Shown one piece after another: positions 1-51,216 of a stretch of DNA of 51,216 bases (the first letter of the stretch is position 1; every line of letters starts with the position of its first letter). Both the position numbers and the translations under genes were made by a program. Origin of the DNA: a virus (Duplodnaviria; Caudoviricetes); IMG/VR virus record IMGVR_UViG_3300046028_004317, positions 1 to 51,216 of that record; one strand, 5' to 3'. Below the pieces are notes generated by a model. It was given only the letters and a program-made list of their open reading frames with translations. It was not told the DNA's origin and did no database searches.

Positions 1-3
1 AGA

Positions 4-129
4 CCGCTGATGATGCTAGGGATGCTGCGGAGGTTGAATACAATAATGCTAAGGCTGCTTTGGAGGACTACGAGGAGAGCACATGAGTGATAGCAGGGAC
101 GAACTAGCAGCAATGGCAATGATGGCATT
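4..129. repeat. Terminal direct repeat, left copy (126 bp; identical to 51091-51216)
   Basis: ccgctgatgatgctaggg...gcaatgatggcatt is present at both ends; ORFs read continuously across the join. Confidence 0.95.
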
Positions 130-250
130 AGTAGTTAAGTACGGCTACAAGTGGGGCGAAGGTGAAGAAGAGAGAAGTCACAAGGGGGCAGTCACCGCAT
201 ACAAGATTGCCGATGCTATGATCAAATACAAAAAGGAAATGAAACCATGA
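83..250 (+). CDS. Small phage protein (RD..A..AM...AY..ADAM family), 55 aa
   Basis: Read manually: MSDSRDELAAMAMMAL...AYKIADAMIKYKKEMKP*; gagga RBS; ATGA overlaps at both ends; not in the ORF track. Confidence 0.75.
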   Translation: MSDSRDELAAMAMMALVVKYGYKWGEGEEERSHKGAVTAYKIADAMIKYKKEMKP

Positions 251-441
251 AAACAGTTACAAAGAAAGTTGGAAGACCAGTAGGCTCCTACAAACCGAGC
301 GAGTCACTACAGGTTCTGGAGCTTGAAACACAGTTAGAAGCAGAACAGTGCAGAGTCAAAACACTTGAACATGAAGCCGTCCTGTCTAATGCAGTCATAG
401 ACTATCTGGAACGTAAGCTCCAAAGGGAGATGCTTAAATGA
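247..441 (+). CDS. Hypothetical protein with GRP (AT-hook-like) motif and coiled coil
   Basis: KKVGRPVGS; aagga RBS; ATGA coupling with both neighbours. Confidence 0.7.
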   Translation: MKTVTKKVGRPVGSYKPSESLQVLELETQLEAEQCRVKTLEHEAVLSNAVIDYLERKLQREMLK

Positions 442-599
442 ACGGTAACGAGAAGTTCGGCGATAACGATGAAGGACATCTCTTCGGTGAGAATGCCGCT
501 GTCATGGAGGAGTTCTACAAACTCTTCGGCGGTAAAGAGGGATACGATGAGCTGGTCGCTCAGCAACTCAAGATGGCAGATGATGATTGTAATGTATGA
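438..599 (+). CDS. Hypothetical acidic protein, 53 aa
   Basis: Read manually: MNGNEKFGDNDEGHLFGENAAVMEEFYKLFGG...; gggag RBS; ATGA overlap with the upstream stop. Confidence 0.6.
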   Translation: MNGNEKFGDNDEGHLFGENAAVMEEFYKLFGGKEGYDELVAQQLKMADDDCNV

Positions 600-638
600 T
601 CAGATCATATATTATCCGCCCAACAACAGGAGCAGACC

Positions 639-902
639 ATGGCGAATGCAGCATCAAAAATAAGGGCACTACTAGACGCACACGCTAGTGGTATCGTCAC
701 CTTCACGGATATTCGTAATAGTCTCCCAGACCTGCAACAGAGCGAGATCTCAATGGCGCTCAGTCACTTCGTGAAGCAAAGGTACTTGACTCGTGAACTG
801 ATTGAGAACAGAGTCACGCGATATGGTCGCCGCCAGATATGGCAGTACACATACTTTCCTAGACGATTGCCCGCACACGAGGTGATGGAACCATGGCATT
901 AA
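639..902 (+). CDS. Probable winged-helix DNA-binding protein
   Basis: Helix pattern SEISMALSHFVKQRYLTR followed by a beta-hairpin (RRQIWQY); aggag RBS. Confidence 0.55.
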   Translation: MANAASKIRALLDAHASGIVTFTDIRNSLPDLQQSEISMALSHFVKQRYLTRELIENRVTRYGRRQIWQYTYFPRRLPAHEVMEPWH

Positions 903-1225
903 AAAAACACAAGATACAAGGAGCAGGCCCCGGACGACCCAAAGGGGTCGTTAACAAGTCTACAGCTAACGCTAGAGAGGCTATCGCACGGTTCGTGGAT
1001 GGCAACGCGCATCGAGTGCAGATCTGGTTGGACGCTATCGCTGAGACAGAAGGCCCTTTAAAAGCGTTCCAGTGCTACACAGACATGATTGAGTACCATG
1101 TGCCTAAGTTATCACGCACGGAGGTCACTGGCGTTGATCAGGGCCCTATACAAGTCGAAGTTCTGGACTTCGCTAACACGCTCATGAAGGATCTGCTGGC
1201 AATAAAGCAGAAAGATGCAAAGTAG
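893..1225 (+). CDS. terS: Terminase small subunit (probable)
   Basis: GPGRPKGVVNKST N-terminus and PKLSRTEVTG C-terminal motif; immediately upstream of TerL. Confidence 0.75.
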   Translation: MALKKHKIQGAGPGRPKGVVNKSTANAREAIARFVDGNAHRVQIWLDAIAETEGPLKAFQCYTDMIEYHVPKLSRTEVTGVDQGPIQVEVLDFANTLMKDLLAIKQKDAK

Positions 1226-2705
1226 CGTCATCGATGAGTTCACAGATAGGATTAAGAACAGCCCGGAGCTAGGCAAGTTACCGCCAGCCTACCGGGCTGC
1301 GATCAGGGCTCGAGTTAAGTGGCTGTCGATATCGCTCGATCACCAGCTCCCGCCGCCGGATGAAGGCGACTGGTCGGTGTGGCTGCTGCTCGCTGGCCGT
1401 GGTGCAGGCAAGACTCGGTCGGCGGCTGAAGCCATATGGTGGTACGGCTGGTCGCAACCCGGCACACGGTGGCTGGTGTCGGCCCCCACCTCGGGGGACA
1501 TACGGGACGTATGCTTCGAGGGCGAGAGCGGATTGATCAGCGTCTGTCCGCCGGAGATCATCGAGACGTACTCAAAGTCACTGCACGAGATTGTGCTCAA
1601 GAATGGCACGATCATTAAGGGGATCGCCGCATCGGAGCCAGAGCGCCTGCGGGGCCCACAGTTTCATGGCGGGTGGTGTGACGAGCTGGCGGCTTGGGAG
1701 TATCTCGATGACGCATGGGACATGATCCAGTTCGGTATGAGACTCGGCTCGAAGCCGAGGATCCTCTGCACCACCACTCCCAAGCCCAAGCCACTCATAG
1801 CGGATCTGGTCAAGCGCAAGAAGAGCGTGATCTGCACACGGGCCAGCACCTACTCGAACATAGACAACCTAGCACCAAGCTTCAAGGATCAGATCCTGCT
1901 GTACGAAGGTACGCAGCTCGGGCGGCAAGAGATCCATGCCGAGGTGCTGAACCCGGAAGAGTCAGGCATCATCAAGCGAGAATGGTTCGAGCTCTGGCCC
2001 CACGACAAGGTGCTGCCAGCGTTCGAGTACATCGTGATGTCGCTCGACACCGCCTTCAGCGAGCAGACTACTAACAAGAAGTCGCACGACCCTGATCCAA
2101 CAGCATGCTCAGTCTGGGGCGTATTCAGGCACGAGAAGAAGCCAGCGTTCCTGCTGCTGGACTGCTGGGAGGAGCGGCTCGGAATGCCCGCTCTGATCGA
2201 GAGAGTTAGGAAGGAGTATCAGGTTCGGTATGGTGATGACGACTCGAAGCCGATGATCGCTCCGATGTTCGGGCCAAAGCAGTCGCAGTTCGGTGGCCGC
2301 AAGCCTGACCTGCTCGTCATTGAGGACAAGGGCTCTGGTATCAGTCTTCGACAGATGCTGGCAAGAGAAGACATACTGGCGTATCCTTATAACCCCGGAC
2401 GGGCTGACAAGCTGCAGCGTCTTCATGCAGTTAGTCATCTGTTTGCACACAAGTATGTGTGGGTTGTAGAATCAGAGAAGAAGCACGGCATGCCGAAGAG
2501 CTGGGCAGATCCACTGATCACTCAGGTCTGTAGCTTCTACGGAGAGGGATCGATTAAGCACGATGACTATGTTGACTCAACCACGCAGGCACTCAGGCTG
2601 CTGGCTGATAGGAACCAGATTTCAGTAACACGCAAGACCGATGACAACGACAAGGCACAACGCCGTTCACCGCCATCAAAGGCAGTGAACCCTTACTCAG
2701 CTTGA
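1215..2705 (+). CDS. terL: Terminase large subunit
   Basis: Walker A AGRGAGKT, Walker B GWCDE, LRGPQF, motif III TTTP, RNase H-like nuclease SLDTA ... HDDYVDS. Confidence 0.95.
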   Translation: MQSSVIDEFTDRIKNSPELGKLPPAYRAAIRARVKWLSISLDHQLPPPDEGDWSVWLLLAGRGAGKTRSAAEAIWWYGWSQPGTRWLVSAPTSGDIRDVCFEGESGLISVCPPEIIETYSKSLHEIVLKNGTIIKGIAASEPERLRGPQFHGGWCDELAAWEYLDDAWDMIQFGMRLGSKPRILCTTTPKPKPLIADLVKRKKSVICTRASTYSNIDNLAPSFKDQILLYEGTQLGRQEIHAEVLNPEESGIIKREWFELWPHDKVLPAFEYIVMSLDTAFSEQTTNKKSHDPDPTACSVWGVFRHEKKPAFLLLDCWEERLGMPALIERVRKEYQVRYGDDDSKPMIAPMFGPKQSQFGGRKPDLLVIEDKGSGISLRQMLAREDILAYPYNPGRADKLQRLHAVSHLFAHKYVWVVESEKKHGMPKSWADPLITQVCSFYGEGSIKHDDYVDSTTQALRLLADRNQISVTRKTDDNDKAQRRSPPSKAVNPYSA

Positions 2706-2715
2706 TGGGGATCAA

Positions 2716-5250
2716 ATGGCTACCAAAGACATGAACGACCAAGACGACACGATGGAAGAGCAGATCGGCGAGATGATGCCAGTCGATGATGATGAAGAAG
2801 AGGGCGATGTCGAGGACACCGAAGATGGCGGTGCAATCGTCAAGCTATCGAATAAGCCACTCCCCGGCGACAGTGAGTTCTACGCCAATCTGGCGGAAGA
2901 CTTGCCCGAGGGTGAGCTCGCTGCGATTGGTAGCGCACTCTGTGACCTAGTCGAGCGAGACAAGGAAGCCCGCAAGCGCCGGGACGAACAGTACGAAGAA
3001 GGTATCCGCCGCACTGGTCTAGGCGATGACGCTCCCGGCGGCGCAGCGTTCACCGGGGCGAGCAAGGTAGTTCACCCAATGCTGACCGAAGCATGCGTGG
3101 ACTTCTCGTCACGGGTCATGAAGGAGATCATGCCCCCCGGCGGGCCAGCCCGTCAGAACGTTGTGGGTGAGCTGACCGAGGCCAAGTTCAAGAAGGCTGA
3201 GCGGCTGTCGAAGTTCCTGAACTGGCAGACCACCAAGCAGATGCCTGAGTTCAGGTCAGAGCTCGAGCAGATGGCAACACAGATGCCGCTCGGCGGCGTT
3301 CAGTACATGAAGCTGACGTGGGACTCACGGCGCAAGAAGCCTTGCCCACAGTTCATCTCGGTAGATGACATCTATCTGCCGTTCTCGGCCACCAACTTCT
3401 ATACGGCTGACCGCAAGACCCATGTCCAGTATGTCACCAAGCTAGAGTACGACCGCAGGGTTCGGTCTGGCATGTACCGCGACATCGTCTTGGTAGCCAA
3501 CCCATCAACCCCAGAGGTATCGAAGTCTGAGCGGGCCAACGACAAGATCGAGGGACGTGATGCGGACGCATACAACACGGACGGACTCAGGACGATCTAC
3601 GAGATCAATGCCTTCTATGACATCGAGGACGATACCGAGGGAACTGCACCGTACATCATCTCGATAGACAAGCAGACTCAGACAGTGCTCTCGATCTACC
3701 GCAACTGGGAAGAGGACGACGAGCTCATGGAAGAGCTGGTCTGGATCATTGAGTTCCCATTCGTTCCATGGCGTGGCGCTTATCCTATTGGCCTGACGCA
3801 TATGATTGGCGGGTTGTCAGCTGCTGCTACTGGCGCATTGAGGGCGCTGCTTGACTCGGCTCACATCAACAACTTCCCCGGCATGCTGAAGCTCAAGGGC
3901 GGAGCTGGCGGTCAGTCAGACCGTATCGACCCGACCGAAGTGCTCGAGATCGAGGGATCATTCAGTCAGGACGATATCCGCAAGGTTATGATGCCGCTCC
4001 CGTTCAATCCACCATCACAGGTTCTGTACAGCCTGCTGGGTTATCTGGTTGACGCAGGCAAGGGCGTGGTCAGAACCACCTTTGAGGATCTGTCAGACAA
4101 TAGCGCCAATGTCCCGGTCGGAACAACGATGGCTCGGATCGAGCAGGGCATGATTGTATTCAGTTCGATACACGCTCGGGTTCATGATGCCATGGCTCGC
4201 GTGTTACAAGTTCTGTTTAGAATCAACAAGTTCTACATGGAAGAGAAGGAGATTTATGATGATACAGGTTCGCTGCTGGTTTACAGGAAAGACTTTGAGG
4301 GCCCGATGGATGTTATCCCGGTTTCTGACCCGAATATCTACAGCGATGCTCAGCGTTTCGCGCAGATTCAGGCGGTAGTTCAGCGGGCTGATGCACATCC
4401 AGAGCTGTACAACGCTAGGAAGATCGAGGAGCTGCTGCTCAAACAGCTGAAGGTTCCAGAGGGCGATTCGTTATTGAACCCAGTGCCAGAGGTTGCCGAG
4501 ATGAATGCGGTGAACGAGAACCTCGCTGCGACCATGAGCAGGCCGATTGCCGCCTACCCTGACCAAGAGCATCTGGCCCATCTGCAGGTTCACTTAGACT
4601 TCCTGACCAGTCCAGTACTTGGATCTAGCCGGGTGGCCGCACCGACCGCAGTGCCTATATTGCTCGAGCACATCAGGGAGCACATGGTTCTGTGGTATGT
4701 CACTCGTATGGTGGACGTTGCATCCGAGGCCGCAGGCCAACCCATTGAAAAGCTTCAGGTAAAGGCGACAGAAGAAGAGAAGAAGGCATTCGACAGGGTG
4801 ATGGCAGCTGCGAGCCAGTCTGTTATTGGTGAGATCAACGACTCCCTGAAGGGAATACCTGACATCATCAACAAGGCAATCGAGACCCTTCAGTCATTGT
4901 CGCCGCCTCAGACAGATCCAGCTATCGACACAGCTCAGAAGGAAGTTGACAGGAAGGCTGCAGCAGATCAGGTTAAGGCTGCTGCTGATCAGGCCAAGAT
5001 GGCTATGGATCAAGAGACGACCAAGGTTGAGCTACAACAGAAGGTCATGCAGCTGCAGGCTGAGCTGGATAAAGAGAAGTTACGTCAAGATCGTGAAGAC
5101 CATAGACAGGAAGTAGAGTTACAATCACGCATGAGAATGAACGCAGAAGACAACAACACCGCCAAGCAGTTGGCAGCTCTCGAGGTCGAGAGTGGCGAGA
5201 AGATCGGTTATTCAACTGGCACTGGCATCAATCCAAATCCACTACCTTAA
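2716..5250 (+). CDS. Portal protein (P22-like, long helical C-terminal region)
   Basis: Follows TerL; 844 aa; GASKVVHPML and YPIGLTHMIGGL-type portal motifs; coiled-coil C-terminus. Confidence 0.85.
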   Translation: MATKDMNDQDDTMEEQIGEMMPVDDDEEEGDVEDTEDGGAIVKLSNKPLPGDSEFYANLAEDLPEGELAAIGSALCDLVERDKEARKRRDEQYEEGIRRTGLGDDAPGGAAFTGASKVVHPMLTEACVDFSSRVMKEIMPPGGPARQNVVGELTEAKFKKAERLSKFLNWQTTKQMPEFRSELEQMATQMPLGGVQYMKLTWDSRRKKPCPQFISVDDIYLPFSATNFYTADRKTHVQYVTKLEYDRRVRSGMYRDIVLVANPSTPEVSKSERANDKIEGRDADAYNTDGLRTIYEINAFYDIEDDTEGTAPYIISIDKQTQTVLSIYRNWEEDDELMEELVWIIEFPFVPWRGAYPIGLTHMIGGLSAAATGALRALLDSAHINNFPGMLKLKGGAGGQSDRIDPTEVLEIEGSFSQDDIRKVMMPLPFNPPSQVLYSLLGYLVDAGKGVVRTTFEDLSDNSANVPVGTTMARIEQGMIVFSSIHARVHDAMARVLQVLFRINKFYMEEKEIYDDTGSLLVYRKDFEGPMDVIPVSDPNIYSDAQRFAQIQAVVQRADAHPELYNARKIEELLLKQLKVPEGDSLLNPVPEVAEMNAVNENLAATMSRPIAAYPDQEHLAHLQVHLDFLTSPVLGSSRVAAPTAVPILLEHIREHMVLWYVTRMVDVASEAAGQPIEKLQVKATEEEKKAFDRVMAAASQSVIGEINDSLKGIPDIINKAIETLQSLSPPQTDPAIDTAQKEVDRKAAADQVKAAADQAKMAMDQETTKVELQQKVMQLQAELDKEKLRQDREDHRQEVELQSRMRMNAEDNNTAKQLAALEVESGEKIGYSTGTGINPNPLP

Positions 5251-5261
5251 AGGAGATAAAC

Positions 5262-5447
5262 ATGGAAGCAATAAGTCTGCACAAACTAATGGCAATGGGC
5301 AAAGGGTATCCAACATCACTCGGCAGCGGCAAAGATCCATCGCCAACCCCAGCACAACCTTCAGGCAAGGCAACGATGAAGCCTAAGATGAAGGTAACGA
5401 CAACGCCAATGCCATCAAGCCGTACCGAGGGTCGCGTTAGTAAATGA
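5262..5447 (+). CDS. Small basic hypothetical protein
   Basis: Strong aaggag RBS; fills the gap after the portal gene. Confidence 0.6.
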   Translation: MEAISLHKLMAMGKGYPTSLGSGKDPSPTPAQPSGKATMKPKMKVTTTPMPSSRTEGRVSK

Positions 5448-5635
5448 TTGCAAGGATAATCTTCCTGATCAAAGAGGAGCAAAATCGGATCGCTCATGAT
5501 TCGATGAAGTTCTCCTCTGATGGGAAGCAAATAGATTTTGAGTATGGCAAGAAGGTCGGCTTCTATGCTGGCCTAGAAACCGCCCTGCTCAAGATAGAGA
5601 AGGTCTTAAATGACCAAGACAAGAGAGAACTTTAA
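5444..5635 (+). CDS. Hypothetical protein (short helical ORF between portal and GroES)
   Basis: ATGA overlap; EYGKKVGFYAGLETAL pattern typical of ORFs in this position. Confidence 0.7.
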   Translation: MIARIIFLIKEEQNRIAHDSMKFSSDGKQIDFEYGKKVGFYAGLETALLKIEKVLNDQDKREL

Positions 5636-5658
5636 CCATCAGCATAGGAGGTAGGCAT

Positions 5659-6078
5659 ATGCTACTCGAAACACCAATAGACTTATCACACGCCACGGCG
5701 GACGAATCATTCCCAGAAGTTGATCCGGGCATTTTGCCGCTCGGATCTCGCATAATGGTTCAGATTCGCAGGGCAAGAGCTCAGACCAAGTCTGGTATCT
5801 TCATTCCCGAAGATGTTCGCAAGACAGAAGCGAGCAACACTCAGGTATCGAAGGTGATCGGAGTTGGATCACTGGCGTTTAAGAATCGCAACACGATGGA
5901 ACTGTGGCCTGAAGGGGCTTGGTGTCAGATCGGCGATTATGTTAGGACACCGAAGTATGGCGGTGACCGATGGACTGTAAGGTTTGGCGAAGAAGAGATC
6001 GAGTTTGTTATTTACAATGATCTGGACGTTATCGGCAAAATTACGGGAGACCCCACGAAGATTCGTGCGTTTATCTAA
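5659..6078 (+). CDS. groES: GroES/Cpn10-like co-chaperonin
   Basis: PLGSRIMVQ, TKSGIFIP mobile loop, KVIGVG, IGDYV..PKYGG, FVIYNDLDVIG; ggagg RBS. Confidence 0.85.
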   Translation: MLLETPIDLSHATADESFPEVDPGILPLGSRIMVQIRRARAQTKSGIFIPEDVRKTEASNTQVSKVIGVGSLAFKNRNTMELWPEGAWCQIGDYVRTPKYGGDRWTVRFGEEEIEFVIYNDLDVIGKITGDPTKIRAFI

Positions 6079-6097
6079 TAGCTGAAAGGAGCTTATT

Positions 6098-7006
6098 ATG
6101 GCGAGCAATGAAGAAGTATTGAGTGATGATGACGAGAAGGCTGGCACTGAGGTAGAGGGCGAGGAGTATGTAGCAGTTGACACCAAGCTTGATAGTGCCG
6201 ATGATGACGATGACGGAGACGCACGACTCACCGAAGAGGGTGATGACCGGGACGGGATCAGGAAGCGTAGACGTGAGGAGAAGACCGAGCGAGCTCACCG
6301 CCGAAAGGCAGCAATAGAGCGCGACAAGGCCGAGATGCAGCTCCTCCGCAAGCAGAATGAGGAGCTCTCAACCCGACTCAGCAGTGTCGAGAAGCGATCC
6401 AGCAGTACAGAATACTTTGCAATGGACAAGCGGTTCAGGGAGTCTGTTGAAGAGGTCAAGGCGGCTGAGCATATCATCGCTCGGGCAGTTGAGATGGGTA
6501 ATGGCGAGGATGTTGCTAGGGCGATGCGGATTCGTGATGATGCGATATCCACAGCAAGGCAGCTTGATGTAGCTAGGAATGCCATTAGTCGCAAGGCTAA
6601 TGAGCCCACTCCGACATTCCAGCAGCCGCCACCCGCACAACTGGCGCAGGATTGGGTTAAACTTAACCCATGGTATGATCCTGCTTCTGGTGATACCAAG
6701 TCGCAGATGGCCTTGGAGATTGATAAGGAGTTATCTGGCGAGGGTTACAACCCGCAGTCGCTAGACTACTGGCAAGAATTAGATAAACGAATAGCCGAAC
6801 TTAATGTAGAATCAAAAGGTGCACGGCGCGGGCCACCGATGGGATCAGGTAGGGAACATGTCCCAAGGAGTTCACGCAATGAAGTATATGTTTCACCAGA
6901 ACGTAAACAGGCTATGGTTGACGCTGGTGTATGGGATGATCCGGCTTCGCGGCAACGCTATTTGAAGCAATACGCGAAGTGGGACAAAAATAATGCAACT
7001 CGCTGA
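6098..7006 (+). CDS. Probable capsid scaffolding protein
   Basis: Acidic N-terminus, long coiled coil, W...NPWY motif; located upstream of the capsid genes. Confidence 0.65.
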   Translation: MASNEEVLSDDDEKAGTEVEGEEYVAVDTKLDSADDDDDGDARLTEEGDDRDGIRKRRREEKTERAHRRKAAIERDKAEMQLLRKQNEELSTRLSSVEKRSSSTEYFAMDKRFRESVEEVKAAEHIIARAVEMGNGEDVARAMRIRDDAISTARQLDVARNAISRKANEPTPTFQQPPPAQLAQDWVKLNPWYDPASGDTKSQMALEIDKELSGEGYNPQSLDYWQELDKRIAELNVESKGARRGPPMGSGREHVPRSSRNEVYVSPERKQAMVDAGVWDDPASRQRYLKQYAKWDKNNATR

Positions 7007-7025
7007 AAATAAAGGAGTGAGTACT

Positions 7026-7559
7026 ATGAGTAGTGATGAGAGACTAAAAAAAGCAGCGGATCCAGCACGTCAGTCTAGGGCGGAACTAAGTCGTTCGGCC
7101 AAAGAATCTCGTGAGTTATCCGATGATGATCGCATTGAAATGTTCAGGCAGCAGTTTTTTCAAAGCGCACTGCCTGATCTGCCGAAGATACCTGATTATC
7201 ACACCTGTTGGCTAACAACCACCAATCCCCGTGATACAGTCCACGCTCGTATGAGGTTAGGATACGAGCAAGTAAAGCCTAGTGATGTACCGGGCTGGGA
7301 CTACGCAACCGTTAAGACGGGCGAGTATGCTGGAATGATTGGCGTGAACGAGATGTTAGCATTTAAGATTCCTATGCGTTTGTACAACACATACATGGAA
7401 GAGGCTCACTTCAATGCGCCATTGCGCGAAGATGAGAAGCTTCAATCTATGGTTGACCAAATATCAGACGGGATTCAACGTTCAGGTGGACGAGTAATTG
7501 AAGGTGACGGTATGCAAGCCCTGCGCGAAGCTCCCGGCAAAGCAGTATTTTCTGACTAG
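7026..7559 (+). CDS. Conserved head-module hypothetical protein
   Basis: aaggag RBS favours the ATG at 7026; PDYHTCWL...RMRLGYEQV...LAFKIP. Confidence 0.7.
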   Translation: MSSDERLKKAADPARQSRAELSRSAKESRELSDDDRIEMFRQQFFQSALPDLPKIPDYHTCWLTTTNPRDTVHARMRLGYEQVKPSDVPGWDYATVKTGEYAGMIGVNEMLAFKIPMRLYNTYMEEAHFNAPLREDEKLQSMVDQISDGIQRSGGRVIEGDGMQALREAPGKAVFSD

Positions 7560-7595
7560 CTGGGCTTTTCCGACCTTTAAAAAGAGGATTGTTAT

Positions 7596-8147
7596 ATGTC
7601 AAGTACAAGCGCACCATTTGGACTACGTCCAGCGTACCACTCAAGCGGGTTCGTTCGTCCGCAGGCATTGACCATGACTGATAATTACACCAGCACCATT
7701 CTGCAATATCAGCCAGTCAAGCTTGTAGCCGGACAAGTCGTTCCAGCAGGAGCATCAGACGCACTCATCGGAACATTCATGGGTGTTGAGTTCACAGATT
7801 CTGACGGTCGTCGTCGCGTATCCAATAAATGGGTAGCGAACAACGTTGGAACCAACATTGTTGCATATGTGACTTCTGATTCGATGATTGTTTATGAAAT
7901 CCAAACAGACGCAACCATTGCTGTTAGCAACATTGGTGAGCAGTTTGACTTTGCCGCAGTCACTTCAGGCTCGACCACCACTGGTCTGAGCACAGCGACT
8001 CTTGGCGTGTCAACCACGACCACCAACGCACCAATGAGAGTTATCGGAATCACCCCCGGCCCAGATAATGCATGGGGTGATACATATGTAATCGTTCAGG
8101 TTGAGCTGTCGAAACACCAGAACGTTGCTACAATTGCTGCTTATTAA
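7596..8147 (+). CDS. Probable capsid decoration / minor head protein
   Basis: APFGLRP N-terminus, beta-rich; immediately upstream of the major capsid gene. Confidence 0.65.
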   Translation: MSSTSAPFGLRPAYHSSGFVRPQALTMTDNYTSTILQYQPVKLVAGQVVPAGASDALIGTFMGVEFTDSDGRRRVSNKWVANNVGTNIVAYVTSDSMIVYEIQTDATIAVSNIGEQFDFAAVTSGSTTTGLSTATLGVSTTTTNAPMRVIGITPGPDNAWGDTYVIVQVELSKHQNVATIAAY

Positions 8148-8160
8148 GGAGGGATAGAAC

Positions 8161-9078
8161 ATGGCAGTCCCAATGCGAAGTACAGACTTTAGATCGATTG
8201 TTGAGCCGATTCTAAATGAAGAGTTTGATGGCATATATGACCAACGTGCTGACGAATGGAAGCAAGTATTCACCGAGCGCAAGGGTATCCCACGCAACTA
8301 CCATGAAGAACCAGTTCTTTATGGCTTTGGCGCGGCTCCTGAGTTGCCCGATGGCATGCCTGTCACATATCAGGCTGGTGGAGTTCTGTTCAATGCTCGT
8401 TACGTCTACAAGGTCTACGGTCTGGCATTTGCCCTGACCAAAGTTCTGGTTGAGGATGGCGATCATATCTCTATCGGTCAGACCTACGCCAAGCACTTGG
8501 CTCAGTCATTGATTGAAACCAAAGAAACATTGTGCGCTAACATCTTGAACCGCTCATTCACTGGCGGTGCATATGTAGGTGGCGATGGCGTTGCACTAGT
8601 AAGTGCTTCGCACCCGATAGCAAGCGGCACGTTCAGCAATGTGCTGGCAACCCCTGCAGCTCTGTCACAAACCTCGTTGGAACAGATGTTGATTCAGATC
8701 CGCAACGCAGTTGACAACAACGGCAAACGGATTCGTCTGACCCCTGAGTGTTTGGTTGTTAGCCCTTCAAACGTGTTCCAAGCTGAAGTCCTGTTGAAGT
8801 CTGTTCTGCGGGCTGGTAACGCAAACAACGACATCAACCCGATCAAGTCAATGGGCATGTTGTCTGGCGGACAAGCTAACCTGTCTCGTCTGACCTCTAC
8901 CACTGCTTGGTGGGTGAAGACAGATGCACAAGTTGGCCTGCAGCTGATGATGCGCCGTAGCCTTGAGAAGAGCATGGAAGGAGACTTTGAAACAGACTCC
9001 ATGCGCTACAAGGCAACTGAGCGTTATATTCCGGGTTGGACTGATCCCCGTACCGTTTACGGTACAGCGGGTCTTTAA
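8161..9078 (+). CDS. Major capsid protein (HK97 fold, Mu gpT-like family)
   Basis: 305 aa; EPILNEEF, FGAAPELPDG, GDGVAL.SASHP, C-terminal DFETDSMRYKATERY..GWTDPR; strong RBS. Confidence 0.88.
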   Translation: MAVPMRSTDFRSIVEPILNEEFDGIYDQRADEWKQVFTERKGIPRNYHEEPVLYGFGAAPELPDGMPVTYQAGGVLFNARYVYKVYGLAFALTKVLVEDGDHISIGQTYAKHLAQSLIETKETLCANILNRSFTGGAYVGGDGVALVSASHPIASGTFSNVLATPAALSQTSLEQMLIQIRNAVDNNGKRIRLTPECLVVSPSNVFQAEVLLKSVLRAGNANNDINPIKSMGMLSGGQANLSRLTSTTAWWVKTDAQVGLQLMMRRSLEKSMEGDFETDSMRYKATERYIPGWTDPRTVYGTAGL

Positions 9079-9086
9079 TCTAACTT

Positions 9087-9108
9087 GCCGAGGGCGAAAG
9101 CTCTCGGC
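9087..9108 (+). terminator. Stem-loop after capsid gene (GNRA loop; no U-tract, so possibly a stabiliser or partial terminator)
   Basis: GCCGAGGGC-GAAA-GCTCTCGGC. Confidence 0.5.
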
Positions 9109-9128
9109 TCCTACAAAGGAGAAGGAAT

Positions 9129-9584
9129 ATGGCTGGCTTAGCAACGACTTACATTGGCTCTACGCTGATGACAGGTTCTGGAACGCTTACCCAAAGCACT
9201 GATGGCGGCTATGTTGTAGTATCTCAAGTTGTCCCAGTAACAAGCTTGGCAACTGGCTTGCCCTCTACTGGTACACTGACACTTCCATCTGGATCACAAA
9301 TTATCGATGTCTATATCGATAAGACCGTGCTTCAGGTTGAAGGTGCTGGTACTGCTACGACATTGCCATGTACCGTTGGTACTGCGGCAGGCGGAGCTCA
9401 ATACATACCGTCAGTTGATATGTGGACTACTGTTCGTTCAACAGGAGTTCCTACCGTAGCAACGTTGTTGGCGATGTCTAACATTGGTACAAACACAGTC
9501 GTGTATTGCACGATTGACCCCAATGGAACCATCCTGACCACGCAAGCTGTGATAAATTTCACTGTGGTGTACGCTCAGAAATAA
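9129..9584 (+). CDS. Virion accessory/structural protein
   Basis: T/G/V-rich beta protein (TLPSGSQIIDV); follows the capsid gene. Confidence 0.65.
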   Translation: MAGLATTYIGSTLMTGSGTLTQSTDGGYVVVSQVVPVTSLATGLPSTGTLTLPSGSQIIDVYIDKTVLQVEGAGTATTLPCTVGTAAGGAQYIPSVDMWTTVRSTGVPTVATLLAMSNIGTNTVVYCTIDPNGTILTTQAVINFTVVYAQK

Positions 9585-9589
9585 TAATT

Positions 9590-9616
9590 GGGGGGGGGGC
9601 AACTCCCCCTCTTTTT
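9590..9616 (+). terminator. Rho-independent terminator
   Basis: G-run/GCAA/CTCCCCC stem followed by TCTTTTT. Confidence 0.7.
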
Positions 9617-9627
9617 AGGAGATCGAA

Positions 9628-9972
9628 ATGGCAGTTACATTAGCATCTGCTGTAACAACAACAATTGTATCTGGGGCCCCTTTTGTGGGGAACACTTGGA
9701 GGATAACAACTGCTCCTCCGCAGTATGGAAAGCGCACCTTTCAAATTGTTGGATCTACATCTGCCTCAACTGGTACTGCAACAGCTAAAATTCAGGTATC
9801 AAATGATTCATCGAATTGGATTGATTTAGCGATAATGACGCTACCACTTGGCACTGCTGTAACATCAGACGGATTCGCTACAGATGCTGTATGGGAGAAT
9901 GTCAGAGTATATATCGACACTGCAGGGGTAACCGGGACTGACGGCTCTGTTTCTGTTTACATGGGGGTATAA
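9628..9972 (+). CDS. Small beta-sandwich virion protein
   Basis: IQVSNDSSNWIDL...WENVRV; aggag RBS. Confidence 0.65.
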   Translation: MAVTLASAVTTTIVSGAPFVGNTWRITTAPPQYGKRTFQIVGSTSASTGTATAKIQVSNDSSNWIDLAIMTLPLGTAVTSDGFATDAVWENVRVYIDTAGVTGTDGSVSVYMGV

Positions 9973-9973
9973 A

Positions 9974-10444
9974 ATGGGAGTTATCGTAAACCCAATTTTG
10001 AGTGGCTCTCCTCAAGATTCTGATCATACTGCAGCAACCATTTCTAAGATAATGGTATCTGGCGACACTATATTTACAATTTTTGGTGATGTCCAGATTA
10101 CAAGTCTTGTGTCTGAGTGCCAGACGGCGAACGGAGCAACTGCATCAAGTTTGCAATTCAGCTCAACCACTGCTCTCGGATCAACGTTAGCACTTTCCAA
10201 TGCCTCTACCAGCTTGGCTAATGTCGCTGCTGGGTACTCTGTTGCTATAGCGGCTGCATCTTCATTGGCAGAGGCTCCAATTCAGAGTGCATCTGGAATA
10301 ATGCTAAACACAGCATCTCGTGGCGTTAGGCTTCCGACAGGGGTTTTAAAGATAGTGATTGGAGTTGGGTCAACTACTGGAACATGGAGACACTTTGTTA
10401 GATATGAGCCTTTGTTGACAGGTTCTTACATAATAGCTGCATAA
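9974..10444 (+). CDS. Putative virion structural protein
   Basis: S/A/T-rich, beta-type sequence within the structural operon. Confidence 0.6.
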   Translation: MGVIVNPILSGSPQDSDHTAATISKIMVSGDTIFTIFGDVQITSLVSECQTANGATASSLQFSSTTALGSTLALSNASTSLANVAAGYSVAIAAASSLAEAPIQSASGIMLNTASRGVRLPTGVLKIVIGVGSTTGTWRHFVRYEPLLTGSYIIAA

Positions 10445-10453
10445 GGATCTGAT

Positions 10454-12505
10454 ATGGCCTATATAACAATCCCCGAACTACCAGCAGGAGTAACGCTCAC
10501 TGGATTAGAGCAGTTTGAGTCAGTGCAGGGCGGCGGATCTGTAAAGCTGTCCGCAGCTCAGATCAAGCTGTTCACGAGCTCCGTCCCAACGTTTGTGGTG
10601 AATGATGCCAACAATGCTGGCGTGTCGAACGTTGTCACCCTAACCCACACCACATCTGGAGTACCTGCTGTTGGTATTGGCGGGAGCCTTACCCTTTCTG
10701 CTGAGACGGCTCTTCTAGGCATTGTCACTGAGCAGGTAAAGCTTGTAGCTGTCTCTACTTCGGTCACCGCAGCTGCTGAAGCGGCTGACTTTGTTGTGCA
10801 GAACATGGTTGCAGGGACTGTTGCCGAGGTAGCTCGCATAACCTCTACCAAGAGGCTTGGGATTGGCACAGCTGCTCCTGCATGTGCGATTGATACGATC
10901 ACAGATGATGCGAACAACAACTCAGTTGTTCAGGTATTTAACGCAACGCACTCAACATCTGGATCGCCAGCTGTTGGGATCGGGACGAGACTTGCGCTCT
11001 CAACAGAGACAAGTGCTGCGCTGGTTAAGGTTGGCGGGGCAATAGACTCAGTTGTTACTGCAAATGGTGTTGGCGTTGAGTCATTTGGTCTGGCGGTTAA
11101 TGTTATGGCCTCTGGTACGCTGACAGAAGCTGCTAGGTTCATGGGAACCAAGCGCCTTGGGGTTGGTACTGAAACGCCTACGGCCACAATTGAGGCCGCT
11201 ATCGAGGATGCAAACCAAAGCAGCAATACGGTTGCCGGAAGGTTCACGCACACAACAAGCGGAACGCCTGCAGCTGGCATCGGTACATCTATTGAGCTCT
11301 TGACTGAGGTTCAGTCAAACACAACCAAGATCGGTGGCATTGTCGCCGCGATATCTACCAGTGTTGCTCCCGGCATAGAGGAGTTTGACTTGGCGTTCGG
11401 ATCTCTCCAGCGGGGATCGGAGAATCAGGAGACCATGCGCCTTCAGTCGGCGACTGCTTTCCATAATGCCCGCGTAGGGATTAATACATCCACCCCGGCA
11501 TCTACCCTGCAGGTAGTTACATCGGATATCGTGACGAACGTTGAGTCATCAGCGTTACGCCTATCGCACAATACCGCCAACGTTCCAGCCGCAGGGTTTG
11601 GAACGAACATAGAGTTCGAGTTAGAGACAACTGCTGGGGTTAACAAGGTTGGATCTACTATCTCATCTGTTATACAGACCACGACTTTAAGCTTAGAGGA
11701 TATTTATTTAAGCCTAAAGACGATGAATGCTGGCGTATCAGCTGAGCGTCTTCGCATTGGAACTACGGTTGCCGCAAGCGTTAACGTAACAACAACTGGT
11801 AACCTGATTGCGACAACGGGCAGGGTTGGTGCTGGAGTTGCGGCCCCAGCTGCATTTGTTGATGTGGCTGCTGGGACGTTAACTGTTCCAGCAATGAGGC
11901 TTGCCGCTGGGTCACTGCTAACTATTCCAGTTGCCGGATCACTTGAGCGTGATGTAAGCACCGCATACTTCACCCCGGCTGGTACAGCTAGGGGATTGAT
12001 AGTTGTTCAGAGCATGTTCCAGCTCGGTGCAGATAGAGCCCTTGCAAACGTTATAACCGCCCAGTCAATGTTTGGGGTGTCGACAGCTTTGGCGGCAACC
12101 ACCCGGTATGAATATGAGCTGGACATAGTATTCAACAATACTGCGGTAAGTGCAAAAGCAATTCAATATTCGCTCGGAGGTACGGCGACAGTAACCGCGC
12201 ATGAATACAACGTGATGTCATTCTTTGCCGCTGCGTTCACGACTCCTACCGCTCCAACCATGATGTACAATAGAACAGCAGCTCCCGGTACGCTGGTCTC
12301 AATTACACCTGCATCTGGTGCAATTGCTGGCAACTTCGTGTTGCGTATGAAGGGCAGCTTCGATGTTTCTGTTGCTGGTACTGTTGACTTCCTGATGGCG
12401 TTCACCGTTGCCCCTACTGTCGGAACTGCATTGTCGTCATCTCATATAATTTTGTGGCCCGTAGGAAACACTACGGGCAATACATCGGTAGGTAACTGGG
12501 CTTAA
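10454..12505 (+). CDS. Fibre/spike-like protein with four ~100-aa repeats
   Basis: ITIPELP N-terminal anchor; repeats D.N...THTTSG.PA.GIG...E; RLGIGT-type fibre motifs. Confidence 0.7.
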   Translation: MAYITIPELPAGVTLTGLEQFESVQGGGSVKLSAAQIKLFTSSVPTFVVNDANNAGVSNVVTLTHTTSGVPAVGIGGSLTLSAETALLGIVTEQVKLVAVSTSVTAAAEAADFVVQNMVAGTVAEVARITSTKRLGIGTAAPACAIDTITDDANNNSVVQVFNATHSTSGSPAVGIGTRLALSTETSAALVKVGGAIDSVVTANGVGVESFGLAVNVMASGTLTEAARFMGTKRLGVGTETPTATIEAAIEDANQSSNTVAGRFTHTTSGTPAAGIGTSIELLTEVQSNTTKIGGIVAAISTSVAPGIEEFDLAFGSLQRGSENQETMRLQSATAFHNARVGINTSTPASTLQVVTSDIVTNVESSALRLSHNTANVPAAGFGTNIEFELETTAGVNKVGSTISSVIQTTTLSLEDIYLSLKTMNAGVSAERLRIGTTVAASVNVTTTGNLIATTGRVGAGVAAPAAFVDVAAGTLTVPAMRLAAGSLLTIPVAGSLERDVSTAYFTPAGTARGLIVVQSMFQLGADRALANVITAQSMFGVSTALAATTRYEYELDIVFNNTAVSAKAIQYSLGGTATVTAHEYNVMSFFAAAFTTPTAPTMMYNRTAAPGTLVSITPASGAIAGNFVLRMKGSFDVSVAGTVDFLMAFTVAPTVGTALSSSHIILWPVGNTTGNTSVGNWA

Positions 12506-12524
12506 CCTAATCTAAGGAACGATC

Positions 12525-13154
12525 ATGGGAAAGACATTAAAGTACGGCGACTTCAGTTTTGGATCTGAGAATGGTTACACGGGCAGCGCCGGAAAGCAGA
12601 ACGTTAAGGGGTACGCTAGGGGTGGCAAGGCTAAGAAGGGTGGCGATGAGATCGCTTTCCTTGAGCGAGCCAATGCCCCTCGTGATGTTCTGAGGCATGA
12701 GATGGCTGAGAGAGAGGGTGATGCCGAGCCGCATGGTATGGTCATTCGTGAGATCTCACTCTTGAAGAAGGTTGGAGCTCCAGCTAAGATGATCCGGGCC
12801 GAGAGGGAAGAGGCGGGATGTGCAGCTGGTGGCCCTGTAAAGGGCAAGGCTCAAAAGAAGGTCGGGCTCGTAATGTCCGAGTTCAAGAAGGGAGCTCTCC
12901 ACTCTGGCAAGGACGGCAATGTCGTTAAGAACCCAAAGCAGGCGCTTGCAATTGCTATGTCTGAGTCACGGAAGATGGGCCATGGCGGATCTGCAGCTGA
13001 AGACATGGCTGCTGACAAGAAGCTAATTGATCAAGAGATCAAAAAGCATGCTGACAAACCAGCGTCACAAGCACATAATGGTCTGAAACGTGGTGGAAAG
13101 GCTGTTCCTTCCTACTCTAAGTTGCCAAAATTTGGTAAAATAATCCCAAGATAA
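12525..13154 (+). CDS. Basic multi-module protein with DUF6496-like segment and x-A-x-GG motifs
   Basis: KVGLVMSEFKKGALHSG...KNPKQALAIAMSESRK (DUF6496-like, from recall); YARGG, CAAGG, MGHGG, LKRGG. Confidence 0.7.
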   Translation: MGKTLKYGDFSFGSENGYTGSAGKQNVKGYARGGKAKKGGDEIAFLERANAPRDVLRHEMAEREGDAEPHGMVIREISLLKKVGAPAKMIRAEREEAGCAAGGPVKGKAQKKVGLVMSEFKKGALHSGKDGNVVKNPKQALAIAMSESRKMGHGGSAAEDMAADKKLIDQEIKKHADKPASQAHNGLKRGGKAVPSYSKLPKFGKIIPR

Positions 13155-13214
13155 GTTCAACAATAACCGCTGGGTCTGCCGCATCGGCATTCCGAACTAA
13201 CAGGAGCAGACTCG

Positions 13215-14201
13215 GTGGCCGTATCTGGAACAGTATCCCAAACAACATTCAACACACGAAAAGTCATCGATCATGCTTTTCGTAGGTGTCGCCTTCCACC
13301 AGAGGGCGTTGCCGCTGAACAACTGCAGGTTGCCCAAGAGACCCTATATCTAATCCTATCGCGCCTTGCGAACAGGGGTCTGCAGCTGTGGTGTATCGAT
13401 AAAGTCATTCTGCCGATGTACGAGAACATGGCATCAGTCCCCGCACCTGTTGGTACGGTGGATCTTCTCAATACGAATCTGAGAACGATGCAGTACCTAA
13501 CTGGTGTTGCTACTGGAACCGCAACAACCTCATCACTCTTCGTTGCTTCTGGCGCAATCGTCACCACGATTGGTGTGCAGTGGAGTGCTGCATCGGCTCC
13601 ATTCGTAATCGAGTGGTCAAATGACGGCCTGACATGGACTACAATCGAGACGATTGCGAATCCAAACCTGAATGCAGGCGCTTGGACATGGGCTGACATC
13701 GATGGATCTGTTAACGCAACATACTGGCGTGTTAGGGTAACCCTTGGAGTTCTCTCGCAAAGCAGCGTTCTATTTGGCAATACGCCGAATGAGATCGTCA
13801 TGGCTAGACTCAATAGAGATAGCTACTCAACTCTCCCAAACAAGACATTCCAAGGTAGACCGCTACAGTTCTGGCTTGATCGTCAGGTAGATCAGCCGTT
13901 CCTGTATATCTGGCCCGTTCCAAATGCCGCGTTCGAGATAGCCCAGATCGTGACTTATGTTAAGCGTTACATCATGGACGTTGGTACACTCGCACAAGAG
14001 ATTGAAGTGCCGCAGCGTTGGTACGATGCAATCGTGTACCTGCTGGCTGCGGAGATGGCTGAGCAGTTGCCAGCGATTGATCCGAACATGGCGGCATTGC
14101 TGGATCAGAAGGCTCAGAGGTCATTGCTTGAGGCAGAAGAGGAAGAGAGAGATAATTCACCCGTCTACTTCACCCCTAACATTGGAGTGTACACACGATG
14201 A
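13215..14201 (+). CDS. Probable head-tail adaptor with inserted discoidin-like beta domain
   Basis: GTG start with aggag RBS; LANRGLQLW, GRPLQFW, LYIWPVP; insert IEWSNDGLTWTTI...YWRVR. Confidence 0.65.
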   Translation: MAVSGTVSQTTFNTRKVIDHAFRRCRLPPEGVAAEQLQVAQETLYLILSRLANRGLQLWCIDKVILPMYENMASVPAPVGTVDLLNTNLRTMQYLTGVATGTATTSSLFVASGAIVTTIGVQWSAASAPFVIEWSNDGLTWTTIETIANPNLNAGAWTWADIDGSVNATYWRVRVTLGVLSQSSVLFGNTPNEIVMARLNRDSYSTLPNKTFQGRPLQFWLDRQVDQPFLYIWPVPNAAFEIAQIVTYVKRYIMDVGTLAQEIEVPQRWYDAIVYLLAAEMAEQLPAIDPNMAALLDQKAQRSLLEAEEEERDNSPVYFTPNIGVYTR

Positions 14202-14425
14202 GCATATACCTCGATCCAACCGGGAAGTCCACATACGGCATTGCGCTATGCGCCCGCTGCAGCATAAAGATGTCAATCGAGGATCTGTACTCTGATCCAA
14301 ACAGCCCCGGTCTGATGGTGTGCGAGAAGGATCTTGATGACCTAGATCCGTATCGGTTGCCAGCAAGACAGACTGAAATTATAACGTTGAAGTTCACCCG
14401 ACCAGACACCCCACTGAGGCCCTAA
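14198..14425 (+). CDS. Small Cys-containing (Zn-finger-like) protein
   Basis: CARC ... GLMVC..D.D..DP; ATGA overlap. Confidence 0.65.
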   Translation: MSIYLDPTGKSTYGIALCARCSIKMSIEDLYSDPNSPGLMVCEKDLDDLDPYRLPARQTEIITLKFTRPDTPLRP

Positions 14426-14427
14426 AA

Positions 14428-17400
14428 ATGGCAGTCACAATTATCACAAAGAACAATGCAGCACCCGGAATCGCCCCATCAGCAGGGCAATTGGTTCAGG
14501 GCGAGTTGGCGATCAACGTCACAGACAACAAGCTCTACAGTCTTGATAGTGTTGGCAACGTTATTCTGGTGGCGAGTGGGCCACTTTTTGAGACCCCTGT
14601 TGTCATCAATGTCAACGATGCCACGCACAATGCCGTAACGATCACACAGACTGGTGCTGGCGGTGGTGTCAGGATTACAAATACGGGTGCGGGCAATTCA
14701 TTTGTTGTAGAAGACTCAGCAAATCCAGATGTCACCCCATTTGTTATTGATCCGAGTGGCAATGTTGGGATTGGCAACACCCCTAGCGGCGCGTTCAAGC
14801 TTGAAGTTACTGGCGGCGATGCGAGCATAAATACAGTAAGCATAGGATTGGGCGGCGGGAATGTAAGTACCAACATTGCTATAGGATCGACTGCACTCGA
14901 CTCAAACACAATTGGCACTAACAACACAGCTCTTGGATATGGCGCACTCACTACCAACGCAACTGGTGTTAGTAACACAGCCGTTGGATCTGCCGCACTC
15001 AATCTCAACACAACTGGTATTAATAACACAGCAGTTGGTAATGCCGCACTCGCTTCCAACACAACTGGCATTAACAACACTGCTCTTGGATATGCCACAC
15101 TCCAATCCAACACAACTGGTTTCAACAACACAGCAGTTGGTAATGCCGCACTCGCTTCCAACACAACTGGTATCCAGAACACGGCTCTTGGGAATGGCAC
15201 ACTCGGGGGCAACACAACAGGTTCCTTTAACGTAGCAGTGGGTTTGCAAGCACTTAACGTCTCTACAGTAGATAGCTTAACAGCCATTGGCTTCCAAGCT
15301 CTAAAGGCCAACACAGCTGGTACTGCTAACACAGCTCTTGGCTATCTTGCCCTAACTGCCAACACAACTGGCACTCAGAACACAGCAGTTGGAACTAGCA
15401 CACTCCAAGCCAACACAACTGGTACTAACAACACAGCAGTTGGTGTAAATGCACTCGCTACCAACACAATTGGTACTCAGAACACAGCAGTTGGTCGTAG
15501 TACACTCCTAAACAACACAACTGGTACTAATAACTCAGCAGTTGGATACAACGCACTCACTTCCAACACAACTGGTATTAGTAACACTGCAGTTGGCGAT
15601 AGCGCACTCTTCTCCAATACAACTGGCATTCAGAACACAGCAGTTGGTCGTAGTACACTCGCAGCGAACATCATTGGCTCTGGTAACGTAGCAGTTGGTC
15701 GTAGTGCACTCGCAGCTTCTACAGTAGACAACTCAACAGCAGTTGGATATAACGCCCTAACTGCTAACACAACAGGTGTTCAGAATACAGCTCTTGGGTA
15801 TACCGCACTCCTCGCTAACACAATTGGTACTAACAACACAGCCGTTGGATATACCGCCTTAGCTGCCAACACAACTGGTACTAGTAACACAGCAGTTGGA
15901 AGTGGCGCACTCTTATCCAACTCAACTGGTGTCCAGAATACAGCAGTTGGAGGTGGCGCACTCTCTACCAACTCAACTGGTGTCAATAACACAGCGGTGG
16001 GATATAACGCACTCTTATCCAACACAACTGGCGTTGATAACGTAGCAATGGGTCGGGGCGCACTCGCTAACAACACAACTGGCAGTAGTAACACTGCAGT
16101 TGGAAATACCGCACTCAATGCCAACACAACTGGTACTAACAACGTAGCAGTTGGACTTTCCGCACTCACTTCCAACACAACTGGTACTCAGAATACAGCA
16201 GTTGGAGTTTCTGCACTCGCTGTCAACACAATTGGCACTGCCAACACAGCAGTTGGAAATGGCGCACTCGCTCTTAACACAACTGGTGCCAATAACGCAG
16301 CGGTTGGAGTTTCCGCACTAAATGCCAACACAATTGGTTTCAACAACACAGCAGTTGGCTATCAAGCACTCTTCTCCAATACAATTGGTGTTGATAACAC
16401 AGCAGTTGGAAATGCCGCACTCAATCTCAACACAACTGGTGTTAATAACACAGCTCTTGGAAATGCCGCACTCGGTTCCAACACAGTAGGTATCAATAAC
16501 ACAGCAGTTGGTGTGAGCACACTCGCTGCTAACACAACTGGCGCTAATAACACAGCAGTTGGAGCTGCCGCACTCGCTACCAATACAATTGGTACTGCCA
16601 ACACTGCAGTTGGCGATAGCGCACTCTTCTCCAACACAACTGGTGTCAATAACACAGCCGTTGGTCGTAATGCACTCCAACTCAACACAATTGGTGTTCA
16701 GAACACAGCTCTTGGATCTAACGCACTAACTGCCAACACAACTGGCAATAATAATGCGGCAGTTGGATATAACGCACTCGCTGCTAACACAACTGGTGCT
16801 GAGAACACAGCAATGGGTCGGGGCGCACTCGCAAACAACACAATTGGCACTCAGAATACAGCAGTTGGATCTGTCGCACTCAATGCCAACACAACTGGTG
16901 CTTATAACACAGCAGTTGGCTATCAATCGCTCTACTCCAATACAACTGGTATTCAGAACACAGCAGTTGGTTTAAATGCACTCTTCGTCAACACAATTGG
17001 CGTTAACAACACAGCTCTTGGGTATACCGCACTCGCTGCTAACACAACTGGCGCTAGTAACACTGCAGTTGGAGCTGCCGCACTCGCTACCAATACAATT
17101 GGTACTCAGAACACAGCTCTTGGGTATACCGCACTCGTTGCCAACACAACAGGTATCAATAACACAGCTCTTGGGTATACCGCACTCGCAGCCAACACAA
17201 TTGATTCTAATAACACAGCAGTAGGCTCACAAGCACTCCTAAACAGCACAGCATCTAACTTAACAGCAGTTGGTTCCCGAGCTCTAAGGGCTAACACAGT
17301 AGGTACTAATAACACAGCAGTTGGATATTCCGCACTCATTGTTAACACAACTGGTCTCGATAACACAGCTCTTGGATCTAACACGCTCTCTGCTAACACA

Positions 17401-18843
17401 ACTGGCGCTTATAACACAGCAGTAGGTTCACAAGCACTCCAAGTCAACACTGGCAGCAGCAACACTGCAGTTGGCTTCCAAACCCTAGCTTCTAACACAA
17501 CTGGCGCTAATAACACGGCTCTTGGTGTTTTTGCACTCTCTTCCAACACAACTGGTATTGGCAACACAGCGTTGGGTGTGAGTGCACTCTCTTTCAACAC
17601 AATTGGCACTAACAACATAGCAGTTGGAGGTGGCGCACTCCAATCCAACACAACTGGTGTTAGTAACGTAGCAGTGGGTCGGAATGCACTCTTATCCAAC
17701 ATAACTGGTGTTGGCAACGTAGCAGTTGGCAATAACGCACTCGGCGGCAACATAGGTGGTACTAGTAACACAGCAGTTGGAAATAGCGCACTCAATGCCA
17801 ACACAGCTGGATCTAATAACGTAGCAGTTGGAGGTAGCGCACTCGTTGCCAACACAACTGGTACTGCTAATACTGCAGTTGGATTTAACGCCCTAACTAC
17901 CAACACAATTGGCACTAACAACATAGCAGTTGGTCAGAATGCACTCCAGAACAACACAACTGGTGTTAGTAACGTAGCAGTTGGGAATGCCGCACTCGGT
18001 GTCAACACAATTGGTATTAATAACGTAGCAGTTGGATTTGCCGCACTCAATGCCAACACAACTGGTGTTCAGAATACAGCTCTAGGCTATCAAGCACTCC
18101 AAACCAACACAATTGGTACTAACAACGTAGCCGTTGGATATAACGCACTCTTCTCCAATACAACTGGCATTCAGAACACAGCAGTTGGTGTAAATGCACT
18201 CACTGCCAACACAACTGGTGTTAATAACACAGCAATTGGTCAGAATGCTGGCGTAGTCCTTACATCTGGCGGAACAAATACCATTGCTGGTTACAACACT
18301 GGACTGCTATTGACTACTGGTTCCAGCAACCAAGTATTTGGTGACGCAATCACCCTTGCTGCTGCTGCGACTGGCCGTATTGCAATTGGTCGTAACTTTA
18401 CGCAGGGTGTGGATAACTCTGTAATCATAGGTAACGGTACTGCTCGTATCTCATGTCCGTACACAGCAAGTGCAGTATGGACATTCTCATCAGATGAGCG
18501 TATCAAGAACGTTGTCGGGAAAGATACCCTTGGCCTTGATTTTATTAATGAGCTCGAGCCCGTAACCTTCCGCTGGAAGCCATCCAATGAAATCACTGAG
18601 GATTTGACTACTCAGTACAAGGAAGAGAATGTAAAGGATACAGAGATAGTAATGCATGGTCTTATAGCGCAGAATGTAAAGGCTGCGCTCGATAAGGCTG
18701 GTGTGGATACATTCAGCGACCTATGGAGTACTGACGAGGATGGGACGCAGCGGCTGGGAAATGCAGCACTAATAACCCCATTAATCAACGCAATTAAAGA
18801 ACTAGATGCTAAGTTCGAGGCATACAAGGCAAGTCATCCATGA
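14428..18843 (+). CDS. Long tail fibre/adhesin: 17-aa tandem repeats plus C-terminal peptidase S74 intramolecular chaperone
   Basis: GELAINVTDNKLY N-terminal anchor; roughly 65 NTTGxxNTAVGxxAL repeats; SDERIK...GLIAQ...LINAIKEL. Confidence 0.9.
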   Translation: MAVTIITKNNAAPGIAPSAGQLVQGELAINVTDNKLYSLDSVGNVILVASGPLFETPVVINVNDATHNAVTITQTGAGGGVRITNTGAGNSFVVEDSANPDVTPFVIDPSGNVGIGNTPSGAFKLEVTGGDASINTVSIGLGGGNVSTNIAIGSTALDSNTIGTNNTALGYGALTTNATGVSNTAVGSAALNLNTTGINNTAVGNAALASNTTGINNTALGYATLQSNTTGFNNTAVGNAALASNTTGIQNTALGNGTLGGNTTGSFNVAVGLQALNVSTVDSLTAIGFQALKANTAGTANTALGYLALTANTTGTQNTAVGTSTLQANTTGTNNTAVGVNALATNTIGTQNTAVGRSTLLNNTTGTNNSAVGYNALTSNTTGISNTAVGDSALFSNTTGIQNTAVGRSTLAANIIGSGNVAVGRSALAASTVDNSTAVGYNALTANTTGVQNTALGYTALLANTIGTNNTAVGYTALAANTTGTSNTAVGSGALLSNSTGVQNTAVGGGALSTNSTGVNNTAVGYNALLSNTTGVDNVAMGRGALANNTTGSSNTAVGNTALNANTTGTNNVAVGLSALTSNTTGTQNTAVGVSALAVNTIGTANTAVGNGALALNTTGANNAAVGVSALNANTIGFNNTAVGYQALFSNTIGVDNTAVGNAALNLNTTGVNNTALGNAALGSNTVGINNTAVGVSTLAANTTGANNTAVGAAALATNTIGTANTAVGDSALFSNTTGVNNTAVGRNALQLNTIGVQNTALGSNALTANTTGNNNAAVGYNALAANTTGAENTAMGRGALANNTIGTQNTAVGSVALNANTTGAYNTAVGYQSLYSNTTGIQNTAVGLNALFVNTIGVNNTALGYTALAANTTGASNTAVGAAALATNTIGTQNTALGYTALVANTTGINNTALGYTALAANTIDSNNTAVGSQALLNSTASNLTAVGSRALRANTVGTNNTAVGYSALIVNTTGLDNTALGSNTLSANTTGAYNTAVGSQALQVNTGSSNTAVGFQTLASNTTGANNTALGVFALSSNTTGIGNTALGVSALSFNTIGTNNIAVGGGALQSNTTGVSNVAVGRNALLSNITGVGNVAVGNNALGGNIGGTSNTAVGNSALNANTAGSNNVAVGGSALVANTTGTANTAVGFNALTTNTIGTNNIAVGQNALQNNTTGVSNVAVGNAALGVNTIGINNVAVGFAALNANTTGVQNTALGYQALQTNTIGTNNVAVGYNALFSNTTGIQNTAVGVNALTANTTGVNNTAIGQNAGVVLTSGGTNTIAGYNTGLLLTTGSSNQVFGDAITLAAAATGRIAIGRNFTQGVDNSVIIGNGTARISCPYTASAVWTFSSDERIKNVVGKDTLGLDFINELEPVTFRWKPSNEITEDLTTQYKEENVKDTEIVMHGLIAQNVKAALDKAGVDTFSDLWSTDEDGTQRLGNAALITPLINAIKELDAKFEAYKASHP
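14890..18260 (+). repeat. 51-bp coding tandem repeat array (approximately 65 units)
   Basis: Recurrent aacacaactgg...aacacagcagttgg...gcactc; boundaries approximate. Confidence 0.9.
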
Positions 18844-19559
18844 GAAAAGTCCTATTCGGAACCCCCTGCTACGATGGCAAGGTAAATGCAGAGTTCCTGC
18901 ATTCACTGGTCAACACCATCAAGATGTGCCCACCTGACATAGAGATCATCCCCATTCAGGTCTGCTATGACGCTCTGGTGCAGAGAGCTCGGAACGATCT
19001 GTTCCAGATGGCAGTAGAGTCTGGCTGTGATGACATCATATTCATGGATGCCGATCAGGAGTGGAACCCAGAATGGATATTTACGCTACTCAATCACCCT
19101 GTTGACGTTGTTGGCGGGACGGTAATTAAGAAGAGCGATGAGATCGCATTCAACGTAAAGATACTAGATAGCGGCATGAAGGTAGAGGAGAATGGCTTGA
19201 TAGAGGTTGTATCAGTCGGCACAGGCTTCCTGCGGGTCTCCAAAGAGGCCATTCAGTCTATCTGGGAGATTAGTAGCGAATATACCAGCCAAGGCAAGAC
19301 CAGCAGGCTGGTATTTGATATTAAGATCATAGATGGCGAGCTGATAAGCGAGGATAATATCTTCTGTCGCAAGTGGGCGGATCTTGGTGGGAAGGTGTAC
19401 ATCGACCCGACCATGACCTGCAACCATATTGGCGTTAAAAAGTATTCTGGCAATTTCTTAGAGTTCATCAATTCATTGGCCGTTAAGGAGATGGCTCCAA
19501 GCCCAGTGATCAATGACGGAATCGATGAATTTGGTGAAGCAGCTGTCATCCACCCATAA
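18840..19559 (+). CDS. GT-A fold glycosyltransferase-like protein
   Basis: VLFGTPCY, LVQRARN, FMDAD (DxD), GTGFL, SEDNIFC, CNHIG; translationally coupled to the fibre gene. Confidence 0.75.
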   Translation: MRKVLFGTPCYDGKVNAEFLHSLVNTIKMCPPDIEIIPIQVCYDALVQRARNDLFQMAVESGCDDIIFMDADQEWNPEWIFTLLNHPVDVVGGTVIKKSDEIAFNVKILDSGMKVEENGLIEVVSVGTGFLRVSKEAIQSIWEISSEYTSQGKTSRLVFDIKIIDGELISEDNIFCRKWADLGGKVYIDPTMTCNHIGVKKYSGNFLEFINSLAVKEMAPSPVINDGIDEFGEAAVIHP

Positions 19560-19568
19560 GGAGCTGTA

Positions 19569-20222
19569 ATGCCACAAGCAATGACATTCAACTCGCTCAA
19601 AGATGACATCAGAAGTTATCTTGAGCGGGGGGCATCAGCAGCAACTGATCCACTCGTCTATGCACAGATCCCCCGACTGATCAACCTAGCAGAGAGAAGG
19701 ATCGCTAGGGACATCAAGGTTCAGGGGTTCTTGGTTGCTGTAACAAGTACCCTGCAGGTAAATATTCCAGTGATCCCAAAGCCTGATCGGTGGAGAGAGA
19801 CTGTCTCAATGAATATCGGTCTCGACCCACAGGGCAACCAGAGGTCGATGATCTACCCAAGGTCATATGAGTACTGCCGCTCTTACTGGCCCAACCAGAC
19901 TGACGTTGCACAGCCAGAGTTCTATGCGGACTACAACTACACCAACTGGCTGGTTGTTCCAACGCCTGATGTGGCGTATCCAATTGAGATCCTGTACTAC
20001 GAGCTGCCTGCCTTGCTGGATGATCAGGTACAGACCAACTGGCTAACCAACTTTGCACCTAATTTGTTGTTGTACGGCACTCTCTTGGAGGCCACCCCTT
20101 ATCTCAAGAACGATGAGCGGATACCGACATGGATGAGCTTCTATCAGATGGCTGCAACCGCACTTGATACAGAAGACACGAAGAAAATCTTTGATAGATC
20201 AGCAGCTCGGGACGAGGCTTAA
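19569..20222 (+). CDS. Tail tubular A / adaptor-like protein
   Basis: INLAERRI, VPTPD..Y..EILYY, TNWL...PNLLLYGTLLEA. Confidence 0.7.
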   Translation: MPQAMTFNSLKDDIRSYLERGASAATDPLVYAQIPRLINLAERRIARDIKVQGFLVAVTSTLQVNIPVIPKPDRWRETVSMNIGLDPQGNQRSMIYPRSYEYCRSYWPNQTDVAQPEFYADYNYTNWLVVPTPDVAYPIEILYYELPALLDDQVQTNWLTNFAPNLLLYGTLLEATPYLKNDERIPTWMSFYQMAATALDTEDTKKIFDRSAARDEA

Positions 20223-20224
20223 TT

Positions 20225-21352
20225 ATGACTGTATATACAAATATCTTTGGCGGTTCAAATATTGCATCGGCAGAGTTCTCTTATGTTGAGGTTAACCTAA
20301 CCCAGCCTATCACCTACTTTAACTGGCCTGTTGAGGCATCTACCGGGGATAACCTTATCGCCGGGGTAATGGATATAACTCAAGACGCAGCGAGTAGGCA
20401 GCTCTGGTTGCCATCGGCGCTAGATGCGTCAAACGGCCAGACGATATTATTCAATAACATTGGGGCGTACAACTTCACTGTTTTTGACTCTGTTGGCGTT
20501 CAGGTTCTGGATGCTGCTCCGGGTACGACATGGCAGATCTACCTAACAGATAACACTACCGCTGGCGGGTTGTGGAGAACATTCCAGTATGGCGCTGCGA
20601 TATCAACAGCGAATGCATCTTCATTGGCGGGTACTGGAATCATTGCACTGGGGTCGTTGCTATCCCAGTCAATGCCAGTCGTTACATATACAGTTAGCCA
20701 TACAGCTGTCGTTCCTGATCGGGCCATGACATTCTTATGGACTGGTGGGGTTGGAGTCTTTTCCCTCCCGCTCGCATCCTTGGCTGGTAACAATTGGTTC
20801 GTTCAGTTTAAGAACGCTGGCAGCGGTATTGTTACGATCCAGCCAGTTGGATCAAACACAATTGATGGGCAGTTAAATCTGATCCTGCAGCCGCTTGACT
20901 CGGCAATCGTGATGACCGATGGAACGAACTACTTCTCCCTTGGTTATGGTCAGTCGGCATCCTTTGCATTTGATTACACCACCATAAATGTTGCCGGATC
21001 TGGGGTATACACCTTATCTGGTGCAGAGCTTAACCGAGTCGCGTACAACTTCACTGGCGCACTTACCAGCAACCGAGTAGTAGTTGTCCCAAACACAGTT
21101 CAGCAGTATTGGGTAACGAACTCAACAACTGGCGCATTCACCCTAGAAGTTAAGACTGTAACCGCTGGGGGCGAATTCATATCCCAAGGGGCGGCTGCGA
21201 TCATATATTCTAATGGCGCTCAAGTAGTGCCAGCTGAGACTTTCGGGGTTACGCTGCCTCTGTCAATTAGTCAGGGTGGAACTGGGGCGGTAACTGCAGC
21301 TGCTGCCCTTATAAATCTAGGCATCGATCCAGTTGATGGTGGGGTGTTTTAG
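20225..21352 (+). CDS. Tail protein
   Basis: Beta-rich; FTGALTSNRVVVVP...YWVTNSTTG; ISQGGTGA motif. Confidence 0.7.
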   Translation: MTVYTNIFGGSNIASAEFSYVEVNLTQPITYFNWPVEASTGDNLIAGVMDITQDAASRQLWLPSALDASNGQTILFNNIGAYNFTVFDSVGVQVLDAAPGTTWQIYLTDNTTAGGLWRTFQYGAAISTANASSLAGTGIIALGSLLSQSMPVVTYTVSHTAVVPDRAMTFLWTGGVGVFSLPLASLAGNNWFVQFKNAGSGIVTIQPVGSNTIDGQLNLILQPLDSAIVMTDGTNYFSLGYGQSASFAFDYTTINVAGSGVYTLSGAELNRVAYNFTGALTSNRVVVVPNTVQQYWVTNSTTGAFTLEVKTVTAGGEFISQGAAAIIYSNGAQVVPAETFGVTLPLSISQGGTGAVTAAAALINLGIDPVDGGVF

Positions 21353-22999
21353 GTGGCAACAACGCCAGTAGTCATTAAGTCTCTTGCCGGGATCAAGCGG
21401 GACGGGACTAAATTTGAGGGCGAGTACTATGTGGACGGCCAGTGGGTTCGATTCCAGCGTGGGCTGCCCCGTAAGATGAGCGGGTATCGCAATGTAACTG
21501 ACTATATTGCCGAGATAAGTCGCGGGATAAAGACATTCACACAGAATGGATATACCTATTTGCATACTGGTAGCGCGTCATACGTCCAGCGCATCACGAT
21601 GGATGAGAATGCAAATGCTGGCGGATCTGAGGATCGTACCCCGGCATCGTTAAACTTCAATGATAACAACCTGTGGCAGTTCGATGTCCTGTATGACTCA
21701 ATTAGCTTGGTTCCAAGCAACAAGATCATCGCACAGGTTGCGCCAAACTATCCTGCCCTATCGAATACCACTGGAGCTCAAGTATTTTATGGTGATGTTC
21801 GGTCAGGCGACCGCCTTATAGACTTAGCTATCCCAGAGGGTGTGGATGCTTCTGGCGGGATATGCGTACTCCACCCATATCTAACAGTATTTGGCGCAGA
21901 TGGATCAATCGGGTGGTCAGCCCCCGGCAACCCAGCAGACATGTCTGGTGAGGGTTCTGGTAATGCCCGGATTGCAGCTCAGAAGCTAGTCAGGGGCTTG
22001 CCACTTCGAGGTGGCCCCGGCAATGCACCATCAGGTCTATTCTGGTCACTGGATGCGGTAGTTAGGGGGTCGTTTGTTGGCGGAACACAAACCTTCCAGT
22101 TCGACACGATCAGTGCTCAGAGCTCTATCCTGTCGGCTGCGTCCGTTATTGAATATGATGGCGTTTACTTCTGGGTGGGCGCTGATAGGTTCATCATGTT
22201 CAATGGCGTTGTTCGGGATCTGCCGAATAATCTTAGCTTGAACTGGTTCTTCAATGGATTGAACCGGGAAGCTGCTCAGCGGGTATTTGCCTTCAAGGTT
22301 ACGCGATACGGTGAGATATGGTGGTGCTACCCAAGGGGTGCGGCCACAGAGTGTACGCATGCTGTTATCTATAATGTGCGTGAGAACACTTGGTATGACA
22401 CAGCTCTACCAAATGGCGGCAGGTCAGCTGGGGAGTTCACCACTCAGTACGCCACCCCATTCCTGATGGGCGCTGCACAGAACATATCTAGGCTTGATCC
22501 CGGCATCAGAATAACAGAGCTCCCAAATAGCGACATCCGCACAACCGCACCAGCTGGTGATGTGCGGATTATCTATTTCGGTGATAATTTTAAGTGCTGG
22601 CAGCATGAGGTTGGCGTTAACGAGATTGATATCAGTCGCCTTAACGCCATCGAGTCATACTTTGAGACTTCAGACATGAGTGCCCTTGTAACTCAGGGCC
22701 ATGCCAAGTCGTTGAGATGTGACCTGCTGGAGCCTGACTTTGTCCAGTCTGGTGACATGAGCGTGTCTGTTACTGGCCGCTCTAATGCTAGATCTGCAGA
22801 GATTCCGTCAGAGATCAGGACGTTCTCAGATAATCCAGCTACGCCATATGATCAGGTTGTATACTTCAAGGACATTAGAAGAGAGATGAGGTTCAGGTTC
22901 AGCTCCAACACCGTAAATGGTGACTATCAGATGGGTCAGATAATTGCCCATATGGAAGAGGCTGATGGAACTGTATTGGGCGCTACAAATACAAATTGA
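21353..22999 (+). CDS. Tail tubular B / stabilisation (nozzle)-like beta-propeller protein
   Basis: GTG start; GIKRDGT, WVRFQRGLP, EIWWCYP, YNVRENTWY; position in the tail module. Confidence 0.75.
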   Translation: MATTPVVIKSLAGIKRDGTKFEGEYYVDGQWVRFQRGLPRKMSGYRNVTDYIAEISRGIKTFTQNGYTYLHTGSASYVQRITMDENANAGGSEDRTPASLNFNDNNLWQFDVLYDSISLVPSNKIIAQVAPNYPALSNTTGAQVFYGDVRSGDRLIDLAIPEGVDASGGICVLHPYLTVFGADGSIGWSAPGNPADMSGEGSGNARIAAQKLVRGLPLRGGPGNAPSGLFWSLDAVVRGSFVGGTQTFQFDTISAQSSILSAASVIEYDGVYFWVGADRFIMFNGVVRDLPNNLSLNWFFNGLNREAAQRVFAFKVTRYGEIWWCYPRGAATECTHAVIYNVRENTWYDTALPNGGRSAGEFTTQYATPFLMGAAQNISRLDPGIRITELPNSDIRTTAPAGDVRIIYFGDNFKCWQHEVGVNEIDISRLNAIESYFETSDMSALVTQGHAKSLRCDLLEPDFVQSGDMSVSVTGRSNARSAEIPSEIRTFSDNPATPYDQVVYFKDIRREMRFRFSSNTVNGDYQMGQIIAHMEEADGTVLGATNTN

Positions 23000-23223
23000 T
23001 CACACTACCAGTTATAATAGGATTGCTCGATTGGACTGATCAGGTCGCACTCGATCTGAATGTTTATGGAGCGATTGAGAAGTTGGAAGATGAGAGTAAA
23101 TGGCAAGAATGGGCTGTTGTCTTTTGCACAATGCCGGGAATTAGCCAGAAAAACCCGCCCGATCCAAAGGGCTTTACCGATTGGCGAGAATGGGCCAGTC
23201 GATTCGCGCAAGTTATGACATAG
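22996..23223 (+). CDS. Small Trp-rich hypothetical protein
   Basis: TTG start overlapping the upstream stop; WQEWA...PDP..FTDWREWA. Confidence 0.65.
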   Translation: MITLPVIIGLLDWTDQVALDLNVYGAIEKLEDESKWQEWAVVFCTMPGISQKNPPDPKGFTDWREWASRFAQVMT

Positions 23224-23233
23224 GGAGAAAGTT

Positions 23234-23518
23234 GTGGATAAGTTAGAGCTTTTCAACAAAATCGTGAAAGCTGCAAAACCCGCAAGTAGAGAAGATTCAC
23301 AGTCAAGTACGCTGGATGAAATGCTTGGCGATCTAGGAATAGATAGCCTTGATGCGATCATGCTTAGCATTTACTTTTCAGAGATATATGGTGTCTCAGA
23401 AGGGGTTTCAAAGACATTGATGCCAGCAACGCCTCGGCAGTTCTTTGAGATGTATGAGGCCAATGCGACAAGCGACCAGAAGACGATAGACGAGGCGATT
23501 GCGAGTATTAAGCTTTAG
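23234..23518 (+). CDS. acpP: Acyl carrier protein
   Basis: Acidic, 94 aa; LGDLGIDSLD phosphopantetheine motif (Ser codon 23345-23347); gggag RBS with GTG start. Confidence 0.85.
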   Translation: MDKLELFNKIVKAAKPASREDSQSSTLDEMLGDLGIDSLDAIMLSIYFSEIYGVSEGVSKTLMPATPRQFFEMYEANATSDQKTIDEAIASIKL

Positions 23519-23519
23519 T

Positions 23520-24644
23520 ATGAAAACATACTTAACTCAATACAAAACGGTCTGCACAACAGAGACAAGGTTAATAGAAAATATCACTTATCCACAGAGG
23601 ATGCATTGGATACCAGAGGTATTCTCAAGGGTTCAGTCCGGCCTGTCTTATGTTCCGCATGAGCTGGTGAACAAGGTAGTTGTAAAAGAGATTGTTGATT
23701 ATGTGAAGGACAACCCGGTGGACGGTAAGACCGCATTCTTATTGGCGGCAGGGTCACAGGGATGGGCTGGCGGCAAGTCAAAGAACAAAGAGGTTCAGAC
23801 TGAGCTTGATTATGTTTACAAGCTTGGAATGTTGACAATGACCAACGTATACGCTGGAAGACTGGCGGCTATGTTTGAGGCATATGATTATGTAACGACT
23901 GATGCCAGTGCATGTGCGTCAGGGATTAAGTGCATGATGGATGCGAAGAACCTCATGGATAACTTGGGGTTCGATAGAGTGATTATAGTTGGAGCAGAGG
24001 ATCAGTCTTCTAAGCAAACGCTAGAGTACTTCGGCCAGATGAAGGCATCGTTACTGTCAACATCTGAAGATCAGGGCGGAATTCCATCTGCATTTGATAG
24101 CAAGAACTGTGGGTTTATTCTGGGTCATGGGGCAGGGATTATGATATTTGAGACCGAGACCGCTGTTAATAAGAACGCTGTTCAGCCAAAGGCTGAGCTT
24201 CTTAGCGCATACATTTCGGCAGAGCAGAACCCCAACCCAATTGGACAGAGAGAGGATGGTCAGGGATACCAGAGGGCTATTACAGGGGCTCTTGAGTTCG
24301 CCAAGAAGAAGGCAAAAGACATTAAGCTGGTGAAGACGCATGGAACTGGAACGCTTACCAATAACAAGGCCGAGAGGAACGCCCTCACAACAGTCCTCGA
24401 TGATTTCATAGCAACATCATATAAGCAGCATATTGGGCATACATTGGCCGCGAGTAGTTTGGTTGAAACAGGATTAATTCTTGACGACATCAAGAAGGGG
24501 ATCATTCCAGCTATTAAAAATAGAACGGAAGATGACGATATTTTCTTGTCGAAAGAGTCTGGTGTCCCTGATGGCTTGCTATTAAGCTTAGCATCTGGAA
24601 TGGGCAATATTTATGCAGCATCGATATTCGATACGAGGGTCTAA
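23520..24644 (+). CDS. Beta-ketoacyl-ACP synthase (FabB/FabF-like, divergent)
   Basis: DASACASG (Cys 23913), KTHGTGT (His 24339), SYKQHIGHTLAAS (His 24438), AFD...GFILGHGAG; ATG 1 nt after the ACP stop. Confidence 0.9.
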   Translation: MKTYLTQYKTVCTTETRLIENITYPQRMHWIPEVFSRVQSGLSYVPHELVNKVVVKEIVDYVKDNPVDGKTAFLLAAGSQGWAGGKSKNKEVQTELDYVYKLGMLTMTNVYAGRLAAMFEAYDYVTTDASACASGIKCMMDAKNLMDNLGFDRVIIVGAEDQSSKQTLEYFGQMKASLLSTSEDQGGIPSAFDSKNCGFILGHGAGIMIFETETAVNKNAVQPKAELLSAYISAEQNPNPIGQREDGQGYQRAITGALEFAKKKAKDIKLVKTHGTGTLTNNKAERNALTTVLDDFIATSYKQHIGHTLAASSLVETGLILDDIKKGIIPAIKNRTEDDDIFLSKESGVPDGLLLSLASGMGNIYAASIFDTRV

Positions 24645-24647
24645 ATT

Positions 24648-25103
24648 ATGTTAGTCGATAGTAAAAAGCAGATGCTGGTGGTGGAGGATCTAATGCGGAT
24701 TGCGGCAGAGATGGCAAATGAGGGGGTTCCAATGGAGTTGGTTCTGGCCGCATTTGTCAGAGAGGCCCAGATGCCAGACTCAAAGTTCTTTAGATATGGG
24801 AACACCATATTTATAGTTCACGGATCTGAAGAAGTCCCCGGCACAGGAATATTCCGTGCAATAAATGCAGACACCCCTCAGAACTATATTGAGAACTCCA
24901 GAAAGTGGATAGTTGACGCATACAATTCAGGATACTGGGCGCTCAGAACTCAGTTCAAGGATCAGTCGCTTATTAACCTATTCACGATACTTGCCAAGAA
25001 CCCCCCGCGCCCGAATATGGGATATCAAATCGGAGAGTCTGACGATGGGCAATTTATTGGAACCCTGATTCTAGGGCCAAGAACACCAGTACAGGGAGAA
25101 TAA
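24648..25103 (+). CDS. Hypothetical protein, possibly a degenerate GNAT-like acyltransferase
   Basis: About 150 aa with an alpha/beta pattern, in the slot between nozzle and internal proteins where podoviruses often carry a GNAT-like gene; the fold is an inference only. Confidence 0.45.
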   Translation: MLVDSKKQMLVVEDLMRIAAEMANEGVPMELVLAAFVREAQMPDSKFFRYGNTIFIVHGSEEVPGTGIFRAINADTPQNYIENSRKWIVDAYNSGYWALRTQFKDQSLINLFTILAKNPPRPNMGYQIGESDDGQFIGTLILGPRTPVQGE

Positions 25104-25104
25104 A

Positions 25105-27237
25105 ATGGCAGTTATTGTTCATTTGGTAAAGGATGTTGTTAAGACGGTTGTTAACGTAGTTAAGGACGTAGTTAAGGGTGACTTTGGTCATATAGACAAC
25201 AGCCTAGCTCATGGGTTTGAGGATGCAGGCAAACACATCTATAAGGACGTGATAAAGCCGATTGCTGATGATCCAATCAGGTTTATTGCAACAGTAGCTC
25301 CGTACTTTATCCCCGGCGTAGGCCCAATTGCTGGCTCCGTAATGTCTGGCGTGATGAATGCTGGCGTAGGCTTGGCAGAGGGCGAGAAGTTTGGGGATGC
25401 ATTGAAGTCTGGTGTGATAGCTGGCGCTACTGGTTATGCTGGTGGCGCACTTGCTGGTAAAGCATTTGGCAGCACTGTAGGAAAGACAATGACTGCTTCA
25501 GAAAAGGCTCTTTGGGGGGATCTTGGGCAAGTTGCTAAACCCGGAGTCACTAATCCCCTCGCAAACTCTCTCTATGGAGATCTTGGCAGCACAATAAATC
25601 CAAAAACAGGAACCTTTATTAAGAACCTAGAGATTGGCGCTCCAGCAGCATCTGATCTTGGCGCAGCATTTGACACATCCACAGCAGCTTTTAAAAACGC
25701 TGGAAGGGATGTTGGCGCAGAAGTTGGTAGGAATAGCAGAACCGCATCATTGTCAGCAGACCCATCTCTGTCACTTCCTTCGGTTGCGACTATTGAATCT
25801 GTCCCAGTAACGAATGTTGCAAGATCAGCCAACACAGCTGCTGCAGAGGGGGCTGCTGCAGAGGGGGCTGCGAATCCGCCGATGACAGTAAAAGAAATGA
25901 TGAGCATGACGCAAGAAGTCCCAGCTTCAATTGTAGAGAGAAGCTATGGGGCAGATGGGGCGGCTGCTATAGGAGATATATCAAGCGCCACAACAAAGGG
26001 TGCATCTGGAGAGGCAGGGGCGACATCCGGCAATATGCTATGGGATGGCGCCAAGTGGGTTATGGATAATCCAATCAAGTCTGGTCTTGGAATTCTAGCT
26101 TTAGACAAGCTGGGTGCATTTGGCGAAACTGGTGGAGCACCATCTGGAGCGCCATCTGGAGCACCAGACCTTTCCAGATATAACGCAACATTTGATCAGC
26201 CGTTAGATCAGTACGCCATGAGCCAGTCACGCAACCAGTATGGTGACGACCTTAACAAATACGCTGAGTCAGGCGGTGGAGAGTTTAAGTTCTTGAGCGA
26301 TCCTATGTATACGCCCGTTCCTGCAGCTGCAAGGGGTGGGTACGTTAGGATGGCTGATGGTGGCCCTGTAAATCAAGATCCATACAACAATGATCCTTAT
26401 GCCGCCCAACCAATGCCACAGCTACAAGGCCAAGGATTGCAGGCTATGCAAGGATATGCGGACGGTGGAAGTGTTAACCCTACAGATCGTGAGCGCATGA
26501 TGATGCAAGGTGCTGGAGCGGGTCTGCGAGGTTATGCAGACGGTGGATCTGTTGTTGAATATGCAGATCCTAACGTTCAGCAGATGCCAGTTGCCCAAGG
26601 TTACCAAGGATCAATGCCTTGGGGATCTTCTGGAGCGCTTCCTCAAGGTGGCCCGATGTCTGAGGCTGATCGTCAACAGATGCTGCAGCAGCTCGCACCC
26701 CTTACCGCATTGTCGATGAAGGGCGCTCCTCCAAGGCCCGGAACTCCGCAACAAGGTCAACAAGGTCAGCCAGTACGGCCCGGAACCCCGCAACAAGGTC
26801 AGCCGGGAACATTGAGTCAGATGGTAGCCCCAAGCAAGCAGAATCCTAACTACAAGTACTATGGTTATGGAACTGTTCCCCAGTCAGTTGCTCCCTCACA
26901 AGCGGCAGGAACTCTTGGTGGGGCGATGACCCAACAGGAACGTATCCGCCAACAGCAGCGGCTACATCAACAGATGCTGATGCAGAGACAGCAAGGTCGT
27001 TATGCAGGTGGCGGTAAGATTGCCGATGGCAGATCTGATGATGTTCCCGCAATGCTGTCCAATGGCGAGTATGTGATGGACGCTGAGTCTGTTGGATTGC
27101 TTGGGAATGGCTCGAGTGATGCTGGCGCTAAGAAGCTGGATGCGATGCGGGCAGCAATCAGAAAGCAAAAGGGTAAGGCTCTAGCTAAAGGGAAGATATC
27201 CCCTAACGCAAAAGCACCATCTAAATATCTAAAATAG
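25105..27237 (+). CDS. Internal virion/ejection protein with multiple x-A-x-GG motifs and C-terminal SDDVPAMLSNGEYV domain
   Basis: Amphipathic N-terminus, Gly/Ala hydrophobic segments, Q/P low-complexity region; MADGG, 2x YADGG, YAGGG. Confidence 0.75.
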   Translation: MAVIVHLVKDVVKTVVNVVKDVVKGDFGHIDNSLAHGFEDAGKHIYKDVIKPIADDPIRFIATVAPYFIPGVGPIAGSVMSGVMNAGVGLAEGEKFGDALKSGVIAGATGYAGGALAGKAFGSTVGKTMTASEKALWGDLGQVAKPGVTNPLANSLYGDLGSTINPKTGTFIKNLEIGAPAASDLGAAFDTSTAAFKNAGRDVGAEVGRNSRTASLSADPSLSLPSVATIESVPVTNVARSANTAAAEGAAAEGAANPPMTVKEMMSMTQEVPASIVERSYGADGAAAIGDISSATTKGASGEAGATSGNMLWDGAKWVMDNPIKSGLGILALDKLGAFGETGGAPSGAPSGAPDLSRYNATFDQPLDQYAMSQSRNQYGDDLNKYAESGGGEFKFLSDPMYTPVPAAARGGYVRMADGGPVNQDPYNNDPYAAQPMPQLQGQGLQAMQGYADGGSVNPTDRERMMMQGAGAGLRGYADGGSVVEYADPNVQQMPVAQGYQGSMPWGSSGALPQGGPMSEADRQQMLQQLAPLTALSMKGAPPRPGTPQQGQQGQPVRPGTPQQGQPGTLSQMVAPSKQNPNYKYYGYGTVPQSVAPSQAAGTLGGAMTQQERIRQQQRLHQQMLMQRQQGRYAGGGKIADGRSDDVPAMLSNGEYVMDAESVGLLGNGSSDAGAKKLDAMRAAIRKQKGKALAKGKISPNAKAPSKYLK

Positions 27238-27246
27238 GGATCAGAT

Positions 27247-28233
27247 ATGTCAATCTCAGACTTTCTATTTAATGGTGCTCCTCCAGCGTCTATCAAGACG
27301 TATGGAGTGGCGGCAACTACTCAGCCTGCGTGGTACTCAGATTACACGCAGGGCCTGATTGAAAAGGCTAATTCGATTGCATCATCGCCTTATCAACCCT
27401 ACGGATTGAATAGGGTTGCCGGGTTCGCTCCAGAGCAGCAGAAGGCGTTTGCTGGAGTTGATGCTGCTGCGGACTCTTGGAAGCCAGCGTTTAATCAGGC
27501 AGCTCAAGCTATAAATGCTGCCGGGAGCTCCACTGGCCTTTCTGCGGCTCAGCCATACTTCAATCAAGCCTCACGGACAATACCTAGCGGGGTTTCAGAC
27601 TACCTGAATCCGTATACTGAGAATGTAGTTAATAGGCTTGGGGATCTGGCTAAGAGGCAAGTATCTGAGAACCTTATTCCAACCGTTCAGGGGCAGTTCA
27701 CAGCTGGCGGCACATTTGGCGGAAGCAGGTCTGGTAAGGCATTGGCTCAAGGATTGAGAGATATCCAAGAGTCAACGATGGCCCAGCAATCTGCAGCACT
27801 TGAGCGTGGGTATACTCAGGCTGGCGCTCAGTTCACTTCAGATCAGAATAGATTGGCCCAACTGGGTCAGGCTTCTGGAGCTCTGCAGACATCAGACTTG
27901 AACAGATATCTTGATATCGCTCGTCAGCAAGAGACTCTTGGTGGATTGCAGCAGCAACTTGGGCTTACTGGATTGGCCGCGCAGGAAGCGGTTGGCGGTC
28001 AACAGCAGATGCAAAACCAAGCCAATCTTGATTGGGCATACAAAGACTTCTTGGCTCAGCGCGATAGGCCGCAGGATATGGTTTCATTCTTGAACCAGAC
28101 CCTTCGTGGGCTTGAGATACCTAGTCGGACAGCTACAGAGAATGTTGCTCCTGCACAGGTCTATCAGCCATCAGGTCTTGCATCTCTGGCAAATGCTGCG
28201 GTAACTGCTACAGCTCTTAGTAAAATTAAATAA
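27247..28233 (+). CDS. Internal virion / DNA transfer protein
   Basis: PAWYSDY, YQPY..NRVAGF, YLNPY, GTFGGSRS, Q/A-rich helices. Confidence 0.75.
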   Translation: MSISDFLFNGAPPASIKTYGVAATTQPAWYSDYTQGLIEKANSIASSPYQPYGLNRVAGFAPEQQKAFAGVDAAADSWKPAFNQAAQAINAAGSSTGLSAAQPYFNQASRTIPSGVSDYLNPYTENVVNRLGDLAKRQVSENLIPTVQGQFTAGGTFGGSRSGKALAQGLRDIQESTMAQQSAALERGYTQAGAQFTSDQNRLAQLGQASGALQTSDLNRYLDIARQQETLGGLQQQLGLTGLAAQEAVGGQQQMQNQANLDWAYKDFLAQRDRPQDMVSFLNQTLRGLEIPSRTATENVAPAQVYQPSGLASLANAAVTATALSKIK

Positions 28234-28241
28234 GAGGGATT

Positions 28242-31200
28242 ATGCCAAACACTCAAGGTTTAGAGCCAACGACAGTATATGGAGATCATCCAGATGATCT
28301 AGGAGCCACCACCCTAACTGGGACAACCCCATACTCCTCAGAGCTATCTAAGATGCTCGGAGAGTATGGCCCTGCGCTTCAGCAGAGATCTAAGCAGAGG
28401 CGTGACGTATTGGATCAGGCACAGGAGAGGTTGCTGAGCAGGATTAAAGATCCGATGACTGATGCCGTCTCGCTATTCAAAATAGCGGCGGCATTTGGCA
28501 AGCCAACCCGCACTGGTGGGTTTGGTGAGACGATGGGTAATGTCGCAGAGGCTGCTGGTAACGAGGCAGAACGCCGCCAGCAACAGCAGTGGGCATTGCA
28601 AGATCTTCAGCAGAAGTATCAGACTGCCGGGATCGATCAGCACGTTGAGGGATTAGAGAACCAGATCGGTGTTGTAACCAAGCTCGCCCAGATAAACAGG
28701 GGTCGCGTTCCTGAAGTTATGCAGCTGACAGAGGCATTGAATGGCCTGCCTAAAGGCCACCCATCTATTCCTGTTATTCAATCTAGGCTTGATTATCTGT
28801 CCAACCCAAACCGTGGTCAGCAAACAAACCCGCCAGAGATTATGCGTTTGGCGGCTGTACTTGAAGACCCGAATGCAACTCAGTCACAGAAGAGAATTGC
28901 ACAGCAGGCAATAACCAAGGCTAATCGTATTCCTCCAGAGGCAGCTCCAAAGAGCTTGATCCCAACCAAGCTCAGCAATCAAGAAATAAAGATGAAGAGC
29001 GACACGATAGATAAGATAGATACCGGGAGGGATATTATCGGGAATCTTGAGCGGGCTATTAAACTGAGCCCGATTGCATATACTGGCCGAACAGCTGGGG
29101 CACGGGAATTTGTTGGCTCAGTAATCCCCGGAATCAGCTCAAGTGATGCACAGAATGCAACGACAGAGCTGGATAACATATTAAAAGGTAACGCATTAGC
29201 CAGCTTGAAAGCAACCTTTGGCGGAAACCCAACGGAAGGTGAGCGCAAGATTCTGTTGGAGATTCAGGGGGCAATTACTCAGACCCCTAGAGCAAGGGAG
29301 AAGATCTTTAAAGAGGCTCAAAGGCTTGCAGCTCGAAGAGTGGCGCGTCACCAAGAAAAGCTAAAAGATATCGAATCTGGCTCTTATTCAAGCCGTAGCC
29401 CAGATGATGCTGTAATTGAGGACGCTCCAGAAGAAGTTAGCAGCCAAGATCAGGAGACACTAAAGAGAGGACGTAGAGGATTCGCAAGTGGCGGTGCTGT
29501 TCATATGGCGGATGGTGGTGGATTAACACCCGCCAATATTGGTCGCGCTGGAATGCAAGGCGCTACCCTTGGCTTCGGTGATGAGGCCATTGCCAGAGTT
29601 AGATCTAAGCTAGAGAACAGGCCGTATGAGGATCTCCTTGCTGAAGAGCGGGCATCATACAAGCAGTTCTCTGATCAGTATCCACTCACCTCCCTCGGAG
29701 CTGAAGTCGTTGGCGGAATTATCCCAACGGCGGCAAGCTTTGCTATCCCCGGAGCTCAGCCACTCGGTGTGGCTAGGGCTGGTCAGACCGTAGGAAGGGT
29801 TGCTAAAGCATTCCAGAGCCCGGTTGCCAAGCTTGCCGGAACATCCGGCGGCGTTGGATTCGTTAGCGGGATGGGAGCGGGTGAGGGTGATATGTCTAAC
29901 CGCCTTGGATCTGGGGTCGAGACTGGATTGACATCAGCGGTTGCTGGGCCAGTTCTGTCCAAGGCCGCAACTGGAGCTGGCTCAGCTGGTAGAGAGATCT
30001 ACTCAAGGCTTCTGAGCTCACCAGATGCATCCGAGAGACGTGCCGCAGAGAAGGTTCTGCAGGCAATGGGAAGGGACTCGATTAACCCACAAGACCTGCG
30101 TACTTCGATGGCGAAGGATCGTGCGCTTGGCGTTCCATCAATGCTGATGGATTCCAGTCCAGCACTCAAGTCTCTGGGTGAGGCCGTTGTTACCTATCCC
30201 GGCTCGGGCGGCAAGATACTTGGCGAGAAGCTTAACCAGCGTCTGGATGAGGGTCGTGAGCGTGTTGGAGCTCGCGCACTGCAGCACATCGGCAAGGGCG
30301 TTGACTTCACCAAGGAAGAGAGCAACTTAGTTGGCAAGCTCAGATCAAATGCATCTAATGCCTATGATGAGGCTTATGCCCATGGCGAGATAAATGACCC
30401 ACGCATTACACATGTTCTGCATGATGACACCTTCAAGAAGGCATATGTAGAGGCTCAGTCGATAGCCAGTAAAGAGGCTCGTGCTGCAGAGTTGAGGGGC
30501 GAAGATCCATCTAGGTTCATGCTCAAGCAAATGTATCAAGTCACTCCTGATGGCGTTGCCACTCTTGTGAGTCTCCCAGATGTCCGCACCCTTGACTACG
30601 TCAAGCGCGGGATCGATGCGATGATTGATAAAGGTTACAGCGGATCTGGGATGTCTAAGGCCGAGGCTTCTGCCCTTAAAGATCTGAAGCGGGCCTTTGT
30701 CAGCACCATCGATGAGGCAACCACAGTAGATGGCGTATCCAAGTATGCACAGGCGCGGGCTAAGTATGCTGGCGACCGTGAGGTTCTTGATGCCCTGCAG
30801 CTCGGCAAGAATGACTACCTATCACCAAAGATGCTCCCAGAGCAGGCCAAGAACCTTGTCGCCGGGATGTCTGGCGGCGAGAGAGACGCTCTCAGGGCTG
30901 GTGTTGCACAATCGATTCTGTCTAAGGTAATGGATAGCCCGCAGCAAATCAACGCAGCACAGCGCGTCATAGGCTCGCCATCTACCCGTAAGAGATTGTC
31001 GGTACTGTTCGACAAGCCTGAAGACTATCAACTGTTCGAGAACGCCCTTACTCGTGAGAGCGAGCTGTTCAGGAACGCTCAAGACATCGTCAGGGGTAGT
31101 CGTACCGCCAACAAGGCAGCTGCCATGCAAGATCTGAAGAACCCAAGCAGGCTTCTGGATGTTGCCGGGGACGCAGTTGACATGTCAATTGGCGGAACTG

Positions 31201-31505
31201 GAACCATCATCGGTAAGGTTCTGAAGTTCATCCAGTCTGGTGCGAGTCTTGATGAGAAGACCGCCGGGAATGTTGCACACATTCTCAAGGCTGGGAGCCC
31301 GAACGAGGTTGGACATGCTTTAAATCTATTAGAGGCACACGGCAAGGACTTTGCGAAGCGACAGTCTGTTAGAGGTATGACAGAGAGAGGAATCTCCGCT
31401 GAAACGGGTATACTTTCAGCTCCAGAACCATCAGCTGAATACAACCCAGAGCCTGCAGTCGATGTTGACCAAATAATGGAGAGACTAAAAAGTGAGCAAC
31501 AGTGA
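28242..31505 (+). CDS. Large internal virion / DNA transfer protein; two halves joined at FASGG-MADGG
   Basis: Helical N-terminal half; C-terminal half begins QGATLGFGDEA and has Gly-rich hydrophobic segments. Confidence 0.75.
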   Translation: MPNTQGLEPTTVYGDHPDDLGATTLTGTTPYSSELSKMLGEYGPALQQRSKQRRDVLDQAQERLLSRIKDPMTDAVSLFKIAAAFGKPTRTGGFGETMGNVAEAAGNEAERRQQQQWALQDLQQKYQTAGIDQHVEGLENQIGVVTKLAQINRGRVPEVMQLTEALNGLPKGHPSIPVIQSRLDYLSNPNRGQQTNPPEIMRLAAVLEDPNATQSQKRIAQQAITKANRIPPEAAPKSLIPTKLSNQEIKMKSDTIDKIDTGRDIIGNLERAIKLSPIAYTGRTAGAREFVGSVIPGISSSDAQNATTELDNILKGNALASLKATFGGNPTEGERKILLEIQGAITQTPRAREKIFKEAQRLAARRVARHQEKLKDIESGSYSSRSPDDAVIEDAPEEVSSQDQETLKRGRRGFASGGAVHMADGGGLTPANIGRAGMQGATLGFGDEAIARVRSKLENRPYEDLLAEERASYKQFSDQYPLTSLGAEVVGGIIPTAASFAIPGAQPLGVARAGQTVGRVAKAFQSPVAKLAGTSGGVGFVSGMGAGEGDMSNRLGSGVETGLTSAVAGPVLSKAATGAGSAGREIYSRLLSSPDASERRAAEKVLQAMGRDSINPQDLRTSMAKDRALGVPSMLMDSSPALKSLGEAVVTYPGSGGKILGEKLNQRLDEGRERVGARALQHIGKGVDFTKEESNLVGKLRSNASNAYDEAYAHGEINDPRITHVLHDDTFKKAYVEAQSIASKEARAAELRGEDPSRFMLKQMYQVTPDGVATLVSLPDVRTLDYVKRGIDAMIDKGYSGSGMSKAEASALKDLKRAFVSTIDEATTVDGVSKYAQARAKYAGDREVLDALQLGKNDYLSPKMLPEQAKNLVAGMSGGERDALRAGVAQSILSKVMDSPQQINAAQRVIGSPSTRKRLSVLFDKPEDYQLFENALTRESELFRNAQDIVRGSRTANKAAAMQDLKNPSRLLDVAGDAVDMSIGGTGTIIGKVLKFIQSGASLDEKTAGNVAHILKAGSPNEVGHALNLLEAHGKDFAKRQSVRGMTERGISAETGILSAPEPSAEYNPEPAVDVDQIMERLKSEQQ

Positions 31506-34500
31506 GCTTAATCAGTTAAGGCAGAAGTACGCTATTGGCGGCGCTGTCGCCAAAAAGTTTGTCTCATCTATCGACAATGCAATCCAGACCCTTAAACAGC
31601 AGAAGGGTACTGGTGAGCAGATGCTCAAGCAGATTCAATCTTCCGGGGTCAAGAAGGAGGAGATGGATCTCCGCCGCGTCCCCCAGTTCCTAGCGAATAA
31701 GCCGTCAGTCACCAAAGAGCAGCTGGCTCGCCATCTTGAAAAGAATCCAATCCCACAGATCAATGTAATTGAGAAGGTTAGTAAGTTCGGCGGGAAAAAT
31801 CGTCAGTGGCAAGATCCCGATGGCGCGTGGAACAATAACCATGCAAAGTTTGGTGATGCAACCCTGCAAACACCGGGCGGGAAGAATTACAGGGAGCATC
31901 TGTTACAGCTGCAGATGCCAGCACTATCAAAAGAGGATATATTTAAGAATGTATCTAATAAGTATAAGCCAGAGATAGAAGAGCTCACTAGAGCGTATCG
32001 TTTAAGAATCGATAACGGTGAGGATGCGAGCGCCTTCTCTGACCGCATAGACCATCTCATTAAGAAAAGAAACAGTGAGGCGGAAGCGGAGGCTTCATTG
32101 TCGCGTGACAATGAGTATTCTAACGGTCACTGGGACGAGCCGCAGGTTGTTGCCCATGTGAGGATGACAGATAGGGCAGGGCCTGAAGGAGAGAAGATCC
32201 TGCATGTCGAAGAGATGCAGTCTGATTGGCATCAGCAGGGACGAGAAGCAAGAAAGGGCCAAGCGAAAATTCTCGCCAGAGAGAAGGGGATATCGGTTGC
32301 GGATGCCCTCAAGGAGATCCCTGCAGATGCCGGATACCTAACGCCTAAAGATGACGCTGCCCTTGCAAAGCTCAATAAGGATATCTATCGAGTTGGAAGA
32401 GAGGGCGTAAACGAAGAAGAGATTAAGAATCACTTTGTTCCGGGGAGAGTTATCAGATCGAATCTACTCGACCAAGATCTTGTCAACAATTACCATGACA
32501 AGGTATTGGCCTTTGACCCAAAGGGTGGCCGTGGCCTCGATATCTCTAAGTGGACTGTTGAGACAGCTAGGGAATTTCCACATAGTGGGCAGCGAGAGTT
32601 AAGGGTGCTCGATGAGGATGGACAGTGGAGGGGAACATACTCTGGCTTTAGTGGAACTGATGCTGATGCTATAAAGCAGGCCGCCGCAAGAAGTTCTCCA
32701 GTGTCGTGGTCGGCAAGAGTGATTGAAGTAGATCCAAAAACTGGCGAATCAGTTCCCGGCGCATTGCCAAGGGATATTAGTAATCAGTCAAACATTGACC
32801 GTACCGATCCAACACTCAACACTCTTAGATCATATAGAGAGCAGCGCGATGCGCTTAGCCGCAAGGTTCCTGACGCTCCATTCAAGTCAACATGGCCCGA
32901 CTTAGTTGTTAAGCATGTATTCGATACTGCAGCCAGAGAGGGATATGACAAGGTTTCATTTGCCCCAGCTGCAGAGCATATCAAGCGATACAACATGGCG
33001 AATTATGTTGATGAGATCACTGCCACCTTACGTCCAAATGGAAAGTTTGACATACAGGGCATAAAAGACAAGACCCCTATTCTTGATTCAAAAGGTATAT
33101 CTAGGGAGGATCTGGCTGCTCATGTGGGCAAGGATCAGGCCGAGAAGATTGTGAGCCAGATTGATAATAGGCCAAAGCAAGATCCATCATGGGATGAGAT
33201 TGACCCCCCAATGGTAAGTCTCGCTGGTGAAAACCTGAAGATGGGGACGAAGCAGGCTGCGGGGATGGTTAAGTTCTATGACGAGATGCTCCCGAAGCTT
33301 GTGGATAAGTACTCATCCAAAGAGTTTGGGGTGGGAGCTGGTAGGACGTTCATACCCGAGCTGGATACAGGAAAGAATCCATCACTTACTCCAATGGGCT
33401 GGGCAGAGTCTCGGCGTGTTGGTAACGCATTCTCTGTAGATATCCCACAGAGCACAAAGGATAAGATCCTATCCCAAGGTCAGAAGCTATTCTCTGTTGC
33501 ACCAGCTGCCCCAGTTGGGCTTGGTCTATCGCAGGAGGAGCCAGCTAAGTATGCCAAGGGTGGTATTGCTAAGAAGCTTGCAGAACGTGCGGCAAAGTCT
33601 ATTGAGTCCAAGGTTAACCGGGCCAAGACAGAGTGGGAGATATTGCATGATACAGCTCAGAAGAATGCAGCTCTACCAAAGGATAAGGGCGGACTAGGAC
33701 TGCCTGCAGATAATACCTATATAGACAGAGCTAATGCTATGGGTAAAAAAGATGTGTACCACGGGACAAAGCAAGACATAACGGGGGCATTCAAACCGGG
33801 GTATGACGATAACTTGGCTTTTGTAACCGAGTCCCCAGAATTTGCAAGTAAGTGGATTGGTAAGGGCAAGTTGCAACAACGCTCTGGTGGGCAGGCAGAG
33901 CAAGAAGTAAAGTCAGCTGAAGATGTATATCGTGGAATACGGACAAAGCATTTGTATTCTGATGACGCTCTTCAGCGATTGGAGGGTGATGAGTTCAATA
34001 AGGAGTACGACCGCAGAAATGCATTATCCAGAGCTGATCAACTAAAAGAATTTGGGGGCGCTATGATCCCAGACAAAATGCACTCAACGGTTTATCCGAT
34101 GAAGGTTGATGCCAACAAAACATTCAACCCGGAAACTGACATGCATGTAATGTCGGAGTTCTTTGAGAAAAACAACATACCTTCAGACGTTCAAGATCTT
34201 TATACTGGCGGCAATTACATGATGTATGAGACTAAGCCAGTGGTTGGGTATCTAAAAAGCAAAGGGTATGACTCAATGAGGTTGCGTGAGTCTACTGGAG
34301 ATGATTACCCAACGATTGCGGTATTTAATCCATCTCAAGTACGCTCCCGCTTCGCCGCCTTCGATCCTTTCCGTAGACATGAAGCAGACATTCTTGCTGG
34401 TGTAGGTGTTGGCGGAGTGCTTGCCCCAGAGTTAATATCCGAAGAGCTCAATAAGCTCAAGAAGAAGTATGCCAAGGGCGGCGAAGTTGCTAAGAATAGG

Positions 34501-36867
34501 GCATATCAGGGCGAGGTTAGGAACACGCCACAAAATAAGATACTTGGTCTGGCCGCTCATCTCCTGAAGCCTATCTCTGAGTTCGCCGGGAAGTATACGG
34601 TTCCAGAGAGAGATCCAATATTTGGCGGGATGACTGGTGCTGATCTAACAGGTGTCGAGTCATTGCGTAAGGTAGCTGAAGACGCGAGCTATAGAGTACC
34701 TCCGACAACTGGCAGGGGCATGACGATAACGCTCAAGCCAGAAGTTGTTGATGCCGCTGGTGGGGCTACATTACTTGGTCAAGCTGGCAAGGCATTTGTC
34801 AAAGGTGCTGCTAAAGAAGCCGCTAGACAGATTCATACTGGTACTGGGGTTCTGGGTAGTAAGGTGATTGACCCTCGCCAGAGAATGTTTGTTGGCGAGA
34901 AATCACAGACTTGGGACTCTCCGGCAGCTGCCAAAGCCGCTGAGATGGAGAGTGCTGGCGAGAGCCCTGTAAAAATATGGGCAGCGACAAAGAACTTTAA
35001 AGGGCCAGACAAAAAGTGGCGGCAAGAGATTGATGACAGTGTTGCGCCATATTCTGCGAATGCAGCGAGTCTTGGGAGCCAAGCATTTAAGCAGAAGCAA
35101 TATGATGAGGCCGTTCATGCGTCTAAGTTAAAAGAGATCATGGATACTCATAGCATCGGGACTGCTGATGCGAGCAAGATATTTGCAGATAAGTACGGTC
35201 GGGAGCCAATTTCTGGATCAGTTTATCTAGCTGATAGGACAAGGGGTCATGACTTGGCCCGAAACGAAGCTGAAGCACTGTCCAGTCTGCAAGACAAGAA
35301 CTTCTATGGACATACCAAGGAGTTCTATGACAATCCAAGGCTTTATGAGGCATATCCGCATCTAAAAAATATGCTCACCCATGTTGAGGATATTCCCCAT
35401 GCTGGCGGGGTGTTTAGCCCATCCGGCGGCGGTTCTTCTGCATACATTACCCTCGATAGACGTTCTGGAAAGCCTGAACTATTGCATGAGATGCAGCATG
35501 CGATTCAAGATAAAGAGGGTTGGGCAAGAGGTAGCAGTCCAGATGCAATGTTCTCATCAAAAGGGACAATAGGGCCAAACACTCTAAACCCAGAAGCGCA
35601 GAAAATATTTGATGGCATGGTTAAAGCTGGCCTCAAGCCCTCGCAAGATGACGCTGCACGGGAAGCTTATCATCGCCATGCTGGAGAGGTTGAGTCCCGC
35701 CTAACTGAAGCCCGCATGAATATGACTCCTGCAGAACGTGCGGCAAACATTCCTAAATATGATGTTCCAGTCGAGGATCAGATCGTTAAGTTTAAGTATG
35801 CCAAGGGCGGTAAGATTGCCAGTGCTGGCGGAGACTGGTTGGCAAAGAAGCTGGTTCAATATCAAGAACAGGCCAGACCTAGTAAAGCTGAGAATATAGC
35901 AGCTGGGCTCTATCACCCCATAGGTGGCGGAATTAAGTTGGTGAAGCCCTTGTCAGAGATGACATCAACTAGAGTTCCAAACACTCCAATGGTTCCCCGA
36001 AAAGCAATCTCTCCAGAGGAGCTGTATGGAAGCTACATCGTTCCTGCACTTGGAGATAGAACCGCTGCAGGGTCACTGTTAACCCATATTGGTGAAGCCA
36101 AGTTAGATATCCCGGTTCAGCTTGAGGGTGGCGCAGACTTCATGAGATCGCATGCACCATATGGAGCCGCATGGGCTGCAGACAAGGGGGCGGCATCGAG
36201 CATTTCCAAGCAAATAAGAGGTGCAGCCGAAAGCGGTAGAGATGTTTACATGCCGTATGTTGCAATGGCGCACACCCCTAGCGGTGACTTCTCAACGATG
36301 ATGGCTAATAGCCTGTTGGAGCAGATCGGAAATAGCAAGATTACCAAAAAGGCTGTAAAGGAATTCGATAGGAACGTTAAGGCAGTGCGTCCAGAGTTCA
36401 AGGGGTTATTGCACCCAGAGACACGGGACATGCTTAATGACAATGGTGCGCTACGGCATGCGTTTGTTGCCGAGATGGGGTTAAAGCAAAATGCTAATGC
36501 AGGGTTTCCAGATCTCGCAACTACTCGGGCAGCGATAGCTGAGCCCGAACTTCTGGATGCGCCGCTTCACTCTTCAGGGTTCACCATAGCAAAGATGGAT
36601 CCAGCTGGCGGCATCATCACAGACCCGGCATCACCAGCTCATACCTCTTACAATACTCAATTAGCAGGGAAGTATGTTGGCGGGTTCGCTGCACAGCCAC
36701 CAAGAAGTGTAATGTTCCCAACATTCTATAATGCGAGAAGGGCTGCGGGCACTCCAGAGTTTGGTGATCCGAGGTCGTTCCAGTTAGGGCATCCCGGTCA
36801 GGTTGCTAACCAAGAGTGGCTGGATAGCGTAATGAACTGGATGGAGAAGAACCCAAAGGTTAAATAG
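31492..36867 (+). CDS. Large polyvalent injected protein, four modules including ART-PolyVal-like and LPD23/zincin-like domains
   Basis: EEMQSDWHQ module; VYHGT...GYD...AVFNPSQVRSRFAAFDP; FVGE...KWRQEIDD plus LLHEMQH...GEVESR; modules separated by KYA(I/K)GG. Confidence 0.75.
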   Translation: MSNSELNQLRQKYAIGGAVAKKFVSSIDNAIQTLKQQKGTGEQMLKQIQSSGVKKEEMDLRRVPQFLANKPSVTKEQLARHLEKNPIPQINVIEKVSKFGGKNRQWQDPDGAWNNNHAKFGDATLQTPGGKNYREHLLQLQMPALSKEDIFKNVSNKYKPEIEELTRAYRLRIDNGEDASAFSDRIDHLIKKRNSEAEAEASLSRDNEYSNGHWDEPQVVAHVRMTDRAGPEGEKILHVEEMQSDWHQQGREARKGQAKILAREKGISVADALKEIPADAGYLTPKDDAALAKLNKDIYRVGREGVNEEEIKNHFVPGRVIRSNLLDQDLVNNYHDKVLAFDPKGGRGLDISKWTVETAREFPHSGQRELRVLDEDGQWRGTYSGFSGTDADAIKQAAARSSPVSWSARVIEVDPKTGESVPGALPRDISNQSNIDRTDPTLNTLRSYREQRDALSRKVPDAPFKSTWPDLVVKHVFDTAAREGYDKVSFAPAAEHIKRYNMANYVDEITATLRPNGKFDIQGIKDKTPILDSKGISREDLAAHVGKDQAEKIVSQIDNRPKQDPSWDEIDPPMVSLAGENLKMGTKQAAGMVKFYDEMLPKLVDKYSSKEFGVGAGRTFIPELDTGKNPSLTPMGWAESRRVGNAFSVDIPQSTKDKILSQGQKLFSVAPAAPVGLGLSQEEPAKYAKGGIAKKLAERAAKSIESKVNRAKTEWEILHDTAQKNAALPKDKGGLGLPADNTYIDRANAMGKKDVYHGTKQDITGAFKPGYDDNLAFVTESPEFASKWIGKGKLQQRSGGQAEQEVKSAEDVYRGIRTKHLYSDDALQRLEGDEFNKEYDRRNALSRADQLKEFGGAMIPDKMHSTVYPMKVDANKTFNPETDMHVMSEFFEKNNIPSDVQDLYTGGNYMMYETKPVVGYLKSKGYDSMRLRESTGDDYPTIAVFNPSQVRSRFAAFDPFRRHEADILAGVGVGGVLAPELISEELNKLKKKYAKGGEVAKNRAYQGEVRNTPQNKILGLAAHLLKPISEFAGKYTVPERDPIFGGMTGADLTGVESLRKVAEDASYRVPPTTGRGMTITLKPEVVDAAGGATLLGQAGKAFVKGAAKEAARQIHTGTGVLGSKVIDPRQRMFVGEKSQTWDSPAAAKAAEMESAGESPVKIWAATKNFKGPDKKWRQEIDDSVAPYSANAASLGSQAFKQKQYDEAVHASKLKEIMDTHSIGTADASKIFADKYGREPISGSVYLADRTRGHDLARNEAEALSSLQDKNFYGHTKEFYDNPRLYEAYPHLKNMLTHVEDIPHAGGVFSPSGGGSSAYITLDRRSGKPELLHEMQHAIQDKEGWARGSSPDAMFSSKGTIGPNTLNPEAQKIFDGMVKAGLKPSQDDAAREAYHRHAGEVESRLTEARMNMTPAERAANIPKYDVPVEDQIVKFKYAKGGKIASAGGDWLAKKLVQYQEQARPSKAENIAAGLYHPIGGGIKLVKPLSEMTSTRVPNTPMVPRKAISPEELYGSYIVPALGDRTAAGSLLTHIGEAKLDIPVQLEGGADFMRSHAPYGAAWAADKGAASSISKQIRGAAESGRDVYMPYVAMAHTPSGDFSTMMANSLLEQIGNSKITKKAVKEFDRNVKAVRPEFKGLLHPETRDMLNDNGALRHAFVAEMGLKQNANAGFPDLATTRAAIAEPELLDAPLHSSGFTIAKMDPAGGIITDPASPAHTSYNTQLAGKYVGGFAAQPPRSVMFPTFYNARRAAGTPEFGDPRSFQLGHPGQVANQEWLDSVMNWMEKNPKVK

Positions 36868-37021
36868 GCGGAAGCTCTAAGATCTCTCTCAGGTACTTAG
36901 ACACGTCATCGATCAGCCATTCCGTCTTGTGAGAGAATTGACCGGGGAATGGCTGTGCACTTTCAACGGCAGATTCAACCATTGTCATTAGATGCTCATA
37001 CTGGATCTGATTCTTGTCCAT
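36860..37021 (-). CDS. Small antisense-oriented hypothetical protein (moron-like)
   Basis: gaggg RBS before the ATG at 37021; TATAAT on the - strand at 37048-37053; fills an otherwise empty gap. Confidence 0.55.
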   Translation of the reverse strand: MDKNQIQYEHLMTMVESAVESAQPFPGQFSHKTEWLIDDVSKYLREILELPPI

Positions 37022-37069
37022 GATGCCCTCGCTGTAGATAAACATATATTATACACCATAGGAAGGTAG

Positions 37070-37729
37070 ATGATGAATAAAGCCGCGATTGCTAGAGTGC
37101 TATGCAAAATGGGTAAGTCCAATCTCTCTGCTGGTGAGACATCTGAGTGTCTGCAGGGCATGAAGGGGTTAATTAAGGTGCTGAGCAGTCAATTTGCATC
37201 TGGCGGCAAGGTTGGCTCTAGTATAAAATCCACTGAGCGGCCAGCTCTTAAAAAGACAGACAGATTTACTACTGCTGGCAGGCCAGTATATGAGAATCCA
37301 GAGGGTGAGCTGGTATCAGAGAAGTCGATTACCGTACCAATTGATGGGAGCTGGATCAACGTTCCAAGTATCCATGACGGGGTGCAGCATGATGAGGATG
37401 ATGTTATCCACATGCTAAAGTCTGGGAAGATACAGCCGACCAGTGTCCATCCAACGCTTGAAGATGCGATTGGTGCAGCACAGCGGCGCAGCTCTGGACT
37501 CCTCTCTTACCAGTCAGGTGGGTTTGTCCCGACTACTCCACCTCCGCCAACTAGGAAGTTCTATGGCACATGGAATGGCAGGCCCGTGACAGAGGAGCAG
37601 ATGAAGGTGCTTGAGGCGACTCAGGCTCAGAACGAGGCGAATGACCCGATCCAGCAAGAGTTGAATGACTATGCAAGAGAGGCTACGGCTCGAGCTGCTG
37701 CCAGACGAGCAGCTGCTACAACCAAATAA
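37070..37729 (+). CDS. Hypothetical late protein with FASGG / YQSGG-flanked domain
   Basis: GRPVYENPEGELVSEKSITVPIDGSWINVPS domain lies between the two motifs. Confidence 0.65.
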   Translation: MMNKAAIARVLCKMGKSNLSAGETSECLQGMKGLIKVLSSQFASGGKVGSSIKSTERPALKKTDRFTTAGRPVYENPEGELVSEKSITVPIDGSWINVPSIHDGVQHDEDDVIHMLKSGKIQPTSVHPTLEDAIGAAQRRSSGLLSYQSGGFVPTTPPPPTRKFYGTWNGRPVTEEQMKVLEATQAQNEANDPIQQELNDYAREATARAAARRAAATTK

Positions 37730-37742
37730 CTAGGGGTAAATC

Positions 37743-37919
37743 ATGACAAAGAAGGCAGACAAGATAGTGTCAATCGTCAAAGAAGTTGACGCAGAGATCG
37801 TAGAAGTTGTCAGCAAGGTGGACAGCACCAAGGCCCACGCCATTGAATTAATCAAAAGCTCTTACAGAACAATCTTTATAGTTGTAGTCGTTATCGGCAT
37901 TCTGGTCTGGTTGATATAA
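37743..37919 (+). CDS. Small membrane protein (C-terminal TM), 58 aa
   Basis: Read manually: MTKKADKIV...TIFIVVVVIGILVWLI*; stop overlaps the next ATG. Confidence 0.65.
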   Translation: MTKKADKIVSIVKEVDAEIVEVVSKVDSTKAHAIELIKSSYRTIFIVVVVIGILVWLI

Positions 37920-38152
37920 TGGACGCTCAAACTCTAATCAATATCGGGGCTGGTGCGACACTAGCCACAGTCGGATGGCTCTGTCGCACTCTATGGGATG
38001 CGGTCGAGAGACTCAAGACAGATATTCAAAGGATCGAAGTCTGTCTACCATCTCACTACAGCCGGAAGGATGACATCCAGTGCCGCTTCGATAAGCTCGA
38101 TCTTACGTTAGAAAAGCTATTCGATAAACTTGATTCAAAGGCAGACAAGTGA
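37919..38152 (+). CDS. TM plus coiled-coil protein of the lysis region (holin/antiholin-like)
   Basis: N-terminal hydrophobic helix; LPSHYSRKDD...KLDSKADK. Confidence 0.6.
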   Translation: MDAQTLINIGAGATLATVGWLCRTLWDAVERLKTDIQRIEVCLPSHYSRKDDIQCRFDKLDLTLEKLFDKLDSKADK

Positions 38153-38337
38153 AAAAGGCGCACAAGTCCAAAACACTCTGGTGGAATGGGATCTTACTCT
38201 TAGCACTGGGACTGATTGAACTTGCCGCCCAGACATTCTCTGCGTTCATCCCGCCAGTAGTATATGCTGGCTTGGTATTTGTCAGCAGTGCCGGGAACAT
38301 GATCCTAAGATACAAAACGACTGAACCGATAGAATGA
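38149..38337 (+). CDS. Probable holin (2 TM)
   Basis: KSKTLWWN, two hydrophobic segments, LRYKTTEP; immediately before the endolysin. Confidence 0.65.
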   Translation: MKKAHKSKTLWWNGILLLALGLIELAAQTFSAFIPPVVYAGLVFVSSAGNMILRYKTTEPIE

Positions 38338-38744
38338 TCACGCTGCAGGAATACTTTAACAACAAGACCGCAGCTGTCACGCCAGAGATCAGCCTGAATG
38401 CTGTGGATCTGCTGAAGCGTGTAAATGATCTGCTGGCGGAATTCACGCTGGCAACCGGGAAGCATATCCCAGTCAGTCTGAAGACCGGGTGCAATATCTC
38501 TGGCGATCACAATGGCGATGGCGGGTTCAGGTTACAGAACTCGAAGACGGGTAGTCCGTTTAGCTCGCATAAGTCTGGTCAGGGTGTAGACGTGGCGGAT
38601 ACGGCTGGCGACATCGATGAGTTCGTAACAGATTCAATTCTGGAGAAACACGACCTCTACAGAGAGTCGCCCGGATTTACACATGGCTGGTGTCACCTAT
38701 CTACCCGGAAACCGGGCAGCGGTCACAGGACATTCATTCCTTGA
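38334..38744 (+). CDS. Endolysin, peptidase M15-like (Zn peptidase)
   Basis: GGFR, SSHKSGQGVD (SxHxxGxxxD), GWCHL. Confidence 0.8.
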   Translation: MITLQEYFNNKTAAVTPEISLNAVDLLKRVNDLLAEFTLATGKHIPVSLKTGCNISGDHNGDGGFRLQNSKTGSPFSSHKSGQGVDVADTAGDIDEFVTDSILEKHDLYRESPGFTHGWCHLSTRKPGSGHRTFIP

Positions 38745-39235
38745 TACCATTTGTCGCCGGAATACAGGCATTATCTCTAAGCGCCAAAATTGCTATCGCC
38801 ACAACGCTCGCTGCTGCATTATTTTCTGCTGGTCTATACGTTGGTCACCGTTGGGGAGTAACAAGCTGTTATGAGGCTCAAATCGAGGCGCAGGCCCATG
38901 CTATTGAAACAGGGATCAAACAGGCGGTGGTTTCAGACAATACGGTCACAAGGTATGTGGATCGAGTACAAATCGTGCAAAAAACGAGCAGAGAGATAAT
39001 TAAAGAGGTGGCTTATGTACAAGATACTTGCAATCTGTCTGCTGGCTGGCGGATGCTCCACGATAGCGCCGTCAAATCTGAACTTCCCGACCCCACCAGA
39101 ATTGTTGATGAGGGAACCATTAGCCTTGAAAGTGCTACCCATACCATCCTTGAAAACTACCAAGCCTGTAACGTCAACGCAGAAACCCTAAAAGCCCTCC
39201 AGTCTTGGGTCAAAGAAGAATCCGCCATAAAGTAA
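38741..39235 (+). CDS. rz: Inner-membrane spanin (Rz-like)
   Basis: N-terminal TM, coiled coil, C.LSAGW..LHD, NYQAC...LQSW; the TTG at 38741 overlaps the endolysin stop (start uncertain). Confidence 0.75.
   Translation: MIPFVAGIQALSLSAKIAIATTLAAALFSAGLYVGHRWGVTSCYEAQIEAQAHAIETGIKQAVVSDNTVTRYVDRVQIVQKTSREIIKEVAYVQDTCNLSAGWRMLHDSAVKSELPDPTRIVDEGTISLESATHTILENYQACNVNAETLKALQSWVKEESAIK
39015..39191 (+). CDS. rz1: Outer-membrane lipoprotein spanin (Rz1-like), embedded in rz in another frame
   Basis: Read manually: MYKILAICLLAGG-C-STIAPSNLNFPTPPELLM...; lipobox, Pro-rich, gaggtg RBS. Confidence 0.8.
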   Translation: MYKILAICLLAGGCSTIAPSNLNFPTPPELLMREPLALKVLPIPSLKTTKPVTSTQKP

Positions 39236-39497
39236 CGATTAAGTTGGGCTAGGGGCATGGCCCGAAAACGACAGATGGGTGGGATTCACAATACGTCCTA
39301 AACTCTACTGCTCGCTGCCTGACTTATTCACAATAGATGGGTATCACCCTTTTGTCAAAAGGGTCAAACCCCTCGACCCCTGCACTTATCTCTAACCGAC
39401 AGAACTACTATCTCTAATATGTATAGGATGAAGGCAGTATCTATATGCCTTCTCTAAGTTAATAACTGTTAACTTAAATAGCAGGTATTGTTAACTT

Positions 39498-39552
39498 GAA
39501 TCCCGCGAGCGGTTTCCGAATCCCGCGAGCGGTTTCCGAATCCCGCGAGCGG
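39498..39552. repeat. 20-bp tandem repeat, ~2.75 copies
   Basis: gaatcccgcgagcggtttcc x2 plus gaatcccgcgagcgg. Confidence 0.9.
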
Positions 39553-39555
39553 ATT

Positions 39556-39759
39556 TCACTTCTCATCACAGTACTGGGAGATCATCTTCTCCTCTTCCTG
39601 CTGCTTACGCTTCAGCTCGCTTGGCGGAACCCAGCCAAACTTCCTGAATGTCCTAACCACATCGGTTGATACGTCATTGATGTAGATGAAGCTCTTGTCT
39701 GTTATGTGGCGGTGGTTGTGATGGATCACGACACCCTGATCATCGTCATATTTACTCAT
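39556..39759 (-). CDS. Hypothetical phage protein (TDV..TFRKFGWVPPS family)
   Basis: gaggg RBS before MSKYDDD; FIY....STDVVRTFRKFGWVPPSE. Confidence 0.65.
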   Translation of the reverse strand: MSKYDDDQGVVIHHNHRHITDKSFIYINDVSTDVVRTFRKFGWVPPSELKRKQQEEEKMISQYCDEK

Positions 39760-39770
39760 ATTGTTCCCTC

Positions 39771-40157
39771 TTATTTGTAGAAGTGGTGAAGCCCACAGGT
39801 GGTGACATGCGTAAGCCTGTACCAACTGGCTGGCTTATCTATCCAAGTCGCATGGAAGTGCGTTGCATCAAGCCGACCCCGTCCATATATGGCGGTTCTG
39901 GCCGCTCGCTCGGACTTTGCCCAAGCAGCACTCTCTCTATTTGGTCGGTGCTCAACCTTTAGAACCCCATTGGTCATCTTCTCTGGAACCCAGCTGAACT
40001 GAGCGGGAGCCAAAACAACCTTGGCGATGTCTCCATCAGGCCCCATCTGATTTAACCTATTAAGCACGACCTGCCCAATCTTGACCTGACAATGCTCAGG
40101 CTCAGACCTTCCTTCGTACCAGATCGTCAGCGTCAGCCAGAGCAGCATGCTCTCCAT
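39771..40157 (-). CDS. Cell wall hydrolase (SleB / Hydrolase_2 family)
   Basis: TIWYEGRSE, GQVVLNR, VV..PAQFSW, ATHFHA, GLHHFY. Confidence 0.85.
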   Translation of the reverse strand: MESMLLWLTLTIWYEGRSEPEHCQVKIGQVVLNRLNQMGPDGDIAKVVLAPAQFSWVPEKMTNGVLKVEHRPNRESAAWAKSERAARTAIYGRGRLDATHFHATWIDKPASWYRLTHVTTCGLHHFYK

Positions 40158-40504
40158 CAGTTATATCTCTTCTTGTCATGGTGGGTCTTCTCACTGTCAC
40201 GCTCTTGAGCGTCATCGATCATGTCAGATATAAAGTACAGGGCCTTATCCTTGTCCGCCCCGGACGAGACGACCGCAGCTGAGTACAGGATCGCCAGTAT
40301 TGTTATGGTCTCGTTGGCCTTGTGCTTTATCAGGATTTCTGACAGCTCTTTGAGAAGAGACGAGTTGAGGTAGCTCATGTCGCTCATAGCATGAGTCCTA
40401 TTAAGTATCCGATTAGCACCAGCAGCAAAATTACCGGGACAACTACTACACATAGAATCACACAGACGATCATCGTCTCGTGGTGAGAGAACCTGTACCG
40501 CCAT
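40157..40504 (-). CDS. Hypothetical protein
   Basis: aagga RBS; co-oriented with neighbours; start uncertain. Confidence 0.5.
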   Translation of the reverse strand: MAVQVLSPRDDDRLCDSMCSSCPGNFAAGANRILNRTHAMSDMSYLNSSLLKELSEILIKHKANETITILAILYSAAVVSSGADKDKALYFISDMIDDAQERDSEKTHHDKKRYN

Positions 40505-40510
40505 TTATCC

Positions 40511-40882
40511 TTAATCATGCTTTGATCCCTTTATGTAGAACTTCCTGTTTACAGTAAACCCATTGGTCTCCAGTATTCCTTGATCAACTAAAGCCTTTAG
40601 GCTACCTCCCAAACTGGATGGAGAGATGATTCTACCCCCTAAAGCCCGCTCCAGTAACTCCCGGCGCTGCGCCCCCGGCTTGTGCTTAACGTATTGGATG
40701 ATGTCCATCATGGCCGCAGTCATCCGCTTTACCTGCCTAGACCTGCTCTGTCGCTTGTAGTCCCGCATCTCTACAGTCCGCATAAGCTTCAGCCGTTCAG
40801 TCTCCTCCCATTGCAGCCTGTTTCGTTTGGTGATGTTAAGCACATCATCAGCGATCCCAGCCAGCGATCCCTTCCCCGTCAA
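40511..40882 (-). CDS. Probable winged-helix DNA-binding protein
   Basis: IIQYVKHKPG..RREL...SLGGSLKALVDQGIL...RKFY; start uncertain. Confidence 0.55.
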   Translation of the reverse strand: MTGKGSLAGIADDVLNITKRNRLQWEETERLKLMRTVEMRDYKRQSRSRQVKRMTAAMMDIIQYVKHKPGAQRRELLERALGGRIISPSSLGGSLKALVDQGILETNGFTVNRKFYIKGSKHD

Positions 40883-41016
40883 ATCCGAATACTGCCCCCC
40901 AACTGGATAGTTAATTTTCGTTCCCCGATATTTTTATTGGTTAAAAAGATATAGCTTGTCTCGATTAAAGGCATCGATACTTTTTTCAGCACTTGGCTAT
41001 TTCGCGCCGGACGCAT

Positions 41017-41343
41017 TCATCTGGAGATGAATTTGTTAACCTTGTCCATGGCATCTTCCTTGCCATTCCCCATGATAACCGTGTGTCCGATGCCCTCTAA
41101 GTACTCGATCCAATCCCGCTGCGATGCGCTGATCGTCCCGCCCTTCTCGTTCTTCATCTCGATCCATAGATTCCATGCCGGGACAAATAGATCTGGAACC
41201 CCGGCGCTTACTCCCTCCGCCTTGAGCCGAGCCCCAGTACCTGCAGACCGAGCACCCCCATTTGGTATGGCGAAGATCCTAACCAGAAAGCTGCGCCTAA
41301 ACCACTGCACCAACTCCCGCTGCTCCTCATGTTCTGTCTTCAT
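41017..41343 (-). CDS. VRR-NUC domain nuclease (Holliday junction resolvase-like)
   Basis: EHEEQ, FAIPNGG, EGVSAGVPDL, WIEMK, SQRDW. Confidence 0.88.
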   Translation of the reverse strand: MKTEHEEQRELVQWFRRSFLVRIFAIPNGGARSAGTGARLKAEGVSAGVPDLFVPAWNLWIEMKNEKGGTISASQRDWIEYLEGIGHTVIMGNGKEDAMDKVNKFISR

Positions 41344-42962
41344 TTCCAGCTCCTATTCATGACCTTAAAGAACTTCCCGTCCCGCTTGTACTCTATGCGT
41401 TTTGGCCGTGCTACTGCGTCATTCAAATTCCCAGCGGTCTTTTCCATGTCATCCCCTATCTCTGGCCCATAACGCGAAAACTCCTTAGAGTCCCAGATTA
41501 TTTTCATCAACAGTTTGCGGGCAATTTCTCCAGCATATCCATCATGGGCAATGCAAAGGTACTCGCTAACGATTGGGTCTGATAGCTTAGTGCCATAGTA
41601 CCTCACCATCAACATATCTTTGCCGGACTGCCTGCTGGTGTGAGCTGACCAAGTCCACGACTCAATCGTCATATCATTCCCGGCGATCCCCATGATGTCA
41701 TCATCATGGAGTTTTAGGCCCGCCCCTTTCTTTTTATCATTGCCGGGAAACTCATACTCACATGATGGGCAGATCTTCACCGATGGATGAACGAGCTCAT
41801 GGCACTCCGGGCATACCTTGACGGGCGGCACACCCCCACCCTCCGTGACCTTTTGTGGCGTATCTACACTGGTGATTGGCCCATGCCGAGAGACGTTCCC
41901 GGCAAAATCCAGCACCATGCAATGATCAGTGTGGCTCTTCGGGCGCATCCCCCTACCCGCCATCTGGATGTACAGCACCGCGCTCATGGTCGGGCGCAGC
42001 ATTACGATCAGGTCAAGGTCGGGGTGATCGAATCCAGTGGTGAGGACATTGGCATTGGTCAGCGCCTTTATCTTCCCGCTGCGAAAGTCGGCCAAGATTC
42101 TAGTCCGCTCCTTCTTTGGGGTATTGCCCGTGACCGTCTCCGTCACAATCCCATACCGATTGAGTTGATCGGCAATGTGGTAGGAGTGCTCTACGCCAGA
42201 GCAAAAGAATAGCCACGACCGCCTGTCTCCCGCCCTCTCTATTGTCTCAGTTACCACCATAGAGTTCTGCAAATCGGTATCAACTGCGGACTGCAGTTCA
42301 CTCTCGATGAACTCCCCGCCACGCTTGTGGACTGACGATGTGTCCAGCTCCGTCTTGGTCTTCTTTGACTGCAGCGTTGCCAAGAACCCTTTGTAGATCA
42401 ACTCAGGGATGCGGACAGACTCAAGCAGCGCATCGAATATGGCGGGTTTGTCGGTGATGACCCCATGCCCCAGACGGTACGGGGTGGCGGTCAATCCTAC
42501 TACCCGCAGGTTGGGGTTGATCGAGGTCAGGACATCGATCAGAGTCCGATACCCACCCTCAGCCTTGTGTCCAACGAGGTGGCACTCGTCAATGATAATT
42601 ATGTCGATATGTCCAATCTCATGCCCACGCTTCCTGACCGATTGTATCCCGGCAAAGGTGATGGAGTTCCCCAGTTGGCGCATCCCCATGCCAGATGAGT
42701 AGATCCCCATCGGCGCATCCGGCCAGTGCTCACGCATTCTGGCGGCATTCTGCTCGATCAGCTCCTTGACGTGCGTCAGCATCAGGATTTTGGTGTTGGG
42801 CCAGCTCTGTATCGCAGCCTTGCAGAACGCCGCAATAATGTGACTCTTGCCCGACCCGGTAGGCAGGACTAGGCACGGGTGCTTGAGCTTGCTAGTCCTG
42901 AACCAGTTGTCGAGATCATCCAGCGCACGTTGCTGGTAGTCCCGTAGCAATATCTCAATCAT
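41340..42962 (-). CDS. SF2 DExH helicase (RadD/YejH-like) with Zn finger
   Basis: LRDYQ, PTGSGKS, DECH, TATP, TTGFD, QMAGRGMR, CPEC..CPSC. Confidence 0.92.
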   Translation of the reverse strand: MIEILLRDYQQRALDDLDNWFRTSKLKHPCLVLPTGSGKSHIIAAFCKAAIQSWPNTKILMLTHVKELIEQNAARMREHWPDAPMGIYSSGMGMRQLGNSITFAGIQSVRKRGHEIGHIDIIIIDECHLVGHKAEGGYRTLIDVLTSINPNLRVVGLTATPYRLGHGVITDKPAIFDALLESVRIPELIYKGFLATLQSKKTKTELDTSSVHKRGGEFIESELQSAVDTDLQNSMVVTETIERAGDRRSWLFFCSGVEHSYHIADQLNRYGIVTETVTGNTPKKERTRILADFRSGKIKALTNANVLTTGFDHPDLDLIVMLRPTMSAVLYIQMAGRGMRPKSHTDHCMVLDFAGNVSRHGPITSVDTPQKVTEGGGVPPVKVCPECHELVHPSVKICPSCEYEFPGNDKKKGAGLKLHDDDIMGIAGNDMTIESWTWSAHTSRQSGKDMLMVRYYGTKLSDPIVSEYLCIAHDGYAGEIARKLLMKIIWDSKEFSRYGPEIGDDMEKTAGNLNDAVARPKRIEYKRDGKFFKVMNRSWK

Positions 42963-44002
42963 CCTACAATCCTCGCATCGAACTCAGATCTCAGCTCATT
43001 AATAACCTCATCTGGATTGGCGCAGGCATTTGGATTGGACACCATCTCCTTGCTCGAGAAGCATTGGTTGTCATAGGCAACGTTCCGATCACCATTCCTG
43101 ACGGGCTTGCCATCAATGATGTAGACAGCCTCGTGTGCGTTGTCGCTATCTACCCTGTCCCACGGCACTAGGTCAGGATGTAATACATGTGAGTCACAGC
43201 CAGTGCGTTGGTTCTCTACCGCCAGTTCAATGTTGTCGTATCTGGCGCACGTCCATTTGGAATCTGGTGTGGCCGTAGAGTGGGCGCAGGTACGGCAGTT
43301 CACCTCTTTGGTGAGCTTGGTGTCGTGGCAGAATGAATGAGCAGGACACCACTTGCACTGATACCAGTCTGGTGCAGCTCCAGCACAGGGCTCCGGCATC
43401 CGATCCAGCATCGTGATCCTGACACCACGAGCAACAGCCTTCTCGGCAACCTTCTTGTCGAGCCGCACTCGCTCTGTGTGGATGCGGTCATCGTCCTTGC
43501 AGACACCAACGTACAGCGCCCGGTCTATCTTCTTGCCCATCATGTAGACCTGCATCTGAACATAGTGCATCGGCTTACTCGCCTCGACCCCAACCTTAAT
43601 CAGATCATCGAAGGACTTCTTGGAGTGCGTCTTGAACTCGGCGATGTGCTTCTTGGCTGGCGCTTCTGGAACCCCATGCGTGATCACGCCGTCCAAGCTG
43701 CCTGATACATGTGAGCCAAAATCAACCCGGCTCTGAGCACCACCAGTTGATACTATGGTTATGCCTGCAGATCTCAGGTCGCTCACAATCTGAGCCTCTT
43801 CATTCTGCCCGCGCCTGAACAGACGCAATACCCTGCCGGGGAACTTCTCGACTACCGTCCATCTGAAGGACAACCACAGCCATCTGTCGCACGGGTGGCC
43901 CAGCATGGATGCCCCAAGGTGGGGGCGTGGCGGCTCCTGCCGCTCCTCGTGGGCGCGGTCGATCATTGCTGATAATGAATTCATTGGTTCTGGAATCTTC
44001 AT
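42959..44002 (-). CDS. Cas4-like PD-(D/E)XK exonuclease
   Basis: LGASMLGHPCDR, GSLDG, EFKT, QMQVYM, CKWC...C and CRTC; start approximate. Confidence 0.85.
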   Translation of the reverse strand: MKIPEPMNSLSAMIDRAHEERQEPPRPHLGASMLGHPCDRWLWLSFRWTVVEKFPGRVLRLFRRGQNEEAQIVSDLRSAGITIVSTGGAQSRVDFGSHVSGSLDGVITHGVPEAPAKKHIAEFKTHSKKSFDDLIKVGVEASKPMHYVQMQVYMMGKKIDRALYVGVCKDDDRIHTERVRLDKKVAEKAVARGVRITMLDRMPEPCAGAAPDWYQCKWCPAHSFCHDTKLTKEVNCRTCAHSTATPDSKWTCARYDNIELAVENQRTGCDSHVLHPDLVPWDRVDSDNAHEAVYIIDGKPVRNGDRNVAYDNQCFSSKEMVSNPNACANPDEVINELRSEFDARIVG

Positions 44003-44041
44003 AAGAATAAACCCCACCCTTTCGGGCAGGGTCTCCGTTAT

Positions 44042-44515
44042 TTACTTCGTTGACCAAGACGGGCCGCTGCCCTTTGCCGCTGTCTTGGTTGCAGCTTCAG
44101 CTGCAGGGATGCCGCCTGACAATGCCTTGTACGCCTTGATATTGTTCTTGTCGCCGTACTCTTCACTGCGCTCGATACCCAGATCGATCTTCATGCTCGC
44201 GCCGATGAGGTGGTCTGAATCGGTAGCAGTTGGGATTCCGCCAGCTAACATGATCGCTGCGAAATCCTCGCGGCCACGCTTCTCAGCTGTAGGGTTCGCG
44301 TTACGAACGTTGATGTTCGTGAACACGACACGGCCCTGATGTGTTGGGCCAGTGATGTCAAAGCGGATCGAGACGTACTTGCCCGTGCCGGACTTTGTGG
44401 CTTTGATTTCAGCCTTGGTTATTGTTGCGTCATACCAACCCACTGGTAACGGCTCGAAAGAGTTAGAGGGTTGATCCATCTTGCTAAGGTCAAATGTTTC
44501 ACCTAATGAGGCCAT
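44042..44515 (-). CDS. Single-stranded DNA-binding protein (DUF669-like)
   Basis: FEPLPVGWY.A.I..AE.K.TKSGTG, GR.VF.NIN, YGDKN.IK.Y, C-terminal PSW. Confidence 0.8.
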   Translation of the reverse strand: MASLGETFDLSKMDQPSNSFEPLPVGWYDATITKAEIKATKSGTGKYVSIRFDITGPTHQGRVVFTNINVRNANPTAEKRGREDFAAIMLAGGIPTATDSDHLIGASMKIDLGIERSEEYGDKNNIKAYKALSGGIPAAEAATKTAAKGSGPSWSTK

Positions 44516-44516
44516 T

Positions 44517-44909
44517 TTATTGCTCCTTGATTTGAATTGAAAAGCTGGGGCGACCCGGCTCGGTTGTCACCGCGTCCAAAAGTGGGCGGGTGATTGCTTC
44601 TGATGCTGCTTTCCATACTGTTACATTCATCTCGGCCTTCCAGCGGAACAGGCTTGAGAGGTGGTCAGACAGACCATTCTCCTCGGCGATCTGAACCAGC
44701 ATCTCGGAATCAACCTTACGGTTGAGACGGCCTACGATCTTGAGCTTGTAGCTGCCGACATCGAAGTTCTCCGTACCCTCAAGAGATTCTGGAATCTCAA
44801 GAGCTGCAACGATTAGATCCTCGAAGCGCCTGCGCCGTGCAGTAGCCTCTGACTCATCGGTCTTGCTGGCTTCCCACTCGCGCACGAGATACTCGATGTC
44901 GTTGCTCAC
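44517..44909 (-). CDS. Conserved replication-module hypothetical protein
   Basis: W..SK..E..A...RR..ED, NRKVD, FRWK.E, PGRPSF. Confidence 0.75.
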   Translation of the reverse strand: MSNDIEYLVREWEASKTDESEATARRRRFEDLIVAALEIPESLEGTENFDVGSYKLKIVGRLNRKVDSEMLVQIAEENGLSDHLSSLFRWKAEMNVTVWKAASEAITRPLLDAVTTEPGRPSFSIQIKEQ

Positions 44910-45583
44910 TTTGCACCTCCGATCTTTGCAATGATCTCACCCAGATCTGGAGACTCCCACCTATTGAGCTTCCCGCTACGATCCTTTGCCAGCCATGAGC
45001 TGTCTGAATCGCACATCAATGCCCGCTGACTAACGCCCTCTTCATTCGTCTCGACCCGTAGTGCCATTACCAAGTCGAAGAAGTATGGAAGGCTCTGTCC
45101 AGTCTTATTGCCGGGCATGCTGGGTGAGTACAAGATCTTCCCGGTCTCGTCAGTTGCCTTCTCAGCCTTGGCCGTAAAGTAGATGTGACGATCTGAGATG
45201 TCGCGGAAGCTTCTGATGATCTCGGTCATGATGTCCTGCATCGCGCCATACGCAGCACGAGGATCTTTGTTGCTTTTCTTTTCTGCGATCAGCACCACTT
45301 CGGCGATCTCTGAGATAGAATCCAGAGCTATCGACTCAAAGTTTTTTGCTTCGTCAGCAGAAGTTGCCCAATTGTAAGCCTCGCGCAGATCATCCAGACC
45401 ACGGATCTCGATGTATGGTAGGTCTGCGTCTTGTATTGACAAGAGACCGCCCTCGGCTGAGATTATGACTGGGTGAGGAAGTGTCTTGATGAGAGATGTC
45501 TTGCCAGCTCCTGCTTGGCCGTACACCATCATCTTGACCCCCGATGATGCAATGCTGCCAGTACCTTTTAGTTGAATTGCCAT
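44906..45583 (-). CDS. Sak4-like AAA_24 ATPase (recombinase)
   Basis: YGQAGAGKTS, SAEGGLLS, ALDSISE, PYFFD, AKDRSG. Confidence 0.88.
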   Translation of the reverse strand: MAIQLKGTGSIASSGVKMMVYGQAGAGKTSLIKTLPHPVIISAEGGLLSIQDADLPYIEIRGLDDLREAYNWATSADEAKNFESIALDSISEIAEVVLIAEKKSNKDPRAAYGAMQDIMTEIIRSFRDISDRHIYFTAKAEKATDETGKILYSPSMPGNKTGQSLPYFFDLVMALRVETNEEGVSQRALMCDSDSSWLAKDRSGKLNRWESPDLGEIIAKIGGAK

Positions 45584-45639
45584 TTGAATCTCCTATTTAT
45601 TTACATCGGTTGGGGAAATTCCCGGTCGATGCAGGTTGT

Positions 45640-45668
45640 ATATTATTTCAAGATGAATTATATTGCAA
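45640..45668 (-). promoter_or_regulatory. Sigma70-like promoter for the leftward replication operon
   Basis: On the - strand: TTGCAA-17 bp-TAATAT upstream of the ATG at 45583. Confidence 0.55.
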
Positions 45669-45703
45669 GCGTTATCGACAAATTAATTACGAGGGTGCTA
45701 ACA

Positions 45704-45883
45704 ATGATGACCGTGGAAGAGATAAAGCTACATCTTACTGATTCAAACTTAAAGAAGGTCGCGGAGCGAGCTGGCATACATCCCAGCACGGTCTATCGGT
45801 TCTTCAGCCCGGACTCCAAGCCATCGTATGAGACAGTCAAACTGCTCAGCGATTATTTGGAGAACCGCACATGGCAGATCTGA
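45704..45883 (+). CDS. Cro/XRE-like HTH protein
   Basis: NLKKVAERAGIHPSTVYRF...PSYETVKLLSDY; gaggg RBS before the ATG at 45704. Confidence 0.8.
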   Translation: MMTVEEIKLHLTDSNLKKVAERAGIHPSTVYRFFSPDSKPSYETVKLLSDYLENRTWQI

Positions 45884-47892
45884 CAGAGATACTTGGCGAT
45901 TGGTCTCCATCTAACCAACCGCAAATTGATCCGCCAGAGATACAGCTGGCGAATGCCATGCGATCTGCTGGGCTCGAGCCGCCTACAGATATCAGGTTAG
46001 ACGGCAGGCTGCATCGGTTCGCGTCCGGCACAAAGGGTGGTAGCGGCCATGGCGATAAGTCGGGTTGGTATGTATGTTTTGGTGACGGCATACCTGCAGG
46101 TAGGTTCGGTGACTGGCGATCAAGTGTTGAGATGCCGTTTCGCGCCGACATAGGACGGGAGATCTCTTCTTGGGAGGAAATGTCGCACACTCGCAGGCTC
46201 TCAGAGGCCCGCGCACTGCGGGATGCAGAGACAGAGAAGAAGCATGAAGTCGCTGCAAATGTCGTTGAGACAATTTGGGCTGGCTGCACTCAGGCCACAA
46301 TCGATCATCCATACCTGAAGCGCAAGGGCATCGTGCCGCATGGTGCGCGGGTGACGGGGGATGGCCGACTTGTTCTGCCGCTGTATGACGAGCACTCGAT
46401 CCTATGCTCCCTGCAGTACATCTCCGCAGATGGCGAAAAGCTATATCACGTTGGCGGATCTACAAGCGGAAAGTTCTGGATGGTAGATAAGTTCGATGAG
46501 CCCGGTACACTGTACATCGCCGAGGGGTTCGCTACCGCAGCAACAATAGCCGAGCAAACTGGTCGCCCATGTGTGGCGGCATACTCAGCATCCAATCTGG
46601 TTAAGGTCGCCGGAATCATGCGAGATATGTATGGGATAACTCAGGACATTGTTATCGTTGCAGATAATGATGAGTCCGGCGTTGGGCAGTCCCAAGCCGA
46701 CCAAGCCTCTTTACTCTATAAGACGCGCACGATCACCCCTCCCGAGAGAGGGGATGCCAATGATTATGTGGCAGCGGGAAGAGATCTGTCAATCCTGCTC
46801 ATGCCACCAAAACTCGACTGGCTCGTGCAGGCAGATGAGTTCTGCTCCAAGCCAGAGCCGATTACTTGGTTAGTCAAGAAGTGGATTCAGGCCGAGGCCC
46901 TGATCATGGTTCATGGCCCGTCAGCTGGCGGCAAGACGTTCGTGGTTCTGGATTGGATTCTCAGGATGGCGGCAGATATTCCTGATTGGTGCGGGGAGCA
47001 GCACAAGATCAAGCCGGGTGCACATGTGGTGTATCTGGCGGGTGAGGGTCACAAGGGCATCAAGTCTCGTGTGGCCGGGTGGAAGCATTACCATCGTATA
47101 CCGCGTCTCAGGATGCACATCTCCCGTGATGGCTGTGATCTGAATACGAGAGAGGGCCTGCAGCGTGTAGTAGATAACATCAACAGCCTTGAGCATAAGC
47201 CTGCAATCATTGTAGTAGATACCCTGCATAGGTTCCTGCTCGGGGATGAGAACTCCTCGGTTGATACCAAGGGCATGCTGGATGCCTGCGCGATCCTGAT
47301 GCGGAAGTACAGTTGTACCGTACTGTTGGTACATCATACTGGTGTGTCGGAAGAGTCACAGCACCGGGCACGGGGCAGTAGCGCGTGGCGCGGGGCGCTG
47401 GACATTGAGATCAGTATCGTCCCAAGCAAGCAGCGTGGTGGCCCCATCGAGATCGTGCAGCGCAAGAGCAAGGACAGTGAGCTTACCGACTCGGTCTGGG
47501 TGGAGCTCGAGCGGTTCGCGGTTCCGGGCTGGGATAACGAGGACGGTGAGCCATCGATGGCGGCAGCTGTGATTCATGTCGATGCCCCCCCAGAGGCCAA
47601 GAAAGATTCCAAGTTGGATGTCTTCAAGAAGACAATTACCGATGCATTTTGGAGCTCGGGCGCGGAGGTTCGGGATGGCAAACCGTACATCAGTCGGTCG
47701 GGGTTGGTGGAGAAATTGACGGCGGACGGGGTGTCGGACACCCTCATCGCACGGAAATTGAGGCCGGGGAGCTCGGATCAGCTGATCGGGGCACTCAGAG
47801 CCGATGGCTCCATCATAGATCAGGAGAATGGGTGGGTGGTTGCCGAGGCAGGTTGGTGTATGCAGTTGATTTTATTGAAGAACAGCAGGTAG
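45871..47892 (+). CDS. Primase-helicase (Toprim plus AAA_25/RepA-like)
   Basis: HPYLKRKG, IAEGFATA, VADND, GDAND; HGPSAGGKT, VVDTL, LVHHTG, ARGSSA. Confidence 0.9.
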   Translation: MADLTEILGDWSPSNQPQIDPPEIQLANAMRSAGLEPPTDIRLDGRLHRFASGTKGGSGHGDKSGWYVCFGDGIPAGRFGDWRSSVEMPFRADIGREISSWEEMSHTRRLSEARALRDAETEKKHEVAANVVETIWAGCTQATIDHPYLKRKGIVPHGARVTGDGRLVLPLYDEHSILCSLQYISADGEKLYHVGGSTSGKFWMVDKFDEPGTLYIAEGFATAATIAEQTGRPCVAAYSASNLVKVAGIMRDMYGITQDIVIVADNDESGVGQSQADQASLLYKTRTITPPERGDANDYVAAGRDLSILLMPPKLDWLVQADEFCSKPEPITWLVKKWIQAEALIMVHGPSAGGKTFVVLDWILRMAADIPDWCGEQHKIKPGAHVVYLAGEGHKGIKSRVAGWKHYHRIPRLRMHISRDGCDLNTREGLQRVVDNINSLEHKPAIIVVDTLHRFLLGDENSSVDTKGMLDACAILMRKYSCTVLLVHHTGVSEESQHRARGSSAWRGALDIEISIVPSKQRGGPIEIVQRKSKDSELTDSVWVELERFAVPGWDNEDGEPSMAAAVIHVDAPPEAKKDSKLDVFKKTITDAFWSSGAEVRDGKPYISRSGLVEKLTADGVSDTLIARKLRPGSSDQLIGALRADGSIIDQENGWVVAEAGWCMQLILLKNSR

Positions 47893-48012
47893 CGTACCGG
47901 CGTACCGTACCGTACCGTGGCGTACTGGTACGTTTTATGACAAAAACGAGAATAGTGTACCGTACCGTACCCCCCTCTTTAGAGGGGGTACGTTGGTACG
48001 CTCGATGTACGG
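47893..48012. repeat. CGTAC/GTACG iteron cluster with palindrome; candidate replication origin
   Basis: About 11 GTAC cores in 120 bp; cgtacccccctct-tt-agagggggtacg at ~47966-47992; directly after the primase stop. Confidence 0.6.
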
Positions 48013-48036
48013 AAGATTGGGACAGTAAAATAAATG

Positions 48037-48064
48037 TTGACATATATTATGAACAGCGTAATAT
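48037..48064 (+). promoter_or_regulatory. Sigma70-like early promoter
   Basis: TTGACA-16 bp-TAATAT with an A-rich upstream element (aaaataaat). Confidence 0.6.
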
Positions 48065-48112
48065 ATTACACATCGAGGCCGCTTCGGCTGAGAGCAAAAA
48101 CTGGAGATGCAA

Positions 48113-48406
48113 ATGAACACAATCGATACCTTGATCGCACGAGTAGAAGAGTACAGGGCTACCAACAAATCCCCATGCAAGAATTACAAGACTCAGGCTG
48201 CCGCAGAAAAGGCTACTTCTAAAATGGCCCAAATGGCAGCAAACCATTTCGACAGAACTAAACGTGAAGCAGAATATGTAGTCGTATTCAACGCAGCGTG
48301 GGGTAGATGGATCGGAGCGGTGAACATGAACGAACTTGTAAATAGAAAAACATCAGTTGGTGGTTATGTCGGAATATGCAGTCAGTTTGGATTCTACTCA
48401 TACTAA
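48113..48406 (+). CDS. Early hypothetical protein
   Basis: ggag RBS; first ORF after the promoter. Confidence 0.7.
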   Translation: MNTIDTLIARVEEYRATNKSPCKNYKTQAAAEKATSKMAQMAANHFDRTKREAEYVVVFNAAWGRWIGAVNMNELVNRKTSVGGYVGICSQFGFYSY

Positions 48407-48412
48407 CAACCC

Positions 48413-48430
48413 TCCTCCCTTCGGGGAGGA
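48413..48430 (+). terminator. Stable C(UUCG)G hairpin
   Basis: TCCTCCC-TTCG-GGGAGGA; weak U-tract. Confidence 0.55.
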
Positions 48431-48447
48431 TTCTCTGGAGATAACAA

Positions 48448-48648
48448 ATGAATAACTTCGAAGTTTACGAAATTGCAAATACTTGCACCAATGACTTCTC
48501 ATTAGATAAGCAGATTGAATTGGGCATCAACGATTGGATTGCAGAAATGCCTAATGGTCGAGTAGCTTTCGGGTGTACCAAGGATGAAGCGGTTAATAAC
48601 CTACTTGGTTTCTGTGATGAGGTAGTAGAAAATTTCTTTGTATATTAA
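48448..48648 (+). CDS. Early hypothetical protein
   Basis: ggag RBS; WIAEMPNGRVAFGCTKDEAV. Confidence 0.65.
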   Translation: MNNFEVYEIANTCTNDFSLDKQIELGINDWIAEMPNGRVAFGCTKDEAVNNLLGFCDEVVENFFVY

Positions 48649-48667
48649 TTTTTACTGGAGATACAAA

Positions 48668-48844
48668 ATGAAATCATACGACTCGTTTATGCCAACAGAC
48701 TTTCAGATAGGTGCGGCTTCCCTTCGGATACTCAATGAAGGGAACTGGATGCACAAAGAGCACTTCAATGAGATGGTCGATCAGTGGATCGAAGAAACCA
48801 ACGAATGCAACTACCAGCAGTATCTTGATGAGGTGGCAGCATGA
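48668..48844 (+). CDS. Early hypothetical protein
   Basis: ggag RBS before MKSYDS. Confidence 0.6.
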   Translation: MKSYDSFMPTDFQIGAASLRILNEGNWMHKEHFNEMVDQWIEETNECNYQQYLDEVAA

Positions 48845-48966
48845 GAAGGCGCTATGACGATATGCCGCCAGCAAGCAAACCATTTTCTGCAGCACCTTGG
48901 CTCGTTGTACTTTGTATCGTACTCGCACTAGCACTCGTATCATCAATTGATAATAATTGTATCTAA
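48841..48966 (+). CDS. Small single-TM protein, 41 aa
   Basis: Read manually: MRRRYDD...PWLVVLCIVLALALVSS; gaggtg RBS. Confidence 0.55.
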   Translation: MRRRYDDMPPASKPFSAAPWLVVLCIVLALALVSSIDNNCI

Positions 48967-48986
48967 CCTAAACTTTGGAGATTAAA

Positions 48987-49280
48987 ATGAAGAGCATATA
49001 TTATGTAGTGGCGGCACTATCACTGGCATCACTGGCGGCATGCAGCTCACCCCCCAACATCCGGCATGCAAATATGCCAGAAGCCTCACGGCAGACCCTA
49101 GTACTCGAGGAGACAATCAGGCCCATGTCACGCAATGAAGTCATTCAGGCAATCACAGACTGTCACGACAATGGATTCCGTGCAGTGACCTTCTATGCAA
49201 AGCGCCTAGTCTCGAACCAGATGTCCGATGTGGTGATAGATGTAAACTGCGCCCCACGCGCTAGAAATAACCCATCGTGA
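48987..49280 (+). CDS. Lipoprotein
   Basis: MKSIYYVVAALSLASLAA-C-SS lipobox; MSRNEVIQAITDC...DVNCAP. Confidence 0.75.
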   Translation: MKSIYYVVAALSLASLAACSSPPNIRHANMPEASRQTLVLEETIRPMSRNEVIQAITDCHDNGFRAVTFYAKRLVSNQMSDVVIDVNCAPRARNNPS

Positions 49281-49390
49281 ACGACAAAGTTAAGTTCTAC
49301 CTGAAGCATGCAGTCCTGATTGATATCATCGTATCGTTCTCATTCGGGGCTGCTGGTTACCTTGCAATCAAACTATTCTTGGAGAAGTAA
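49277..49390 (+). CDS. Small membrane protein, 37 aa
   Basis: Read manually; GTGA overlap; one hydrophobic segment. Confidence 0.4.
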   Translation: MNDKVKFYLKHAVLIDIIVSFSFGAAGYLAIKLFLEK

Positions 49391-49391
49391 C

Positions 49392-49574
49392 ATGAGTATC
49401 AATGATTCATATCAAGTGGCAGTAGCCCGTACAGTCCTGTCGTACTCCCGCGCCAATAAGGAAACACAAGAGCAGCTGCTGGATAGCTACAAACATATCA
49501 TCGATGAGTTCGAGGAGAATGAGCGCAAACTCAATTCAACCAATGATCATGAGCAGCACGATGCAAACCCCTGA
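49392..49574 (+). CDS. Hypothetical protein
   Basis: ggag RBS before MSINDSY. Confidence 0.55.
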   Translation: MSINDSYQVAVARTVLSYSRANKETQEQLLDSYKHIIDEFEENERKLNSTNDHEQHDANP

Positions 49575-49758
49575 AGCAGTTAAGGCGATTAGACTGGCGG
49601 CTGGCCTTACTCAAGTAGAGCTGGGTCTGTTAACCAAGATATGCCCGCTTACTATCCATGAGGCCGAGACTGGTGAGCGCATGATGGGTGGCTATGACTG
49701 GATACTAATGCGCTTTGCGTGTAATCAGAGGATAGATAAGTTCAAGGCGGAGTCATGA
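49561..49758 (+). CDS. XRE-family HTH protein
   Basis: TPEAVKAIRLAAGLTQVELG...TIHEAETGERMM. Confidence 0.75.
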   Translation: MQTPEAVKAIRLAAGLTQVELGLLTKICPLTIHEAETGERMMGGYDWILMRFACNQRIDKFKAES

Positions 49759-49997
49759 GTGCCAAAGAAGAAGACGAACTAAGAAATCTGCGAGATTTGG
49801 AGATGGCTTTAAGACTCAACAACATATTAATGTCTGGGTATTCAAGACCTCTAAATGTAGTTTTTACATTGCTCTCAATGGAACAGAGAAGATACGAGAT
49901 TGAAGATGCGGACATTATTCGCCGTTATCTTGAACACAACAAAAAAATGATTGGTGGAGAAGGGTGCTGTAGTTTGCTTCTTACCCCACTCGATTAA
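49755..49997 (+). CDS. Hypothetical protein
   Basis: ATGA overlap; ggag RBS. Confidence 0.5.
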   Translation: MSAKEEDELRNLRDLEMALRLNNILMSGYSRPLNVVFTLLSMEQRRYEIEDADIIRRYLEHNKKMIGGEGCCSLLLTPLD

Positions 49998-50007
49998 AGG
50001 AGAACAC

Positions 50008-50361
50008 ATGAGTGACAATGACACAACACAACATACCACGTTCACCTCAATTGACTACACCCCGGTATATGCCGGACATTGGAGTCTTGGTGGCAAGAAC
50101 GGCATGAGAATATGCTTGGCAAAACGCCCAAATTGGTTTCACCAAAAGATGACCTACATTTTCATTGGATGGAAGTGGACTGACACTAAGGAGAACACAG
50201 AAGAGTTCGATACTTGGTGCAAAGAATCTGATGACGGTAATGCTGCTGATTACATCGATTGCAAAACTCATCCAGATGCACCGCACTCGTTTCTCAGGAA
50301 CTCATCGCACAATGCTGGTAGATATGTATGCCAGTGTGAACATTGGGAGGGATCAGAATGA
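50008..50361 (+). CDS. Hypothetical two-module protein
   Basis: aaggagaacacATG start; KRPNWFHQ..GWKW module plus CKTHPDAPH...RYVCQCE module. Confidence 0.65.
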   Translation: MSDNDTTQHTTFTSIDYTPVYAGHWSLGGKNGMRICLAKRPNWFHQKMTYIFIGWKWTDTKENTEEFDTWCKESDDGNAADYIDCKTHPDAPHSFLRNSSHNAGRYVCQCEHWEGSE

Positions 50362-50504
50362 CAAAGAGAGAAGAACTGGTGAAGAAGCTTGATGATGCTA
50401 GGGATGCTTGGAATGTTAATACTCATTCTGCTGCTGATGCAGTTTGGTGCGCTTTGGATGCTGCGTGGAGGGCTTTGAAGAATTACGATAAGGAGAACAC
50501 ATGA
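50358..50504 (+). CDS. REELVK-family small Ala/Asp-rich protein (paralogue 1)
   Basis: Read manually: MTKREELVKKLDDARDAW...ALKNYDKENT*. Confidence 0.7.
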   Translation: MTKREELVKKLDDARDAWNVNTHSAADAVWCALDAAWRALKNYDKENT

Positions 50505-50698
50505 CTGACTACTACAAGAACATGTTAGAAGATGCCATTCGCTCGCTTGTTGCGATTGATGAGGCACTGGGAATCGGTGATGACGGATGCAGCGATACCG
50601 AAAACACGTTATATGCAATAGCAGAATTGAAAGCGGCGGCAGCACGAGGCGAGGCATTAGCTCTTTCAGTTATGTCTGACAATGTTGGGGGAGGATAA
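50501..50698 (+). CDS. Hypothetical protein
   Basis: aaggagaacacATG start. Confidence 0.6.
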   Translation: MTDYYKNMLEDAIRSLVAIDEALGIGDDGCSDTENTLYAIAELKAAAARGEALALSVMSDNVGGG

Positions 50699-50704
50699 GA
50701 ACAC

Positions 50705-50848
50705 ATGAGTACAAGAGAAGAACTAGAGAAGGCGGTTGAGGATGCTGCGTCTTCTTTTTATGCTGCTGATGATAATAGGGAGGATGCTAGTGATGCTTAT
50801 GATGCTGCTCATGCCGCTTTAGTGGCTTACGACAAGGAGAACAAATAA
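50705..50848 (+). CDS. REELVK-family paralogue 2
   Basis: Read manually: MSTREELEKAVEDAA...AALVAYDKENK*. Confidence 0.7.
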   Translation: MSTREELEKAVEDAASSFYAADDNREDASDAYDAAHAALVAYDKENK

Positions 50849-51033
50849 TGATAACGAGAGAAGATCTGGTGAAGAAACTTGATGAGGCGAAAACTGCTTC
50901 GATTGCTGCTAGGAAAGTTTTTAATGCTATTGAGAATGCTAATGACATTGCTCGTGCATATGATGCTGAGGCTTACCGTATTTGGCTCATTGCCAAGGGT
51001 GCTTTGCAGGTTTACGACAAGGAGAACACATGA
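50848..51033 (+). CDS. REELVK-family paralogue 3
   Basis: MITREDLVKKLDEAK...ALQVYDKENT*. Confidence 0.7.
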   Translation: MITREDLVKKLDEAKTASIAARKVFNAIENANDIARAYDAEAYRIWLIAKGALQVYDKENT

Positions 51034-51173
51034 GTGAGACAAGAGAAGAACTGGTGAAGGCGATGAAGGCTGCTAGCGATGCTTGGTATGCCGCTGATGA
51101 TGCTAGGGATGCTGCGGAGGTTGAATACAATAATGCTAAGGCTGCTTTGGAGGACTACGAGGAGAGCACATGA
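51030..51173 (+). CDS. REELVK-family paralogue 4
   Basis: MSETREELVKAMKAA...AALEDYEEST*. Confidence 0.7.
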   Translation: MSETREELVKAMKAASDAWYAADDARDAAEVEYNNAKAALEDYEEST

Positions 51174-51216
51174 GTGATAGCAGGGACGAACTAGCAGCAA
51201 TGGCAATGATGGCATT
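51091..51216. repeat. Terminal direct repeat, right copy
   Basis: Identical to 4-129. Confidence 0.95.

Follow-up and report, generated by a model that had tools for sequence, protein, structure and literature searches.

A short peptide motif at the joints between modules of phage ejected proteins, and its possible role as a processing site

The window analyzed here is a 51,216-nucleotide stretch of a tailed phage genome (Caudoviricetes; IMG/VR record IMGVR_UViG_3300046028_004317, positions 1 to 51,216). Five of the 38 ORFs taken as genes contain the peptide motif [Y/F/M]-A-x-G-G, with 12 strict copies in total. The first ORF (12525-13154, + strand) encodes a 209-aa basic protein (DUF6496) with one strict copy, YARGG, at nt 12612-12626 (aa 30), which has a matrix score of 18.6 (matrix described below). 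It also has three relaxed copies, CAAGG at 12819, MGHGG at 12975 and LKRGG at 13083. A relaxed YQAGG is also present in the capsid protein.

The second ORF (25105-27237, + strand) encodes a 710-aa, tape-measure-like ejection protein with no Pfam or PHROG family. The Gly/Ala-rich N-terminal part is followed by a Q/P/G-rich low-complexity middle, which carries the relaxed copy AARGG at 26326 and the strict copies MADGG at 26350 and YADGG at 26455 and 26533, and then by a conserved C-terminal module. A homologue is present in 68 of 80 related loci. The last 78 aa of the protein (27001-27234, aa 633-710) form a long version of the motif, named T1 here, which consists of YAGGG, 7 aa, GRSDDVPAMLSNGEYVMDAESV and a conserved basic tail. 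T1 is defined as G-R-x-D-x-[IV]-P-A-x-L-S-x-G-E-[YFH]-V preceded by x-A-x-G-G, 68-70 aa from the C-terminus, and is found in 15 related loci at the same distance from the end. The adjacent ORF (27247-28233, + strand) encodes a 328-aa protein matching PHROG 4287 'DNA ejection protein'. It has no copy of the motif, but is present in 68 of 80 related loci and serves as a context marker for the ejection-gene block.

The third motif-bearing ORF (28242-31505, + strand) encodes a 1087-aa all-helical ejection-type protein with PHROG matches at residues 265-384 and 433-1044. A tandem pair, FASGG at 29481 and MADGG at 29505 (aa 414-426), lies in the joint between the N-terminal and C-terminal domains. 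The fourth ORF (31492-36867, + strand) encodes a 1791-aa polyvalent protein with four modules: A (about 6-670), B (722-999, ART-like), C (1081-1442, LPD23 plus HEMQH at aa 1332-1336) and D (1451-1786). The LPD23 match is at aa 1132-1185 (E 5e-12, 45.9 bits against a cut-off of 27). ART-PolyVal scores 19-24 bits, which is below the cut-off of 31.2, although module B is shared at 56-71% identity with proteins that carry PF18760. HEMQH is followed by KEGW and has no Pfam match at E<=1, and its look-alikes in the Atlas are LPD23 clusters. The copies in this protein are YAIGG at 31528 (aa 13) and YAKGG at 33550 (aa 687), 34468 (aa 993) and 35797 (aa 1436). The fifth ORF (37070-37729, + strand) encodes a 219-aa protein with FASGG at 37193 (aa 42) and a relaxed YQSGG at 37508. 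This is the weakest member, and it has no homologue in the 80 loci.

The motif is enriched. Within-protein shuffles of the 14,578-aa proteome give a mean of 1.0 copy (sd 1.0, maximum 6 in 2000) compared to the 12 observed. Of 27 x-A-x-G-G pentamers, 8 start with Y, 2 with F and 2 with M. The pattern was defined after it was seen. All 160,000 'abxcd' patterns were also scanned. With the repeat-rich, tailspike-like ORF 14428-18843 left out, YAxGG is the top pattern (observed 8, expected 0.27, Bonferroni-corrected P 7.7e-5) and the next pattern is not significant; with that ORF included, its own repeats dominate the list. A matrix trained only on relatives, with the proteins of the window excluded, recovers 10 strict copies plus AARGG at 26326 above the 95th percentile of the best score in a shuffled proteome. 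The copies at 27001 and 35797 score between the median and that mark, and FASGG at 37193 scores below the median. No other ORF has a hit. The first-pass annotation noted that most copies are followed by x-[V/I], which holds for 9 of 12.

The motif is also conserved in relatives. A single-sequence search for related loci found none, but an alignment-based search was successful. The 80 related loci contain 184 copies compared to 40.7 +/- 6.6 in shuffled sequences, and 181 of these lie in + strand ORFs of 300 aa or more. A KAS-like gene is present in only 20 of the 80 loci. Of the 120 listed homologues of the 1087-aa protein, 100 carry at least one strict copy. Residues A415, G417 and G418 are invariant in 27 sequences, inside an otherwise unalignable joint. 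Synonymous codons vary at the conserved positions (Ala GCA/GCT/GCC/GCG; Gly GGT/GGC/GGA) and the mean pairwise nucleotide identity over 45 nt is 43%. Therefore, selection acts on the peptide and not the DNA, and a DNA-level repeat or recombination site is rejected.

The motif is one unit of an 8-residue element, [Y/M/F]-A-x-G-G-x-[V/I/L]-x, which occurs singly or as 2-3 tandem units. It lies in predicted disordered joints, near N-termini and near C-termini of proteins that leave the virion through the tail channel. In podophages such as this one, these are the ejection proteins and their polyvalent cargo, while in sipho- and myophages they are the C-terminal parts of tape measure proteins. The AlphaFold2 model of the 1087-aa protein has pLDDT<50 and coil over residues 384-446. 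A model of the last 120 aa of the 710-aa protein has a mean pLDDT of 52.8, so no fold can be read. A fold search with the 1087-aa model gave no PDB match at E<=0.001, and the viral library gave only uncharacterised phage proteins with low TM-scores, a few of them named injection protein, LT_GEWL or M15B. Sequence searches of solved structures found nothing for the 1087-aa family, the 710-aa protein or the 1791-aa protein. The motif marks the places where modules are inserted, lost or permuted. Whole modules are inserted between motif copies in homologues, and modules B, C and D of the polyvalent protein occur in other orders in homologues. Of 268 BLAST match ends, 71 lie within 20 aa of a copy, against 23.6 expected.

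The T1 module is widespread. A profile search finds 17,130 cluster representatives at E<=1e-3, and T1 is also present in the annotated tape measure proteins of Arthrobacter phage Faja (twice), mycobacteriophage Douge gp16 (twice) and Caulobacter phage GB2A. Douge gp16 was the only solved structure matched by T1, and its motif regions are not modelled. No Pfam family covers the element, and searches for literal motif strings found no phage paper. A 2023 structural paper states that alignment showed no conserved motif between tape measure C-terminal fragments (PMC10713586). A TonB-box or LysM-like reading of T1 and of T2, a second conserved element that follows the motif (G-R-x-G-D-T-x-L-A-H-I-x-P-x-E), is not favored, since T1 occurs in phages of Actinobacteria and Pfam sees no LysM. 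A resemblance of T1 to the S24/S26 peptidase strand is also not favored because the position that would hold the nucleophile is variable in the alignment. What appears to be new is one short peptide element shared by podophage ejection proteins, polyvalent cargo proteins and tape measure proteins of several phage families.

The preferred, but tentative, explanation (probability about 0.4) is that the motif is a recognition site for proteolytic processing in the joints of tail-channel proteins, with the cut most likely between the aromatic/Met residue and the Ala. The only mapped precedent found is phage T5 pb2, which is cut after R1127 (PMC10038345). Residue 1128 starts AEGG, one of only two A-x-G-G in 1219 aa, and R-A-x-G-G is kept in 6 of 6 T5-like tape measure proteins, down to 37% identity. 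Lambda gpH has strict copies FATGG (733) and YATGG (778), with a shuffle P of 0.003. These lie in the Gly-rich C-terminal region, from which a fragment of about 14 kDa is removed at an unknown site (PMC12617516); the stretch GGAVGGGASASGG lies around residues 705-722. A cut between F733 and A734 would give 79.8 and 12.5 kDa, against the published values of about 78 and about 14 kDa. Under this reading, the 1791-aa protein would give pieces of about 75, 34, 48 and 38 kDa, and the 710-aa protein would shed a 77-aa C-terminal peptide. Polyvalent proteins were previously predicted to be processed into separate units (PMC5512222).

However, no cleavage has been observed for any strict copy, so processing remains an inference. 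The link to lambda and T5 is only at the level of pattern resemblance, since the T1 profile does not detect lambda gpH or T5 pb2 even with all filters off, and T5 has R rather than Y/F/M before the Ala. Conserved tandem copies 8 aa apart are more than a protease site needs and suit a structural or multivalent binding element. The flanks also differ by context: basic in the polyvalent protein, D/N at x in the 1087-aa family, and Arg plus Leu in the long forms. HK97 gp16, 80alpha gp56, P22 gp7, gp20 and gp16, and T4 gp5 have no copy. The known cut of P22 gp7 is not at such a motif and neither, apparently, is that of T4 gp5. No protease was identified among the Pfam and PHROG matches of the ORFs scanned; candidates are a host enzyme, the HEMQH domain, or the conserved element that follows the motif in the long forms. 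The HExxH module does not track the motif, since motif-rich relatives lack module C and distant polyvalent proteins that have it mostly lack inter-domain copies.

An unlikely, more speculative possibility is that T1 and T2 are small assembly-triggered self-processing modules, which would cut the bond just before A-x-G-G in cis and perhaps cut the stand-alone copies in trans. This would explain why the site and element are found together in phages of Gram-negative bacteria, Actinobacteria and cyanobacteria, why no protease gene is seen, and how lambda gpH becomes gpH*.

If the motif is a processing site, it predicts A734 as the new N-terminus in lambda, a question open since 1983, and gives a rule for predicting the mature pieces of polyvalent proteins. 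If it is instead a docking element, it points to a shared step in the assembly or ejection of these proteins. Either way, it is a practical marker for module boundaries and ejected proteins in uncultured phage genomes.

The next explanation, which is less likely, is an uncleaved docking or assembly strand. Each 8-residue unit would be a short strand plus Gly-Gly turn that binds a common partner, or other copies, transiently and multivalently, either to hold ejection proteins and cargo together during assembly or to guide threading through the channel. The 8-residue periodicity with alternating hydrophobic positions, the conserved tandem arrays of 2-3 units and the many copies per protein agree with this. 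The motif regions are also unresolved in the solved virions of Douge and lambda, as expected for transient linear motifs. However, AlphaFold2 gives no strand or hairpin, only low-confidence coil, no partner was identified, and the exact coincidence with the T5 cut is not explained.

A passive flexible hinge is doubtful. In this case the Gly-Gly joint would only give flexibility to proteins that must unfold and pass a narrow channel, and would persist because linker and module travel together in recombination. The location in disordered joints and the module shuffling fit this idea. However, a hinge does not need an invariant Ala, an aromatic/Met residue and a hydrophobic residue at +6, the surrounding linkers are unalignable while the motif is invariant, and the DNA is not conserved.

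The first-pass annotation proposed a shared tag for either proteolytic release of cargo modules or loading into the head. The motif is indeed real, non-random, confined to the ejection-type and polyvalent late proteins and located at module boundaries, and no canonical prohead protease was found by Pfam or PHROGs. Proteolytic release is plausible, but head loading as the general role is not supported and seems improbable. Three of the five proteins carry a copy within the first 45 aa, and copies are confined to proteins expected inside the head. However, the motif and its long form are common in tape measure proteins, which assemble in tails and never enter heads. Most copies are internal; in relatives, 17 of 183 copies lie within 50 aa of an ORF end, and a rough estimate is that about 20 would be expected if copies were evenly spread. 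The suggested analogy to adenovirus and ASFV, read as a cut after Gly-Gly by a phage cysteine protease, is also not supported and is very unlikely despite the invariant Gly-Gly, as discussed below. A double-glycine leader does not fit, since only 3 of 12 copies lie within the first 45 aa and no C39 family was detected by the searches made. Chance or composition is refuted by the within-protein shuffles, the unbiased scan, the independent matrix and the conservation in homologues.

The closest known system is the maturation cleavage of tape measure proteins, T5 pb2 into pb2* and pb2C and lambda gpH into gpH* and gpHC. In both, a tail-channel protein sheds a C-terminal piece, and the 710-aa protein carries its last copy 78 aa from its C-terminus. 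The sequence YAGGG...GEYV in the 710-aa protein also resembles AEGG...GEHG after the T5 cut, although cleavage of the 710-aa protein is only inferred. The difference is that this is a podophage in which the proteins sit in the head, and there are many copies, most of them internal. The 1791-aa protein resembles the polyvalent proteins of phages and conjugative elements (PMC5512222) in having LPD23 and a possible ART-like module and in lying in a late operon. That paper predicts processing by embedded zincin-like peptidases, but its main text describes no junction motif, and most distant polyvalent relatives lack the motif. The T4 capsid targeting sequence, which is likely N-terminal and cut after Glu by the gp21 prohead protease, is similar as a short peptide on internal proteins that combines recognition and removal. 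Here, most copies are internal, no prohead protease was found by Pfam or PHROGs and the motif also occurs in tail proteins. In P22, gp7 is an ejection protein of a podophage without a prohead protease that is trimmed by the host enzyme OpdA (NC_002371), but the site after residue 20 is not motif-like. Adenovirus and ASFV Gly-Gly-X processing also involves an invariant Gly-Gly in virion proteins. However, no CE-clan or other cysteine protease was detected among the ORFs scanned, Ala stands four residues before the putative cut where Met/Leu/Ile would probably be expected, and the only mapped phage cut lies before the Ala.

The 51,216-bp contig reads as a podophage-like genome. The packaging and head genes include a large terminase (1215-2705), a portal (2716-5250), a GroES-like gene (5659-6078) and a major capsid protein (8161-9078). 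The GroES/Cpn10-like gene is on the + strand between the portal and the head genes, and a similarly annotated gene sits in the head region of MW202675. The tail genes include a 1471-aa repeat-rich tailspike-like protein (14428-18843, + strand), which is built of many short repeats (NTxVG 33 times, NTTG 38 times), and further tail proteins. A block of large late proteins follows, encoding proteins of 710 aa (25105-27237), 328 aa (27247-28233, PHROG "DNA ejection protein"), 1087 aa (28242-31505) and 1791 aa (31492-36867). The 1791-aa protein carries LPD23 and a weak ART-PolyVal match and is a polyvalent protein in the sense of Iyer et al. 2017. Its ORF starts with GTG and overlaps the end of the 1087-aa ORF by 14 nt (31492-31505). 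Just upstream of the ejection-protein block, a beta-ketoacyl-synthase-like gene (23499-24644, + strand) sits inside the late structural operon. It matches the Pfam ketoacyl-synt N and C domains and PHROG 35856, keeps the ...ACASG... Cys, HGTGT and ...GH... motifs that would be expected of an active condensing enzyme, and is present in 20 of 80 related loci. A 151-aa ORF (24648-25103, + strand) immediately upstream of the ejection-protein genes has the same length and relative position as P22 gene 14 (151 aa, "head morphogenesis"), which precedes genes 7, 20 and 16; this resemblance is one of length and position only.

The first-pass annotation reported 12 strict copies of a [Y/F/M]-A-x-G-G motif, and all 12 are at the positions it gave. 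They fall in 5 of the 38 ORFs taken as genes. The relaxed copies and a YQAGG in the capsid protein were also placed correctly. Four tests show that the enrichment is real. Shuffling each protein gives 1.0 copy on average (maximum 6 in 2000 shuffles) against 12 observed. Since the pattern was chosen after being seen, all 160,000 patterns of the form a-b-x-c-d were scanned. With the repeat-rich ORF 14428-18843 included, its own repeats fill the top of the list; without that ORF, YAxGG is first (observed 8, expected 0.27, corrected P 7.7e-5) and nothing else is significant. A scoring matrix trained only on other genomes recovers 10 strict copies plus AARGG (26326) above the 95th percentile of the best score of a shuffled proteome. 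The matrix places the copies at 27001 and 35797 between the median and that mark, scores FASGG at 37193 below the median, and hits no other ORF. The codons at the conserved positions are synonymous-variable; therefore, the conserved thing is the peptide and not a DNA repeat.

The motif is also conserved in relatives. The 1087-aa protein has many relatives at 45-56% identity (299 at E<=0.001), and 100 of 120 of these carry at least one strict copy. In an alignment of 27 of them, A415, G417 and G418 are invariant although the surrounding joint is otherwise unalignable. The joint is typically two or three tandem units, for example ...A-N-G-G-L-V-G-Y-A-D-G-G-P-V-H-M-A-N-G-G..., and in several homologues hundreds of residues are inserted between units. 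An alignment-based scan of viral contigs gave 214 relatives, of which the best 80 loci were kept. These loci hold 184 strict copies against 40.7 +/- 6.6 by shuffling, although the ORF sets are rough (stop-to-stop segments chosen greedily by length) and the shuffles ignore the relatedness between sequences, so the counts are not independent events. Of these copies, 151 lie in + strand ORFs of 600 aa or more, 30 in + strand ORFs of 300-599 aa, and 3 elsewhere. In 10 related loci, the large protein downstream of the anchor gene ends with [Y/F]-A-K-G-G-x-V followed by a Lys/Arg-rich tail, with the motif 14-41 aa from the C-terminus. A logo from 543 distinct copies shows an 8-residue period, [Y/M/F]-A-x-G-G-x-V-x.

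The first-pass annotation also stated that the motif falls between modules, and this is supported. In the AlphaFold2 model of the 1087-aa protein (mean pLDDT 61), residues 384-446 have pLDDT below 50, are coil, and lie between two helical domains. The two PHROG matches of this protein end at 384 and begin at 433. The 1791-aa protein was analyzed by comparison. Its 81 relatives share only pieces. BLAST shows four modules (about 6-670, 722-999, 1081-1442 and 1451-1786) that occur in other orders in other proteins, and the match ends pile up at 999-1006 and 1442-1450, that is, at copies. Of 268 match ends, 71 lie within 20 aa of a copy against 23.6 expected, although these are again not independent events. 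P0122, a close relative of 997 aa that is 88% identical to aa 1-992 of the 1791-aa protein, ends one residue before the Tyr of the third copy in the 1791-aa protein; either the gene is split exactly at the joint or the contig ends there. The N-terminal copy of the 1791-aa protein at aa 13 depends on the GTG start; relatives keep the same N-terminal sequence (P0122; QKYAGGGRVG in related loci). In the 710-aa protein, the copies sit in a Q/P/G-rich low-complexity stretch.

The last copy of the 710-aa protein heads a conserved C-terminal module, referred to here as T1, which consists of YAGGG, 7 residues, then GRSDDVPAMLSNGEYVMDAESV and a basic tail. A tblastn search with this end of the protein found annotated tape measure proteins of Caulobacter and Arthrobacter phages. 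Faja carries T1 twice, as does mycobacteriophage Douge gp16, but only residues 1658-1699 of the latter protein are modelled in the structure. T1 sits 68-70 aa from the C-terminus in 15 related loci. A second long form, T2 (FARGGL, 7-12 aa, then GRxGD[TS]xLAH[IV]xPxEA), sits in the N-terminal part of the same protein family in 32 of 80 related loci but does not occur in the window. A profile of T1 finds 17,130 cluster representatives at E<=0.001, and the best 150 of these hold 182 strict copies against 17.1 +/- 4.0 shuffled. Pfam covers neither form. No description of the element was found in open-access full text: the motif strings found no phage paper, and the main text of Iyer et al. does not use the terms "linker", "glycine" or "GG motif". 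A 2023 paper states that alignment showed no conserved motif between tape measure C-terminal fragments (PMC10713586).

The element is a conserved linear peptide in predicted disordered joints and near the ends of proteins that leave the virion through the tail channel, and it marks exchangeable modules. It may be a processing or recognition site with the cut before the Ala; this reading is tentative (probability about 0.42), and no protease was identified. The HEMQH module of the polyvalent protein does not co-occur with the motif across relatives. Directly after HEMQH (about 35485-35540, aa 1332-1350) comes ...KEGWARGSSP, and in distant polyvalent relatives the aligned stretch reads EGFA-x-GG-SP, a motif-like string beside the putative metal site that could be a coincidence or a pseudo-substrate. 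The main rival, an uncleaved multivalent docking strand, is less likely, although the conserved tandem periodic arrays favor it. The head-loading tag proposed in the first-pass annotation is unlikely as the general role since tape measure proteins carry the element, and its analogy to adenovirus and ASFV processing is not supported.

Two tape measure proteins with known cleavages resemble this pattern. The T5 tape measure protein pb2 is reported to be cut after R1127 (PMC10038345). In the T5 record residue 1128 begins AEGGMMYPGVSYQMGEHGTEVV, and A-x-G-G occurs only twice in 1219 residues. R-A-x-G-G and G-E-[H/N]-G-x-E are kept in 6 of 6 T5-like proteins, down to 37% identity. However, the T1 profile does not detect lambda gpH or T5 pb2, so the link rests on pattern resemblance, and T5 has Arg rather than an aromatic residue before the Ala. 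In addition, HK97 gp16, 80alpha gp56, P22 gp7, gp20 and gp16, and T4 gp5 have no copy.

Lambda gpH has FATGG at 733, followed by ...PAGIVHRGEFVF, and YATGG at 778 (shuffle P 0.003). The cut in gpH is unmapped; a cut at F733|A734 would give 79.8 and 12.5 kDa, which is close to the published estimates of about 78 and about 14 kDa. The Pfam lambda family PF09718 ends at residue 701, before this region. The core after FATGG matches 1044 phage records. All 4 tape measure proteins retrieved from that list, from Jk06, a P2-like Mannheimia phage, Pseudomonas phage Cruim01 and Klebsiella phage MMBB, show F-[A/S]-x-G-G, then G-E-[F/Y]-V, then one or two further Y-A-x-G-G.
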